Shown piece by piece: positions 1-64,000 of a DNA stretch of 64,000 nucleotides; position 1 is the stretch's first letter, and each line of letters opens with the position of its first letter. A model generated the notes under the pieces. It was not told where the DNA came from and did no database searches. It was given only the letters and a program-made list of their open reading frames with translations. Origin of the DNA: Ginglymostoma cirratum (taxonomy: Eukaryota); assembly GCA_024137785.1 (NCBI GenBank), contig JAHRHZ010000012.1, positions 37,693,431-37,757,430 of the forward strand, read 5' to 3'. Both the position numbers and the translations under genes were made by a program.

Positions 1-207
1 GATCAAATTCTTGACATTGCTGTCGTCTTATAACATTTGTGGTAACAACAGAAGATCCATTTAGCTGGTGGCAGAATGAGTTAGTTCATAAAAGCTTATC
101 CTGTCTATTCCTCCAAGAGATAGAGTAAAATATTCTCAACTTAATCAATTCCATCATTTTTAAGTACTTTGTTTAAAACAAAAATCTTTTCCTGCTCAGT
201 GAGGAGA

Positions 208-551
208 TGAAATCTTGTAGTTGGTTGGCTGGCCGAGCTGGTTTGTTGTTCCGCAGACGTATCATTACCCTGCTGGGTAACGTCAGCATTGCAGCCTCCG
301 ATGAAGTGCTGTTGTGTTTTCCCATCTGGTATTTAAACTCTGGAGTCCGTTGAGCTGGATCACCTCACTTCTGGTTTTCCTTCGCAATGGTGTGTTTATG
401 GGGGTGAACTTCTATGTATTTGTTGATGGCTTTCTTTGTGGAGTACCAAGCTTCTAAGAACTCCCGTGCTTGTCTCTGCTTGTTCCAGGATCTTGGTGTT
501 GTCCCAGTCGAATTGGTGGTTCTCCTTATCCATGTGGATAGAGATGAGTGT
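208..551 (-). mobile_element. Penelope-like (Poseidon-type) retroelement 3' fragment: GIY-YIG endonuclease C-terminus plus pLTR with decayed hammerhead
   Basis: Minus strand reads LISIHMDKENHQFDWDNTKILEQ/(frameshift)QRQAREFLEAWYSTKKAINK, typical of the PLE GIY-YIG tail. Decayed hammerhead-like motif at about 254-290 (minus: CAATGCTGAC GTTACC CAGCAG GGTAAT GATACGTC). Confidence 0.75.
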
Positions 552-1663
552 TCTCTACGTGGATAAATTAGAAAGTTAAGAGCTGTCCATTTGGAGACAC
601 TTAGGTTAAACTGTGTACATATTGAAAATTTCTTTAAAGGACATTTGCCAAAGAACCAAATGGATTTTTTGTTTTACAAAAGTGCAATTTTTTTGTGGTC
701 ATGTGACATGCAATCTTATTATTTTTCCCAATTTTGTCTAATTATCTGAGTTTACTGAATTTAAGGATTAATTAATTCCATAAATTATAAGTCACAGCTC
801 TTCAGAGAAATCTTTCAAATTGCATTGTTATAATGCTAATCAATAACTGAAACCATCAAGAAGCTAGTTGTGACTTGAGCAGGGTTTTAGAGACCCCTAG
901 ATCTCAGGTCCTTCAATTCACCATCTAAATTCTGAGCTCAGTGAAGGTAGTTCAGCTGCCTGTAGGTGGCCATCCAGTAGCAGGTGCTGCTCCACCCACC
1001 TCTCCAGAAAATATCCTAGGGATTACCTTTTCTGTAGTTCAACATATTATTTAGTTATTAAGTGATATTCAGTTGATGCTGATCTTAGCTTGTCAAAGTA
1101 AAAGTCTTCAAACATGAAATCATGTGTGATTCTTTTCTTAGGTCATTGAGACCTTAATTTCTCGTTCCACTTAACAGTCTATGCTAGGATCATGTCAATA
1201 TACAATGCTTTTGATATCCGTACGTGTTAAAGTGCATTGACGACTGTTTATCTATGGCTTGCTAAATCCTTGGATGCCGCATTAGTTGTGCTTTTCTCTC
1301 TTGATCTCTGTTTTCTAAAGTCTGAAACTTCAATCAGTTTATGTTAAACATTTGAATTTGTTAATATACTAATACTGGTACTAAAATCTTCTACTTCAAT
1401 GTCCTAACAAACCTATCAATGAACCTTTGTCTTAATCACAATTTTAACCCCCAAGACACTGTGGCATTAACTTTATCTAGAATTTGAGGAGATTGAAAAA
1501 TGAGACTATGTTGACATGTTATTTTGTCAGTTTCATTTATCTGGAAATTATTACTTTCATTAAAAGCGTGCTTGTCATGTATTGAAGTTTTCCTTCTCTG
1601 CAACAACGTATTTGTTGACTTGTATTTAATATTTGTTTTCTCTTTTTCTCTTTCATGCTGTAG

Positions 1664-1731
1664 TGGGTTTGTTTTCTTGCGGTTGATTTGTCCAGCTATT
1701 CTCAATCCAAGGATGTTTAGTATCATTTTGG
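1664..1731 (+). CDS. RASA1: RASA1 internal exon (RasGAP domain, FLR motif): (S)GFVFLRLICPAILNPRMFSIIL
   Basis: Pyrimidine tract and TAG acceptor at 1661-1663, GTGAGT donor at 1732. 68 nt. Contains the RasGAP signature FLRLICPAILNP. Confidence 0.95.
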
Positions 1732-2454
1732 GTGAGTCTTCCCTGGTGAAAATTTGCATTGCTTTATAACCATGGTGTCTTTTATATCTTGTGCTGCTTT
1801 AATCCAACTTATGAAGTTCTTGCGGCGTTCCTCCTGTTTTTTTAAATACGTGGAGGTGAAACCAACTTCATTGTCTTACTTTTTATGTACTAGATAATTA
1901 AAATTGCCTGGACTGCAGAATTGAGTTATCATCAAACTGCCTTTATAAGTCCTTAACTAATGTCTTCGGAACAAGAGGTTGCAAAACTATAGAATCTTTC
2001 TAAAATAAGAATGGAATATACTCAAAAACTCAGCAGTTGCATATCCCTGAGTTTTTGTTATCTGCAGTCTATTTCTGTAAGTGTACAAGCCCTTTGGTCG
2101 TTCATGTGTTTTCTATGGCTGTGCACAAATGGTGATTGAAAGGGGCTGACTTATGCTCATTCTGCATGGATACTCTCTAGTTGCAGAGCTGCTGCACAGC
2201 TTAGAAAGGAGCATTGCTCTGCAAGTGTGACAGTATCTATGAAGAGAGAAACAGCTTCATTTTTCGAATCAATAACCTTTCATCAGAACCCACTGAGATA
2301 TTTTCAACGTGTGCAACATTTGTTTTCCGTCTTTATTCTTTCATAAGATGTGAGCATTGTGAACTGTACCAGGTCATTCCTGAATTATTTTCAAACTGAG
2401 TTGTTTATTAGGCCATGGCAAAGGGTAGTTAAAAGTTCGTAAGGCTTGATGGGT

Positions 2455-4860
2455 GTCAGACCACAAGTGAGCTGTTCAATCCATCAAGTCTGCTCCACCA
2501 TTCAATGAGATTGTGGCCAATCTGATGATCCTTGACTCCATTCTTTATGCTTTTTTCCCCCCATAACCCTCAGTTACCTTACTGCTTAAAACTCTGTCTA
2601 TCTCAGCCTTGAATGTACCTAATGACCCAGTCTCACCAGCCAGCCACAATAAAGAATTCCACAGATTCCCCACCCCCCGAAGAAATCCCTCCTCATCTCT
2701 GTCTTAAATGGGCAACTCCTTATTCTGAGATTATCCCATCTAGTCCTAGACTTGCCAACAAGGGGAAACAAGCTTTCGACTTCTGCCTTGCCAAGTCCCC
2801 TAAGGTTCTTGAATAATTCAAAAAGGTCATCTCCCATTCTTCTAAACTCCACTAAGATGGTTCCTCCACACCTGCTATCAGGTCAATAAACCTTCTGTGG
2901 ACTGCGTCCAATGCCAATATCAACTCCTTCGATAAGGGCCACAAAACTGCTCATAGTATTTAAACTGTGGTGTGGATTGACTAGTGTCATGTATAGCTTT
3001 AGCAAAACCTGCCCTGCTTTTATTCTCCATTCCCTTTGAAATAAAAGCCAACATTCCATTTGCCTTCAGTATTACCTGCTGAATTTGGATGCTAGGTTTT
3101 TGTGATTCTTGAACAAGGACTTGCACATCCCTCTGTTCAATAGCATTTTGCGTCTTTCTCTAGCTAAATAACATTTAATTCCTCTATTCTTCCTTCCAAA
3201 GTGCATAACCTCACGTTTTCCCACATATTCCATATATCAAGATGTTGCCCACTGGCTTAACCTGTTTATCGCTCTGCAGACTTTATCATCTTCACCACCT
3301 GTCTCCCCATCTTTTTTTTGTCATCTGTAAACTTGACTACTGTACATTCACTTTCTTCATCTAAGTCGTTACTATATATTGAAAATAATTGTGGCCTCAG
3401 CACTGATCCCTGTGGTGCTCTAATATTTGCAGGTTTCCATCCTGAAATGCCCCCATGTCCCAATTCTCTATCTTCTATTATTTAGTCACACTTCTGCCCA
3501 TGCTAATATAATGCAACCAACACCATGAGCTCTTATCTTATCAAATGCCTACTGAATGTCCAAATATATTACATCCATTGCTTCCCCTTTATCTATCCTG
3601 CATGTTATGTCTCCAAAAAATCCAATAAATTTGTTGGGCACAATATCTCCACCAGTGAAACCACACTGACTCCCATCATATTATATATTTCTAAATGCTC
3701 TGCTATTATATCCTTTATAATGGATTTTAATATTTTCCCAATTATAGACATTAAGCTAAATGGTGCATGTTTACCTTTTTTATTTTGATCTTCTTCTAAA
3801 TAACGCTGTACATTGGTAGTTTTCCAAAATCTAAGGATGCTTGGAAAATTACTACCAATGTATTCACACTCCTTTTAATATCCTAGGATGCTTCCTATCA
3901 GGTCTAGGGGACTTATTGGTCTTCAGCCCTTTTAGTTTATCTAGCTTTTTTTTACTCCATTCTAGAAGTTACTTACTTCCTTTTCTCCTTTTTGTCCCTT
4001 GATTATTTAATAATTTTGGATTGTTAATAGTGTCTTCTACTATGAACACTGATGCAAAGTGCTTATTCATCTCCTCTTCTGTTTTCTGCATCCCCATTAT
4101 TTCCCCAGCCTTATTTTCTAAGGAGCATATGTTTACATTGGCTTCTCTTTCTTCCTTTTTTTATATCTTTTTTGCTGTTGCTATCCATCTTGATCTTTCT
4201 TGCAAGTTTATCCTCAAAGTTTTTTTCTCCATCTTTTTTTTAAAACATTATTTCTTGGTTTTTAAAAACTCTACAGTGACTTAGCTCTAATTTGTTTATG
4301 CATTTTGTATATGTTTTCTTTCATTATGTTCCCTGGTTAATAATTGTTGGCTTATTCCCTACCTAGAATCCCACATCCTCACTGAAATGTACTTTTGTTG
4401 TGAGCCATAAACTATTTTCTTAAATATTTATCTGTATTCTTCATGGTCTTTGCTGTTAAACTCCTTCTCCAGTCCATTGCAACCACCTTTGCCTTCATTC
4501 TTTTATAATTATTCTTATTTAAGCAGGTGTTTCCAACCCAAGTTCATCCTTCAGAGTGAATGTTAAATTCTACCATGTTATGGTGCGTTTCCAAGGGGAA
4601 ATTTTACTTTGACATAATCTATTAAGGCTGCCTCATTACACGTCCCTGGATTCAGAACAGCCTGATCCTTGGTTGGACTTGAACATGTTGTTCCAGGAAA
4701 CTGTCCCAAATATACTCTACAAATTTGTTCTCATAGCTTCCTCGCCAATCTGACTATCTCAATCTACATCAAGATTAACGTCACTCATGATTGATGCACT
4801 GCCTTTGTTGCATGGCATCCCACCATATAGCTACTGTTGAGGGCCTGTAGACCAGTAGTT
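2455..4860 (-). mobile_element. Degraded CR1 LINE (ORF2 RT and 3' end)
   Basis: Minus-strand fragments PQGSVLRPQLFSIYSNDLDEE..VVKFTDD, KANGMLAFISKGMENKS and EFRRMGDDLFELFK. Many stops and frameshifts. Confidence 0.85.
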
Positions 4861-7077
4861 CCCAGCCTTTTCCATATCTCACTTAAATAGACAAATGGTT
4901 CTTTAACAGCCAGACCTTTTTTCAACTGAATTGAGATCCCATAATCTTTACTTTTACTTGCATTTTCTGTGGTCACTGTCTTACTAGAGATGTTTCTAAC
5001 AAGATGCATGCAAAAAGTTAAAGAAGAATCAAAAGAGTTAATGTTTCAAATCCACCAGAAAAAATAGTCTTCAGCTGTGAACACAAACATGTTTTCAAAT
5101 GCTGCTGAACTCAACTATTTGTTGACTTTTCTCTGAAATGAGACATTTCAGGTGAATGGCAAGTGGTATCTCCTGTTCATGAAAATCCAAAGGGCAGATG
5201 GTTCTCGTTGTGCTGTCTATGAACAGTTCTGTTCTTTTCTTTGGGTTCAAATGTTTCATCGAATGAATTAGCAGAGAAATCATCTCTTTTGACAGGAAAC
5301 TTCTCCATTTCTTCTTAGAATCTATACTAAGGCTTAGATTCGTGGTTTAACTAAAGTGAAATCCAAAAATATTCACCTTTTAAGTTCTTGCTAAATTGGA
5401 TACTTGTCCAGGCAGACAGGCCACTTCAAAAGTCATTCAGCAATTGTGTCTTTTTACTGCGCATGCTCGGTTTTTCTCATCCTGGAGACACTATCCTCAA
5501 TCAATGTACACTACTCAAACTGAATATTTGGTTCTGTGCATGTGCAAGTAGGCTGCATAACAATCAAATTCCAATACTGCTTTACGTGTATGGGACATCC
5601 CTCACTGCACATGTGTGGTACTGAATCTCCATGCATGGCAGTATCAGGAGTCAGTGTGAAGCTGTGCTACTTTGAGAATTTCATGGCATGCTCCTCATTT
5701 TGCACTGATTGAAAATCTCTGCTTTGGAGTACTCCTACCAATGTTTTCTTTCTTTTTTTCCAGTTCTTACCTCTATCTATATGGATTCTATGCCCAAAAT
5801 CATTTCTTGCCATTGCGCTTATTCCATTGTATATCAACGATGCTACCCCACCACTCTTTCCTTCCTGCCTGGCCTTTCAAAAAGTCACATACTCAACTTT
5901 TATTTCATTATTCACTCATGGGATATTGGTATCACTGGCTGGGGCAGCATTTGTTACTCATTTAGAAGGTCTTGGTGAACTTCACTTGTACTGTGATGGC
6001 ACCAGTGTCCTGGTGAATTGAAAAACTAGGACTATAGAAATGGCTCTAAACTAATTAGAGCAGGAGAGAATCGGGCAAGAGAAGACATAGGTTTACAAAG
6101 CAAGATAATATGGCAGCATTACAGGCACTTATATTTCTGGCTTTGATTCCCTTGCATACGTGTCCCTGGAATGGCTATAGAGTAATATCCACCTAATCTG
6201 TATTTGCACTGTTAATTCATTTATTTTGTTCCTAATATTGCATGTATTTAAGTCATGAGCCATTAATTATCCTTTTTACCATCTTTTCCACCTGTTTGAC
6301 CCTGTTTACTGCTGTTTTTGCTCTGCTTGTGTACTCTGTCCCTTTCCGCCCTATTCTGCGTCTCATTATCCAAATAGCTGCCCTGTCATGCTGCCATATC
6401 CTCTTACTTTGTAAGCCTACGTTTTCCATCTCCCAAATCCTCACCTGCTTTAATTAGTTTAAGGTCTTCTCTACAACCCTAGTTCGCCAATTTGCCAGAA
6501 CACTAATGCAACGTGGTTCAAGTGAAGCCTATCCCTCCAGAGCAACTCCCTTCTACCCTAGTACTAGTGCCAGTGCCTCACGAACTGTTACAGTGCATTG
6601 TCAGTACTTCAGACTCCAGCTCCTCAACTCAGTTTTGAGATTCCTCAAGCTGCACACATTTACTATAGGTGTATTCACTCTGAATTACATCGGTGTCCAG
6701 CAGCAACACATCACCTGTCATGCCACTTATCGTATTTGAATTAACTTGTAGATTAATTACTCGATTCCCTGTAAATTTACAAGTAACCATAATGATACTT
6801 CATTCTTGTAAACTAAAAGAAAATAAAAATCACTAGTTTCTAACCAGCTATTTTTAGGAAAAGAGAGCATAAAAAAAACTGGAGATCTGAGTACAAACTG
6901 GCATCCTTACTTTTATTTAAAAATTGGAAGTGTTTACCAAACATACTCATCAATCAGCTTCTTTATCCCCTGTCACTTGCCTCTCATTTTGGAGAGTTTT
7001 CTTCTTGCAGTAAACTCTTGCTAAAGCACCTCTCTACCCCTTTGCATCAAATTTCCAGTAGTATAGTCAATAATAAT

Positions 7078-7365
7078 CTGTGTCTGTGTGGAGGTTGCAC
7101 ATTCTCCCCGTGTCTACATGGGCTTTCATCGGGTACTCTGGTTTCCTCCCACGGTCCAAAGATGTGCAAGTTAGGTGGATTGGCCATGTTAAATTGCCCA
7201 TAGTGTTCAGGGATGTGTAGGTTAGGCGCATTAACAATGCGAAATACAGGGTTACAGGGATAGTGTAAGGGGATGGCTCTAGGTGGGATGCTCTTCGAAT
7301 AGTTGGTGTGGACTTGTTGAGCTGAATGGGCTGTTTCCACACTGTGGGGATTCTATAATTCTGTG
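7078..7365 (+). mobile_element. HE1-type V-SINE, 5'-truncated
   Basis: V-domain CTGTGTGGAG..TTCTCCCCGTGTCT..GGTTTCCTCCCAC.GTCCAAAGATGTGC and a CR1-like tail. Matches the copies at 7816, 13447 and 54408. Confidence 0.85.
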
Positions 7366-7440
7366 AACTAACTCGGTCTTCATCTCACTCTGCTGGGATC
7401 TCGTGCACGCTGACAGTGCTCCTTGCTCAATTGTTGTATG

Positions 7441-7670
7441 GGGCTGGAGCGACGTGCAAGTCAGACCAGGTAAAGATGGCAGCTTTCTTTCCCATTAGGG
7501 AACTAGATGATAGATTTTTACAACAATCAATGATGGTCTAATGCTCACCATTACTGAGATGAGATTTTAATTCCAGATTTTTTTTTAATTAAATTCCACC
7601 AGCTATGTTAGTGGGATTTGAACATATGCCTGCATTTATTAATAGTCCAGTGACAATCCACTAGCGCACT
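7441..7670 (-). mobile_element. tRNA-derived SINE, LF-SINE-like family, degraded
   Basis: Minus strand: GTGCGCTAGTGGATTGTCACTGGACTATT..GTTCAAATCCCAC (A/B-box-like head). Similar to the copy at 51248-51451. Confidence 0.55.
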
Positions 7671-7815
7671 TGCCCTAGTTAGCATTTTGCCTTTGTGTAT
7701 AAGTTACTTTAAAGATGTGCCTACAAGTGAAAGAGAGTCCAGTTTTTGTGGGTGCGATGAATGAAGTGAGCGAAGGAGACATAACCAGAGGAACTGTGAT
7801 AAATAAATAATTTTT

Positions 7816-8117
7816 GGGCGGCACGGTGGCTCACTGGTTAGCACTGCTGCCAGGGACCGGGTTCGATTCCAGTCTTGGGCGACTGTCTGTGTGGAGTTTG
7901 CACATTCTCCCTGTGTCTGCATGGGTTTTCTCCAGGTGCTCTGGTTTCCTCCCACAGTCCAAAGATGTGCAGGTTAGGTGAATTGGCCATGCTAAATTGC
8001 CCATAGGAATGTGTAGATTAGGTGAGTTATAGGGGGATGGGTCTGGGTGGGATGCTCTGAGGTTCGGTGTGGACTTGTTGGGCCTAAGGGCCTGTTCCCA
8101 CACTTTAGGGATTCTAT
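7816..8117 (+). mobile_element. HE1-type V-SINE
   Basis: tRNA head GGGCGGCACGGTGGCTCACTGGTTAGCACTGCTGCC, B box GGTTCGATTCC, V-domain and CR1-derived tail. Confidence 0.9.
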
Positions 8118-8659
8118 GAATAAAAGAGAATGGAGTTCAGAAAAGGGAAAAAAGTAAACAAGAATGAAAGAAACAGGCTATGGGGAAGATGGGCAGTGGA
8201 AATGCTTGCAATGACTTTTTTTAATACATAGAATACATCTTGAATCTTTGAGCACAAGAGCTCACACTTCTGTTTATGGGATTTTATATTATTACCGATC
8301 AAATGCAGCTCACTTTTAATGCTTGTATGACTATACAGATACAAAGGTTTGTGCTACCCCTTTTTAGAAGGTTAATGTCTTGGTTGCATCCATTAAGTAA
8401 TTAAACTATTAAAATTTTACTCTGTTACTTGATAAGAAGGAAGCTGTTCTGTCCATCATGCCTTTGCCAGCTCCTTTGTACACTTGTTCAACTAGTCCCA
8501 CTTCTCTGCTCTATATGCAGAGTATCTTTTGGGTATTTATCTAATCTCCTTCTGCATGGTTCTACTGAATCTGCTGTGATCAAATCTGTAGGCAGTGCAT
8601 TTTAGATAATCAAAATACTTTCTTTTTTTTAATCTCATCCCAATCACTTTAAATGTGTT

Positions 8660-8753
8660 ATAACAAGGTGTAGAGCTGGATGAACACAGCAGGCCAAGCA
8701 GCATCAGAGGAGCAGGAAGGCAGACGTTTCGGGCCTAGACCTTTCTTCAGAAA
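8660..8753 (-). mobile_element. PLE family A pLTR fragment with hammerhead core (8723-8750)
   Basis: Minus strand CTGAAGA-AAGGTCTAGGCCC-GAAACGTC. Near-identical to the termini of the GIY-YIG-bearing elements at 24206 and 59450. Confidence 0.85.
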
Positions 8754-9084
8754 AGTGTTGTCTAGTTATAAACTCTTCCACCATTGAAAGAAGTTTGCTG
8801 TTGCTGTATTAAAACCATTTTTGATTTTTGAACACCTCCGTTAAATCTCCTGACCTTTACAGCTTCTCTAGTTTGTCTGCCCAACTGATGGCTGTCATCT
8901 CTAGCACCATTTTAGTTGATATTTTCTGTACCCGCACTAAGACCCTGGCATCCTTCCCGAAGTGTGTGCTCAAAAAGCATACCGTAACCTAATAAGACAA
9001 AACAATGTTTTACAAAGATTTGTAGTAACTTCCTTGCATTTGGACTATCTATTATTAAAGCCATAAATTTCATAGGTTTTCTTA

Positions 9085-9958
9085 GAACATAGAACAGTAC
9101 AGCACAGTACAGGCCCTTCGGCCCACGATGTTGTACCGAACTTTTACCCGAAACCTAAGGTCTGTCTAACCTCCACCGCTACCTTATACTATCATCCATA
9201 TACCTATTTAATAGCCGCTTAAATGCCCCTAATGAGGCCGACTCCATTACCCTCTCCGGCAATGCATTCCACACCCCTACCACTCTCTGAGTAAAGAACC
9301 TACCTCTGACGTCTCCCCGATATCTACCTCCTTTCACTTTAAAACTATGTCCCCTCGTACAAGCTACCTCCACCCTAGGAAAAAGTCTTTGGCTGTCTGC
9401 TCTATCTATACCTCTGATCATTTTGTACACCTCTATCAAGTCATCTCTCATCCTTCATCGTTCTAAAGAGAAAAGCCCTAGCTCTCTCAACCTTGCCTCG
9501 TAAGACCTTCCTTCCGTTTCAGGCAACATCCTGGTAAATCTCCTCTGCACCTTTTCCAACACTTCCACATCTTTCCTGTAATGAGGTCACCAGAACTGGA
9601 CACAATACTCCAGATGTGGCCGAACCAGGCTCTTGTATAGCTGGAGCATAACTTCATGGCTCTTAAACTCAATCCCTCTATTAATGAAAGCTAACACACC
9701 ATACGCCTTCTTAACGACTCTATCCACCTGGGTGGCAGCTTTCAGGGAACTGTGAACATGAACTCCAAGATCCCTCTGCTCCTCCACACTGCCAAGAATC
9801 TTTCCGTTAACCTTGTATTCTGCTTTCAAGTTTGTCCTTCCAAAATGAATCACCTCGCACTTTTCAGGGTTAAACTCCATCTGTCACTTCTCAGCCCAGC
9901 TCTGCATCCTATCAATGTCCCTTTGTAACCTAGAACAGCCCTCCGCACTGTCCACAAT
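9085..9958 (-). mobile_element. Relatively young CR1/HER1 LINE 3' fragment nested in an older CR1 (about 8440-10240)
   Basis: ORFs 9587-9880 (MEFNPEKCEVIHFG..LVRPHLEYCVQFW) and 9179-9451 (RDDLIEVYK..FFTQRVVGVWNALP). TTCTATGTTCT-type tail. Confidence 0.92.
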
Positions 9959-10367
9959 GTGACCCACTTAGGTTTTGAAATTTTCTTGCCACCTTCAAAG
10001 GTCTGTGTGTACCCATACCCCAGATCTCTCCTCCTGTGCTGTCTTGAAAACTATATCACTCAGTGCTTGTTGTCATTCCACATCGTTCAACCAAAATGTA
10101 CCACTTTGTTATTCTCCATTTTAAATTGGGTCTGTGTAATTTGCCAATCTGTGTGGCATCCTGAAGTTGCTTGGTATTTTCCATTTGAATTTATCATCTG
10201 TGGAGTCTGAAATCATGCCCTGTACCCCCATGCTTAAAATTTGCAGAATTATTTCTGATTGCATGATCGTTGATGAACTTGGTAGAAATCAGATGAGATT
10301 TTTGTAAAGTATAGGATAACGGAATGCAAACTGTAAAAATAATTTATTTTTCTTGTTTTGTTTTTAG

Positions 10368-10456
10368 ATCCTCCTTCTTCCACGGCTGCAAGAACTCTCA
10401 CTCTTGTTGCAAAGTCTCTTCAAAACTTAGCAAATTTGGTGGAATTTGGAGCTAAG
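10368..10456 (+). CDS. RASA1: RASA1 internal exon: (D)PPSSTAARTLTLVAKSLQNLANLVEFGAK
   Basis: TTTTTAG acceptor, GTACT donor at 10457. 89 nt, phase-consistent with the previous exon. RasGAP KxxQNLAN motif. Confidence 0.96.
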
Positions 10457-10590
10457 GTACTCACTCTGAATCTTACAAGTTCAAGCTAAACTAATTTTGC
10501 TTAACCTTTTGTATCCTTGAGAATTATTACACTGCTTTATAAGTAATGTCTCAAATCACATTATCATCACATCAAAACATGTATTTTCCT

Positions 10591-11538
10591 TGTCACAACA
10601 GTGTCAAAGAATCCCAATAATATCTTTATCCCATTCTGAAGCCACTTTTTCATTGTAAAAACACCAAGTTTTTTTTTATGGAACAGCGTTATTGATTCCA
10701 ATGGCTGTTATTACTGGATAAGGCAAATCCTAGACTGAAATCTGACTTGATCTTTTTTGTGTTTTAATGAGGTAGTCTTTTACTGAAACACAAATACACA
10801 ACGTTGTAGATTTGGTTTAACAAAACATATTAATAATGCAAAGACATGAACTGAAAATAGAATAAGCCAAAGTATATATAACACAAATTTGATTTCAAAA
10901 CATCTAGCAAAATAGAATCTTATTAATCCTGAAAACACTCCTTTACAATACTCACAATCAGAGAATTACCTTCTCTTTCACATCCACAGGGTTTAATTTA
11001 ACAGTGGCTTAATTCTTTGTCTTGAGAATCTGATGAATGCTTCCTGGGGCTTCCATTTAACTGAGCATAAATATTTTTAAGCCTCGCATAACCTCTTCAG
11101 GGTTGAATCCATATGCTTCTGGTCTAACTTTTAGAGAGAATTGCTTCCACAGAGGAAGCTCTTTCTAGCAGTCCTTAACGACCCTCATTTTTGGGAGCAT
11201 CTGTTTTACACATCCAGCTTCAGTCAATACTTCTGAATACCATCCACATTGAAACTAAAAAGCTTTCTTCCTAAGCTATCAGTGTTTTCTCATCAAAGGA
11301 AAAAAAACCAACACCTGACCTTCTAAACTTAAAGACCTAACGCACAACCGTTTTCTTGCTCAACAAAACCTCCCAGCGTAAACAAATTTCCATCAGACTC
11401 TTTTTAGAAAAATAAATTACCATAGCTGTAGAATTATCTCCAAGGTAGTTGTTAAACCCCTTCAGAGACACACGAAAATCCATATGCCACTAGTTCAAAA
11501 TTCAGAAATTCCAAAAGAAGAATACATCTTGCGTCATA
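10591..11538. mobile_element. Possible solo LTR
   Basis: Begins TGTCAC and ends GCGTCATA (imperfect TG..CA inverted termini). No ORF and no clear TSD. Confidence 0.3.
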
Positions 11539-12026
11539 GTTGACGCCATTGAAAAGACAGAGGATATAACGGGATAGTGAATAATTAATTATGTACTATA
11601 TGCAATAAGTACATACTATCAGTGGGACTTGTAAAAGGGGACCTGGCAGTGTGGTGACAAGTCATCATTTGTAAACCTCCGCACTGTGAAGAACAAATTT
11701 TTAAGAAATGATTAGAATATAAAACTGAACAGTGGAATAGGAGTCATGAATGTAAAACCAGAACATTAATATTGTTAACATAATTCTAAAACTTAAGAAA
11801 TAGTTTGGAGGAAAACTTCAATGATTAATATTTGAAACAATATGCCAAAGTAATGTTCTTGGTTCATTTGCTGATTATCTTATACCAGTCTATTTCTTAA
11901 GTATTGATTCAGACAATTTAGACTTAAAAGTGAATTTACAATTTGAGCTTATCATGTTCCATATGCTGTTAGATATTTATTATCAAAGATAAAATAATAT
12001 ATAATGATACAAGTATTTTTATATAG

Positions 12027-12104
12027 GAGCCCTACATGGAAGGTGTAAATCCATTTATCAAGAACAACAAGCATCGGATGATTATGTTCTTAGATGAATT
12101 AGGG
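12027..12104 (+). CDS. RASA1: RASA1 internal exon: EPYMEGVNPFIKNNKHRMIMFLDELG
   Basis: TAG acceptor, GTAAGT donor at 12105. 78 nt, phase 0. Confidence 0.96.
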
Positions 12105-12539
12105 GTAAGTTGGACATAATTGCCCAAAAATTAACCCTCTTGAAGACAACAGTTGAGATTTCTAGACCAAAACATGTTGTTTATGGTCACCTTATACTTT
12201 ATTTTGAAATTAGTTGAATTAACAGTATCCTCGGTAATAAGTTTAATTACCTTTCACATAAGAAAGCACTGAAGCTGAGATGATACTAGGAGTTAAACCA
12301 AGCTTAGTCAAACAGGGGAGATGGAAAGACAGAGAGACTGAAAGTAGGAACTGCAGACTTAGACAGCTGAAGAAGCACTTTTGATTATGCATAACAACCA
12401 GAGTTAGAGACTGTTCTAAGGGAGCTATACATAGAGAAAGCTCGTGAATCGGGAGGGTAAGATGGGATTTAAATTTAAGTTGAGAATTGCAATAGTCGTT
12501 GGCAGTTTATCATGCAATGGCTGTGAATATTGGTAAGCA

Positions 12540-13270
12540 TAAAAAATAGATGCCAGAGTAGACAGTCAATTTGCCTTCAAGCCTACTCCACTGTTAAATA
12601 TGATTATGGCTGATCTTCCAGCTCTGTACCCTGTTCCTGCTTTTCCACAAATCCTTTGTACCCTCCAGCTCTAAGAATATATATTTATATGAAACTCCTT
12701 GAAAGCCCTGAACTTTCCCCTCAAGTGTTCTATGTGGAAGATAACTCCATAGGCTCCCTGCTCTCTGGGTGAAAAAATTTCTCCTCTGTGGTAAATGACC
12801 CACCCTGTGTCCTTAAACTTGATCCCTGATTCCAGACTCCCATCAGGAACATTCTTCCTCCATTAACCCTGTCTAGTCATGTTAGAATTTAATTGGTTCA
12901 TATGGGATTCTCCTCGCCGCCCCCAATCCACCCCCCTCTTTCCATTTGTCTAAACTCTGGTGAATGTAATACTAACTGATCCACTCTCCCTCTCTGTCAG
13001 TCTTGCCATCTCAGGAATCAGTCTGGTGAACCTTCATTGCACTTCCTTCTTAACTGAGGAAGGATGTTCTGGCTAAAGATGATACTAGGAGTTAAACCAA
13101 GCTCAGTCAAACAGATAGGGGAGATAGAAAGACAGAGAGACTGAAAGTAGGAACTGCAGACTTAGCTGAAGAAGCACTTTTGATTATGGCTACTCCAAGT
13201 GCAGTCTCACCAAGGCGCCCTGTACATTGCAGCAAGACAATGTGCTCGTATACTCGAGTCATGTCACTAT
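12540..13270 (-). mobile_element. Degraded CR1 3' fragment interrupted by a local duplication
   Basis: ORF 12594-12803 RRNFFTQRAGSLWSYLP and a CR1 3' tail motif. Confidence 0.75.
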
Positions 13271-13446
13271 TTCAAGCAGCACAACTGTATCTTCAACAGC
13301 CATATACTGTGCTCCACCATGGCACTAGACGTGGCATGAGAAGCATCAAACCTGCGCTCTGCAGTGAGCATCACTTGTCCCTTTTACTAACCAGTCTTGT
13401 AAGGCACCTGGACCCCCAAACAAATAAGATAAAAAAGAACGCTTTA

Positions 13447-13762
13447 GGACGGCACGGTGGCTCAGTGGTTAGCACTGCTGCCTCATAGCGCCAGGAGCCC
13501 AGGTTTGATTCCACCCTCGGGTGACTGTCTGTGTGGAGTTTGCATATTGTCCCCGTGTCAGCGTGAGTTTTCTCCGGGTGTTCTGGTTTCCTCCCACAAT
13601 CCAAGGATGTGCAGGCTAGGTGGATTGGCTGTACTAAATTGCCCATAGTGTCCAGGGATGTGTAGATACGGTGGGTTATAGGCGGATGGGTGGGATGCTC
13701 TGAGAGTCACTGTGTTGGACTGAAGGGCCTGTTTCCACATTGTAGGGAGTCTAAGTCTAACT
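13447..13762 (+). mobile_element. HE1-type V-SINE
   Basis: GGACGGCACGGTGGCTCAGTGGTTAGCACTGCTGCCTCA head, V-domain and tail. Confidence 0.9.
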
Positions 13763-14576
13763 AAGGATGTTTGAGCCAGAGTAATGGGCACACATCCCTG
13801 GGAAGTGAATATGGTAATCATAGACGACCCAAACGTTAATCAAATGGAGCTCCTCCTATCAGTGAATCCCACAGCATTGTTCTACAGCCGTCTCAGTAGT
13901 ACATGTGTGCAATCGATGATACTTTGCACCTGAAGGATCCCTGCAGTGTTCCCGAATTCTACAGCTTGGGTTACAACACTGATTTCATCATCAGGAAACA
14001 AAACACACTAATGACACCTTGCTCAGATGGCATTGGTCACTGACTGATGCATGTATGGTTGCACGAAGGAAAGATCCCACTCAGGTCACCCAAAGGACCC
14101 AGTAGCATGGAAGTTCAGAGCATCTTTAACCTTCACAGGCAGTGGGAGAGGATGGCCTTGCACCCTGCTGTATCCTTTGTATCCCACTGTAGCACCTGGC
14201 AGTTTCATCAGTGTCCCAAGATATATTCTCGGCTTCCTGCACATGTTATGCATCTTGAGGAGCCCTGTGGCTGTGACCTATTTGTGAGTTGGGTGCTCCT
14301 CAACCTTCACATTAGCTTGTTGCTGCTCCTAACCCTTCCCTACACCCTACTCTTCAGTATCCGTTCTCAACTTCTGACAGCCACAGTGATCAAGGCTATG
14401 ACTATTTGTGGAGGTAGGCGCAATGGCTCAGATGTTAAAAGAATATTTTGTATCTGTTTTTGCAAAGAGAGAGATGCTCCTCAGGCCCCAGTGATAAAAA
14501 GAAGAAACTCTGTCAATAAAACTGTTCACAGTTTCTAAAGTAGTAGTGTTGGACAGACAGACAGTTGGTACCTTTA

Positions 14577-14709
14577 AAATAAAACCAAAGAACTGTACAT
14601 ATTGGAAATCTGAAACGAAAAGAAAAATTGCTGGAAAATCTCCAAGTGTAGCAGCATTTGTGGAGAGAAATCAGAGTTAATGTTTCAGGTCCAGTGACCT
14701 TTCTTCATC
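14577..14709 (-). mobile_element. PLE family B pLTR fragment with decayed hammerhead
   Basis: Same sequence family as 45896, 51784 and 29807. Minus strand ATGAAGA-AAGGTCACTGGACCT-GAAACATT. Confidence 0.75.
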
Positions 14710-14719
14710 TGGTACATAA

Positions 14720-16180
14720 AGTTCACAAAGGACTAGGACCAGACGGAGATTCTCCAAGGATTGTGAACGAAGTGATCGTGGAAATTGCAGGGGCATATTT
14801 CAGCCTTCACTAGACTCGGTGAAAGATGCCAGAAGACTGAAAATTTACAAACATTATGATCTTGTTCAAAAAAGGTTGTATGGATAATTCCAGTAATTAC
14901 GCATGACTCAATTTAAGTTCAATGGTAGGGACAATTATTTGGGTAAGAATTAGTTACGTAGAAAACATTATGTTGATTTGGAGAATCAGCTTGGATTTCT
15001 AAAGGCGAAATCATGTCAAGCTCAACTTGCTGGAGTTTTTGAAGAGGCAACAGACTCAGTGAGGGAAACACTGCTATGGTGTAAATGGGCTTTCAGAAGG
15101 CACTTGATACAGTGCCACACAACAGTCATGGAATAAGTGGGTCAGTACCAACATGGATACAAAATTTGCTGAGTAATGGGAGACAGAATAATGGTCAGTG
15201 GATATTAATGATCTAGATCTTGGTGTGCAGAGGACAATTCCAAAGTTTTCAGATGTCATAAAGCTTGTAAAAATTATAAACTGTGAGGAGGACAATGTAG
15301 AGCTCCAACAGAACATTGATAAATAGGTGGAGTAAGCAGATAGGTGGCAGATAAGTTTCAGTGCAGAGAAGGGTGAACTGATTCATTGGTAGGAAGAATG
15401 TTGAAAGGCAGTATAAAATAGGAGTACAATTCTAAAGGTTGTGCAGGAGCAGCAGGACCTGGATGTTTTTTGCACAGATTATTGAAGATAGCAAGACAGT
15501 TTGAGAGAACAATGACTGAAACATACAGTATCCTTGGCTTTATTAATAGGGACATAAAATACAAGAGCAAAGAAGTGATGTTGAAATTGTGCAGATGCTT
15601 ATTAGACCTCAGCTGGAGTACTGAATGCAGTTCTGGGCATCACATTATATTAATGACATGAATGCATTGCAGAAATGATTTACAAGAATGGTTCCCAAGG
15701 ATGTGAAACTTTAGGAGGATAGATTGAAGATTTTTGTGACTGCTGTCCTGGGAGAGAAGAGGGCTAAGAGCGGATCTGATAAATATTGTAAAAATCTTGA
15801 GCGGACTGGATAGAGTACATTGGGAGAAACTGTTCGCGCTCGTAAAGAACAACAAAAATGAGAGGGCATAGATTCAAAGTTGATATGAAAAAAACACTGT
15901 AAACAAGTTGCCATTAAAGTATGGATTGCCCTGCCTGGAAGTGTGGTGGAGACAGGTTCATTGAGGCATTCAATGGGATAGTGTAGGGGGATGGGCTTAG
16001 ATTAGTTCACAGGGCGGCGCAACATCAAGGGCCGAAGGGCCTGTTCTGCGCTGTATTGTTCTATGTTCTATGTTCACAAGGGCAGGGGATTGACAGTCGG
16101 TAATGATGCTTATTTGAAGAGCTGGTGCAAGTACAATCGGGCACATGGCCTCTTTCTGTGCTGAAAGATTTCTGTGATAT
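14720..16180 (+). mobile_element. Degraded CR1 LINE RT/3' region with a nested younger CR1 tail (about 15975-16075)
   Basis: YSILGFINRDIKYKSKEVMLKL fragment and a TTCTATGTTCTATGTTC tail. Confidence 0.8.
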
Positions 16181-16697
16181 ATTAGTTTATCTTACTTCTT
16201 CTGACTCTTAAATTGATTGCAATTGTAAGCAGGAAAATTGGTGTCTTTTTTAACCTGTATCTTTCACTTATTGTGTTACTTTCAGTATTGCATGAACTTA
16301 TCCACTTTACAAAAAAAACTCTATTAATATTTCAAAGACAAAGTTACCAGACCATCAGGATCTCAAAGCGTTCCTAGTTTTAATTTATTGTGTGTTCCAA
16401 TTGTGTGTGCGAATTCAATTGCTTTCAATAAATGACATGCTACAACTAAACTGCATAATCCTAATTGAAAATGATGTCTTCATTTTCTGATTGTCCGATA
16501 TTCCATGTGGTGGAACTATTTTGTCCCTTATTAAATGGATCTATATTAATCAATAAGCTCGCATCACAACATACTTAGTTTTGCCTTGGGAAAGGACAGA
16601 TGCATTCTTGCAAGGTTCACAATTGATGACCAGCCTGAATTCCATTTACGTTTAAACTCATTATGTTTATTAAATGAGATATTTCATTTGTGTTTAG

Positions 16698-16832
16698 AAT
16701 GTCCCTGAGCTTCCAGACACTACAGAGCACTTTAGGACTGACTTGTCCCGTGACTTGGCAGCTTTGCATGAAGTTTGTGCAGCACACTCAGATGAACTTC
16801 GCACATTAAGCAATGAACGAGGAGTCCAGCAG
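16698..16832 (+). CDS. RASA1: RASA1 penultimate exon: NVPELPDTTEHFRTDLSRDLAALHEVCAAHSDELRTLSNERGVQQ
   Basis: TTTAG acceptor, GTAATT donor at 16833. 135 nt. Recognisable p120 RasGAP C-terminal sequence. Confidence 0.96.
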
Positions 16833-17862
16833 GTAATTCCCATTTTTAACTTTGTTGCGTCATTAAAATTAAAAGAATTCTAATTAACATTTTAGTTGCA
16901 TGATGAGAAAGGGAATGTGTGGGAACTTAATTCATATGAATTGAGGCATAATTGTTGAACCACGCTGAGCTTCTATGTTTACTGGTCTGGTAATTTAATC
17001 TAAATCAATAATCACAATAACAGTCTGCCTGCATACAGTTAAACTGTAAGATATGATATCTATAAATGCACTGTTCATGAATCTCTCAACCTCACTGATG
17101 AGCCAGATGTGCTACCAACTGCAACTCAAGTTCTGAAACTCTGAGCTCAAATTATTGCAGCTGATAACACTTTCTGCATACCTGGATATGAAGGGTTTGA
17201 GAAGTATCCTGGGGTGCCCACAGTGAGCAGTGTAACCATGCCATTGGGTCCAAACTGGCTGCTTTTCTTCTATATGTATGACTATTAAACCACCACATAC
17301 ATAAATAGACACATCAGCTACTGCTGCATGAGCTGCTTCTCATTATATAGGTGTTTTAAACAAAATGTTTTTATTTTATCTCCTAAAAGCCTTAAATCTT
17401 TAACTATAAGTTATAAATCTTCGATTTGCTCAATCCTTATCCATATACTCTGGCTTACTTTCTCTTCCTTAATACACTGTGACAATGTCACATTGATTTT
17501 TCCTGTGTTTCATTTAATTCCTGTTTCACTTTTTGATTCCTTGCTATTGTGCTCCTTTGTATCTGATCTCTTGATATCCATTTTGAATCTCTGCTCCGCT
17601 CCGCTCCCACTCCTTTATATATGATCTTTGATCTCTTGGCATACATCATAAATCACAGCTCTACTGTGCTCCTGCTTCTTTACAATTCAGACTGTGATCA
17701 GTGATTCTGACCTTCTTCATATTGCTCTGATCCCAACTTGCTTCCTTGTCTATGGCCTGTACATGAAATAAGTAAATTAACATTGTATATTATTTAAATT
17801 TATGGACAAGTTTTCATGTGTTGGTAACAATTTCTGATATCCCTGATATCTGTATTTTTCAG

Positions 17863-17940
17863 CATGTCTTGAAAAAACTTCTGGCGATTACAGAACTGTT
17901 GCAGCAGAAACGAAACCAGTATTCTGCAGCTAATAGGTAG
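17863..17940 (+). CDS. RASA1: RASA1 last coding exon: HVLKKLLAITELLQQKRNQYSAANR*
   Basis: TTTTTCAG acceptor. Stop TAG at 17938-17940. Confidence 0.96.
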   Translation, partial: HVLKKLLAITELLQQKRNQYSAANR

Positions 17941-18790
17941 CAGCTTTCCTGGTCCAAAATTCTGCATGGATTAACATGTCCCGGGTTTATCAGAGGACAA
18001 TTCACAACAGTCTCATTTTTTGTTACACCTGAAATAATACCAATGTACAACATTCCTCCTAGTGTATGAACTATGCAACAGAGAAACAGCTGGTTAACTG
18101 CAACAGCAATTTAGTCAGCTATTTGTGCAGACCACCTCTTGCACTTTCTTCTCTGAACAAATCACTAGCCATTGAGCCTTGATGTATAGTCATCTTTCAC
18201 AAAGCTAAGTGAATCGACAACGTAAGGTGTTTAATATTTCAAGTTGCCAAAGTTCCCAGAATCTATCCAGAGCTGCAGTATGAAATGTCAGTCAGCTGAT
18301 GATGTGTTTGTGAAGACTGGAGTACAGGCTGTAAAGTGTTTATGCTATAATTTCTGACTGATTACTTGTACGGTTAAGACTGCTTACATCTTTAATCTCT
18401 GGTTATATATCTACAGTTTATTGGAAATGTCTTTAAATACCAAGGTTCCTCACTAAAGACTGGCTATTATAATCTAGAAAAAGAATTCTGCAATGAGCGT
18501 TCATTGGATGACAAATGTGCTGACAGATGATAGCATTTGTTGTGCCACTAATTTTGATGAGTTCAATTATACTCTACAATTGCTGAGTCTTCCAACAAAA
18601 ACAGTAATGAGAGTTTCTGTCAAAGTTACATAATCAAAGCTTTATGTATAATGTTTACAAATGTAAACAATTTCAATAGTTGAATAAATTTATTGATCAT
18701 TGTATTGGAAATGCATGCACTTATTAAACCATTTTGTAAAGTAGCTTGTTACTTTGACTTTTGTTTCAATAAACGAAAAACAGTATTGAA
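17941..18790 (+). promoter_or_regulatory. RASA1: RASA1 3'UTR (approximate)
   Basis: AT-rich stretch after the stop with no recognisable repeats, ending in clustered poly(A) signals. Confidence 0.7.
18683..18773 (+). terminator. Candidate RASA1 polyadenylation signals
   Basis: AATAAA 18683-18688, ATTAAA 18723-18728, AATAAA 18768-18773. Confidence 0.6.
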
Positions 18791-19329
18791 ACCAATACAA
18801 GTTCAACTATTTTAAGTCATTTGGCAGCACAGAACTTTGTCAAAATTTTCATTTTGTGCTTATCGGAACAATTTGCAAGAAATAGCAAAGGGAAATCAAT
18901 ATTATTTTGTATTTGAGCGCTAATTGATTGGCAGATTAACTCTGGTAGAGGCATTGCCAAGGAGAGTGATCGAATGTTAAAATTTATAATGAACAATATT
19001 AGAATCATTTAATGACTGCTTGTTAACAGCCAAACTTTGTTAAAATTTTAAACCATGCAGATTAACTTTGATCAAAGTATTGCCCTCAGAAATAAACTGG
19101 AGAATAGAATTAAATATTGTCCAATTACAAAATCATATCTAATGTTCACACACTTCTGAGTTTTGCAAGCGTGGGCTGGTCAGTACAGTCAGCCTTTAGG
19201 ATTTCTCAAAACTTTAGGCAGCATGTGAAGCTAGCTGCTTCATGCTACTGCTAAGCAGTAATACAGTGGTATTTGCCACTAACATGATGCAGCTGTTTTA
19301 CTTTAGGTCCACAGCCAGCATTATGCAGT

Positions 19330-19635
19330 AGCTCAATATCAAATTGCAACAGCATTCACCGATTCAAACTATTTTATTTTATAATGTAAAATTATTTGCA
19401 GCTAAGAAATGGCAACTACAGTGCATTTTTCTTAGAGGAAAGCCTGCAACAACTGAATATGCCAGGAATGTGAAAACTAACAAGAAATTGTGTGCAATTT
19501 CAAGTCCTGAAAATGAAAAGAACTGAAGTTACATATGCTTGCCAACCATTCAACATTGAAACTTCCAAAGTACCTGAAAATGTTCAAGTTGTAATCCTAC
19601 AACTGCAACACAACAATGAACTTAAGACCAAATAG
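19330..19635 (+). mobile_element. hAT (SPIN/Charlie-like) transposase relic
   Basis: Reads ILFYNVKLFAAKKWQLQ .. FQVLKMKRTEVTYACQPFNIETSKVPENVQVVILQLQHNNELKTK*. Resembles the hAT C-terminal F..PF......P..LQ.E...LQ....LK.K pattern. Confidence 0.55.
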
Positions 19636-20369
19636 CGTAAAAGAAATCAGAACTGTGGATGCTGAAGATCTAGAACAAAAACAGACTGAAAACTGACACT
19701 GGTCAAACTCCTGTAACTTCTTTCTATCAGCACTATGGATGAAATTTCACAACATGACTGCAGTGTTTTGTGAAATCAGCTCATCATCTTAAGACAAATT
19801 AAAAGTGGGCAATAAATGGTGTCCCTATCAGTAGTGTCCACATCCTATGAAGAATTTTCAAAAAGATGACTACATTTCAGAAGTATCTAATTGGCTGTAA
19901 AGCACTATAGAAAGGTACCAGATAAGCGCAAGTTCTTCATGTTACATCTATGCACCTTTTTGTTTGTACGTTTCGTGGTATAATAATAAAATACGAACTA
20001 GACATTGCTTAAATCTTTGTTTATGCTTCTCTTCCTATGTTATGAATGTTAGATGTTCGCAGGCTAAATATACAAATATAAAGTTCATTTATCTTTGTGA
20101 TTTCTACAAAAGTACTTGTTGAAATGAAGATAAAAGATTAAAGGTAAAATAATAAAGTGAAGTAATAAATCTTTCGAAGATTTTTATATCATTCTCAATT
20201 AAACAAAAATATTACAATCAAAAGCCAAGCTCCATCATTTCTTACTGATGCAACAATCAATTCTTGACTCGGCAAACTGTGTTGAGATTTAGTACATTAT
20301 CCAAAAAGTTGGAAATACAGTGTACAAAGCCTTCACCAACACTGTGTGGCACCACCAGCATAACTTGCT

Positions 20370-20496
20370 AAATAAAAACTGAAAGAACTGTGGCTGCTAT
20401 AAATTAGGAACATTAGACCAGAAACACTAACTTTTTTTTTCCCTCTTCACAGATGCTGCCAGACCTGCTGAGCTTTTCCAGCAACTTTGTTTTTGA
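20370..20496. mobile_element. PLE family B short inverted fragment
   Basis: Tail in minus orientation joined to a pLTR in plus orientation. Flanked by an imperfect AGCATAA(C/T)TTG direct repeat. Confidence 0.65.
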
Positions 20497-21534
20497 GCAT
20501 AATTTGTTTGTCTGCTGTAATGATGTATAGGTTCACATCTAAATGATTAATATCATCCCAAATGTTTTAATTATTTTATCTAAATGTTCTGAAGAATTCC
20601 AAATCCTAGCAGTATGTATTGTTTTTAAGAGCCATGTACAAAGAGACATTTGACTTCTTAGGTTCTCTCAAATCGGAGTGACATCAAGAATCACACTACA
20701 TAATTATACTAAAAGTATGTTAACACTAATTGCAAAATAATATTGCAAGGTATAACAACGTATGTAAGTTCAAAATAACCATGCGAAACTGATATGCGTA
20801 GAAACTGGGCTCTGAAGAGGAGTCATATTGTAGTAGAAATGTTAAATCTGTTTCTCTGTTCAGAGTTGCTGCAAGAGCTGCTTAGTTTCCTCAGTGCTTT
20901 TTATATATTAAAAATTAGTTACAGACAGAACATGTACACCATACTGCACCTGCTTCAACTCAACAGAGTAGATAACAGCTATTCACTGGTTCATTTCTCA
21001 GGGCAGTGCCTTGACCAAAGTCTATCTACCTAGTTTAAAATTTAAACAAAGCTTGACAGTTACTATCATTAACTGTGTGTTCTCTGTGGCAATACCGCTA
21101 TCTTTTAGAGTTTACTGGTTACCAATCAATTATCACTCTTCTCGTACGTTATAAATATTATTTTCTCTTTACTTTGATATTTCTTGCAAATTGTCCTCAT
21201 GAATGCAAGATGAAAAGCTTTGACAAAATGCGTTTTTTTTTTTCAGCAATAGACAAGTTCTCTGCTACCAAATTTAATTTACTTATCCAGTGACAATTTA
21301 ACTTAACTTAAATTCATGCTGATTATCTTTATTACATTTTTCTATATGAGAAATAATACTGTCCTTTTTTTTAGAAAAGAGAACTATTTGCTCAGTACTG
21401 AAGTTAAGCTAACTGGTCTGTAATTATTAGATCTGTGCTTTATAGATGATGGCTGAACGTTATCAGTTTTTTAGTACTTTTTAGTACTTCAGTACTATAC
21501 CCATGCAAACTGTATATATGGATATGATTTTTAC

Positions 21535-22965
21535 TGCGTGGCAACTCCAAGACGACAACCCCAGCCACACTACACAGCTTTCATCAACCTGACCAATGCT
21601 TTTGACTCAGTCAATCAGGAAATGCTATCAAAGATCTTGTTTAAGGCTGGCTGTCCAGTTAAATTCATCAAGTGTCTGTCTCTGCGACAAGATGTCAGTG
21701 ATCATCCCCACCGATTGTAAAATGACAGAATCCTTTGAAGTCAAGACGGGTCAAGCAGCGATGTGTCACTGTCCCCATCCTTTTTTCCAACTTCATTACT
21801 ACTAGCTTTACCTTGTCAAGAACAAGATTCCTGTGGTATGGACATTGTCTACAGGATAAATGGCAAGCTTTTCAACCTGAATTGGTTGAAATCCAAGAAG
21901 AAAACAATGTCATCTCTAGTTTTGCAGAAGAGAATCTTCAAACCTCATTTGTATGCTTCTGCGAAGGCATTAAAAGAATTGGTCTCAGCCTCAAATCCTT
22001 CACCAGTCAAGTTCTGCTCTGTCCCTCCATTAAGATAGAGAAATCCTTCCAAAGGTGCAACATTTTAAGGCTGACATCAATGCAGAGACTCAACATCACA
22101 TCCAATCTGCAGACACCACCTTCAGACGCTTAAGGATAAGAGTCTTCAATGACAGTGACATCTGTGCTGATACCAAGATCTGCTCTGAAGAAGAGTCATC
22201 TAGATTTGAAACATTAGCTTTCATTAGCTCACTCTCTCTCTCTTTCCATAGATGCTGCCTGACCCACTAGGATTTCCAGCATTTTTTTTTATTTTTTGTT
22301 TTCAGTACAGATTCCAGCATCTGCAGTAATTTTCTCCAACGTGATACCGAGATCCTTGTAATATAATGCAATCATTCTTAAAGGCACATCCTCAAGACCA
22401 TTGAGAACAACCATTAATACTGTTTGAGACATTCTCTCCATCAGCTAGGAGGCCAGGTGTACTGACATCAGTATCCTTTAAGCAGCTAACAGCACCAGCA
22501 CTGAGGCCAAGATTAACTGAAACAAACTTTGCTGGGCTGACCATGTTCTTAGAATGCCTAAGTTCTGACTACCAAAGCAAATCTTATTTTGCCCAACTCA
22601 AGGAAGGCACTCAAACAAGAGGAGGATAAAGTATTTTAAAAGGCTCCCTGAAGGCTTCCCTCAAGAAATGCAACGTAGATGTAAATGCATGAGAGGCCCT
22701 CATTCAGAAGAAACCAACTTGGAGGAAGCTCCTGTGTGAAGAGACAGTGCCTAGCAGCAAGATGAATTACAGAAAAGGAACTAGAGAAATGCCAGTGTCT
22801 CGAGGCCAGGACTAATTCCACCTCCAGGAAACACCTGCCAAATGTGTGGTTGATGACGTGGCTCGAGAATTGGGCTCATTAGCTACACAAAAAGCCACAA
22901 AACCAGTGACACGGAATTTTCTAGGTGGACAATCATACTCATTAGCGAGTGATTGCCGATGATAA
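21535..22965 (+). mobile_element. Degraded RTE (BovB-like clade) LINE with a PLE insertion
   Basis: AFINLTNAFDSVNQEMLSKILFKAGCPVKFI; SFEVKT/VKQRCVTVPILF; YRINGKLFNLNWLKSK; C-terminal C..C......GLISH-like region near 22836-22900. Confidence 0.8.
22181..22341 (+). mobile_element. PLE pLTR fragment with hammerhead-like core inserted in the RTE
   Basis: CTGAAGA-A-GAGTCATCTAGATTT-GAAACATT. TSD TGATACC(A/G)AGATC at 22168-22180 and 22342-22354. Confidence 0.7.
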
Positions 22966-24205
22966 AGACCATACCCATGGTCGGAGAGAATTGGAAAATG
23001 ACAGTCAGAAACCTCCATTGCATCATCCCTTGCTTCTGATAACTGGCCGAGGATGCATTTCATCTCGGTATAGATATTTATCTACTTAAAATGCTAAACC
23101 CCTTAATATTTTCTCTTTCTCTAATTCAATACTTCAAACTGCTTCTCCCTAATTACAATGTCTACATCATTCCCTTCACTTCTAAAACAAAAAGTATTCA
23201 CTAAGAACTATGCCAAGTCTTCCAAACACAGGTTATCTTTCTGATCTCATAGTTAGCAAAGGAAACAATGTTTTTTCATGCCCCACTTTGCTTTTCCAGT
23301 TTCCTTTTTGAATTTCACCCCGATTTTTAAACTCTTGAAGCTCTTCCCTTTTTGAACTCTTAAGATCTGACATATGCTTCTTTTTGCTTTATTCTAACCT
23401 GTATGTTCCTTATCTTGGGTTTTAAAGCAAAATGCAATCTGCAGATGGAGATACCAGTCCAAAGTATCCTGTTGGTGTCCGCACATATGCTGTCCGCTCT
23501 ACATTACCAATTAATCTCTTCAAATTGTTACTGCACTGTAGCACTCTTATTTACATCTGTACACAGTTAAATACAGCATTCTAGTGTCCTCCTGATATCA
23601 GTTAAATGATCAGTAACACCCTCATACCACACAAGAACTTCTGAATTTTACCATATGGGAACATTTGTTTTGCACTCGTTATCTTCTTGTTGAATATCTC
23701 CCACCACTGAGAAACTGCTTCAGCTACATCAGTGCTTTTACTAAATCGCATTGCAGAATTGGCCTTTACCCAAGTGAGAATATTTACTCCAAGTCTTTTT
23801 TTGACTTGTTTTTCCCATATTTCTGAAGTTATTGATTCAAAGGCATGTCCAAATTGCAATGCTGTGACCTCCACTACAGAGAGTGCAAGGAGGAAGGTCA
23901 CTAATCCACCCTAGTGAATACCATGCTATCAGCATCAAGTTCCACATCAGCCATCCAAACAGATGCCCCACCCCAAGGAGTCAGAGCAGTAGCATCAAGT
24001 GCTTTTACAAAGATGTAGTGGTCCAGAGCTATGAACATTAATGATTGAAGCTCCTAGTTTTTGTCACATGACTGAGCATGACTATCTCTCTCATTCTTAT
24101 CATTTGCTACTGGCATATTTGGAACGATTTACAAGACTCAATATATTTGGCTATGTTTTGAAAGCATCCTCCTTTGACTGGATCCTGGAGTGGTCCTTGA
24201 GCATA

Positions 24206-24972
24206 GAGATAGTAGGAACTGCAGATGCTGGAGAATCTGAGATAACAAGGTGTAGAGCTGGATGAACACAGCAGGCCAAGCAGCATCAGAGGAGCAGGAA
24301 AGCTGACGTTTCCGGCCTAGACCCTTCTTCAGAAATGGGGGAGGGGAAGAGGGTTCTGAAATAAATAGGGAGAGAGGGGGAGATGGGGAGAGGAGACAGA
24401 CCGGTCAAAGAGGCGGGGATGGAGCCAATAAAGGTGAGTGTAGTTGGGGAGTTAGGGAGGACGGACAGGTCAAAGGGGCAGGATGAGGCTAGTAGGTAGG
24501 AGATGGGGGTGGGGCTTGAGGTGGGAAGAGGGGATAGGTGGGAGGAAGGACAGGTTAGGGAGGCAGGGACAAGCTGGGCTGGTTTTGGGATGCAGTAGGG
24601 AGGGGGGAGATTTTGAAGCTTGTGAAGTCCACGTTGATACCGTTGGGCTGCAGGGTTCCCAAGCGAAATAGGAGGTGCTGTTCCTGCAACCTTCAGGGTT
24701 CATTGTGGCACTACTGATGGCCCAGGATGGACATGTCGTCTGGGGAATGGGAGGGGAGAGTTGAAATGGTGCGTGACTGGGAGATGCAGTTGTTCAGTGC
24801 GAACCGAGCGTAGGTGTTCCGCAAAGTGGTCCCCAAGCTTCTGCTTGGTTTCCCTGATGTAGAGGAGGCCACAACGGGAACAGTGGATACAGTACACCAC
24901 ATTAGCAGATGTGCAGGTGAATGTCTGCTTGATGTGGAAAGTCTTCTTGGGGCCTGGGATGGGGGTGAGCGG
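24206..24972 (-). mobile_element. Penelope-like element family A, 3' part with GIY-YIG endonuclease and pLTR hammerhead (24305-24332)
   Basis: VVYCIHCSRCGLLYIRETKQKLGDHFAEHLRSV..VTHHFNS (GIY-YIG with CxxC). Hammerhead core has one stem II mismatch. Confidence 0.9.
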
Positions 24973-24974
24973 GA

Positions 24975-25120
24975 ATGATATTTATTCTTCAGTCAGCATC
25001 ACAAAGCAAATTATTGTGTCACTGTCTTATTACAGTTAGCAGCATTCTGCTGTGTGCAAATTTGGTTCCTCATTTCCTACATTACAACAGCAACTACAAA
25101 ACTGGCTATTAAATGCTTTC
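24975..25120 (+). mobile_element. Deu-domain SINE remnant
   Basis: GCTGTGTGCAAATTTGG..TTTCCTACATTACAACAG resembles the DeuSINE core. Confidence 0.55.
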
Positions 25121-25279
25121 TACAACTTAAGTTCAACCTCATAACCCAATGTGATGATCTACTAGTATATCATCCCTCATATTCTCATTTTTTTTTAAAC
25201 TAATCATGCCCAGCCTTTTCAAAAACCCCACCTTTTCTAATGCCCTATAACCAGGAAAACTGAAATCCTATTTCCACCC

Positions 25280-26270
25280 GTGACCAGTGGGTTCCACAGG
25301 GATCAGTGCTAGAACTGCAATGGTTTACAATATATATTAATGGCTTGGAGGAAGGAAACAAATGTGCTGTAGCCAAATGTCTAAATGATAGATACAAATA
25401 GTTTACAGAGAAATGTTGATAGGGTTAAGTGGGTAACAAGTTGACAAATGGAGTACGATTTGGGGAAATGTGAAGTTCATTTTGGAAAGGAGAACAAAAG
25501 AACAGAATATTTTTTAAAAATAGAAAACCTACAACACAAAGGTACTTGGGGATACTCGTGTGCAGATTGTAGAAAACCGGCACATGGATACAGTAGTTTA
25601 TCAGGAAGGCTATCAGAATGTTCACCTTTATTTCAAGAGAGTTGGAGTATAACTGAAAAAATCTTACTGCTGATAAGACATCTGGAGGACTAGGGGCAGT
25701 TTTGGTCCCCTTATTTGGGAAAAGGTATTATTTCATTGGAAGCAGTTCAGGGAAGGTTCAAAATAAAAACAGAAACAGCAGCACCTACAGAGAGAAAGTA
25801 GTCAACCATTCAGAGTAAGTTCACCACACTGATCCTGGTATGGAGAGATTGTCTTATGAGCAAGAGTTAAACAGTTTGGGACTCACTAGAGTTTAGAAGA
25901 ATGAGAGGTGATCTCATTGAAACATACAGGATTCTTAAAGAGCTTGACATGGTAAGTGCTGAGAGGATGTTTCCCCTCATGGGAAAGTTTAGGACCAGGG
26001 GGCATTGACTCAGAATAAAGGGTCACCAATTTAAGACTAAGGGAAGAAGGGATTTCTTCTTGCAGGATGTTGAGAGTTTTTGGAACACCTTGCCACAGTA
26101 AGCTGTGGGGGCAGAGTCCTGTGTATATTTATGGCTGAGATCGATTCTTGATCAATAGGGGAATCGACTTTTGAGGAAAAAAGTCAGGAATATCAGATCA
26201 ACCATGATCCTACTGAATGGCAATGCAGGCTTGAGGGGCCAAACAGCCTACTCTTGTTCTGGTTTCGTAT
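25280..26270 (+). mobile_element. Degraded CR1 LINE 3' part
   Basis: MEYDLGKCEVHFG and GAGAGGTGATCTCATTGAAACATAC motifs, CR1 tail. Confidence 0.85.
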
Positions 26271-27766
26271 GGTATTACCTACTTTATTCAATACACATGG
26301 GCATTGGGAATTACTCGTTCTTTTATGGTCTATTTTCTAGCTTTTATTTCCTGTTTTCTATGTATTTTTCAAATTACACAACTCATTCTTTAAAAATGCC
26401 AGCCTATAATTTCACTACTGGATATTTCATTTATTAAACTTCTGCACTGCATTAAAATTTTTACAGTTGAAGTTTACATCGCTCACCAAATCCTGCTTTA
26501 CCCATCATTTCTGTGCACATTGGCTGACTTTGTTTCATAGTCCAGGATAGCCTCATTTAAAATACCCAACTTCATGTTCCTTAACATCATTCTGGACTAC
26601 CAGCTAAAGCTCTACAACTCCAAAAGTTAACTTATTTACTCCATCAATTGTGGACAGTCCTGTATCTCCAATTTCCTTCATCATGCCATCAGTTGTATTT
26701 TCAAATCCGTAGGTCCTACTCTGTGCAATTCGCTATATAGTTCTTCACATTGCTATACATGCTCCTCAAAATCAAACTTCACGTGGCTCAGTGGGAGATT
26801 TTGGCTGGATATACGTTGGGACACTATGTTAAAGGTACCACACACACGCACAACCTTTTTGCATAATGGTTTCTTCCACTTATTAAGACAGTACTTTCCA
26901 AGCATTTTCTCATTTCAAACTGTGAGAGACCTTGGAAGGACGAAAGGGATGGCTTCAGCACCTGAATAGGGAACAGGTGAGTGAGGGAGAGAAGTGGCTG
27001 GGGAGGAATTGTTTAGTCTGCACGTACATCTTTTTGGAGGAAAAACCTTATATTTCAGACTTTTTTGCAGCAGCAAACGTACCTTGAAGATCTGTCTGCA
27101 AAGACAAGCTACCAACAGAATAAAGCACAATTATTTAAAGGGGCCTTACAGCTATTAACATTCAGTCTGAGCTCGGCAACTACCTCAGATTTCACAGCTC
27201 TAAATTCTCATACTATTTGGGAAGCTCAGTTATAATTGATTACGGAACTTACAGTGAAATAGCTCAAATAACCTTCTGCCTGAAGGCTAAACTTGATATT
27301 GGATGACAGTTAAAGAGACTACTGAATATGTGAAAGTCCAGTCTTAATATTCTTTACACTCATAGGAACGAATCTGTTGCAAAGAAAGACACATAAATCA
27401 ACAAAATCAAAATGGTTAAAAAAGCTACAGATTTAACTGTTTAACGAGATGTATATAGAAAGAGGAGACTATCTACTTGAAATTGTTTGCACTAGTCAGT
27501 GATTCAGTATTGTGATAGAGGTCATGGGATTCACATAAATCAATTTCACATAACCTTAGATTGTAAAAAAATTATTTTTCTGTATTATTTCCAGGGTATG
27601 CAAGATAAAATTTGCAGCCAAGCAAATCTACAGAACTTTTTTTAAAACATATTTTGAGCAATGAACAAAATCAAAACCCTTACTCTCACTCGATTTCTTG
27701 AAGCTCAGAAGACCAAGGACATATTGAAAAAATATTCCAAGCTTAAGTCACAGAAACAATATGAAT

Positions 27767-27772
27767 TTTATT
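27767..27772 (-). terminator. Candidate CCNH poly(A) signal
   Basis: AATAAA on the minus strand about 400 nt after the CCNH stop. Confidence 0.5.
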
Positions 27773-28175
27773 TTGAATACAGGGAATGAAAATAGGACAT
27801 GTAAAACATACTTCCAAAGCAAATTACATATTGATATTGACAAATCAAACACCTCAGCAATGCAATCATTTAAAATTTCCTTTGATGTTTGTCACAGTAC
27901 TTTCAGCATTTTGTGTCTTTTGTTTAGGTAGAAATAAATAGACTATCAAATGCCATTTGCAGAAAAAAAATCTGTTGCATCCTATGTACTATCTGCGCCT
28001 ACGGTCTGCAGCCTTAGTTTCCCTCATTTGGCATCTTAACTCTTCTTTCCAAAAGCACAACCTGGTTGAGTCAAAACTCGTGTCTGGATGTTCGGCCTCA
28101 GAATAAATATCTAATAGGACTACCACAGCAGTTATTTCCCCACGAATATTTCCAAAATGTAAGTCAAGCAACAAC

Positions 28176-28214
28176 TTACATTGCATCAGCTAGATCGTCA
28201 TCACTCCATTCCTC
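28176..28214 (-). CDS. CCNH: CCNH last exon (9): EEWSDDDLADAM*
   Basis: TTTATAG acceptor, TAA stop at 28176-28178. Matches the cyclin H acidic C-terminus (EEWTDDDL..). Confidence 0.92.
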   Translation of the reverse strand, partial: EEWSDDDLADAM

Positions 28215-28783
28215 CTATAAATAAGACAGAAATGCAATGTCTGATGATACCAGAATACTCAAAGTAGATGAAACAAATAAAAGCCACAGATTATCAGAAT
28301 TTTACTTAAGAGATTGATATAGAAGTGGAGAGGCAGTAGGATTTAGGAAGCAAGACACATAGACAAGTTGGAATATAAGGGGTCAGGATTTACAAACATC
28401 CGGTTTAGATGAACGCTCGTACTTATGCATGCAGGGTGTATTAATAGTAATTTTAAAGGCCCAACACACAAATATTTTCTAGTACTTACGAGTGGCTATT
28501 TTATATTGTCCTGAATTGTGTTTCAACTTGTTTATAAACTGACTTGTGAATGGACTTAAGAATGGAACCTGTTTGCAACATGGATGTGCCTGTAGTGCAT
28601 TATCCAAGGCTGAAGATAGTTGTTGAAACATAGCGCAGCAGTGAGAGCAGGGTTTTCAAATGAAACTATTTATTTCCATCCATTGAGGGACACTGGGGAT
28701 AGTAATAATGGGTAATTATAATATGTAGTCAACTGAGTTTTAGAGTAGTTGGAGTCAATGGAAGGCCAACAAAAAAAGCATTA

Positions 28784-28902
28784 AAGGTCTAGGCCCGAAA
28801 CGTCAGCTCTCCTGCTCCTACGATGCTGCTTGGCCTGCTGTGTTCATCCAGCTCTACACCTTGTTATCTCAGATTCTCCAGCATCTGCAGTTCCTACTAT
28901 CT
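28784..28902 (+). mobile_element. PLE family A pLTR fragment (hammerhead 5'-truncated)
   Basis: GGTCTAGGCCCGAAACGTC..CCTTGTTATCTCAGATTCTCCAGCATCTGCAGTTCCTACTATCT. Confidence 0.85.
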
Positions 28903-29806
28903 ATTAAAGAATTAAGCTAAGGTTTAACAAAACAATGGATAGAGATTTCAGCAATAATGAAATGAGCACTATTTGAGATCATGAATGTTCAATAAAAACA
29001 ATTTCTCATAAATTAATGGTATTTGCTTTTCTCATCTCATGAAGAGACAGATTGGGAAGCATATAAATCAGCACAAGTTATGATTTAGTGAGTTAACAGA
29101 GAAGGTAATTGAGTAGAATCTTCAATACTAGGTGAATGTCAGTAGCTAACCAGATTCAGAACAGCATTTTTTTTTTACATTGACAATGAACAATATCAGT
29201 ACTTTTCTAGTTGACCATAACCATAACAGCATGCACCCAAAGTCTGGGCATGCAAATAGTTTAACATCCTAATAGTACTGACCAAATTTTCCCAATTAGT
29301 GTTATTATATAGAGTCTCACTTCAAGCAGATTTGTGCTTCAATCAAGACAGTGATCCACTACACTGACGAATGATTTGAGTAGTTCTGTATTAGTATATC
29401 TCAGGAGTCTCTGATTAACGGAGCTGTTGAATATGGAGGTAAAATCAACATTATTCATAGCACAATCATTTCCACTGCTGTAGTAACTTTTCTTTCTTGT
29501 CAAACCTGTGACAGAAGCTGAAGGACATTTTCCATGATCTACCCTCCTTTCATCATTAGCTTTTTCCATTCACTTTTTAATCCAGTCAACAAGCAATGCA
29601 GTATGATCAGTGATTTTGAGGATTCTAAGGACTAGCCTAACCTGACAACCCACAGTTGATGCTGTCCAATCTAAAGAACACTATCCATGTACAAAGCGTA
29701 CAAACTAAGGAAACAAACTGTTGATATTTCACACCATTTTGTACATTCTTTAGTGACGCAATCTTTATGTTACTGCAAAATGCTGAGCAAACTACATTAC
29801 AAAAGA

Positions 29807-30016
29807 ACCAAAACAGAAATTCCCGGAAAAGCTCAGCAGGTCTGGCAGCACCTGTGGAGAGAAATCACAGTTAACATTTCAGGTCGAGTAACCCTCCCTC
29901 AGTTAACAAAACGTTAACTGTGATTTCTCTCCACAGATGCTGCCAGACCCGCTGAGCTTTTCCAGCAATTTGTGTTTTTGTTTCTGATTTACAGCGTTCA
30001 CAGTTCTTTTGGTTTT
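29807..30016. mobile_element. PLE family B palindromic mini-insertion
   Basis: Inverted arms of about 65-70 bp. Perfect 14-bp TSD TACATTACAAAAGA at 29793-29806 and 30017-30030. Confidence 0.88.
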
Positions 30017-30041
30017 TACATTACAAAAGATCCTTACTAAC

Positions 30042-30102
30042 CTCTTCCACTTTGGATTTTTTGGAAATTGTTCCATCTTCCTCATAACCTTTCCTCTTCT
30101 TT
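30042..30102 (-). CDS. CCNH: CCNH exon 8: (L)KKRKGYEEDGTISKKSKVEE
   Basis: CAG acceptor, GTTAGT donor. 61 nt. KKRKGYE motif of cyclin H. Confidence 0.94.
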
Positions 30103-30639
30103 CTGTTTTCAACAGAGAAGCAAAGTTGGATAACAAATACTTACTGACTGCACACTGTGACATGTAAATGGAGAACAAGTATAAAAATCTCCTCCAGCTG
30201 CAATAAAAATGCAATTATAATTGTCCAAACAAAACAGTGCAATTATTATTTTATATGCCTCATAACTGTAATTTGAAAGTCAGATAACAAACACACTGAA
30301 TTGATGGACAAGTAAAAGGCCCAGTGGTTCATCAAGGTGTCCCACATCTCATGCCAGCTGACACATCATAACCAAGTGTTTCCCATTCAATCTCTATCAG
30401 CAACGTAATATCAGAGGAATAAGAAAACAGTAAAAACTCAAGGCCAGTAGAAAATAAACTGGTTTTGATTGTTTGGAATTTTCCAAACTAATATATTATC
30501 AATCGTTGTCTAGATATCTATTAATCCACTTATTTTCTTTATGATGTGATCTTTGCTCCAGTTAAGCACCCTTAAAGAAATGCAATCATCATTTCACTTT
30601 ATTCAGCACAAAAATGCTGCAATATGTACCAATTCCGCT

Positions 30640-32290
30640 AGCCTATGCACTCTCGAAGTCTATCATGATCCATTTTACAGTTCACAATACTTTCAAAGTT
30701 TTGTGCATCTGCAAATTTTGAAATTGTCCCGTACTCTTAACTCTAGGCTGATCATATATATTGGGAAAGGCTGGGATTCAAATATCAGTAAATGGGAAAT
30801 GTTTATATATTATCATTACATATTATCCATTTCCTGTCACTGTGCCAACATTGCACCAATGCTGCCACTGTCCATTATATTGTATGGATTTCAACTTCAC
30901 TGACAAGCCTGTTAATAGGCACTTTATCAAATGCCTTCAGGAAATTTGTGCCCAGAGCCACTGCAGACATCATTTTGTATCAAATTCTGTGAAACTGAAA
31001 AAATCTATGCATGATCTATGTACACATACCTTTATCAACATCTTGTTGCTTATTCAAAAAATGCAATAAAATTGATTAAACATGATTTGCCCTTAACAAA
31101 TCAGTGCTGTATTTTCTAATCCTTAAATGAATCCAAAGTTGTTCCAATAACCTTTAATTTTGTGATGCATTATACTTTGTAAAAGCTTTCTCACTACCAA
31201 GGTGAAACAGGCTGGTCTGTTTCCTGGGTTATTCTTAACATCCCTTTTTTGAACAAAACTGTAATATTTAGTATTTCCAGTCCTCTGACACCATCCTACA
31301 CCTAAAGAGGATTAGAAAATTATGGCCAATGCCTCCACAATTTCCACTCCTACTTCCCTCAATATCCTTGGATACATCTCATCTGGTCTGGGTGAATTAT
31401 CAACTTTTAAGTATAGCAGCCTTCCTTTATCAATTGTTTACCCTTTCAGTATGTGAATTCCAACCTCTTTCAGTATGACTTTAGAAGCATCTTCTTCCTT
31501 GATAAAGGCAGATGCAAATTACACATTAAGTGCCTTAGCCATGCCATCTGCTTCCATATGTAACTCCCCTATCTTTGATAACAATTGGCAAATTATTTTT
31601 ACCACATTCTTATGATTTATATGCCTATAGAAGCCTATCTAAATGTCTTCAATGTTAACTGCCAGTCTCCTCATATTTTATGTGATCATATGAATTAAGA
31701 GTAGGAGTAGGCTACTCCGTCCCTCGAGTATGCTCTGCCATTCAATAATACCATGACTGCTCTGATGACTCCACCAATTCCTGATACCTTTCACCTTGCA
31801 TATCGAGAATCTATCTATCTCTGCAAAAATAGTCAAAAACTCTGAAGTTACCTCCCTTTTGGGAAAACTTCCACGGACTCTCAATCGTCAGACAAAAAAA
31901 TTCCGATGTCTCAAAACTGATAACCCTTAGTTTTAAATCAATAACCCTTAATTTTGGATTCTCCTTTCCACATTCATCCTGCCAAGACCTCTAGGGTGCT
32001 TACATTTTCCAATCAAGTAATCGCTTCCTTTCTAGACTTCTAGCAATACAAGTCTAGCCTGTCCAACCCTTCCTCATAAGAAACCACCCATTCCAGGTAT
32101 TACTCTATTAAACCTTCTCTGAAGTTCTTAAAACACATTTACATTCTTCCGCAATAAGACCACCAATATGGTGCACAGTACTCTAATGTGGTTTCACTAA
32201 TGCCCAATATGACTGAAGCATAATCTACCTACTTTTGTATACAATTACCCTCAAAATAAACAATAACGTTCTATTAACGTGTCTATTTTT
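30640..32290 (-). mobile_element. Degraded CR1 LINE fragments
   Basis: Recognisable CR1 RT and 3' tail motifs on the minus strand, heavily mutated. Confidence 0.7.
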
Positions 32291-32308
32291 ATGAAGCTAT
32301 TTTAAGTT

Positions 32309-35300
32309 TGTAATGGTTGGAACCAGGTGGACCTCTGAGTATGAGGTCCTTGATTGGGGTTGTTAACCTGGGCCCATCAGGATGTACTGGCTGTTAAATA
32401 TTAACAGGGGATTAGAATCAGTTCTGGGGACTGACTCCGAGCTGGCTGGCTACAAGTGTACACAAGTAAATAAAGGGTGACTTGGTACAGCATATTGGTC
32501 TCTGCAGTTATTTCAGCGGTGACAGAAGAAAACAGTAATGTGCCTGAAAACTTTCGCTTGCAACTGTTATCTTGTAGTTGGTGGGGTAAGCCTTCATGAC
32601 TTTATTTGGGAAGCTGGACTCCTTTAATCTTGCCATTGAAGAGTAGGCCAGTATGTGGAAAGAATGTGATATTTTTTCTGAGCAAATGACATTGGGGCAG
32701 ATGAAGAGCATGGTTTTGTAGATAAAAAGCATTTTTGGTTACAAGAGGCTTAACTTTCCCAAGGCACCAGACACTAAAACCTTCCAAGAGTTGATGGATA
32801 CTAAATAAAAACTGCAAGTACTGCGGGTGCTGTAAATCAGTAACAAGAACAGAAGCTGCTGGAAAAGCTCAGCAGGTCTGGCAGCATATGAGGAAAGGTT
32901 ACCGGACTTGGAACATTAACTCTGATTTCTTCTTCATATGCTGCCAGACCTGCTGAGCTTTTCCAGCAACTTCTGCTCTTGTTCAAGAGTTGATGGAGTT
33001 GGTTAAGGAATATTACGACCCCAAACCTTCTCTAATTCTGAGACGCCATTGGTTTTATTCGGCTGTTAGAGAACCAGACAGTTCTGCATCAGGATTATTG
33101 ACGAGGTTGAGTCGACTGGCAGAGGCACGTGATTTTGGGTTAACATTGAATGAGATGCTGAGACACCATTTGGTATTTGAGATTAATGACATAATCATCA
33201 GAAGTACCTACTAGCTGAAGTCCAACTAGACTTCAAACAGGCACTACAACTGGCCTTGTCATTAGAAAATACAGCAAGTGGAGCATGGGAGCTACATGGC
33301 ATCTCTATGGAAGTGGACTTCCTCACTTGTCCAACAAAGGGCTTGGGGAATCCCATTTGAGTGTAGGCTCTTGCAGAACCTCACACAGGGCATATCCTGG
33401 GCAGAGAGACCCTAGAATAGCCAATAGCCCGGAGGGGCGGTGGGGAGGGTGCTGTCATTTACAAGGCTGGACATGAACCATACCTACTTGCAACAGCGAT
33501 TGGATAAGGAGTCCCGGAATTGCACTTTAATTAATACTCATAAGGGTTTATATCAATGTACAAGACTGCCATTTGAGGTATCATCAGCCTACGTCCTTTT
33601 CTAGTGGACCGTGGAGAACAATTTACAACAGCTACCTTGTAAGGTTGCCAATTATCTGGATGATGTGCTAATAACAGGAAAGACCAAGAAAGAGCATTGG
33701 GAGAACTTGAACAAAGTGCTCAAACATTCCTCCCAAGTGAGCATACACCTTAGAAGGGAAAAAAATCTGTTTAGGCACCAAGTGACCTACTTGGGTTACA
33801 GAGTCGACAGAACCACGTTAAAGTTGTTGGAAGAGAAAGTGAAGGTAATCAAAGGAGCCCTGGCTGCCACGTCTGTACCGGTGCTTAGGTCTTTTTTGGG
33901 GAGTAAATTATTATATAAAATCTTGGCATCCTTACACCTGCTATTCAAAAAGGGTCAGCATCGGAAATGATCACGTAGCCTTTAGGGAAGTGAAAAAGCA
34001 GCTAATACCACCCAAAGGGTTGGCCCACTACGATCCAATGCAAGAGGTAGTGATGACATGTGATGCGTCTTCATACAGTATCGGGATAGCATTGGCTCAC
34101 TTGTGGCCCAATGGAGAGGAACTCCTGGTTAACCTATGCTTCTCAGACTTTGGCTGAATTATGCCCAGATAGAGAAGCAAGGTTTGGCGGTCATCTTTCG
34201 TGTATGAAGTTCCACCAGTACCTTTACGGACAGGAGTTTGTCATAGTAAGAGATCAGAAACCCCTGCTAAGGCTACTGAAGGAAGATGAGGTGGTCCCGC
34301 CCGTAGCTTCTGGCAGAATTCAGTGGTGGGCCCTTATTTTCAGCATGTACAAGTTACAGCATCATCCAAGAAACCAAATGCAGATAGCCTTGAGCTGTCT
34401 CCCACTGGCAAATACTCCCCTGCTGGTGCCCTCCGTGGAAGAGCCTGTTCTGGTTTTAAATTTCCTGGATACCCTTCTGGTCACCACTGGCAATATCTGA
34501 CAATATCTGACCGTGGACACAAAAAGATCCTGTCTTAGCAAAACTAAAACAGCTGTTAGTAATGGGGGAGACAGAAGGGCCATCGCAACCAGGACTGAAA
34601 CCTTTCTGCACCCAGCAAGACCAGATCACTCTCAAGGTCGGCATAATGCTTTGAGAAGCAAGAGAGATGTAAAGGTTGGCATCAGATACTGGCTGAACTC
34701 CACCAGCATCATCCAAGTGTATCCAAGATGAATATGCTAGAAAGAAGCTACAATTGGTGGCCAGGATTGGATGCCAACATAGCAGCCTTGGTGGGACAGT
34801 GCCCAGAGTGTCAGCAATGACAAAAAAATGCTACCAGCTGCAGTCCCACCTTCATGGGGATGAGCAGGTAAAGTCTAGACTCAGTTAGATGTTGACTATG
34901 CCGGTCCTTTACAGGAGTTGAATTTTCCTGGTCATTGTGGACGCCCATTCAAAGTTGTTGGACGTGCATAAAGTCCATTCAGCAAACTCCGGGATAACAA
35001 CAGAGAAGCTGCAAGTATCAGTCGCGATACAAAGAGTCCTGGGAATACTGGTCATTGACTACAGGACGTTATTTACCAGCAAGGAATGAGTATTTCCTGA
35101 AGTTGAATGGCATTTGGTACATTGGACCATCCATTGTCCAATGGTCTGGTGGAAAGAGTGGTCTAAACGACGAAGGCAAGCTTAAAGAAGCAGCCTACAA
35201 TGTCACTTGATACCAAACTGTCCCAGTTCCTGTTCATTTATAGGACTGCCCCTCACGCAACAACAGAGATAACTCCAACAGAGTTGCTGATGGGGAGGAG

Positions 35301-36130
35301 ACTCCCCGCTAAATTAAACTAAATGTTCCCAGGCCCGGTGGTAGGGGAAGCAGGGGAAGAAGAGGAGGATGAAACAGCCGAAGGAACGCCAACGCCAGCC
35401 ACATGCTTCCTAAAAGCAAGACAGACAATTTAATTCAGAGGATGAAGTTTGGTGCCGGAACCATGGAAACGGCCCCGTCTGGTTACGAGGTGAGGTTGAT
35501 GCAAGGTCAGGTCCCATGACTTACGAAGTTCGGGTAAGTGAGATAGTCCTGAACAAACACGTGGATCACCTGAAAGCTGTTACCTCACAAATGGGGCAGG
35601 AGCAAAACATACCCGGCCCCTCAGAACAGCCAGAAGGCCTTTCAGAAACCGTAGGTTCTCCCCCTCCATCTAGTGTCATGGAAACTTTGGAGTCCGAGAT
35701 GGATGCAGCCTCAATACCATTGCCATTGGAAGAAGAGAAGGAAACTCTCCTGAGAAGTTCCAGACCAAGAGACAAGCTGCAGTCCGGTACACACCGCCCA
35801 TGTCAGAATCTGAATCGAGGAACCGGACTTGGGGCAAAAACGTCACAGCAAAAGCTCCAAGAGATAGACCAGGCCTACATTCCCCGACTTAGTGGGGGGA
35901 GGGATGTAGTGATTGGAACCAGGTGGACCTTGTTAACTACAAGGTCCTTGATTGGGGTTGTTAACCTAGGCCATTCAGGAGGAATTGGCTGACCAATATA
36001 AGCAGGGTATTTAGATTCTCCTCAGTTCTGGGAACTGACTCTGAGCTGGCTAGCAACAGCCAGTGTACTGTGCACAAGTAAATGAAGGGTTACTTGGAGA
36101 TGGGGTACTGGCCTCTCTGCAGTTATTTCT
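32309..36130 (+). mobile_element. Decayed Ty3/Gypsy LTR retrotransposon in CCNH intron 7 (antisense to CCNH)
   Basis: 5' LTR 32309-32515 (TG..CA) and 3' LTR 35905-36130. Purine tract GGGGGGAGGGA before the 3' LTR. Gag (YYDPKPSLILRRHWFY), RT (VANYLDDVLITG), RNase H (KFHQYLYGQEF..DQKPLL) and integrase fragments. Imperfect TSD AAGTT/AATTT. Confidence 0.92.
32799..32983. mobile_element. PLE family B palindromic mini-insertion inside the Gypsy gag
   Basis: Inverted arms. 14-bp TSD CAAGAGTTGATGGA at 32785-32798 and 32984-32997. Confidence 0.88.
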
Positions 36131-36337
36131 AATTTCCTTTTACATTTTGCTTCTAACATTCTATGTTCAGCCTGATTCTCATTTAACTTTCTCTCCCTGT
36201 GCTGAAACTATCTCCTCCATTGCTCGATTAGAGTTTTATCTACCATCTTTGACTTATCAATATAGCTAAAATTTAGCTGATTTTTATGAAGTCATTGAAA
36301 CCTGACCGATTTTTACTTTCTTCTTGTCAATACTTAC

Positions 36338-36449
36338 AAACTTGTAACGATGCCAAGATCCAAGCTATGTATATGTTCAAGTTTCTGCTTCAGAAGATTC
36401 ACTTCCTCAGGTTTGGGAGGTTCATATTTCTTCACCAGAGTCTTTATAC
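36338..36449 (-). CDS. CCNH: CCNH exon 7: (R)IKTLVKKYEPPKPEEVNLLKQKLEHIHSLDLGIVTS
   Basis: CAG acceptor, GTAAGT donor. 112 nt, phase-consistent. Confidence 0.95.
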
Positions 36450-36616
36450 CTGCTCAGTATTAATCGTCACACAATATAATGGCATTAGAATTTTCTCTCA
36501 AATTTTTAGAGAAAACATTAAAATGTAAATTATAGGACTCGGGTTTTAAAAAATGTAATTGAACTACCAGGTAAAAATGACATGGTTTCTTTAAAGAAAA
36601 AAGAACACAAGTGTAT

Positions 36617-36711
36617 TTCTGATGAAGGGTCTAGGCCCGAAACGTCAAGCTTTCCTGCTCCTATGATGCTGCTTGGCCTGCTGTGTTCATCCAGCCCCAC
36701 GCCTTGTTATC
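36617..36711 (+). mobile_element. 95-bp PLE family A mini-insertion
   Basis: 12-bp TSD ACACAAGTGTAT at 36605-36616 and 36712-36723. Confidence 0.88.
36619..36646 (+). ncRNA. Minimal type I hammerhead ribozyme motif (intact core)
   Basis: CTGATGA-A-GGGT(CTAG)GCCC-GAAA-CG-TC. Predicted GUC cleavage after 36646. Confidence 0.7.
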
Positions 36712-36943
36712 ACACAAGTGTATGTGCTTTGTATGGATATATTGGATACTATATGAAAAGGCTTTTACCAAAGTCAATGGAACATAGAATGTAGAGTGCT
36801 AGTTGATGTAAATTAGCAAAGGGTAAAAGCAAAAAACACAGTTTTTCAAAGAATGTTTGTCACAGATGTATGGACAGGCTTGCTCTTATATACTGTATGC
36901 ATAAATTATTTGGACGTGAATATTGCGGCGCGGGAGAGGGCAG

Positions 36944-39900
36944 TGTAGCAGCTATCCTGGCTGCTAAAACACAGATTGCTAACTTGGCCAAACGGCAAGA
37001 CCAAGCAAAACTCTGAAATCACAGAACCCACACTCTAAACACAGCAGCCAAGTACTAATCACATTATTATAATGTAAAAGCAACAGTTATCTTCAACAAC
37101 TATCCTCAACAAGTAACACCCAACAACTAATCCACTAGACAAAGGAGGGCCCGGACAGAAAGGTACTGGGGTCCTGCTACACAAAGTATCTAACAGTAGC
37201 ATGTCATCCAAATGATTGCCTCTGTTTCAAACTATTAAGTGTATCTTCCTGATTGGCTAGAACTATAGAAAGTTCCAGAAAACCACCTAAAAAGGTATAC
37301 AAAAAAAAAAGGTTCACCTGCAGACCTTCTTGGGACTGCTATTGGAAGCTCCGGGGAGACCAGCGTGGCAAGAGGCAGGGAGCAGCTGACCATCTAGAGG
37401 AAGAAAGCAAGAAAGCAGCTATGCAGACCCAGAGAGGCAGCATCTGCGTAAATCTACAAGAGACTCGGGAAGTACTGTAACCTTAAGGTGTCATATAGGA
37501 TTAGAGACGGCGTGTTTAGTATAGAAAGGTTATTGTAACTTTGTTTTGCATGGGTACCAGCTTGTGTTCATATTCATTTGACTGCTTTAGTACTGTGGGA
37601 CACCTTGAGAAATTAATTCATAACATTCTAGTTGGTGTTTAAATTGTTTTAAGAAGAGACAAAGCCAACTTTAGCATCCATGTTAAGAGGCTTCGGTTTG
37701 AAGCGACCCTCATGGTCTTTTGAACCCAAACTGCCTGGTATCTTGCGTGTTCAGCCTGAGCTGGTTGTTAAGAGGGCAGCTGCCCCACATGAAGGTCAGG
37801 ATATAAACCGAATATGCGAGAGGCTGGCACTGATCACACACATTGAGCCATAAACCAGGTACCTTAAACTGTGACATGCACAATAAAAGCCAGGTGTTCT
37901 ACAGCCAGAGCAAGCAAAGCTTAAGCTGAAGAAAGGTAATGCGAAACATAGGGACTGTGAGGAAGTCAGCCTAGAGGGGGACAGATGTTCGCCTCGTGTG
38001 AAAACCTAGGGGCATTTCGGACTCCTCGAACAAACCAAGGAGCTTTTATTTTAACCCTCAACTGTCTCTGTCCCAAAAGTGTCAGACGGGGTTGATGTGA
38101 GGGGGGCTTTATTTCATTTATTTTTAGTTCCAATGAGTAGAAGAAATTTTCCTCTAAATTTTAAATCCTTGTTGTCCTCGTTCTGGGAGTGTTCGATGGG
38201 GATAAAGCTAAGAGAATTGATTTTTAGTTTACTTTGAGTTTGAATGAGTAGAGGGAAATTTACTCTCTAATTTGTTTCCCCTATCTCAAGAATATTTGGT
38301 GGGGACAGAGTTGAGGGAAAGTCATTCTTTACTTTCAGAGTCAAAGGAACTTTATTTTAAGTTCAGGAGAGTTGAAGGACCTTTGAGTTCCAAAGAATTG
38401 AGGAAACTACTTTTAAGAGAAATCCAGTAATGAACACTGCAATAATATGCTTGCTAGCAAAACAGGACAAGTTTCCACTCGTCCGACATGGAAGTAAACT
38501 CTCAGACAATACCTTTTTAAAAGAAAGTGGCCCAAATGGACAGAATTCTGTAGCAGCGTAGGGTGGCCCTGGACCACAGGTTCCATGGTCCAAGATATAT
38601 GACAAGAAACACATGACAAATCAGGAAAGGCGGCCACTGAGATAACCACAGCAATAGCAATAGCATGTAGTCTACAAGAATACCGTAGAAGACTAGCTGA
38701 TATTAGATTGCTGTGGGAGCAATTAGAAAATCACTACTGAATGAAATGGAGACGTTAACACTTGTTAAAGAGCAGGACACCAGAATACAGGAAAATCTGA
38801 TTCATACAGGACAGTTGCAGTCACAACTGGGAAGAGCCTGTTCTAATGACAGGAGGGCCACTGAGGACTGAGAGGCAGCCTCCGCAAACATTAACAAACT
38901 GGAATGACAGGGTAGGGAGTTTCAAGCAGCCATATAGGTTGTCCAAGCCCGCAATGCACATCAGGCCCTAGTATGGAGCATTCAAAGTGCTAGGAATAAA
39001 TACTGTCCCTAGTGAACCACATCTCCGCCCAGAGTGGGATAATGTGTGCCTTTGGATTTCTACCTCCCCAGGGAGAGAACGAGAGGCCCCACATTGACAC
39101 TCAGTCCACCTATGCCCCACAAATGGGGTTCCCTGCTGCCTTTCTCCTGGGTGACTGCACTTTCAACCGCCACCCCTGACCCACAGCTGAAACCACAGCC
39201 CACGCGCATAAGTGTAGTCTGGACTTCCTATAGACCCCTCCAACTTGGAGAAATGATAGAAGAGGCAGGCATTCACTAAGGAGTCCCAGACAGACTCTCT
39301 GTCCATACAAGTCCCCTGCCTCCAGAAGTGGAGAACTCTCCCAAGTTAACCCCAAAACCCAATCTGTGCTATAACTATGGCCAAACCGGCCATTTCATTC
39401 AGGACGGTTGGGCACCTAAAATTCCAACTTGGCACTGGGAAGTTTGGAAAAAGGGGCCAACATCCAGGTTCCCATCTTGGCAACAACAGCTGGAAGGAAA
39501 ACAAGCCATGGCTTATACGCTGATGACAGGTGCAACTCCATAATGGAAACACCTTTAAAGGTCCCCAGCCACAAGTGCACAAGCTGCCATCCCCATGCAG
39601 GGCAAATTTATTCTATTGCCCTTACTGTTTTCTCTTTAAAAAAAGGGGTGCCAGGAATGGGTGACAATTGCAACAATGTGACAATTTCAAAATGTTATGT
39701 GGCACATGATGTCAGAAAGTTGACCAAGATATTTACAGAAATTACTTTTTTTTGGTAAGTGCACCAGAGTAGCTACTCTAAGAAAACGATGCAACCCTTA
39801 CAGAGCATTAATTGTATATAGCGTATAACTATTATAATGACTGTATCCAAAAATGTAACGCAGGCACAAATGAAAACATACCAGAATACCTGTGGTACGA

Positions 39901-40239
39901 CGCACCAGACAATGTGGTATGTGTAGATGGGACCCACAAACAGTTAATAAATTAAAGAAAAGGGAACTCCTTAATGGCCTAGCCACAATATTCGGGGCAG
40001 GGGTGTCAGTGGTCAATAGCCTTGACTTAGCTAATTTGGACCCAAGAAGTGAAATAAGCCTAGGTGGAGTGAATACAGACAGACAATCAACAAGAGACCA
40101 CAGGATGACAACAGAGAATTAGGCTAGCCACCACTCAGTGACCATACTAGAGGGTTCATTGTGGGACACCTGGGATAATTCATTCATAACATTCCGGTCA
40201 GAGTTGTCTAAATTGTTTTAAGAAGAGACAAAGATAACA
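36944..40239 (+). mobile_element. ERV-like LTR element with gag and env-like remnants, no pol, in CCNH intron 6
   Basis: TG..CA ends with a 4-bp TSD GCAG (36940-36943, 40240-40243). LTR 3' end repeated at 37594-37670 and 40160-40239. Degenerate zinc knuckle CYNYGQTGHFIQDG. KLKKR-ELLNGLATIFGAGVSVVNSLDL resembles a furin site plus fusion peptide. Confidence 0.7.
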
Positions 40240-42811
40240 GCAGATGTTCTGAAACTGTTTATATAAAACTGTTGGATGCAGAAATAATTGCAAGCTGAGC
40301 AGATACAATGCAGTTTAGAAAATATGAATTCATAAGCTTCATATTATTTCTGAAATGCAGGTAGGACAAGGTGACACTGACTTACAGAACACAACAAAGC
40401 AAAGGGAAAGGCAAATAGATTACCGGGGTTTCTTTCTAAAAGGTACAGAATACAAATGCATGGACTTAAGAAAGCACTCATATTAGGTAGGTTGTGACTA
40501 GTATTACGATGGGCTGGAATGGAGGGAGAATCAAATTGGAATCACAAAAACTCAGAATGCAAAGGGAGCCCCCATACCTCTACCAACTTTTTAGAAGTTC
40601 CACTTCTTTGCTTTCTTCCCATAGCCATATTTGGACATTTACTTAAAAAAGGAAGTGACATTTTCCTAAAAGCTAATGAAACTGCCTAAGCGTTAAAACT
40701 GTCATCTCCTCTCTGGTGCTTATTATGCTAAATATGTATCCTTCAGTTAATGATCATCATACTACTGGGATAAAAAGGTTTCTTTTTATTTATCCTATTA
40801 AAATCCCTCACATTTTGTCACGACCACAGATTATAACCCCGACCACCTACAGACATACTGGACTTTTCTTTTTAAGAAAAGTTTTTATGTAATTCAGAGA
40901 TACAACCAAAAGAGGACAACAGAAGTAAATCCAGTGGCATCTGGATGACAGACATATGGTTTCCCCTTTCAAGAATATAAAAGGATAGAACTTAAAGGAG
41001 TGTGTCAACGCTGGTCTGCATGCGATAATGGGATGAGGTACATGTGTCTACTATCTACACTCGAGCACAAGTGTACTGTGAAAGTCATCCACTAGTCACT
41101 CCTGTGTGGCAAGTAAAGAACTCTCTCACTCAGTTCTGGAAGCCAATTAGAAAACCTATTCAAAAGGAAACAGGACAAAGGAATTTCAGCTAACAAGTGA
41201 AAAATTTTGAAAATGACTGCTCAACTATCAACATTCCACTATCTGCTGTTCTTGAACAACCTTGCGACTGATTTTCCAACAACTTATCATCATCTTTTGG
41301 TATGTGTTTTGTGTGTGTCTATGCGTGCACATGTGCGCGCTGGTTATTACAATTTTGAACACAAGATTTAAAATTCCTCGAAACCATCTGTGCTCCTAGA
41401 ACAATTCAACTTCTCTTCTCTACATAAATATCTCCCTCTCTAATTCATTCTGATAAACATTCTCTACATTCTATCAAAAGATTGGGACATCCTTCCTAGG
41501 GTGTGATGCTTAGTACTGGCCACATTAACTCCGGCTGAGGCCTAACTGAAAAGCTGTAAAGTTTTAGAATGGATACAAAACCAAGGAAGCCAAAGTCCCT
41601 GCTTATAAATATAAGCACCCCACAATTTCTACATTAAACTTCATCAGCACCGCATCTGCTCATTTTAACAGTCAATGCCTTCTTAAAATTAGCTAAAACC
41701 CTTCTCCCTATGCAATATATTTTTGAGTTTCATATCATTCTCAAAAGGTTAAAATCGTGCCCTTTATATCTAAATCCAGGACATAAATACATATTTAAAA
41801 AGAGCATTAGTCTCTCCCACTCAATGTTTAGGGAATATCACTGTTTACAAATAGAAGTGAGGTTTACAATCAGCCAGTAATATTGTCCGGTTTTCTGTCC
41901 CTACCCAAGCTGCCAATGCCCCATTAATTTCACTTCAAATCTTTTAATGTCTATTGGGGTTCTTTAATTGAACACCTTTCAAAAGTCCACATGCACATCA
42001 CTTAACTATTTTCATCAACTAACAATAACCTTCATTGTAAAATATTGGTTGCAAAGGAAAATTGTTGGAGTATAAAGGGACGAGCAGAGGGTAGGACTTA
42101 TTGGATAGGTCTTTCAAAGAGCTGCCATAGGGACCATGTATTTCGTGGCAACCTTCTGGTTCCATTGCCTGTAATCTGAGATAGGAAAGATATTAAAAAA
42201 ATGAAGGAAGTACTGAGTAGATTGATAAACAGACCGAGGATAAGAAGTTACAGTTTAAAAGTTTGACTTGAAGAATTGTGACTAATTTCACCAGAGGTGA
42301 TAAAATTATGAGGGTTAAAATATTATGAAATTAGGATAGGTTAAATAGTGATCATCAGTAAGATAATAATGCTAGAAAACTAGGATACAGTAGTTGGAAA
42401 AAAGAATTAAAGGTTAGAATAAAATATTTACACAAAGGATGTTAAAAATTTGGAATTCTCTACTGTAAATTGATGTAGCATTGGGCAGACATTCTTTGAA
42501 AATTGGACTACGATTTCTTAAAAACTAAGAACACTAAAACAAAATAGAAATTTGGATTAGGCAGACTTTATGGCCCATCGTTTGTGCTTTAGCAGTCTAA
42601 TTCTGTGAAGGGAATTTGAAGTGAGATTAATGGGGCATTGACAAAACTATATTCTAAATACTATAACTGAACTTTTAAAATATCTCCATAAAACTTGTTT
42701 ACACTGAAGCAAAAACTGTCAAATTACACAGCTAATTAATCTCAATTTAGTAGCAACCATTTCAGGTAATGTAAATTCAATCTACCATAGAAATTGTGCA
42801 AGATTACTTAC

Positions 42812-42882
42812 GTCTGATTACTTCAACCAGTTTTGACAGGCATTCATTGTTGTCTTTTACCATAAGGCATTCTGTTAAGTAG
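42812..42882 (-). CDS. CCNH: CCNH exon 6: (S)YLTECLMVKDNNECLSKLVEVIR
   Basis: TAG acceptor, GTAAGT donor. 71 nt. Confidence 0.94.
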
Positions 42883-43159
42883 CTACAGTACGAAATACAA
42901 AATTAAAACAAAGATTAATACAATAGTTAAATGATTGCTAGTATATGAAATTTACTCATGTCAAAATAACAGTGTCAAACACAACTGTCTCCAACAGTGA
43001 CAAATAACAAAACGTTATGAAGAAAAATTTCAGCAGATCGATCAGAATCTATTGCTTCCAAAACAAAATGCTCAGATTACATCTCTCAGCTTTTATATTC
43101 CTTAGAAGTTATAATAACCCCTTAGAAAATTCACCCATGCCGTCTTCATTGTTTGAGTA

Positions 43160-43460
43160 ATCTCAGAATAAAGAGGTGACAATTTATGACTGAGATGAGG
43201 GGGATGTCTTCTCTCGGAAGGTTATGAATCATTGGAATTTTTGTCACAGAGGGCTGTGGAGGCTGAGTCCTTGTGTATACTTAAGGGGGAAGATAGATTC
43301 TCGATCAGTAGGAGAAATCATGGGATACAGGGAAAATGCAATAAAGTGGTCTGGGATGGAGGAATGTTGGATCAGCCAGGATCCTATTGAATTGCATAGC
43401 AGGCTCCAGGGGCTGAACAGCCTACTCCTGTTCCTACTTTTTTTTATGGTCTTAAATGTT
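43160..43460 (+). mobile_element. CR1 3' end fragment
   Basis: AGAGGGCTGTGGAGGCTGAGTC..GCCTACTCCTGTTCCTA tail. Confidence 0.75.
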
Positions 43461-44985
43461 CTACAAATTCCAGAAATCATTTTGCATACTGTTGTGATAA
43501 AAAATTATAAACAGTCCTGTATTTCTTAGGTACGGTCATCTGCATTGTGCTACAACTGACGTTGGAGGAGAGTATAGTCTCTTCTAGTCTCACTATTTCG
43601 AAGCTCACAATGTAAGTGTAAATGCTTGACCTAGTTATTGAAATGGCCAATTATACACTTTAGCTATATTAGGTTTACAATAAAAAGATCCATCACTTCA
43701 GTTGCTTTGAAAAACAACAATTACTGATTTAGTGTGACAATAGGACTCAATCTGCTTCACATCTTTACTGAATAAGAGTTTGAAATATGAAAGTAAAAAT
43801 ACTTGTCCCTTTAAATAATCCCAACATGTCCACACACACACCCCAATTTAAAAAAAAATTAAGAACTTTCTCCATAGAGATTAACCTCGAATTTAAGAAA
43901 ATCACTTTGGCCAATTATGATTAGTACCTGATGGAGAGAATAAGATGGCTTTTAGTCAGATTCCTAGTACACATAAATGGTGATACAAAACATAGACAAC
44001 CATCACTGGATCATAGTTCACTCAAGATTTGTTAAGGAGTCAGAGTTTTTTTCAGGAGTAACAACTGTATTCTTTTTTCAGTCTCACACTGGACTCCTCC
44101 TCAGAAAAGCACAGAATAAGCAAAGTAGTTTTTCTCTCTCTCCCTCTTGCTTGCTCTCTCCCCTTCACCGCTCCATTTCACAGCAAGCTGTAGCACGTTT
44201 GAATTCCCTGCAATATAACAAGTGCCACAGCTTATGACAGCTATAAACACAGATGTGATTTCCAGTGAATCCAGTGGTTCCACAGACTTGGCAGTTTAGT
44301 TAGACCAAACCATGAAATTTTAATAAATAGTTTTGAAGAAAAATAGTGTCCCAGTGCCCTTTCCATGTTTAAAAACCAGGTACTCGCTCAGTACTCCAAA
44401 TTAACACAACCCCTTAAACATGAATTCCCAAAACATTAATAATGAAGGAGCTTCATAACAGTTAATTGTTCATAATTAAGGATGTTAGGATCAAGCCAGG
44501 ATCCGCAAACCAGTAAGTAGAGAAAGTACCAGAAACATACAAATAAGGAACAAGAGTAGGCCACTCGATCCTTCAAGCTTGCTCCACCATCCAATAAAAT
44601 CATAACTGATTTGATTCTAACTTCAGATATATTCTGAAGTTTTGCCAAAGTCACAACTGCTTACAAATTTTTAAACCATGTGGAATTGTCTAGAACTCCA
44701 GAATTTCATTCATCAAACAATATACAACAAACCAAGTATAACTTCCATTACTAATTCCTCCATGGTATTTCCACCTTATTTAATACGTAATCAATCTCTC
44801 AGATCGGGGGAAAAAAACACTTCCTGCACATTTAAGGTTTTATATCCAGTGAATCAATAATTCAGCTTGCTATTTTCCTCTATTACTAACACTCATTTCA
44901 AGTTATCCTCAAGCAACTCAGTGAATTATCTGCAGTTTGTCTTGACCCAAATATCTCAAGTTGAAATACTAAAGGGTACCAGTAC

Positions 44986-45149
44986 CTATCCAGATTAATG
45001 CCTGCCCTGGAGGCACTGAAATGAATAGCTGCTATTGCTATTTGTGATGGTGTAAAGAGAAGACCAGCGTCAGTTGTAGTTGCTCTGCTGAGAAACTCAT
45101 CTGCCGTTTTTCGCAAGGCTTCTGGATTTTCTACCACTGAGCATCGAGC
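44986..45149 (-). CDS. CCNH: CCNH exon 5: [54 protein letters not shown]
   Basis: TTTAG acceptor, GTACT donor. 164 nt. Second cyclin fold motif TD..LL.TPSQIA. Confidence 0.96.
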
Positions 45150-45895
45150 CTAAACAGAAAGGAAACAGCAATAATTATCGAGAGAAATGTATTTCCATAA
45201 CTTTCATCTCTTACCAATGTAGTAATTCATCTTTTAAAAAACTTGTTTTTTTCTCTTCAAATCTGAAACTCAACAGAAATCATCCATTCTTATTTGGGGG
45301 GGAAAAGTCATGTGATCTATTGCTGCTTTTCCAATGGAATTACAAATTGCAATCAATAGACAGATAGATCCTTGAAACTTTTAGATAGGTTAACAATGCA
45401 AAATTTTAGGTCTTATATGAAGAAACTGTCACTCCAACAAAAATGTGGGGTGCTGCTCGTGGTGCAAGAGTAGACAGCAAAAGCACGTATCCTCTCTAGG
45501 TATTTTTAATCAGTCAGTCAGTTTGGGTGTGTGTGACAAAACTCCAGGTCATGTGGGACTTGACCCAGACCTTCAGGCCCAGACATAGGGCACTATCACT
45601 ACAACTCAAGATCCTCATTATCGCCTCTCAATGCTATTACCTAAGAAACACAAGAATTAAGAACAAGAGCTAATTCAGCCCTTCGAGCCTGCTCCACCAT
45701 TTTGATATGATAAAGGCTGATCTCATCTCAGCCTCAACTCCACTTTGATGCCTGCTCTTCATAACCTTCAATCCATTACTACTCGAAAACCTGTATCTTC
45801 TCCTTAAATTTAGCTACTCTCCCACCATCCATTGCACTCTGGAGTAATGAATTCCATAGATTCATGGCCCGTTGACAGACATAATTTCTCCTCAT

Positions 45896-46137
45896 AAGAA
45901 CAGAAAGAACTGCAGGTGCTGTAATTCAGAAACAAAAACAGAAATTGCTGGAAAAGGTCAGCAGGTCTGGCAACATCTGTGGAGAGAAATCAGAGTTAAG
46001 GCTTCGGGTCGAGTGACCTTTCCTCAGAACCCTGAGTTTTGCGGAAGGGTCACTTGACCCAAAACATTAACGCTGATTTCTCTCCATAGATGCTGCCAAA
46101 CCTGCTGAGCTTTTCCATCAATTTCTGTTTTTGTTTC
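45896..46137. mobile_element. PLE family B palindromic mini-insertion with two divergent decayed hammerheads
   Basis: Inverted arms of about 100 bp meeting at about 46030. Partial TSD TAATTTCTC. Confidence 0.85.
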
Positions 46138-46681
46138 TAATTTCTCATGTCTGGTTTAAATCTGTTTAAATTGAGTCAAAAGTACTTTTCAGACTAATTT
46201 GGAAGTTAAACTTGCACAATTTTTATAATTAAGACAAAGTTAATTAATTCTGAATTACTGACAACAGGTGTAAACTTTTCATTCCAATCAACCATTGAAA
46301 CCACACCCCATGAAATTGGAATGGGTTTCTCTACACAAGGCAAAACTAATATTTCAATGGCACCTTAGTTACTGAAATACACTGTTTGGAGGTCCGATCA
46401 TGTTTATAAAGTTGACTGAGGGACATAGCCCAACTAAACTGAGACAATAAGTATCAGTTCATAATGTTAAAATCTTGAGTAAACCCTAAAAAGTACAGGA
46501 TTAAGAAAGACAATAAAAGTTTCTTCGTGCTAAAACAACAAGTTACACAACTGTCATGCTTTCAGCAAGAATTCCAATGTGAAATACTCTGGTGAACTGA
46601 CAAAAGTGTTAACCAGATGAAGCAATATCAGGTAATCAGTCAGTCAGTCTCATGGCAGTAGCTTGGAGCAGTTTATTTTCA

Positions 46682-47060
46682 CATCAGCCAATGAAGGTGG
46701 GCAGGAATAACGTCTTCCCCTCTGTTGGTCTGTCTGCAAACAATACCTCTCAAACACTAAGATGGAATTCAATGAAAAATGGTACACCATATGGGCTATT
46801 TCCTAAGGAAGAATGGATTAGGTTTTAGCAAAGATACGGACCAAAATCCAACAACTTATTAAAGGGTCCATTAACATCGGATATTAAAGGGAAAAATAAC
46901 TTTAAAAATTTACTCATTTTACTTAGAGGGGGATTGATTATTTTAGAAGCTTTTAGATTGTGCCAGCTGGAATATTGCCGTTTATCACAACTGATCAGAG
47001 TTTTTAGAACAGGTTATTGGATGAGGGCAAATCAAACTCATCTCTAAACTCTGAGACCTT
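46682..47060 (+). mobile_element. Possible Helentron-associated (HINE/DINE-like) non-autonomous element, degraded
   Basis: TCTGTTGGTCTGTCTG microsatellite, then GGAATTCAATGAAAAATGGTAC..CCTAAGGAAGAATGGATTAGGTTTT, resembling a common fish repeat (recalled, not searched). Confidence 0.35.
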
Positions 47061-47079
47061 GATCTTTGCTCCCCTCTCT

Positions 47080-47945
47080 GTAATTGGATCCTTGATTTCC
47101 TGACAAACAGATTAGGCGACAACACCTCCTCTACCATAATCCTCAACACGGGTGCTCAACCCCCTACAATACTCCCTCCACACTCTCAACTGTGTGGCCA
47201 AATTGATTTACAAGTTTGCCGACATGACTACCGTTATAAATTGGATCTCAAACAATGTTGGGATAGAATACAGGAAAGAGATTACACCATGCTGCTAAGC
47301 ACTCAAAGACAACAATCAGTCCAACATCAGCCAAACAAAGGAGCTGGTCATTGACGTCAGGAAGGGGAGTGGAGGACACACCCCCCCGTCTGCATCAAGA
47401 AAACAATGTTTCTACTTCCTTAGGAGGCTAAGGAAGTTCAGCATGCCCACAAAGACACATCAATTTTTATAGATGTACCGTAGAAAGCATCCTATCCGGA
47501 TGCATCACCGCACGGTATAGCAACTACTCTTCCCAAAACTGCAAGAAGCTACGGAGAGTCATGAACACAGCCCAATACATTACGCAAAATAGCATTCCAT
47601 CCATCGACTCCATTCATATTTCCCACTGCTTAGGGAAAGCGAGCAACATAATCAAAGACCCTTCCCACCCCAGTTATACTCTCTTCCACCCTCTTCTGTC
47701 AGGAAGAAGGCATAGAATACACATACTTATAGATTCAAGAACAGCTTCTTCCCTGCTGTTATCAGACTTTTGAATGAATCTCTCAAATGTTCATTCTGAT
47801 CTCTCTGCACCTTCTCTGCAGCTGTAATGCTTTATTCTACACTGTCTGCTACTCTGATGCACTTTTTATGGTACGATCTGCCTATATAGCACGCAAAACA
47901 ACACTTTTCACTACCTCTGTACACGTGACAACAATAAATCAAGTA
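47080..47945 (+). mobile_element. Rex1/Babar-type LINE 3' fragment
   Basis: NWILDFLT, LNTGA, TKELVIDVRK, FYRCTVESILSGCIT and KASNIIKDPSHP motifs. ACAATAAATCAA tail. Confidence 0.85.
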
Positions 47946-48074
47946 ATGTAGCAGAATTATTTTATTTTTACATTTTATCAAATATATCAAGTAGAATGTT
48001 GCTTCAAAGTTGTGAAATGAGACACACTGGATTTGGCAAAAGACTATTTCAAGGATTCAAACTATAGAAAAGTA

Positions 48075-48920
48075 GAATTCATAGAAAAGTTACAGCACAG
48101 GAAGACAGCATCCGGACCATTGTCTATTCTGGCTAAATAAATTAGCACCCATTCTAATCCCTCTTTCCAGCAACTGGTCGTCAAACTCACAGGTTAAAAT
48201 GCTTCAGGTGCAAGTCTATGTCCTTTTCAAATGAAGTAAAAAAGAGCTTCTGCCTCAACCACCAAACTGGGAGTGAGCTCTAGACACTCCAGCCTCTGGG
48301 TAAAAAAGCTTTCTCTGATGTCCTCTAATCCTTCTACCTGTCACCACACGTTTGAGCACCATAGCAATTCACCTCTTTTGCAAGGGAAACGGTTCTTTCC
48401 AGTCAACTTTATCCTAGTTTATTGTTATTTTGTACAGCTCAGTTAAGTGGATAGACTGGATTTGTTTTCACTGGAACACAGAAGGTTGAGGGGCGACCTG
48501 AAAGAAGTTTAAAAGATTGTGAATGGCATGTATAGAGTGGAAAGTATGAGGCTTTCTCTCAGGGTGGAAGAGTCAATTACTAGTTGACACAGGTTCAAAG
48601 TGCAATGGAGGGAAATTCAAAAGACACACAATGGATGGCGTGTGCCTGGAATGCACTGCCAGAGGGGTTGGTGGAAGCAGACACAATAGCAGCATTCAAG
48701 AAACACCTGGACAAATACATGAATAGGAAGGGAATAGAGGGATACGCATCCTGTAAGTGAAGACAGTTTTAATATGGAAGAGCAAAATGTGTTGGTGCAG
48801 GCTTGGAGGACTGAAGGGCCTGTTCCTGTGCTGTCTTGTTCTTTGTAAGTCACCCCTCAGCTCCTCTTTCCAAGGAAAACATTAGCTTGTCCAATCTTTT
48901 CCTCATGACATTTCCTAAAA
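48075..48920. mobile_element. Nested CR1 3' ends (minus copy interrupted by a plus copy at about 48445-48845)
   Basis: GGAATGCACTGCCAGAG..GAAGGGCCTGTTCCTGTGCTGT tail. Confidence 0.75.
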
Positions 48921-49519
48921 TGTCATGGCTTTATACGTTAATATATCATACGTTAGCAAGGGTATCAGCTTGGTGGATGGCACTCTTGCTAGGAAAGGAG
49001 TTATCTAAAGTGTCCAGAGCCTCTAACTTATAATGTCTACCCCTTCCCAAAATTCTGACACTCAGTCTCTTGCCTTCACCAATCCACCCTGTTTACAAAC
49101 CTCCATCTCCCTGACTCCCTTCCCATTACTTCCCTCTCCAGAAATTCCCTTTCAAAGATCCAGATCCAATCCAAAGCTCGAAGTCTGAGGTGTGGTTTCC
49201 CTTTTCTGAAATCTCACTGTAAGGAATCAAGAGTTGCAAGAAGCAGAAAGACGAGATTTAACAGTCATTTAAAACTGGACACATCAGCCCCAGCTTGGCC
49301 ATCTGCACCATCAGGAACTGCACTTTGACAACCCTGGAGCAAATCAAAGGGTCAGAGACGTGCTGAGGCCAGAAATCGGAAGGTCAGGGATGGAGTATCT
49401 TGCAGTGACCAGGTGGTCAGACTGAGAGGCTCAGGAAGCAGAATTGGTGGCTAGCTAGAGGTACTGTAAGCACAATTTACACATTTATTTTACATTTTTA
49501 AAAATGTTATTTCATTTAC

Positions 49520-49920
49520 CAATGAGACTCTATCACTGAAATTTAGAAGAATGAGAGGTGATCTCATTGCAACATACAGGATTCTTTAGGGGTTTGGCAT
49601 GATAAATGCAGAGAGGATGTTTCTCTTCATGGGAGAGTCTAGTCTCGGAATAAAGGAGCAGCAATTTAAGACTGAGTTGAGGAGGAATTTCTTCTAAGGG
49701 TTGTGAATCTTTGGAACTCCTTGCCACAGAGAGCTGTAGGGGCAGAGTTCTTATGTATATTTACGGCTGAGATAGGTAGATTCTTGATCAGTAGGGGAAT
49801 CATGGGCTACTGGGAAAGGGCAGGAAAATGGACATGATGGAATGGATCGGCCATGATCTCACTGAATAACAGAGCCAACTCAAGGGGCCAAATACCTTAC
49901 TCCTGTGCCTGTTTCTTGTG
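49520..49920 (+). mobile_element. CR1 3' end fragment
   Basis: AGAAGAATGAGAGGTGATCTCATTG.. similar to 25890-26260. Confidence 0.8.
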
Positions 49921-50572
49921 GCCAAGCAGGTATTTAGTTATGTAATTGTTCATTGAAAGAATCTAATGAAATTTTCTTTTTTCAATAGGCAGATCCTACA
50001 GAAACCCCAGTTTCAACGTAAGCTCCTCCAGAAATCAATGCACAACTTAAAAATGAAAATTTTCAACACTGCAAACATAAATTACTATTCACAACAGAGG
50101 TCAACGGAGTTTAGTATACTAAGAAAATTAAGTGATAAGAGAATTTTGAGAGAAGACTGAATGAAGGTAGTAGATCAGTCATGACAGTATTGACTGGTAC
50201 AGCAGGCCCAGCAAGCCAAAAAAATCTATTCCAGTGCTGAATTTCTCTGACCCTCGGTGAGATGCTTGAAATGTCACATTGCACAAATGGTTGTACTTTA
50301 AAACGTTTAACTTGAAGGCAGAAGAAAATGGGAAAATGAATTTTACCAGAAATCAACCAGGTCTTAGTTTTCTTGGTGGGTTTCTCTCTATAAATCCAAC
50401 AAATTTTCAAACATCTTCCAAACTCACCCACTTACCTATGCACCACATCCCTATTTTACCCTGCTTGTTGTATCCTCCCTCTGACCACAGGCAAAGTACT
50501 GGCCACTGCTGGGAACTCCCAGCGTTGCTGGTGCCAGCGCCATCTTTAAAACGCAGCAATTCACTGACCCAC

Positions 50573-50781
50573 AGATAGTAGGAACTGCAGATGCTGGAGA
50601 ATCTGAGATAACAAGGTGTAAAGCTGGATGAACACAGCAGGCCAAGCAGCATCAGAGGAGCGGGAAGGCTGACGTTTCGGGCCTAGACATTTCTGAAGAA
50701 GGGTCTAGGCTCGAAACATCAACTTTCCTGCTCCTCTGATGCTGCTTGGCCTGCTGTGTTCATCCAGCTCTACACCTTGTT
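50573..50781. mobile_element. PLE family A palindromic mini-insertion
   Basis: Inverted arms of about 80 bp. Hammerhead core 50693-50720. 15-bp TSD AATTCACTGACCCAC at 50558-50572 and 50782-50796. Confidence 0.9.
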
Positions 50782-50961
50782 AATTCACTGACCCACCTCA
50801 CCCCCCTCCACCCTGTATAGTTTGTGTCAATAGCCACAGAAATGTCGGACAAGGGAACTGGTACCCTGCTTTGCTGACCGGGACCTGGAGATGGATGGCA
50901 GATGTGGCAGAAGCAAGTGATGAGCTGAAGTTGCCAAGTAATCATCCTGACTTTCATGTCA

Positions 50962-51070
50962 TTTTTCTGAAGAAGGGTCCCGACCCGAAACATCAGCTTT
51001 CCTAGTCCTCTGATGCTGCTTGGCCTGCCGTGTTCCTCCAGCTCCACACAGTGTTATCTCTGACTCCAGC
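50962..51070 (+). mobile_element. PLE family A variant pLTR with hammerhead core (50967-50994)
   Basis: CTGAAGA-A-GGGTCCCGACCC-GAAACATC. Confidence 0.8.
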
Positions 51071-51247
51071 TCAGACTCCAGGTCAGACTCTCTGACTCTG
51101 ACTTTGTTCCTGATTTACAGTATCCGCAGTTCTTTTGGTTTTTATGGAAGTAAACAAGTGTGTTTATGGGTTGAATACTACAGTGGAGGTATAATATTTC
51201 TCAATCGGTCCTTCCTGCTGAAAGTAGGTGGACATTCAGCAAGGAGA

Positions 51248-51451
51248 GGTGTTAGCATAGTGGTAACTTCACTGTGCAAGCAATCAAAGCCCACTTTAAT
51301 ATTCTAGAGACATGGGTTTGCATCACATAATGGCATGTGGTGAAATTTGTGTTAAATAAAAACCTGGAATTAAAAGCTGGTCCAAAAGCAACCATGTAGC
51401 CACCATTGTCATAAAAATCCATCTGATTCAGTAATGTCATCTAGGGAAGGA
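51248..51451 (+). mobile_element. tRNA-derived SINE, LF-SINE-like family, degraded
   Basis: TAGCATAGTGGTAA..GACATGGGTTTG..CCTGGAATTAAAAGCTGG..AAAAATCCATCTGATTCAGTAATGTCATCTAGGGAAGGA. Confidence 0.55.
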
Positions 51452-51783
51452 CCTCAGTGAGGATTTTGCATCCAAAAGGGAAAAAAAAACACTTAAAAAG
51501 TTCGAGTGGACAGTTAAATTGGTGCGCTCAGACATTCTTGTTAATATGGATTGCATCCGAGTATTTTGATGAAACATGCTACTGTTGAGAAGGGTTGAGA
51601 ATGAATAACGCAATAAAGAAATTAAAAAGTGAAAAATGTACATTTTTATATTATACAGCTTTATATGTATCTCAGAAGACACAAAGTGCATCCTTTTTCA
51701 CAATGCCAAACATGCCAAACTTCTGGATGGCTATTCACATAAAGCAGGATATATTTTGTTCAGGAAGAAGAATGAATGGTGTC

Positions 51784-51963
51784 AAAATAAAAACCGGAAG
51801 AACTGTGGATGCTGTAAATCAGGAACAAAAAACAGAAGCTGCTGGAAAAACTCAGCAGGTCTGGCAGCATCTGTGAAGAAAAAAAATCAGAGTTAACGTT
51901 TCGGGTCTAGTGACCCTTCCTCAGAATGTTCCGAGGAAGGGTCACTGGACCCGAAACATTAAT
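51784..51963. mobile_element. PLE family B mini-insertion with short inversion
   Basis: TSD AAT(G/C)AATGGTGTC at 51771-51783 and 51964-51976. Confidence 0.85.
51895..51924 (-). ncRNA. Minimal type I hammerhead ribozyme motif (intact core)
   Basis: Minus strand CTGAGGA-A-GGGTC(ACTA)GACCC-GAAACGTT. Confidence 0.7.
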
Positions 51964-53090
51964 AATCAATGGTGTCTGTTGGTCGGAAAAGCTAAGAAAA
52001 TAGAAAGGATAGTTAAAAGTATCTTAGTTGCTGAGGCATCGGCATGATCAGAAGCCATACAGATGTGCACATATCTAATATTCTAAAGGAAATATCATAT
52101 AAGGGGCAATTTGAGAAAATGTTGCCCATAGAATGTTGTGTGGATAAGTGTTCTCTCTGGGGCAGTGTACATTCAACAAAGATTGTCACTGAGAAATAGT
52201 TAAGGATTGGCCTTGCTCGCACAAAGGAAATGTTAGAAAGAAATTGTCAATATAAAGTGGGTTGATGTAAGCCACCAGTTGTGAGATTCTCACAAATGCA
52301 AAACATTGGACATCACTGCTTGAAGAGTATGAGGAGATACATCTTTAAAAAAGTAAACAAAAATCAATTTTTGTTCTGACCATTTTGTGATTAGGGATAT
52401 CATAACAATCTGTTCAAAACAAGGGGAATATGGGAGGTTGACTATTTTATGAATAATGAAAAAATATAACTTTCCTATTATTAATTGCTTATAATATATA
52501 GAATATGAAAACAACATTTTATTTAGTGTTGTTCGAGGAAGAGCAAGGGAATCTGTTAGCTAGTTAAGTAGGTGATTGGGTTAATTGATAAATGAATTGA
52601 CTGGGAAATATACATAGGGAACAGGTGGGGCTGGCATTAAGCCTGAGTAGATGCAAATGGGTGATTTAGTGGTGGGTTTTCAAAAACAAAGACTAAGAAG
52701 TTAATAAATTCTATTCACAACGCAATGAGTCTTTGTTTCTGTCTCAACAACTGGTTTGGATTTGAGAGTCATTGTTGTGTTATCCTTCGAGTAAGTCACT
52801 AGGAATTAACTATTTTTGGAAAAAAAATCAATATCTACAAGAATTGTAACAATATTACTCACTCGCTACCTTTTTATCATTGCACTAATATAACCATTTA
52901 TAGGAGTGTTCACAGTGAGAATTAATTATTGTTGAATTTTGCAAACAGAAATAAAATGAATGCTGAAACATGCATACCAGTTACTGCACTACTTAAGACA
53001 TTTCTACAGAAAACGATAAACAAACTGTTTCAAACTTTCAACACACCCAAGAGTTCAGAATTACAAATTCAATCACTGTTGGTATGATAC

Positions 53091-53301
53091 CTTTAGATCA
53101 ATAAGAAAACCCTCAAAAGGTCGAAATGGATTGTGGACAATGAGATGAAAGTTCAACTGCTGAATAAGCAACAGTTCATACTCAAGGATTTGTTCCAAAG
53201 CCTTCTCTTGACCCGCAGGGCTTTCCCACAGATTAGCAACAAACTGGGAACTGGAGACATTAAATTCATCCACTTTACACGCTAAGTATACACTTGTCAA
53301 C
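53091..53301 (-). CDS. CCNH: CCNH exon 4: [70 protein letters not shown]
   Basis: CAG acceptor, GTATCA donor. 211 nt. Cyclin box motifs LACKVDEF and [14 protein letters not shown]. Confidence 0.97.
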
Positions 53302-54407
53302 CTGAACCAGAAAGAGAATAAAAAGATTTAATGAAACAGACTTCCAAAATCGAATTATATTACAGCTCAAAGGCCATTCAATTTAGCAATTCTTTCTGAA
53401 ACCCTGCATTAGACACTTAATCTCATTTCTTTCTCACTCCTTAAATATTAATATTCCTCTTTTATCAATAGATTATATAATCTTACTTTTAACCTAATTT
53501 ATAACTTTACTTCATCATCTGTTTATGGTCTAGAATACCACATTTAACCAGTTTCTGCACATAGACCTTATGATTATCTTCAATTTGTGCCCTTTCATCA
53601 CGGTCTCGCAAACCAGTGAAAAACATTGTTGATTTACTTCACCTTAATCATTCATTAATTTCATGGCTTACATCCTTTAATCTTCTGTAAGCAGTAATGT
53701 CACACAGTTATGGCAATGATTAAAAAAATGGACTATCAATTTTTGAATTCCATTTCAGCTCTAAGATCTTTCATGACCTAAAGCAGATTCTTCTTAAAAC
53801 AAAAACAAAAATAGTGAATTAATATGGCCACAACGGTCAGCTAACCAGGTGGCACAAACTTTAGGAAACCATTAATAAATAAAGTTCTATCGACACCATT
53901 GTTATAGTAACAGGCAGTAAGATGCCAATCTGTATCTCCTGGTTGAGTCACATCTTTCTGGAAGTTTCGCACATTGGATGGAAGTCACCTGCAGGTTATC
54001 CAGCTTGAACAAAAATTGAAACCAGACATGGGAATACACAATTGTATTTCCAGAAACAGATTTTGCACAGAGAGAACAGAAAATACGAATTTGTAACAGG
54101 AGAATGATCCCAATCCCGATCCCGATCCCTCCCTCAGTTCCTATTACAGGTTCTTGAGAAACAGTGCTCAATTATAAAGCAAACTGGAAGAACATCCATT
54201 CACTGAGAAGTCAGGATGCAAGGCATGAATTAAACTACTGCAGTCTCAGGTTATAATCTAATTCTTCAAAGCCTCTAAGCATTTCTCACTTGATCATTCT
54301 TTTTGTAACAGACACTTTTCCCTTTTCAAACTCCAGGGCTATTTTTGTATATATTTGATGCCACATTTTAATAATTTTTGTCAGCGTACGTAATAAAATT
54401 CCTCTTA

Positions 54408-54696
54408 TTTCATACAATCCCTAAGTTGAGAAAAGAGGCCATTCTGTTCATCAAGTCTGCACCAACCCTCTGAAGGCCATCCCACCCAGACCCATCCCTG
54501 TAACCCCACATTTACCATGGCTAACCCACCAAGCCCACACATCTTTGGACTGTAGGAGCACCCAGAGGAAATCAATGTAGAAACGGGGATAACTTGGAAA
54601 CTCCACACAGACAGACAGTCACCCAAGGCTGGAATTGAACCTAGTTACCTGGCGCAGTGAAGCAGCAGTGCTAACCACTGAGCCACCATGCCACCC
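54408..54696 (-). mobile_element. HE1-type V-SINE
   Basis: Reverse complement of the GGGTGGCATGGTGGCTCAGTGGTTAGCACTGCTGC head and V-domain. Confidence 0.88.
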
Positions 54697-55178
54697 TCAA
54701 GAAAATCTTGTAATTAGTTCCTTCATTTGATCTCATGAACTACTTTAAAGTGTAATATAGCTGCTTGGTAAAAATAAAAAAAAATTTTCAGCCAACTGAG
54801 GGGGTTTAAAAAAAGGAACCAATTCACTCCTCCTCAACTGGTCATACCATGATAAAATTAAAACAGTGAGTTCTGAACAACAGCAATTACAAAGTAGGAA
54901 CTAAGAAAAGGCTATTTTCGAAATACAAATTGCAATATATTTCCATAACACTGAATCAAAAATGTATATTTATACCGGTATCCACAATGATCATTACAAG
55001 TAATCTGGGAAGAATTTATGTAATTTATTGATAGGTTTTGATATTATTATCTTATTACAAATGAAATACAGAAATAAAATAAAACTTAAATTAACAGCCC
55101 TTTGAAAATTATCAGTAATCTGGAGAAATTACTAACTTTGCAAACAGCAAGCCAGTCAGGAAACAGACAAAAACTCAC

Positions 55179-55252
55179 ATTATAGTCCTTGGATGATATT
55201 CCATTACGGAATTACTCAAGAAGAATCTCTTGAAATACATACTTGCGGTTCC
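55179..55252 (-). CDS. CCNH: CCNH exon 3: GTASMYFKRFFLSNSVMEYHPRTIM
   Basis: TTTAG acceptor, GTGAGT donor. 74 nt. Confidence 0.96.
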
Positions 55253-55544
55253 CTAAACGAAATACATATAAACAATGCTCTCACAATTGATCATACACAC
55301 GTGCAATAGATAGAAGGATGTTTAAATGAAGATAATAAGTAGACTTTGATGAACCACATTTGGCCTTTTATGCAATCAATATGTAGTGTTATTTAAAACA
55401 ATTGTAGTAAAAGCACCCAATCACTTTCTTTTAAAGAAATTGTTCTGCTACTTAATTTTGTTCACATAAAAATCAGACCTTAAACATGTAGTGTTTCCCA
55501 ATGATGCAAACTGAAAAGGCTGAAGGGACAGTTAACATGCATGG

Positions 55545-56095
55545 TCATACAGTCATAGAGCTGTACTGCACAGAAACATACACTTCGGTCCAACTCGTCG
55601 CTGCCGACCAAATATCCTAAATAAATCTAGTCCCATTTGCCAGCATTTGGCCCATATGCCATTAAACCCTTCCTATTCATATACCCATCCAGGTGACTTT
55701 TAAATATTGTAATTGTAACTGCCTCCACCACTTCCTCTGGCAGCTCATTGCATACACGCACCACCCTCTGAGTGAAAAGCTGCCCTTTAGGTTCCCTTTA
55801 AACTCTCTCCCCTCTCACTGTAAACAATGCCTTCTAGTTTTGGACTCTCTCCCACCCCAGGGAAAAGACCTTGTGTATTCACCCTATCTGTGCCCCTCAT
55901 GATTTTATAAACGTCTAAAAGGTCACCCTTGAACCTCCAATGCTCCAGGGAAAATAGCCCCAGCCTATTCAGCCTCTCCCTATAGCTCAAACCCTCCAAT
56001 CCTGGAAACATCTTTATATACCTTTTCTGAACCATTTCAAGTTTCATAACATCCTTCCCATAGCAGCGGGACCAGAATTGAATGCAATATTCTAA
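55545..56095 (-). mobile_element. CR1 3' fragment
   Basis: ORF 55787-56047 LEMVQKRYIKMFPGLEGLSYRERLNRLGLFSLE. Confidence 0.88.
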
Positions 56096-56160
56096 AAGTC
56101 AATGAATAAATCACAAAATGACTCTCACTTTTTGTACAAATATGAGATATGTATTCTTAC

Positions 56161-56277
56161 CACCACGGATTTAGGCATGATGGGTTTAAATGCAGAGCAG
56201 AATTCCAACAGTCTTTTTTCATAGTATTTACGTATTACCTCCTCTTCCTGAGGCTCCAGTAATGCCACTGGAGAAAG
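56161..56277 (-). CDS. CCNH: CCNH exon 2: [39 protein letters not shown]
   Basis: TTTTCCTGAACAG acceptor, GTAAG donor. 117 nt, phase 0. Confidence 0.95.
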
Positions 56278-57341
56278 CTGTTCAGGAAAACCAAAGCAAA
56301 GCAATCATTATCAAGACAAACAACTGGCAAATAGCAACTCAATATTTTTCTCTTTTATTAAAGTGGGAAAAGGCTTTAAATACATTTAAATTCACCTTTC
56401 TGGGGAAAAGGGGGTGAAGAAAGCGAAGAAAGGAGAGAGGTGGTGAACTCTAACAGAATCTATGCTGCCTTTTATAATTTTTTTTTGAAAAATTAGTCCA
56501 ATCAATTTAAAAGAAGAATTTTCTTTAGATTCTGACCAATTTGTTAGCCAAAAGTAACATATCACATTCAACACTATTTGAAGAAATGGAGCAACTTTAA
56601 GAATTGTCTTCATTCAAAACGAGGATCCACTAAATAACAGGTTATTTGCAACCACATCAATCTTAAACATAGTCCAAAATAAACATATAAATAGAAAAAC
56701 AATTCAATAGTGATAGTTTCAACTCTGAATAATTCTGACTGTCTGCTTGGGAAGGACAAATCAAAACAATTGCAAGTCCTTTAGTTGCACAATTTTCTAA
56801 AATTCAGTATTTGATTCTTGTCAACTTAAAATTTATACAATCTTCACTGATCAAGCCTATAATGAAAGGTGTTATCGAAGGAAATTAGATGCTGTTTTTT
56901 CATAATAATTGTGCATTATTTTTCTATTGTTCAAATAATTGGTTGCTAAAAATATTTTGAATTTCATGTGCTACATTTGCGTACCCTTACCTTGATTTAA
57001 ATCACACTTGAAGAAAGCAGTCAAAAGCAGAACCATTAGTATTTACGAACCCCTCATCATCATTTAGAATTTTAATATTCTGAAGTTGAAATTTCCAAAC
57101 GGAATCCAAGGCTGACAAAAATCAACAGGTGGAACACATGGTTTTAACAGACTTTGGTCTGAGTTTTGCAATCAGCAGCTTCAGAGATGGCACATGTCAC
57201 GGACCTCGAAGAATGATGCCCACAAAGGTCTAGTGATTTTTGTGGCATGGATTTCACCTCTTTCCCAAAATTAACTTTATTCTGGTGCCATTTCGCCTCA
57301 CCTCAGTTCTAAATGGCCTATCCCATATCTTTAAACTGTGA

Positions 57342-57929
57342 TAACAAGGTGTGGGGCTGGATGAACACAGCAGGCCAAGCAGCATCATAGGAGCAGGAAA
57401 GCTTGACGTTTCGGGCCTAGACCCTTCATNNNNNNNNNNNNNNNNNNNNNNNNNNNNNNNNNNNNNNNNNNNNNNNNNNNNNNNNNNNNNNNNNNNNNNN
57501 NNNNNNNNNNNNNNNNNNNNNNNNNNNNNNNNNNNNNNNNNNNNNNNNNNNNNNNNNNNNNNNNNNNNNNNNNNNNNNNNNNNNNNNNNNNNNNNNNNNN
57601 NNNNNNNNNNNNNNNNNNNNNNNNNNNNNNNNNNNNNNNNNNNNNNNNNNNNNNNNNNNNNNNNNNNNNNNNNNNNNNNNNNNNNNNNNNNNNNNNNNNN
57701 NNNNNNNNNNNNNNNNNNNNNNNNNNNNNNNNNNNNNNNNNNNNNNNNNNNNNNNNNNNNNNNNNNNNNNNNNNNNNNNNNNNNNNNNNNNNNNNNNNNN
57801 NNNNNNNNNNNNNNNNNNNNNNNNNNNNNTCAAGCTTTCCTGCTCCTATGATGCTGCTTGGCCTGCTGTGTTCATCCAGCCCCACACCTTGTTATCTCGG
57901 ATTCTCCAGCATCTGCAGTACCTTTTATC
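57342..57929. mobile_element. PLE family A palindromic insertion spanning an assembly gap, within a minus-strand CR1
   Basis: Identical inverted arms either side of the Ns. 14-bp TSD TCTTTAAACTGTGA at 57328-57341 and 57930-57943. Confidence 0.85.
57430..57829. other. Assembly gap (400 N)
   Basis: Run of N. Confidence 1.
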
Positions 57930-58269
57930 TCTTTAAACTGTGACATCTGATTCTGGACTCCCTGGTTATCGGAAACATCTTTCCTGCATTTACCCTGTCT
58001 AGTCCTGTTAGAATTGTAGAGGTTTCTATTTGATCTGCCTCATAGATCTAACTTCTAGTGAATATAGCCTTAACCAATCCAGTCTCTCTTTATACATCAG
58101 ACCTGCCATTCTAGGTAAATCTATACTGTACTCCCTCCATAGTCGGAATATTCCTCCTCAGAGAAGGGGACCAAAAATTGCATACAATACTCCTGGTGTG
58201 GTTTCATTGAGGCCCTGTACAATTGCAGCAAGATATCCCTGCTCCTATACTCTCCAATATTTTTGAGAC

Positions 58270-59435
58270 ACAGGGGTTAGTGAGATGGAGGAATGGAAGG
58301 AAATCATAGTTAGCAGGGAAATGGTGTCAGGAAATTGATGGGATTAAAAGCCCATTCATGTGCATAATGCACTTCTAGGTAGAGACACACAGAGAGGTTG
58401 ATAAATCCCCTAGAACCCAATAATCTGCAACCCAGACTACTTAAAGGAATGGCCCTGGTGGATGCATTGGTGGTCAAGATTCTTTAGGTAGTGGAACAGT
58501 TCCTACAGTATAGTTAATGTAACCCCACTGTTTAAAAAAAGGAAGTAGAGAGAGAATGGAATTATAGACCAATTAGACTGACACCGATACTAGGAAAATG
58601 CAGGTTCTTTTGTAAAAGATTTAAAAGCAGACTACTTGGAAAACAGTGACAAGATCGAACTGAGTCAGCACAGATTCACAAAAAGGAAATCATGCTTGAC
58701 AAATCGACTGGAATTTTTTTTAAGATGGAAATAGTAGCTTGATTAGGAGGAGCCAATGGACATGGATTACTTGGACCGTCAGAAGACTTTCAATAGAAGT
58801 CCCACGTAACAGACTGGCATGTGAAATTAACACACATAGGATTGGGCAAAGTATATGCTCATGAACAGAAAAATAGTAGACAGGGCACAAAGGGTTGGAG
58901 TAAGCGGGTCTTTTTCTGAATGCCAGGCAGTAACTAATGGGATACGCTGGGTCAGTGCTTGGACACCAGCCATTCTTAACACTGATTAATGATTTAGACA
59001 AGGAAACTATGCGTAATATCTCCAAATCTGCTGCTCCTCCTTATCAAGCTACTATGTGTATACAATGTTAATTAGGCCACACTGTGTGCAACTCTGGTCA
59101 CCACAGTCTTCAAAGGATGTGACTGCACGAGAGAGGGTGCAGAGGAGATTCTCAAGGGTAGAGCAATTCAGCTACGAAGACAGACTAGATAGGATGAGTT
59201 GTTTTCCTTAGAATAGAGAAGGCTGAGGGGGGACCTGCTTAAGGTAAACAAAGTTGAGAGGCATGAATAGGGTAGATAGGGAAAAACCTGCTCCCCTGGG
59301 GTCAATAGTGAAGGGGTCAATAGCTGAGGGCAGTTTTAAAGTAAACAGCAGGAGAATTAGAGGGGATTTGAGAGAAAAAAAAATAACTTAGGGTAGTGGG
59401 TATCAGACCTCACTCCCTAAAACAGTTGACAGATC
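58270..59435 (+). mobile_element. Degraded CR1 fragments (continuing at about 60775-60920 after the PLE insertion)
   Basis: NVTPLFKKGSRE..NYRPI and KRKSCLTN motifs. Confidence 0.75.
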
Positions 59436-59449
59436 AGGAACTCTCAAGA

Positions 59450-60760
59450 GATAAAAGGTACTGCAGATGCTGGAGAATCCGAGATAACAAGCATGGGGCT
59501 GGATGAACACAGCAGGTCAAGCAGCATCATAGGAGCAGGAAAACTTGACGTTTCGGGCCTAGACCCTTCATCAGAAATGGGGGAGGGGAAGAGGGTTCTG
59601 AAATAAATAGGGAGAGAAGGGGAGGCGGATAGAGGAGAGGACAGGTGGAGAGGAGGCAGACAAGTCGAAGAGGCGGGGATGGAGCCAGTAAAGGTGAGTG
59701 TAGGTAGGGGGGTAGGGAGGAGATAGGTCAGTCCAGGGAGGACGGACAGGTCAAGGGGGTGGGATGATGTTAGTAGATAGGAGATGGGGGTGTGGCTTGA
59801 GGTGAGAGGAAAAACAGGTTAGGGAGGTGGAGATGAGCTGGGCTGGTTTTGGGATGCGGTTGGGGGAGGGGAGATTTTGAAGCTTGTGAAATCCACATTG
59901 ATGCCATTGGGCTGCAGGGTTCCCAGGCTGAATATGATTTGCTGTTCCTGCAGCCTTCGGGTGGCATCACTGTGGCATTGCAGGAGGCCCAGNNNNNNNN
60001 NNNNNNNNNNNNNNNNNNNNNNNNNNNNNNNNNNNNNNNNNNNNNNNNNNNNNNNNNNNNNNNNNNNNNNNNNNNNNNNNNNNNNNNNNNNNTCCAGGCT
60101 GAATATGATTTGCTGTTCCTGCAGCCTTCGGGTGGCATCACTGTGGCATTGCAGGAGGCCCAGGATGGACATGTCATCTGAGGAATGGGAGGGGGAGTTG
60201 AAATGGTTCGCGACTGGGAGGTGCAGTTGTTTGTTGCGAACTGAGCGCAGGTGTTCTGCAAAGCGGTCCCCAAGCCTCCGCTTGGTTTCCCCGATGTAGA
60301 GGAAGCCACAACGGGTACAGCGGATGCAGTATACCACATTGGCAAATTTCACAAGCTTCAAAATCTCCCCTCCCCCAACCACATCCCAAAACCAGCCCAG
60401 CTCACGTCCACCTCCCTAACCTGTTTTTCCTCTCACCTCAAGCCACACCCCCATCTCCTATCTACTAACATCATCCCGCCCCCGTGACCTGTCCGTCCTC
60501 CCTGGACTGACCTATCTCCTCCCTACCCCCCCTACCTACACTCACCTTTACTGGCTCCATCCCTGCCTCTTCGACTTGTCTGCCTCCTCTCCACCTATCC
60601 TCTCCTCTATCCATCCTCTATCCGCCTCCCCCTCTCTCCCTATTTATTTCAGAACCCTCTTCCCCTCCCCCATTTCTGATGAAGGGTTTAGGCCCGAAAC
60701 GTCAAGTTTTCCTGCTCCTATGATGCTGCTTGACCTGTTGTGTTCATCCAGCCCCATACT
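59450..60760 (-). mobile_element. Penelope-like element family A with GIY-YIG remnant and an inverted copy of about 410 bp
   Basis: NVVYCIRCTRCGFLYIGETKRRLGDRFAEHLRSV..QEQQIIFSLGTLQPNGINVDF. Inversion at about 60343. Intact hammerhead cores at 59547-59574 (-) and 60676-60703 (+). 14-bp TSD AGGAACTCTCAAGA at 59436-59449 and 60761-60774. Confidence 0.93.
59993..60092. other. Assembly gap (100 N) with duplicated flanks
   Basis: About 70 bp before the gap (59923-59992) recurs right after it (60094-60163). Confidence 0.95.
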
Positions 60761-62639
60761 AGGAACTCTCAAGAATTTATTTAGTTGAGCACTTGAAATG
60801 CAATAGCATACAAGGCTACTGGCCAAGTGATGGAAAATGGGATCAGAATGGATGGATGTTTGATGATCAGCAGAGATATCATGGCTGAAGGACCTCTTTC
60901 CGTGCTGTAAAAACGCTGACTCACTTGGGTTCTGGACAATTTCATCTAAACATTGACAATGAGATCAAGAAAGTTAGTATCTTCTCATAAACTGCACTGG
61001 TTTCTGTCATCTGAGTTTTCTTCAGTGACGATAGGAATGGAGTGGAAAACATTATGCCAACCCTCTGTAAGCATAGATTTCCATCCTGTTTAAATAATGG
61101 AACAATTTTCTTATGCCAATGTCAACAGAATAATTCTTATTTTTGGGTTCCGTTACAAGTCTATGAAGCCCAATGAAAGCTTCTATTGTTTGTACTTTGG
61201 TTGGTCAAGATCTGTTCTTTTTTCCTGGGCCAGCTGTTCTCTAACTGTTTTATCAGATCTTTGCCCACCTAATCTATCTATAATCCCTTTCTAGATTCCT
61301 TATGCCTCCTTGCAACTTACTTCCCTATCTATCTTGGTGTCATCAGCAAATGTAATAACCATAACTTTGGTCCCTTCATCCAAGTTAGCTACACAAAATT
61401 ATAAAACGTTGATGCTCCATTCATCCCTGTGACACAGCATTCGTTACACCTTGCCAACCGACTAATGACTCAATTATGCCTACTGTTCCCTGTTCACTAG
61501 ACAATCTTCTCGCCTGCCAATAATATCGCATACACTTGTATGTTCCACAATAATCTCTCATGTACCAAGTGCTTCTGGAAATTTAAGGTGACTCTCCTTT
61601 ATCTCAGCACAAGTATTTTCCTCAAAGATCTTCAATAAATCGGTTAAACTTAATTTCCTTCTCACAAAACCATGTTGAGTCTGCCTAATTACCTATAACA
61701 TCTTTAATAACAGCCTCTAGTATTTCAGCTGATTGTAGAATATAGGTCTGTTTTCTTTGAGATTGTAAGATATTTTGACTTTTCTCTGCCCAAAATCTCT
61801 ATAACATCACAAGGCTGAAGCTTAACACATTTTCTAACATTAACTCTGTCAGAACAATTATATTTTTTCACAAAACGAAATAAATAATATATACACAGGA
61901 TTTAGTACAGTATTAATCTACATAACACCGTAGATGTGTTCCTGAAAAGGGCAACTTTAAGTGAAATAGCATTAAATGAATTAGATATTCCCATCGTGAT
62001 TAATGTAAACACTGGAATTAGTTTCGATAGAAACTTTCTCATCAGAAAAGAAATCTTTAAAACGCTATTTAACCTTGCAGGATATAATTATTTTGCTGAA
62101 TTACTATATTCATAAATTAACCTTTTTTTTTAAAAATTAACTTAAAAAAGTTAAAAGGAGCAATGCTAACTCCTTCTATTCATCTTAAGCTTATCACCGC
62201 TCAAGCTCTGCCTCTGGAACACTGCTGATCCAGTGCAAAAGAGGCATTAAAACAAAACTCTTGATACAAAAGATGCACACAGGCCTATTAATTGACTGAC
62301 ATTAAAACAACTTAAAACACAAGAATTAGTTATTCAGGTCAGGGAGAGTAGTCAATGACAATCACAAGTTAGTATCCCTCATTCTACAAGGTGCAATGTT
62401 TTCAAGGGCTTATCCTGCTAAACAAAAGTATTATAAAATGGAAATTAATCATGACATCCAAGATTTGTATCTGCTAGGACTTCAACCTGTGAAAGAGTGG
62501 AGAAATACTAAAAGCAACTTGTAGATGCCGGAGTTCAATTGCACATTGGCAAACACCAGAGTTTTTTGTGGAGCTTCATGGTTGTGATCATGATCAATAC
62601 TGAGTTTTACCATCATTGCAATAGAGTTTCATGGCTACC

Positions 62640-62930
62640 GATTTTTTTTAACTCACTCTTGGGATGTGGTGTTGCTGGCTGGGTCAGCATTTATTGCCCA
62701 TTCCTAAATACCCTGGAGAAGGTGGAGGTGAGTCGCCTTCTTGAACTGCTGCAGTCCATGTGGCTTTAGGTAGATCCACAATGCTGGGAGGGAGGGAATT
62801 CCAGGAATTTGACCCAGTAACAGTGAAGGAACGGCAACATCTTTCCAAGTGCAGCTGGTGGTGTCCACATGTACCTGCTGCCCTTGTCATGCAAGATGAA
62901 AGTGGTCGTGCTTTGGAAAGTGGTGTCTGA
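62640..62930 (-). mobile_element. CR1-type LINE 3' end
   Basis: SFTVTGSNSWNSLPPSIV fragment and a GGGCAATAAATGCTG..CACATCCC tail. Confidence 0.75.
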
Positions 62931-63369
62931 GCTTTTTTGCAAATTTCTGCATTACCTCCAACCATTTCCTGATGTCATGATAACTCAATTCTACAAACGA
63001 TTATTTCTGAAAATATCTCAAAAATATATTTTACCTTTCCACATGCCAAAACCTTTGTCTGAAATTTCTTATTGGCTTCAGTTCTCATATTTTCTAATAT
63101 TTCTTCATTCTGAAAAAGCCAACATCTCTTCTGTGTACTGTTGTTAAACATCTTTGAACATCATTTAGCATTCACTCCTGTTGTCAAATATAAAACAGAA
63201 CAATATCATGAGTTGTTTAAAAATGTAATGGTTTTCACACAGTCTACAGCATGTCACTTGCACCTCTGATCGACAACTTGATAATGCAAGAACAATGAGA
63301 ACACACTAGAGTGTGTACAGATGAGACTGACAAGGATGTTGCTGTGAATGGTAGTGGTGGTGGTGGACC

Positions 63370-64000
63370 AAAAAAACTCGATGGAGGAGGAGGTGGCTCT
63401 ACAAATATCTCCATCTTCAATAATGGAGTAGCAAAAGACAAGGCTCAAGCATTTGAAACAATCTTCAGTTAGAGGTCTCGAGCAGATGATCCATCTTAAC
63501 TCTCTCGGAAAGACAAGCAACACAGATGCCAGTCTTCAATCAACTCAATTGACTCTCCATAAGATCACTAAATGGGTGAATGTACTAGATACTGCAAAGG
63601 TCATGAGTCCTGACAACATGCCAGCAACAGTACCCAAGACTTATGTTTCAAAACCTGCACTCCCATAGCCAAGCAGTTCCAATATACTTCGAACACTGGC
63701 ATTTACCTAGCAATGTGGATAACTGTCCAACAACCGGTGCACAAAAACCAGGACAAATCCAACCCAGTCAATTACCACCCCATCAGTCTAATCTCGAACA
63801 CGAGTAAAATCTTGGCAGAGGTCATCAACAGTGTTATCAAGCTGCACTCGCTGAGCAATAACCTGCTTACTGACGCCCAATTTAGATTCTGCCAAGGCCA
63901 CTAAGTGCACGCGTAATTACAGGCTTGACTCAAACATAACAAAAGAGCTGAATGTAAGAAGGGAACATGAGAATTGACACGAAGACCACATGTGACACAG
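63370..64000 (+). mobile_element. CR1-type LINE ORF2 fragment
   Basis: PVHKNQDKSNPVNYHPISLISNTSKILAEVIN..LLTDAQFRFCQGH. Confidence 0.85.

What the first reader, a model, noticed from the sequence alone, without database searches (positions are those of the whole stretch)
208..60760. Window-wide swarm of minimal hammerhead ribozyme motifs in at least three Penelope-like families, with co-varying stem II
Seen: the core CTGANGA-(A)-stem II-GAAAC(G/A)T(C/T) recurs at 8723, 14680, 22184, 24305, 36619, 46000/46040, 50693, 50967, 51895, 59547 and 60676, and is decayed at about 254. Stem II changes sequence but keeps pairing: GGGT/GCCC, GGGTC/GACCC with different loops, GAGTC/GATTT and GTTACC/GGTAAT. 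Stem III is reduced to the palindrome ACGT. Known: Penelope-like elements carry minimal type I hammerheads in their pseudo-LTRs, and these cleave mainly as dimers. Inference: this shark genome carries roughly one ribozyme-like motif per 4-5 kb, at least four with intact cores, inside introns of two conserved genes.
Basis: partly seen in the sequence, partly recalled or inferred. Interest (0 to 1): 0.7.

Follow-up and report, generated by a model that had tools for sequence, protein, structure and literature searches.

The report
Penelope retrotransposon leaders starting with hammerheads
This DNA is full of short front-end copies of known Penelope-type jumping genes, each carrying a tiny hammerhead (self-cutting RNA) motif; most copies are broken, but their shared start point, promoter signals and an added G suggest they were likely copied from capped, uncut RNA that begins four or five letters before the motif.

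Summary
The motifs are real: 12 matches against 0.13 expected in the window, and 109,024 exact cores against 77 controls genome-wide. They are minimal type I hammerheads in the pseudo-LTRs of Penelope-like elements: two Neptune-type families (A, B) and one Poseidon-like family (C). This is a known kind. Only four window copies are intact (36619, 51924, 59574, 60676), and 36619 and 60676 are antisense to their host gene, cyclin H. Covariation is real mainly between families; within families it is mostly wobble change or decay. Most copies are 95-135-nt leader pieces. Their 3' ends fall at two sites about 36 nt apart, and their 5' ends pile up 2-6 nt before CUGA, about tenfold above background. 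That site lies 29-31 nt behind a TATA-like box, matches an initiator, and is preceded by G in 28 of 44 cases against 26 of 103 elsewhere. I infer that the element's RNA is capped there and was copied uncut. No reproducible genomic or RNA-seq sign of cleavage was found. The scan noted these repeats and their shared start before, on other DNA of this genome; the TATA/initiator spacing and the G test are added here.

The parts
220..673 (-). Family C (Penelope/Poseidon-like) 3' end: endonuclease C-terminus, UTR, decayed hammerhead at about 250-287, short tail
   Evidence: antisense in a Ras GAP 1 intron (intronic by inference)
2190..2290 (-). Old B/D-like leader, decayed hammerhead
8663..8753 (-). 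Family A (older subfamily) solo leader starting at TTT before CTGA; A.C mismatch at first stem II pair
14581..14707 (-). Family B solo leader, C3 missing, decayed
20370..20495 (.). Family B head-to-head fragments without core; 7-bp target-site duplication
22185..22325 (+). Family D leader, stem II GAGTC/GATTT, ACAT decay
24207..24990 (-). Family A 5'-truncated element: linker/GIY-YIG end, 3' UTR with TATTTATTT box, hammerhead at 24332-24305 (G.G mismatch), tail
28786..28902 (+). Family A leader truncated inside stem II (no CUGA); short target-site duplication
29805..30019 (.). Family B head-to-head pair, one insertion, 12-bp target-site duplication, decayed
32803..32984 (.). Family B head-to-head pair, 14-bp target-site duplication, decayed
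36615..36711 (+). Family A solo leader starting at ATTT; intact core 36619-36646; 10-bp target-site duplication; antisense in a cyclin H intron
45895..46143 (.). Family B head-to-head pair (46029-, 46040+), both cores broken; the + copy starts G|AGTT; 9-bp target-site duplication
50573..50782 (.). Family A head-to-head pair: - copy cut inside stem II, + copy starts at CATTT (50693, ACAT decay); 15-bp target-site duplication
50964..51145 (+). Older family A leader (50967, ACAT decay) followed by a family B tail
51788..51962 (.). Family B insertion: - copy with intact core 51924-51895 (sense to cyclin H; helix I only 2 bp because of 5' truncation) and a short + partner; 9-bp target-site duplication
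57333..57932 (.). Young family A head-to-head insertion with a 400-N run in the middle, in cyclin H intron 1
59447..60757 (.). Young family A insertion in cyclin H intron 1: GIY-YIG fragment framed by inverted pseudo-LTRs; intact cores at 59574-59547 (-, sense to cyclin H) and 60676-60703 (+, antisense); 11-bp target-site duplication; one side carries the 36-nt tail
60641..60649 (+). TATA-like box TATTTATTT, 31 nt before the initiator A at 60672 (inferred promoter)
1650..17935 (+). Host gene: 3' coding exons of Ras GTPase-activating protein 1 (about 1650, 10400, 12030, 16750, 17860-stop)
27940..63160 (-). Host gene: cyclin H, first coding exon about 63160, last exon 27940-28213

Best explanation
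The motifs are minimal type I hammerheads in the pseudo-LTRs of Penelope-like retroelements, and the swarm likely arose when the element's reverse transcriptase started about 90 or 128 nt inside its own capped, uncut RNA and ran off the 5' end, which is predicted to lie 4-5 nt before CUGA. Shown: the motif follows the 3' UTR of an RT plus GIY-YIG ORF; copies end at two 3' sites about 36 nt apart; 5' ends pile up just before the core; a TATA-like box lies 29-31 nt upstream; G is enriched before the start; insertions carry 7-15-bp target-site duplications; most copies are decayed. Inferred: the start is a Pol II start site and the G is a copied cap. Priming in the upstream leader would give 95-135-nt solo copies, priming in the downstream leader longer ones, and template jumps the inverted and partial-tandem forms. 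Inferred from known biology: the ribozyme is selected only in master elements, is weak alone, and needs a dimer or the element's protein; inserted copies are mostly inert. If it cuts, it would remove the first 32-34 nt with the cap.
For: Motif enrichment. Family A ORF has RT, a CX4CXXC linker and GIY-YIG, open for 702 aa in L049 and near-identical in other copies. Family B is 40-68% identical to it at protein level and has the same linker. 3' ends: 34 of 104 at +90..96 and 41 of 104 at +126..128, where the reference ended; this matches the two internal RT starts and the tail described in PMC11167929. 5' ends at -5..-1: family A 28 of 103; family B 31 of 69 at -5..0; 15 of 71 copies that carry the element's 5' body. 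Pooled: 14.8 against 1.35 starts per nt (A) and 8.0 against 0.65 (B). TATA-like box to initiator A: 31 nt in 139 of 143 A matches and 29 nt in 13 of 16 B matches. G before -4/-3 starts: 28 of 44 against 26 of 103, Fisher p 1.5e-5. Untemplated letters ending in G lie between the duplication and the start in several loci chosen for that G, for example L174. An untemplated 5' G is attributed to cap copying for L1 and SVA (PMC3287187). Helix I covaries between families, AUUU/AAGU against AGUU/AACU, and its 5' strand is exactly the inferred first 4 nt. RNA-seq reads cover the predicted cut evenly.
Against: No direct RNA 5' end was seen: no place with many read starts or ends on L304, though a fragmented, unstranded library is insensitive to this. 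The peak's mode is at -2, and T-run microhomology blurs it. A at -4 is about as common as G genome-wide (1,424 VG against 2,399 VW), and G-rich inverted partners supply some of the G. Two of the 28 G cases (L168, L169) leaked from loci chosen for G; without them it is 26 of 42. The TATA spacing counts are of related copies, so they amount to two independent observations. RT stalling at the hammerhead fold, or endonuclease cutting at ATT in a pre-existing pseudo-LTR (PMC11167929), could also fix this boundary. Drosophila Penelope has a TATA-less internal promoter (PMC2377424), so the layout is not universal. Family C shows no clear peak (2 of 9 at -17).
Confidence: 0.75

Rival explanations
1. 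They are the same Penelope pseudo-LTR hammerheads, but the fixed 5' boundary is a structural or targeting hot spot (RT falls off at the base of the hammerhead, or the endonuclease cuts at ATT in its own pseudo-LTR), not the RNA's start.
For: Starts remain somewhat raised over +1..+6. The anole enzyme prefers ATT just after the ORF-pLTR junction (PMC11167929). AT-rich microhomology favours joints at TTT.
Against: This does not explain the TATA-like box and initiator at canonical spacing in two families with different UTRs, the G excess, or the same offset in family B, whose start is AGTT rather than ATT.
Confidence: 0.17
2. The ribozyme cuts efficiently in vivo, and many copies derive from cut RNA or processed leader units acting as an independent SINE or retrozyme.
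For: In the young A subfamily, apparent starts rise just after the cut: 44 of 100 at +29..31 against 13 of 100 at +26..28 (hand tally of the first 100 of 2,627 matches), and 386 at +29 against 70 at +26. This subfamily has the better helix I. Some loci start exactly at the cut directly after a target-site duplication (L197, L201, L209).
Against: There is no step in the older A subfamily: 37 of 100 at +29..31 against 40 of 100 at +26..28 (hand tally of the first 100 of 1,889). Family B shows none by eye, in a list swamped by a 2-nt deletion variant. 0 of 71 body-carrying copies start at +29/+30. The A-rich sequence after the cut favours chance microhomology. The dominant class keeps the whole core, so it came from uncut RNA. 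No tandem arrays of the unit were seen.
Confidence: 0.06
3. The intact intronic copies are domesticated ribozymes that regulate Ras GAP 1 or cyclin H pre-mRNA.
For: Intact sense copies exist in cyclin H introns (51924, 59574, probably 57429); the last two lie 2.1 kb apart in intron 1 and could pair in cis.
Against: They are ordinary members of families with tens of thousands of exact copies. All four copies in the Ras GAP introns are antisense. Most copies are decayed. Spliced cyclin H junctions are seen for the downstream exons. The predicted monomer fold of family A hides the core (-9.3 against -3.5 kcal/mol for the hammerhead fold).
Confidence: 0.02

Closest known systems
Minimal type I hammerheads (min-HHR) of metazoan Penelope-like elements (Cervera and De la Pena 2014, PMC4209133; main text parts 1-2 of 4 read)
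   Same: [quoted passage not shown]
   Different: Count: 109,024 exact cores here against about 4,000 (coelacanth) and 9,000 (Xenopus) there, with different descriptors and genome sizes. Helix II is only 4-5 bp in families A and B. The text read names no cartilaginous fish; its supplements were not read. It gives no start-site analysis.
Neptune clade EN+ Penelope-like elements (Craig et al. 2021, PMC8557442; passages read)
   Same: Single ORF with RT, CX2-5CxxC linker and C-terminal GIY-YIG with CCHH; 5' truncation, partial tandems, inverted 5'-truncated partner and 30-40-bp tail.
   Different: Clade assigned by motifs only; Nematis shares the linker and was not excluded by a tree. Insertions here have ordinary target-site duplications in mixed sequence; a microsatellite bias was not tested.
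Poseidon of Anolis carolinensis, PAc (Frangieh et al. 2024, PMC11167929; parts 1-2 of 4 read)
   Same: Two internal RT start sites that define the tail; uncut RNA as the main template; no RNA-seq ends at the cut site.
   Different: In PAc the ORF starts at stem II. In family A the long ORF starts about 170 nt downstream, after a 39-codon upstream ORF. The parts read do not map a transcription start or a cap-derived G. PAc cleavage was shown in vitro with protein; it was not tested here.
Adineta vaga Pen2a pseudo-LTR (PMC3846280; passages read)
   Same: Putative TATA box and initiator inside the pseudo-LTR; inverted pseudo-LTR, tail and target-site duplication.
   Different: There it is a single copy with a 20-bp spacing, and the passages do not link it to the hammerhead or to 5' ends of insertions.
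Non-LTR retrozymes (bioRxiv 10.64898/2026.07.22.740005; part 1 of 5 and passages read)
   Same: Type I hammerheads related to PLE pseudo-LTRs; reported in the one chondrichthyan sampled.
   Different: Retrozymes are tandem arrays; these copies are solo, head-to-head or partial tandems tied to coding elements.

Membership tests
Minimal type I hammerhead of PLEs | Core CUGANGA ... GAAA ... NUH in type I order | tested here: met
   Intact at 36619, 51924, 59574, 60676; 109,024 against 77 genome-wide
Minimal type I hammerhead of PLEs | Extra nucleotide after A9, G10.1-C11.1 pair, palindromic ACGU without loop 3 | tested here: met
   Commonest forms of families A, B and C
Minimal type I hammerhead of PLEs | Helix II and helix I supported by covariation | tested here: met
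   A+B+D: 5 of 8 pairs with a double change, 2 of 500 shuffles as high. C: 85% of cells paired (3 of 500), but double-change pairs 4 of 12 are not above shuffles (204 of 500). Small hand-picked sets; relatedness is not removed.
Minimal type I hammerhead of PLEs | Helix I of 4-5 bp | tested here: inconclusive
   4 bp in young A (with one G.U) and in B; 2-3 bp in older A; shorter in truncated copies
Minimal type I hammerhead of PLEs | Self-cleavage as a dimer or with protein help | not testable with these tools
   No RNA ends at the cut in one polyA library; genomic start counts at the cut are inconsistent
Rfam hammerhead families | Covariance-model match | tested here: not met
   No hammerhead family among the 15 matches up to E 10; expected for motifs that lack helix III
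EN+ PLE, Neptune clade (families A, B) | One ORF with RT and C-terminal GIY-YIG | tested here: met
   L049: RVT_1 E 2e-6 (just under the curated cut-off) and GIY-YIG E 4.5e-5; window fragment GIY-YIG E 2e-6; family B by tblastn
EN+ PLE, Neptune clade (families A, B) | CX2-5CxxC linker and CCHH in the endonuclease | tested here: met
   A: CNRRKCYTC; B: CNRQRCNTC; CxxC...EH...H read by eye
EN+ PLE, Neptune clade (families A, B) | 30-40-bp optional tail, inverted pseudo-LTR, partial tandems | tested here: met
EN+ PLE, Neptune clade (families A, B) | RT phylogeny grouping with Neptune rather than Nematis | not tested
   No reference sequences were fetched
EN+ PLE, Penelope/Poseidon clade (family C) | C-terminal GIY-YIG endonuclease upstream of the hammerhead | tested here: met
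   YIGQTGR...RVHEH...E...N in L081, related to window 365-673; no Pfam hit for the window piece
EN+ PLE, Penelope/Poseidon clade (family C) | No zinc-finger linker; RT phylogeny | not tested
   No copy long enough was fetched; the clade label is a recalled resemblance
Non-LTR retrozyme | Tandem arrays of hammerhead-bearing units | tested here: not met
   Solo, inverted or partial-tandem copies only; no genome-wide tandem scan was run
Domesticated intronic hammerhead (RECK type) | Single-locus conservation across species | not tested
   No relative's genome is held; young repeat membership and target-site duplications argue against it

The most novel reading that the evidence does not exclude
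In vertebrate Neptune elements the hammerhead is the very first structure of the capped transcript: the start site supplies exactly the 4-nt 5' strand of helix I. Cleavage, which needs a second RNA or the element's own protein, would then act as a self-decapping feedback switch that removes the cap and first 32-34 nt and limits translation of the RT-endonuclease. On this reading the 100,000-plus genomic leaders are a fossil map of RNA 5' ends in which cut and uncut molecules can be counted, with a small cut fraction in the youngest subfamily, which has the longest helix I within family A.
Probability: 0.25. Interest if true: 0.62.

Novelty: new member of a known kind. Interest (0 to 1): 0.33.

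Why it matters
The function of the hammerhead in endonuclease-bearing Penelope elements is still called unclear (PMC8557442). A young family with near-identical open reading frames and over 100,000 intact cores gives unusual statistical power. The inferred layout (promoter in the 3' UTR, capped start at helix I, RT priming 90-128 nt inside) explains why such genomes fill with 100-130-nt leaders, and it turns the open question into simple tests of decapping and translation control. For the two host genes the copies are most likely neutral passengers.

Tried and rejected
Rfam scan: no hammerhead match; the miRNA hits below their cut-offs at 29.8, 32.9 and 50.6 kb are the head-to-head pairs. Long open frames of 1,100-2,500 aa at endonuclease hits that I fetched were N runs, not giant ORFs. 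Fossil test of cleavage: positive in young A, negative in older A, uninformative to negative in B, negative in body-carrying copies; left open. The six starts at +29 may have leaked from loci chosen for that junction and were not used. The idea that family B is a separate SINE was rejected once upstream UTR and ORF were found. A splice acceptor at the 5' boundary was rejected because the genomic letters before the start are CC or TC, not AG. RNA-seq: the run search listed no indexed holder on record as RNA. Run X22 laid 46,594 of 12,895,792 reads on L304, 85% running on into unrelated sequence, with no start or end pile-up; X23 laid only 19 reads. ViennaRNA folding favours alternative monomer and dimer folds for family A; it cannot score the catalytic core, so this is weak evidence. 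A neutral-decay count was begun (54 internal copies listed) but not computed. Of 104 sample stretches, 34 were all N and gave no data, so genome counts are lower bounds. The Lunse, Weinberg and Breaker dimer paper was not held and is known only through PMC6765202. No protein-database, structure or complex prediction was run.


Full report
Observation. The pattern occurs 12 times in the window against 0.13 by chance. Only four copies are fully intact (36619+, 51924-, 59574-, 60676+); the others carry stem II mismatches, ACGT-to-ACAT decay or core changes. Rfam finds no hammerhead. In the window's own genome (4.36 Gb) one tight family A pattern has 71,995 exact matches against 0 for the reversed control, and a general intact core has 109,024 against 77. 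I sampled 104 ten-kilobase stretches at arbitrary fixed positions; 34 were all N, leaving 681,545 bases. They hold 98 family A, 60 family B, 10 family C and 1 family D leader copies, one per 4.0 kb, but only 39 intact motifs, one per 17.5 kb. Numbering below: C of CUGA is +1, the base before it is 0, and the predicted cut follows +28 (A) or +30 (B).

What the repeats are. Upstream of the family A motif lie a pyrimidine-rich UTR and a GIY-YIG endonuclease end. Longer copies show one ORF with RT, a CX4CXXC linker and GIY-YIG, open for 702 aa in L049 and nearly identical among copies, so the family is young. The linker marks Neptune or Nematis (PMC8557442, passages). Family B has its own UTR and an ORF 40-68% identical to A with the same linker. 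Family C, at window 220-673, follows a different GIY-YIG end; its Poseidon label is a recalled resemblance. Family D (22185) has no linked ORF in my data. Insertions show the Penelope signatures: target-site duplications of 7-15 bp, head-to-head pairs under one duplication, partial tandems, and two 3' end clusters about 36 nt apart (34 of 104 at +90..96 and 41 of 104 at +126..128, the last bin being the end of my reference). These match the two internal RT start sites shown for the anole element (PMC11167929, parts 1-2 read).

Structure. The motif has all sequence features of the metazoan minimal hammerhead (PMC4209133, parts 1-2 read). On 15 hand-picked A, B and D copies, 5 of 8 pairs change on both sides (2 of 500 shuffles as high). 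On 13 family C copies, 85% of cells pair (3 of 500), but double changes are not above shuffles (204 of 500). Within family A the stem II changes are one-sided. The core is constant across families with unrelated flanks, which points to selection in master elements. Helix I is weak: AUUU/AAGU in young A, AGUU/AACU in B, and 2-3 bp in older A. The predicted monomer fold of A pairs UGAUG with CGUCA and hides the core (-9.3 against -3.5 kcal/mol); for B the two folds are near equal. Low intrinsic activity is expected, as reported for this class (dimer data known only through PMC6765202, passages).

The fixed 5' end. Of 103 readable family A 5' ends, 28 lie at -5..-1; of 69 family B ends, 31 lie at -5..0. 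Among 71 copies that continue into the element's 5' body, 15 start at -4..-1 and none at +29/+30. Pooling 425 junctions, not all unbiased, gives about eleven- to twelvefold more starts per base at the peak than at +7..+60. The peak sits on an initiator-like sequence (CCATTT in A, TCAGTT in B; consensus recalled). It lies 31 nt after TATTTATTT in 139 of 143 A matches and 29 nt after TATAAA in 13 of 16 B matches. The base before a -4 or -3 start is G in 28 of 44 cases against 26 of 103 at other starts (p 1.5e-5; 26 of 42 after dropping two leaked cases). An untemplated G at full-length L1 and SVA insertions is attributed to copying of the cap (PMC3287187, passages). RNA reads also show a tandem joint with one G before -4 in 50 reads; these likely come from transcribed genomic copies. 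Against this reading: genome-wide counts show A before ATTT about as often as G, G-rich inverted partners supply some G, and no RNA start was seen directly. A putative TATA box and initiator in a pseudo-LTR were noted in a rotifer element (PMC3846280, passages), while Drosophila Penelope has a TATA-less internal promoter (PMC2377424, passages).

How it most likely works. The 3' UTR of an upstream copy carries the promoter, so a partial tandem is transcribed from 4-5 nt before CUGA (inferred). The hammerhead is then the first structure of the RNA, followed by the RT start sites, a 39-codon upstream ORF, and the long ORF at about +168 (single copy L275). RT priming in this 5' leader gives 95-135-nt copies; priming in the 3' leader gives longer, mostly truncated ones (inferred). 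Because the dominant copies keep the whole core, their template was uncut, as in the anole system. A cut would remove 32-34 nt with the cap; in the 3' leader it would remove the RT start sites. Either would damp the element (inference, untested).

Is there cleavage? In the young A subfamily, starts rise just after the cut (386 at +29 against 70 at +26; 44 against 13 of the first 100 listed, hand tally). The older subfamily shows no step (37 against 40 of 100, hand tally), and family B shows none, with poor data. A-rich microhomology could explain the first result. In polyA RNA-seq, depth is equal on both sides of the cut and no end pile-up appears; the library is unstranded and fragmented. The question stays open.

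Host genes. Exons of Ras GTPase-activating protein 1 lie on + up to about 17,935. Cyclin H runs on - from about 63,160 to 27,940. The four copies in Ras GAP introns are antisense. In cyclin H, intact sense copies are 51924 and 59574 (probably also 57429); 36619 and 60676 are antisense. The copies at 20411, 22185 and 24332 lie between the two coding regions.

Known or new. Hammerheads in PLE pseudo-LTRs, at thousands of copies per genome, have been known since 2014. Searches for a shark-specific report found none: one paper, where 'shark' describes the shape; none of the 15 listed of 1,555 holds the ribozyme term, so not exhaustive. A 2026 preprint reports retrozymes in one chondrichthyan (part 1 and passages). 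PMC6155905 and PMC4350176 were seen as passages only. Repbase and Dfam could not be searched, and the supplements of PMC4209133 (not read) and of the preprint (closed) may list such motifs. Earlier notes of this scan on other DNA of the same genome report the same repeats and the shared start; a word search for TATA, initiator and cap found no note. I had recorded the shared start before that look-up. Verdict: new members of a known kind, with a testable clue to how the leader is made; interest 0.33.

Noticed in passing
window 33605-35990 (+): Broken LTR-retroelement fragment with RT, RNase H and integrase zinc-finger Pfam hits, inside a cyclin H intron. Observed only.
   Followed up: no
L275 leader, +45 to +170: A 39-codon upstream ORF ends with its stop two bases before the main ATG, a layout that suggests translation re-initiation; the CTGATGA subfamily has a further AUG inside the core.
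   Followed up: partly
family A subfamilies: The sequence after the cut differs as AGCT, AAGC and AAGT from older to younger copies, which lengthens helix I from 2 to 4 bp; possible stepwise gain of pairing.
   Followed up: partly
L250-L319: Many insertions are mini partial tandems: a 5' piece of 150-1,400 nt joined to a second leader that often starts again at the fixed 5' site, a record of RT template jumps.
   Followed up: partly
L304:279-316 (run X22): Several hundred RNA reads join starts at -4..-2 to an opposite-strand partner ending at +31 or +33, just past the predicted cut; they may come from a few expressed loci.
   Followed up: no
family A stem II, e.g. window 36627-36638: Stem II with its loop is nearly self-complementary over 12 nt, and folding predicts an intermolecular duplex there, an alternative dimer contact to ACGU.
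   Followed up: partly
run X22: 46,594 of 12,895,792 polyA reads (about 0.36%) match one 901-nt family A stretch, mostly as leaders embedded in other transcripts.
   Followed up: no
L081 and L038 (family C): TTTAAAA or TATAAAT boxes lie about 35 nt before a CTTCA motif 14-17 nt upstream of the core, and 2 of 9 copies start at -17, so family C may start further upstream.
   Followed up: no
window 7050-8140, 13370-13840, 9180-10050, 55600-56100: Other dispersed repeats and LINE-like coding fragments; not classified.
   Followed up: no
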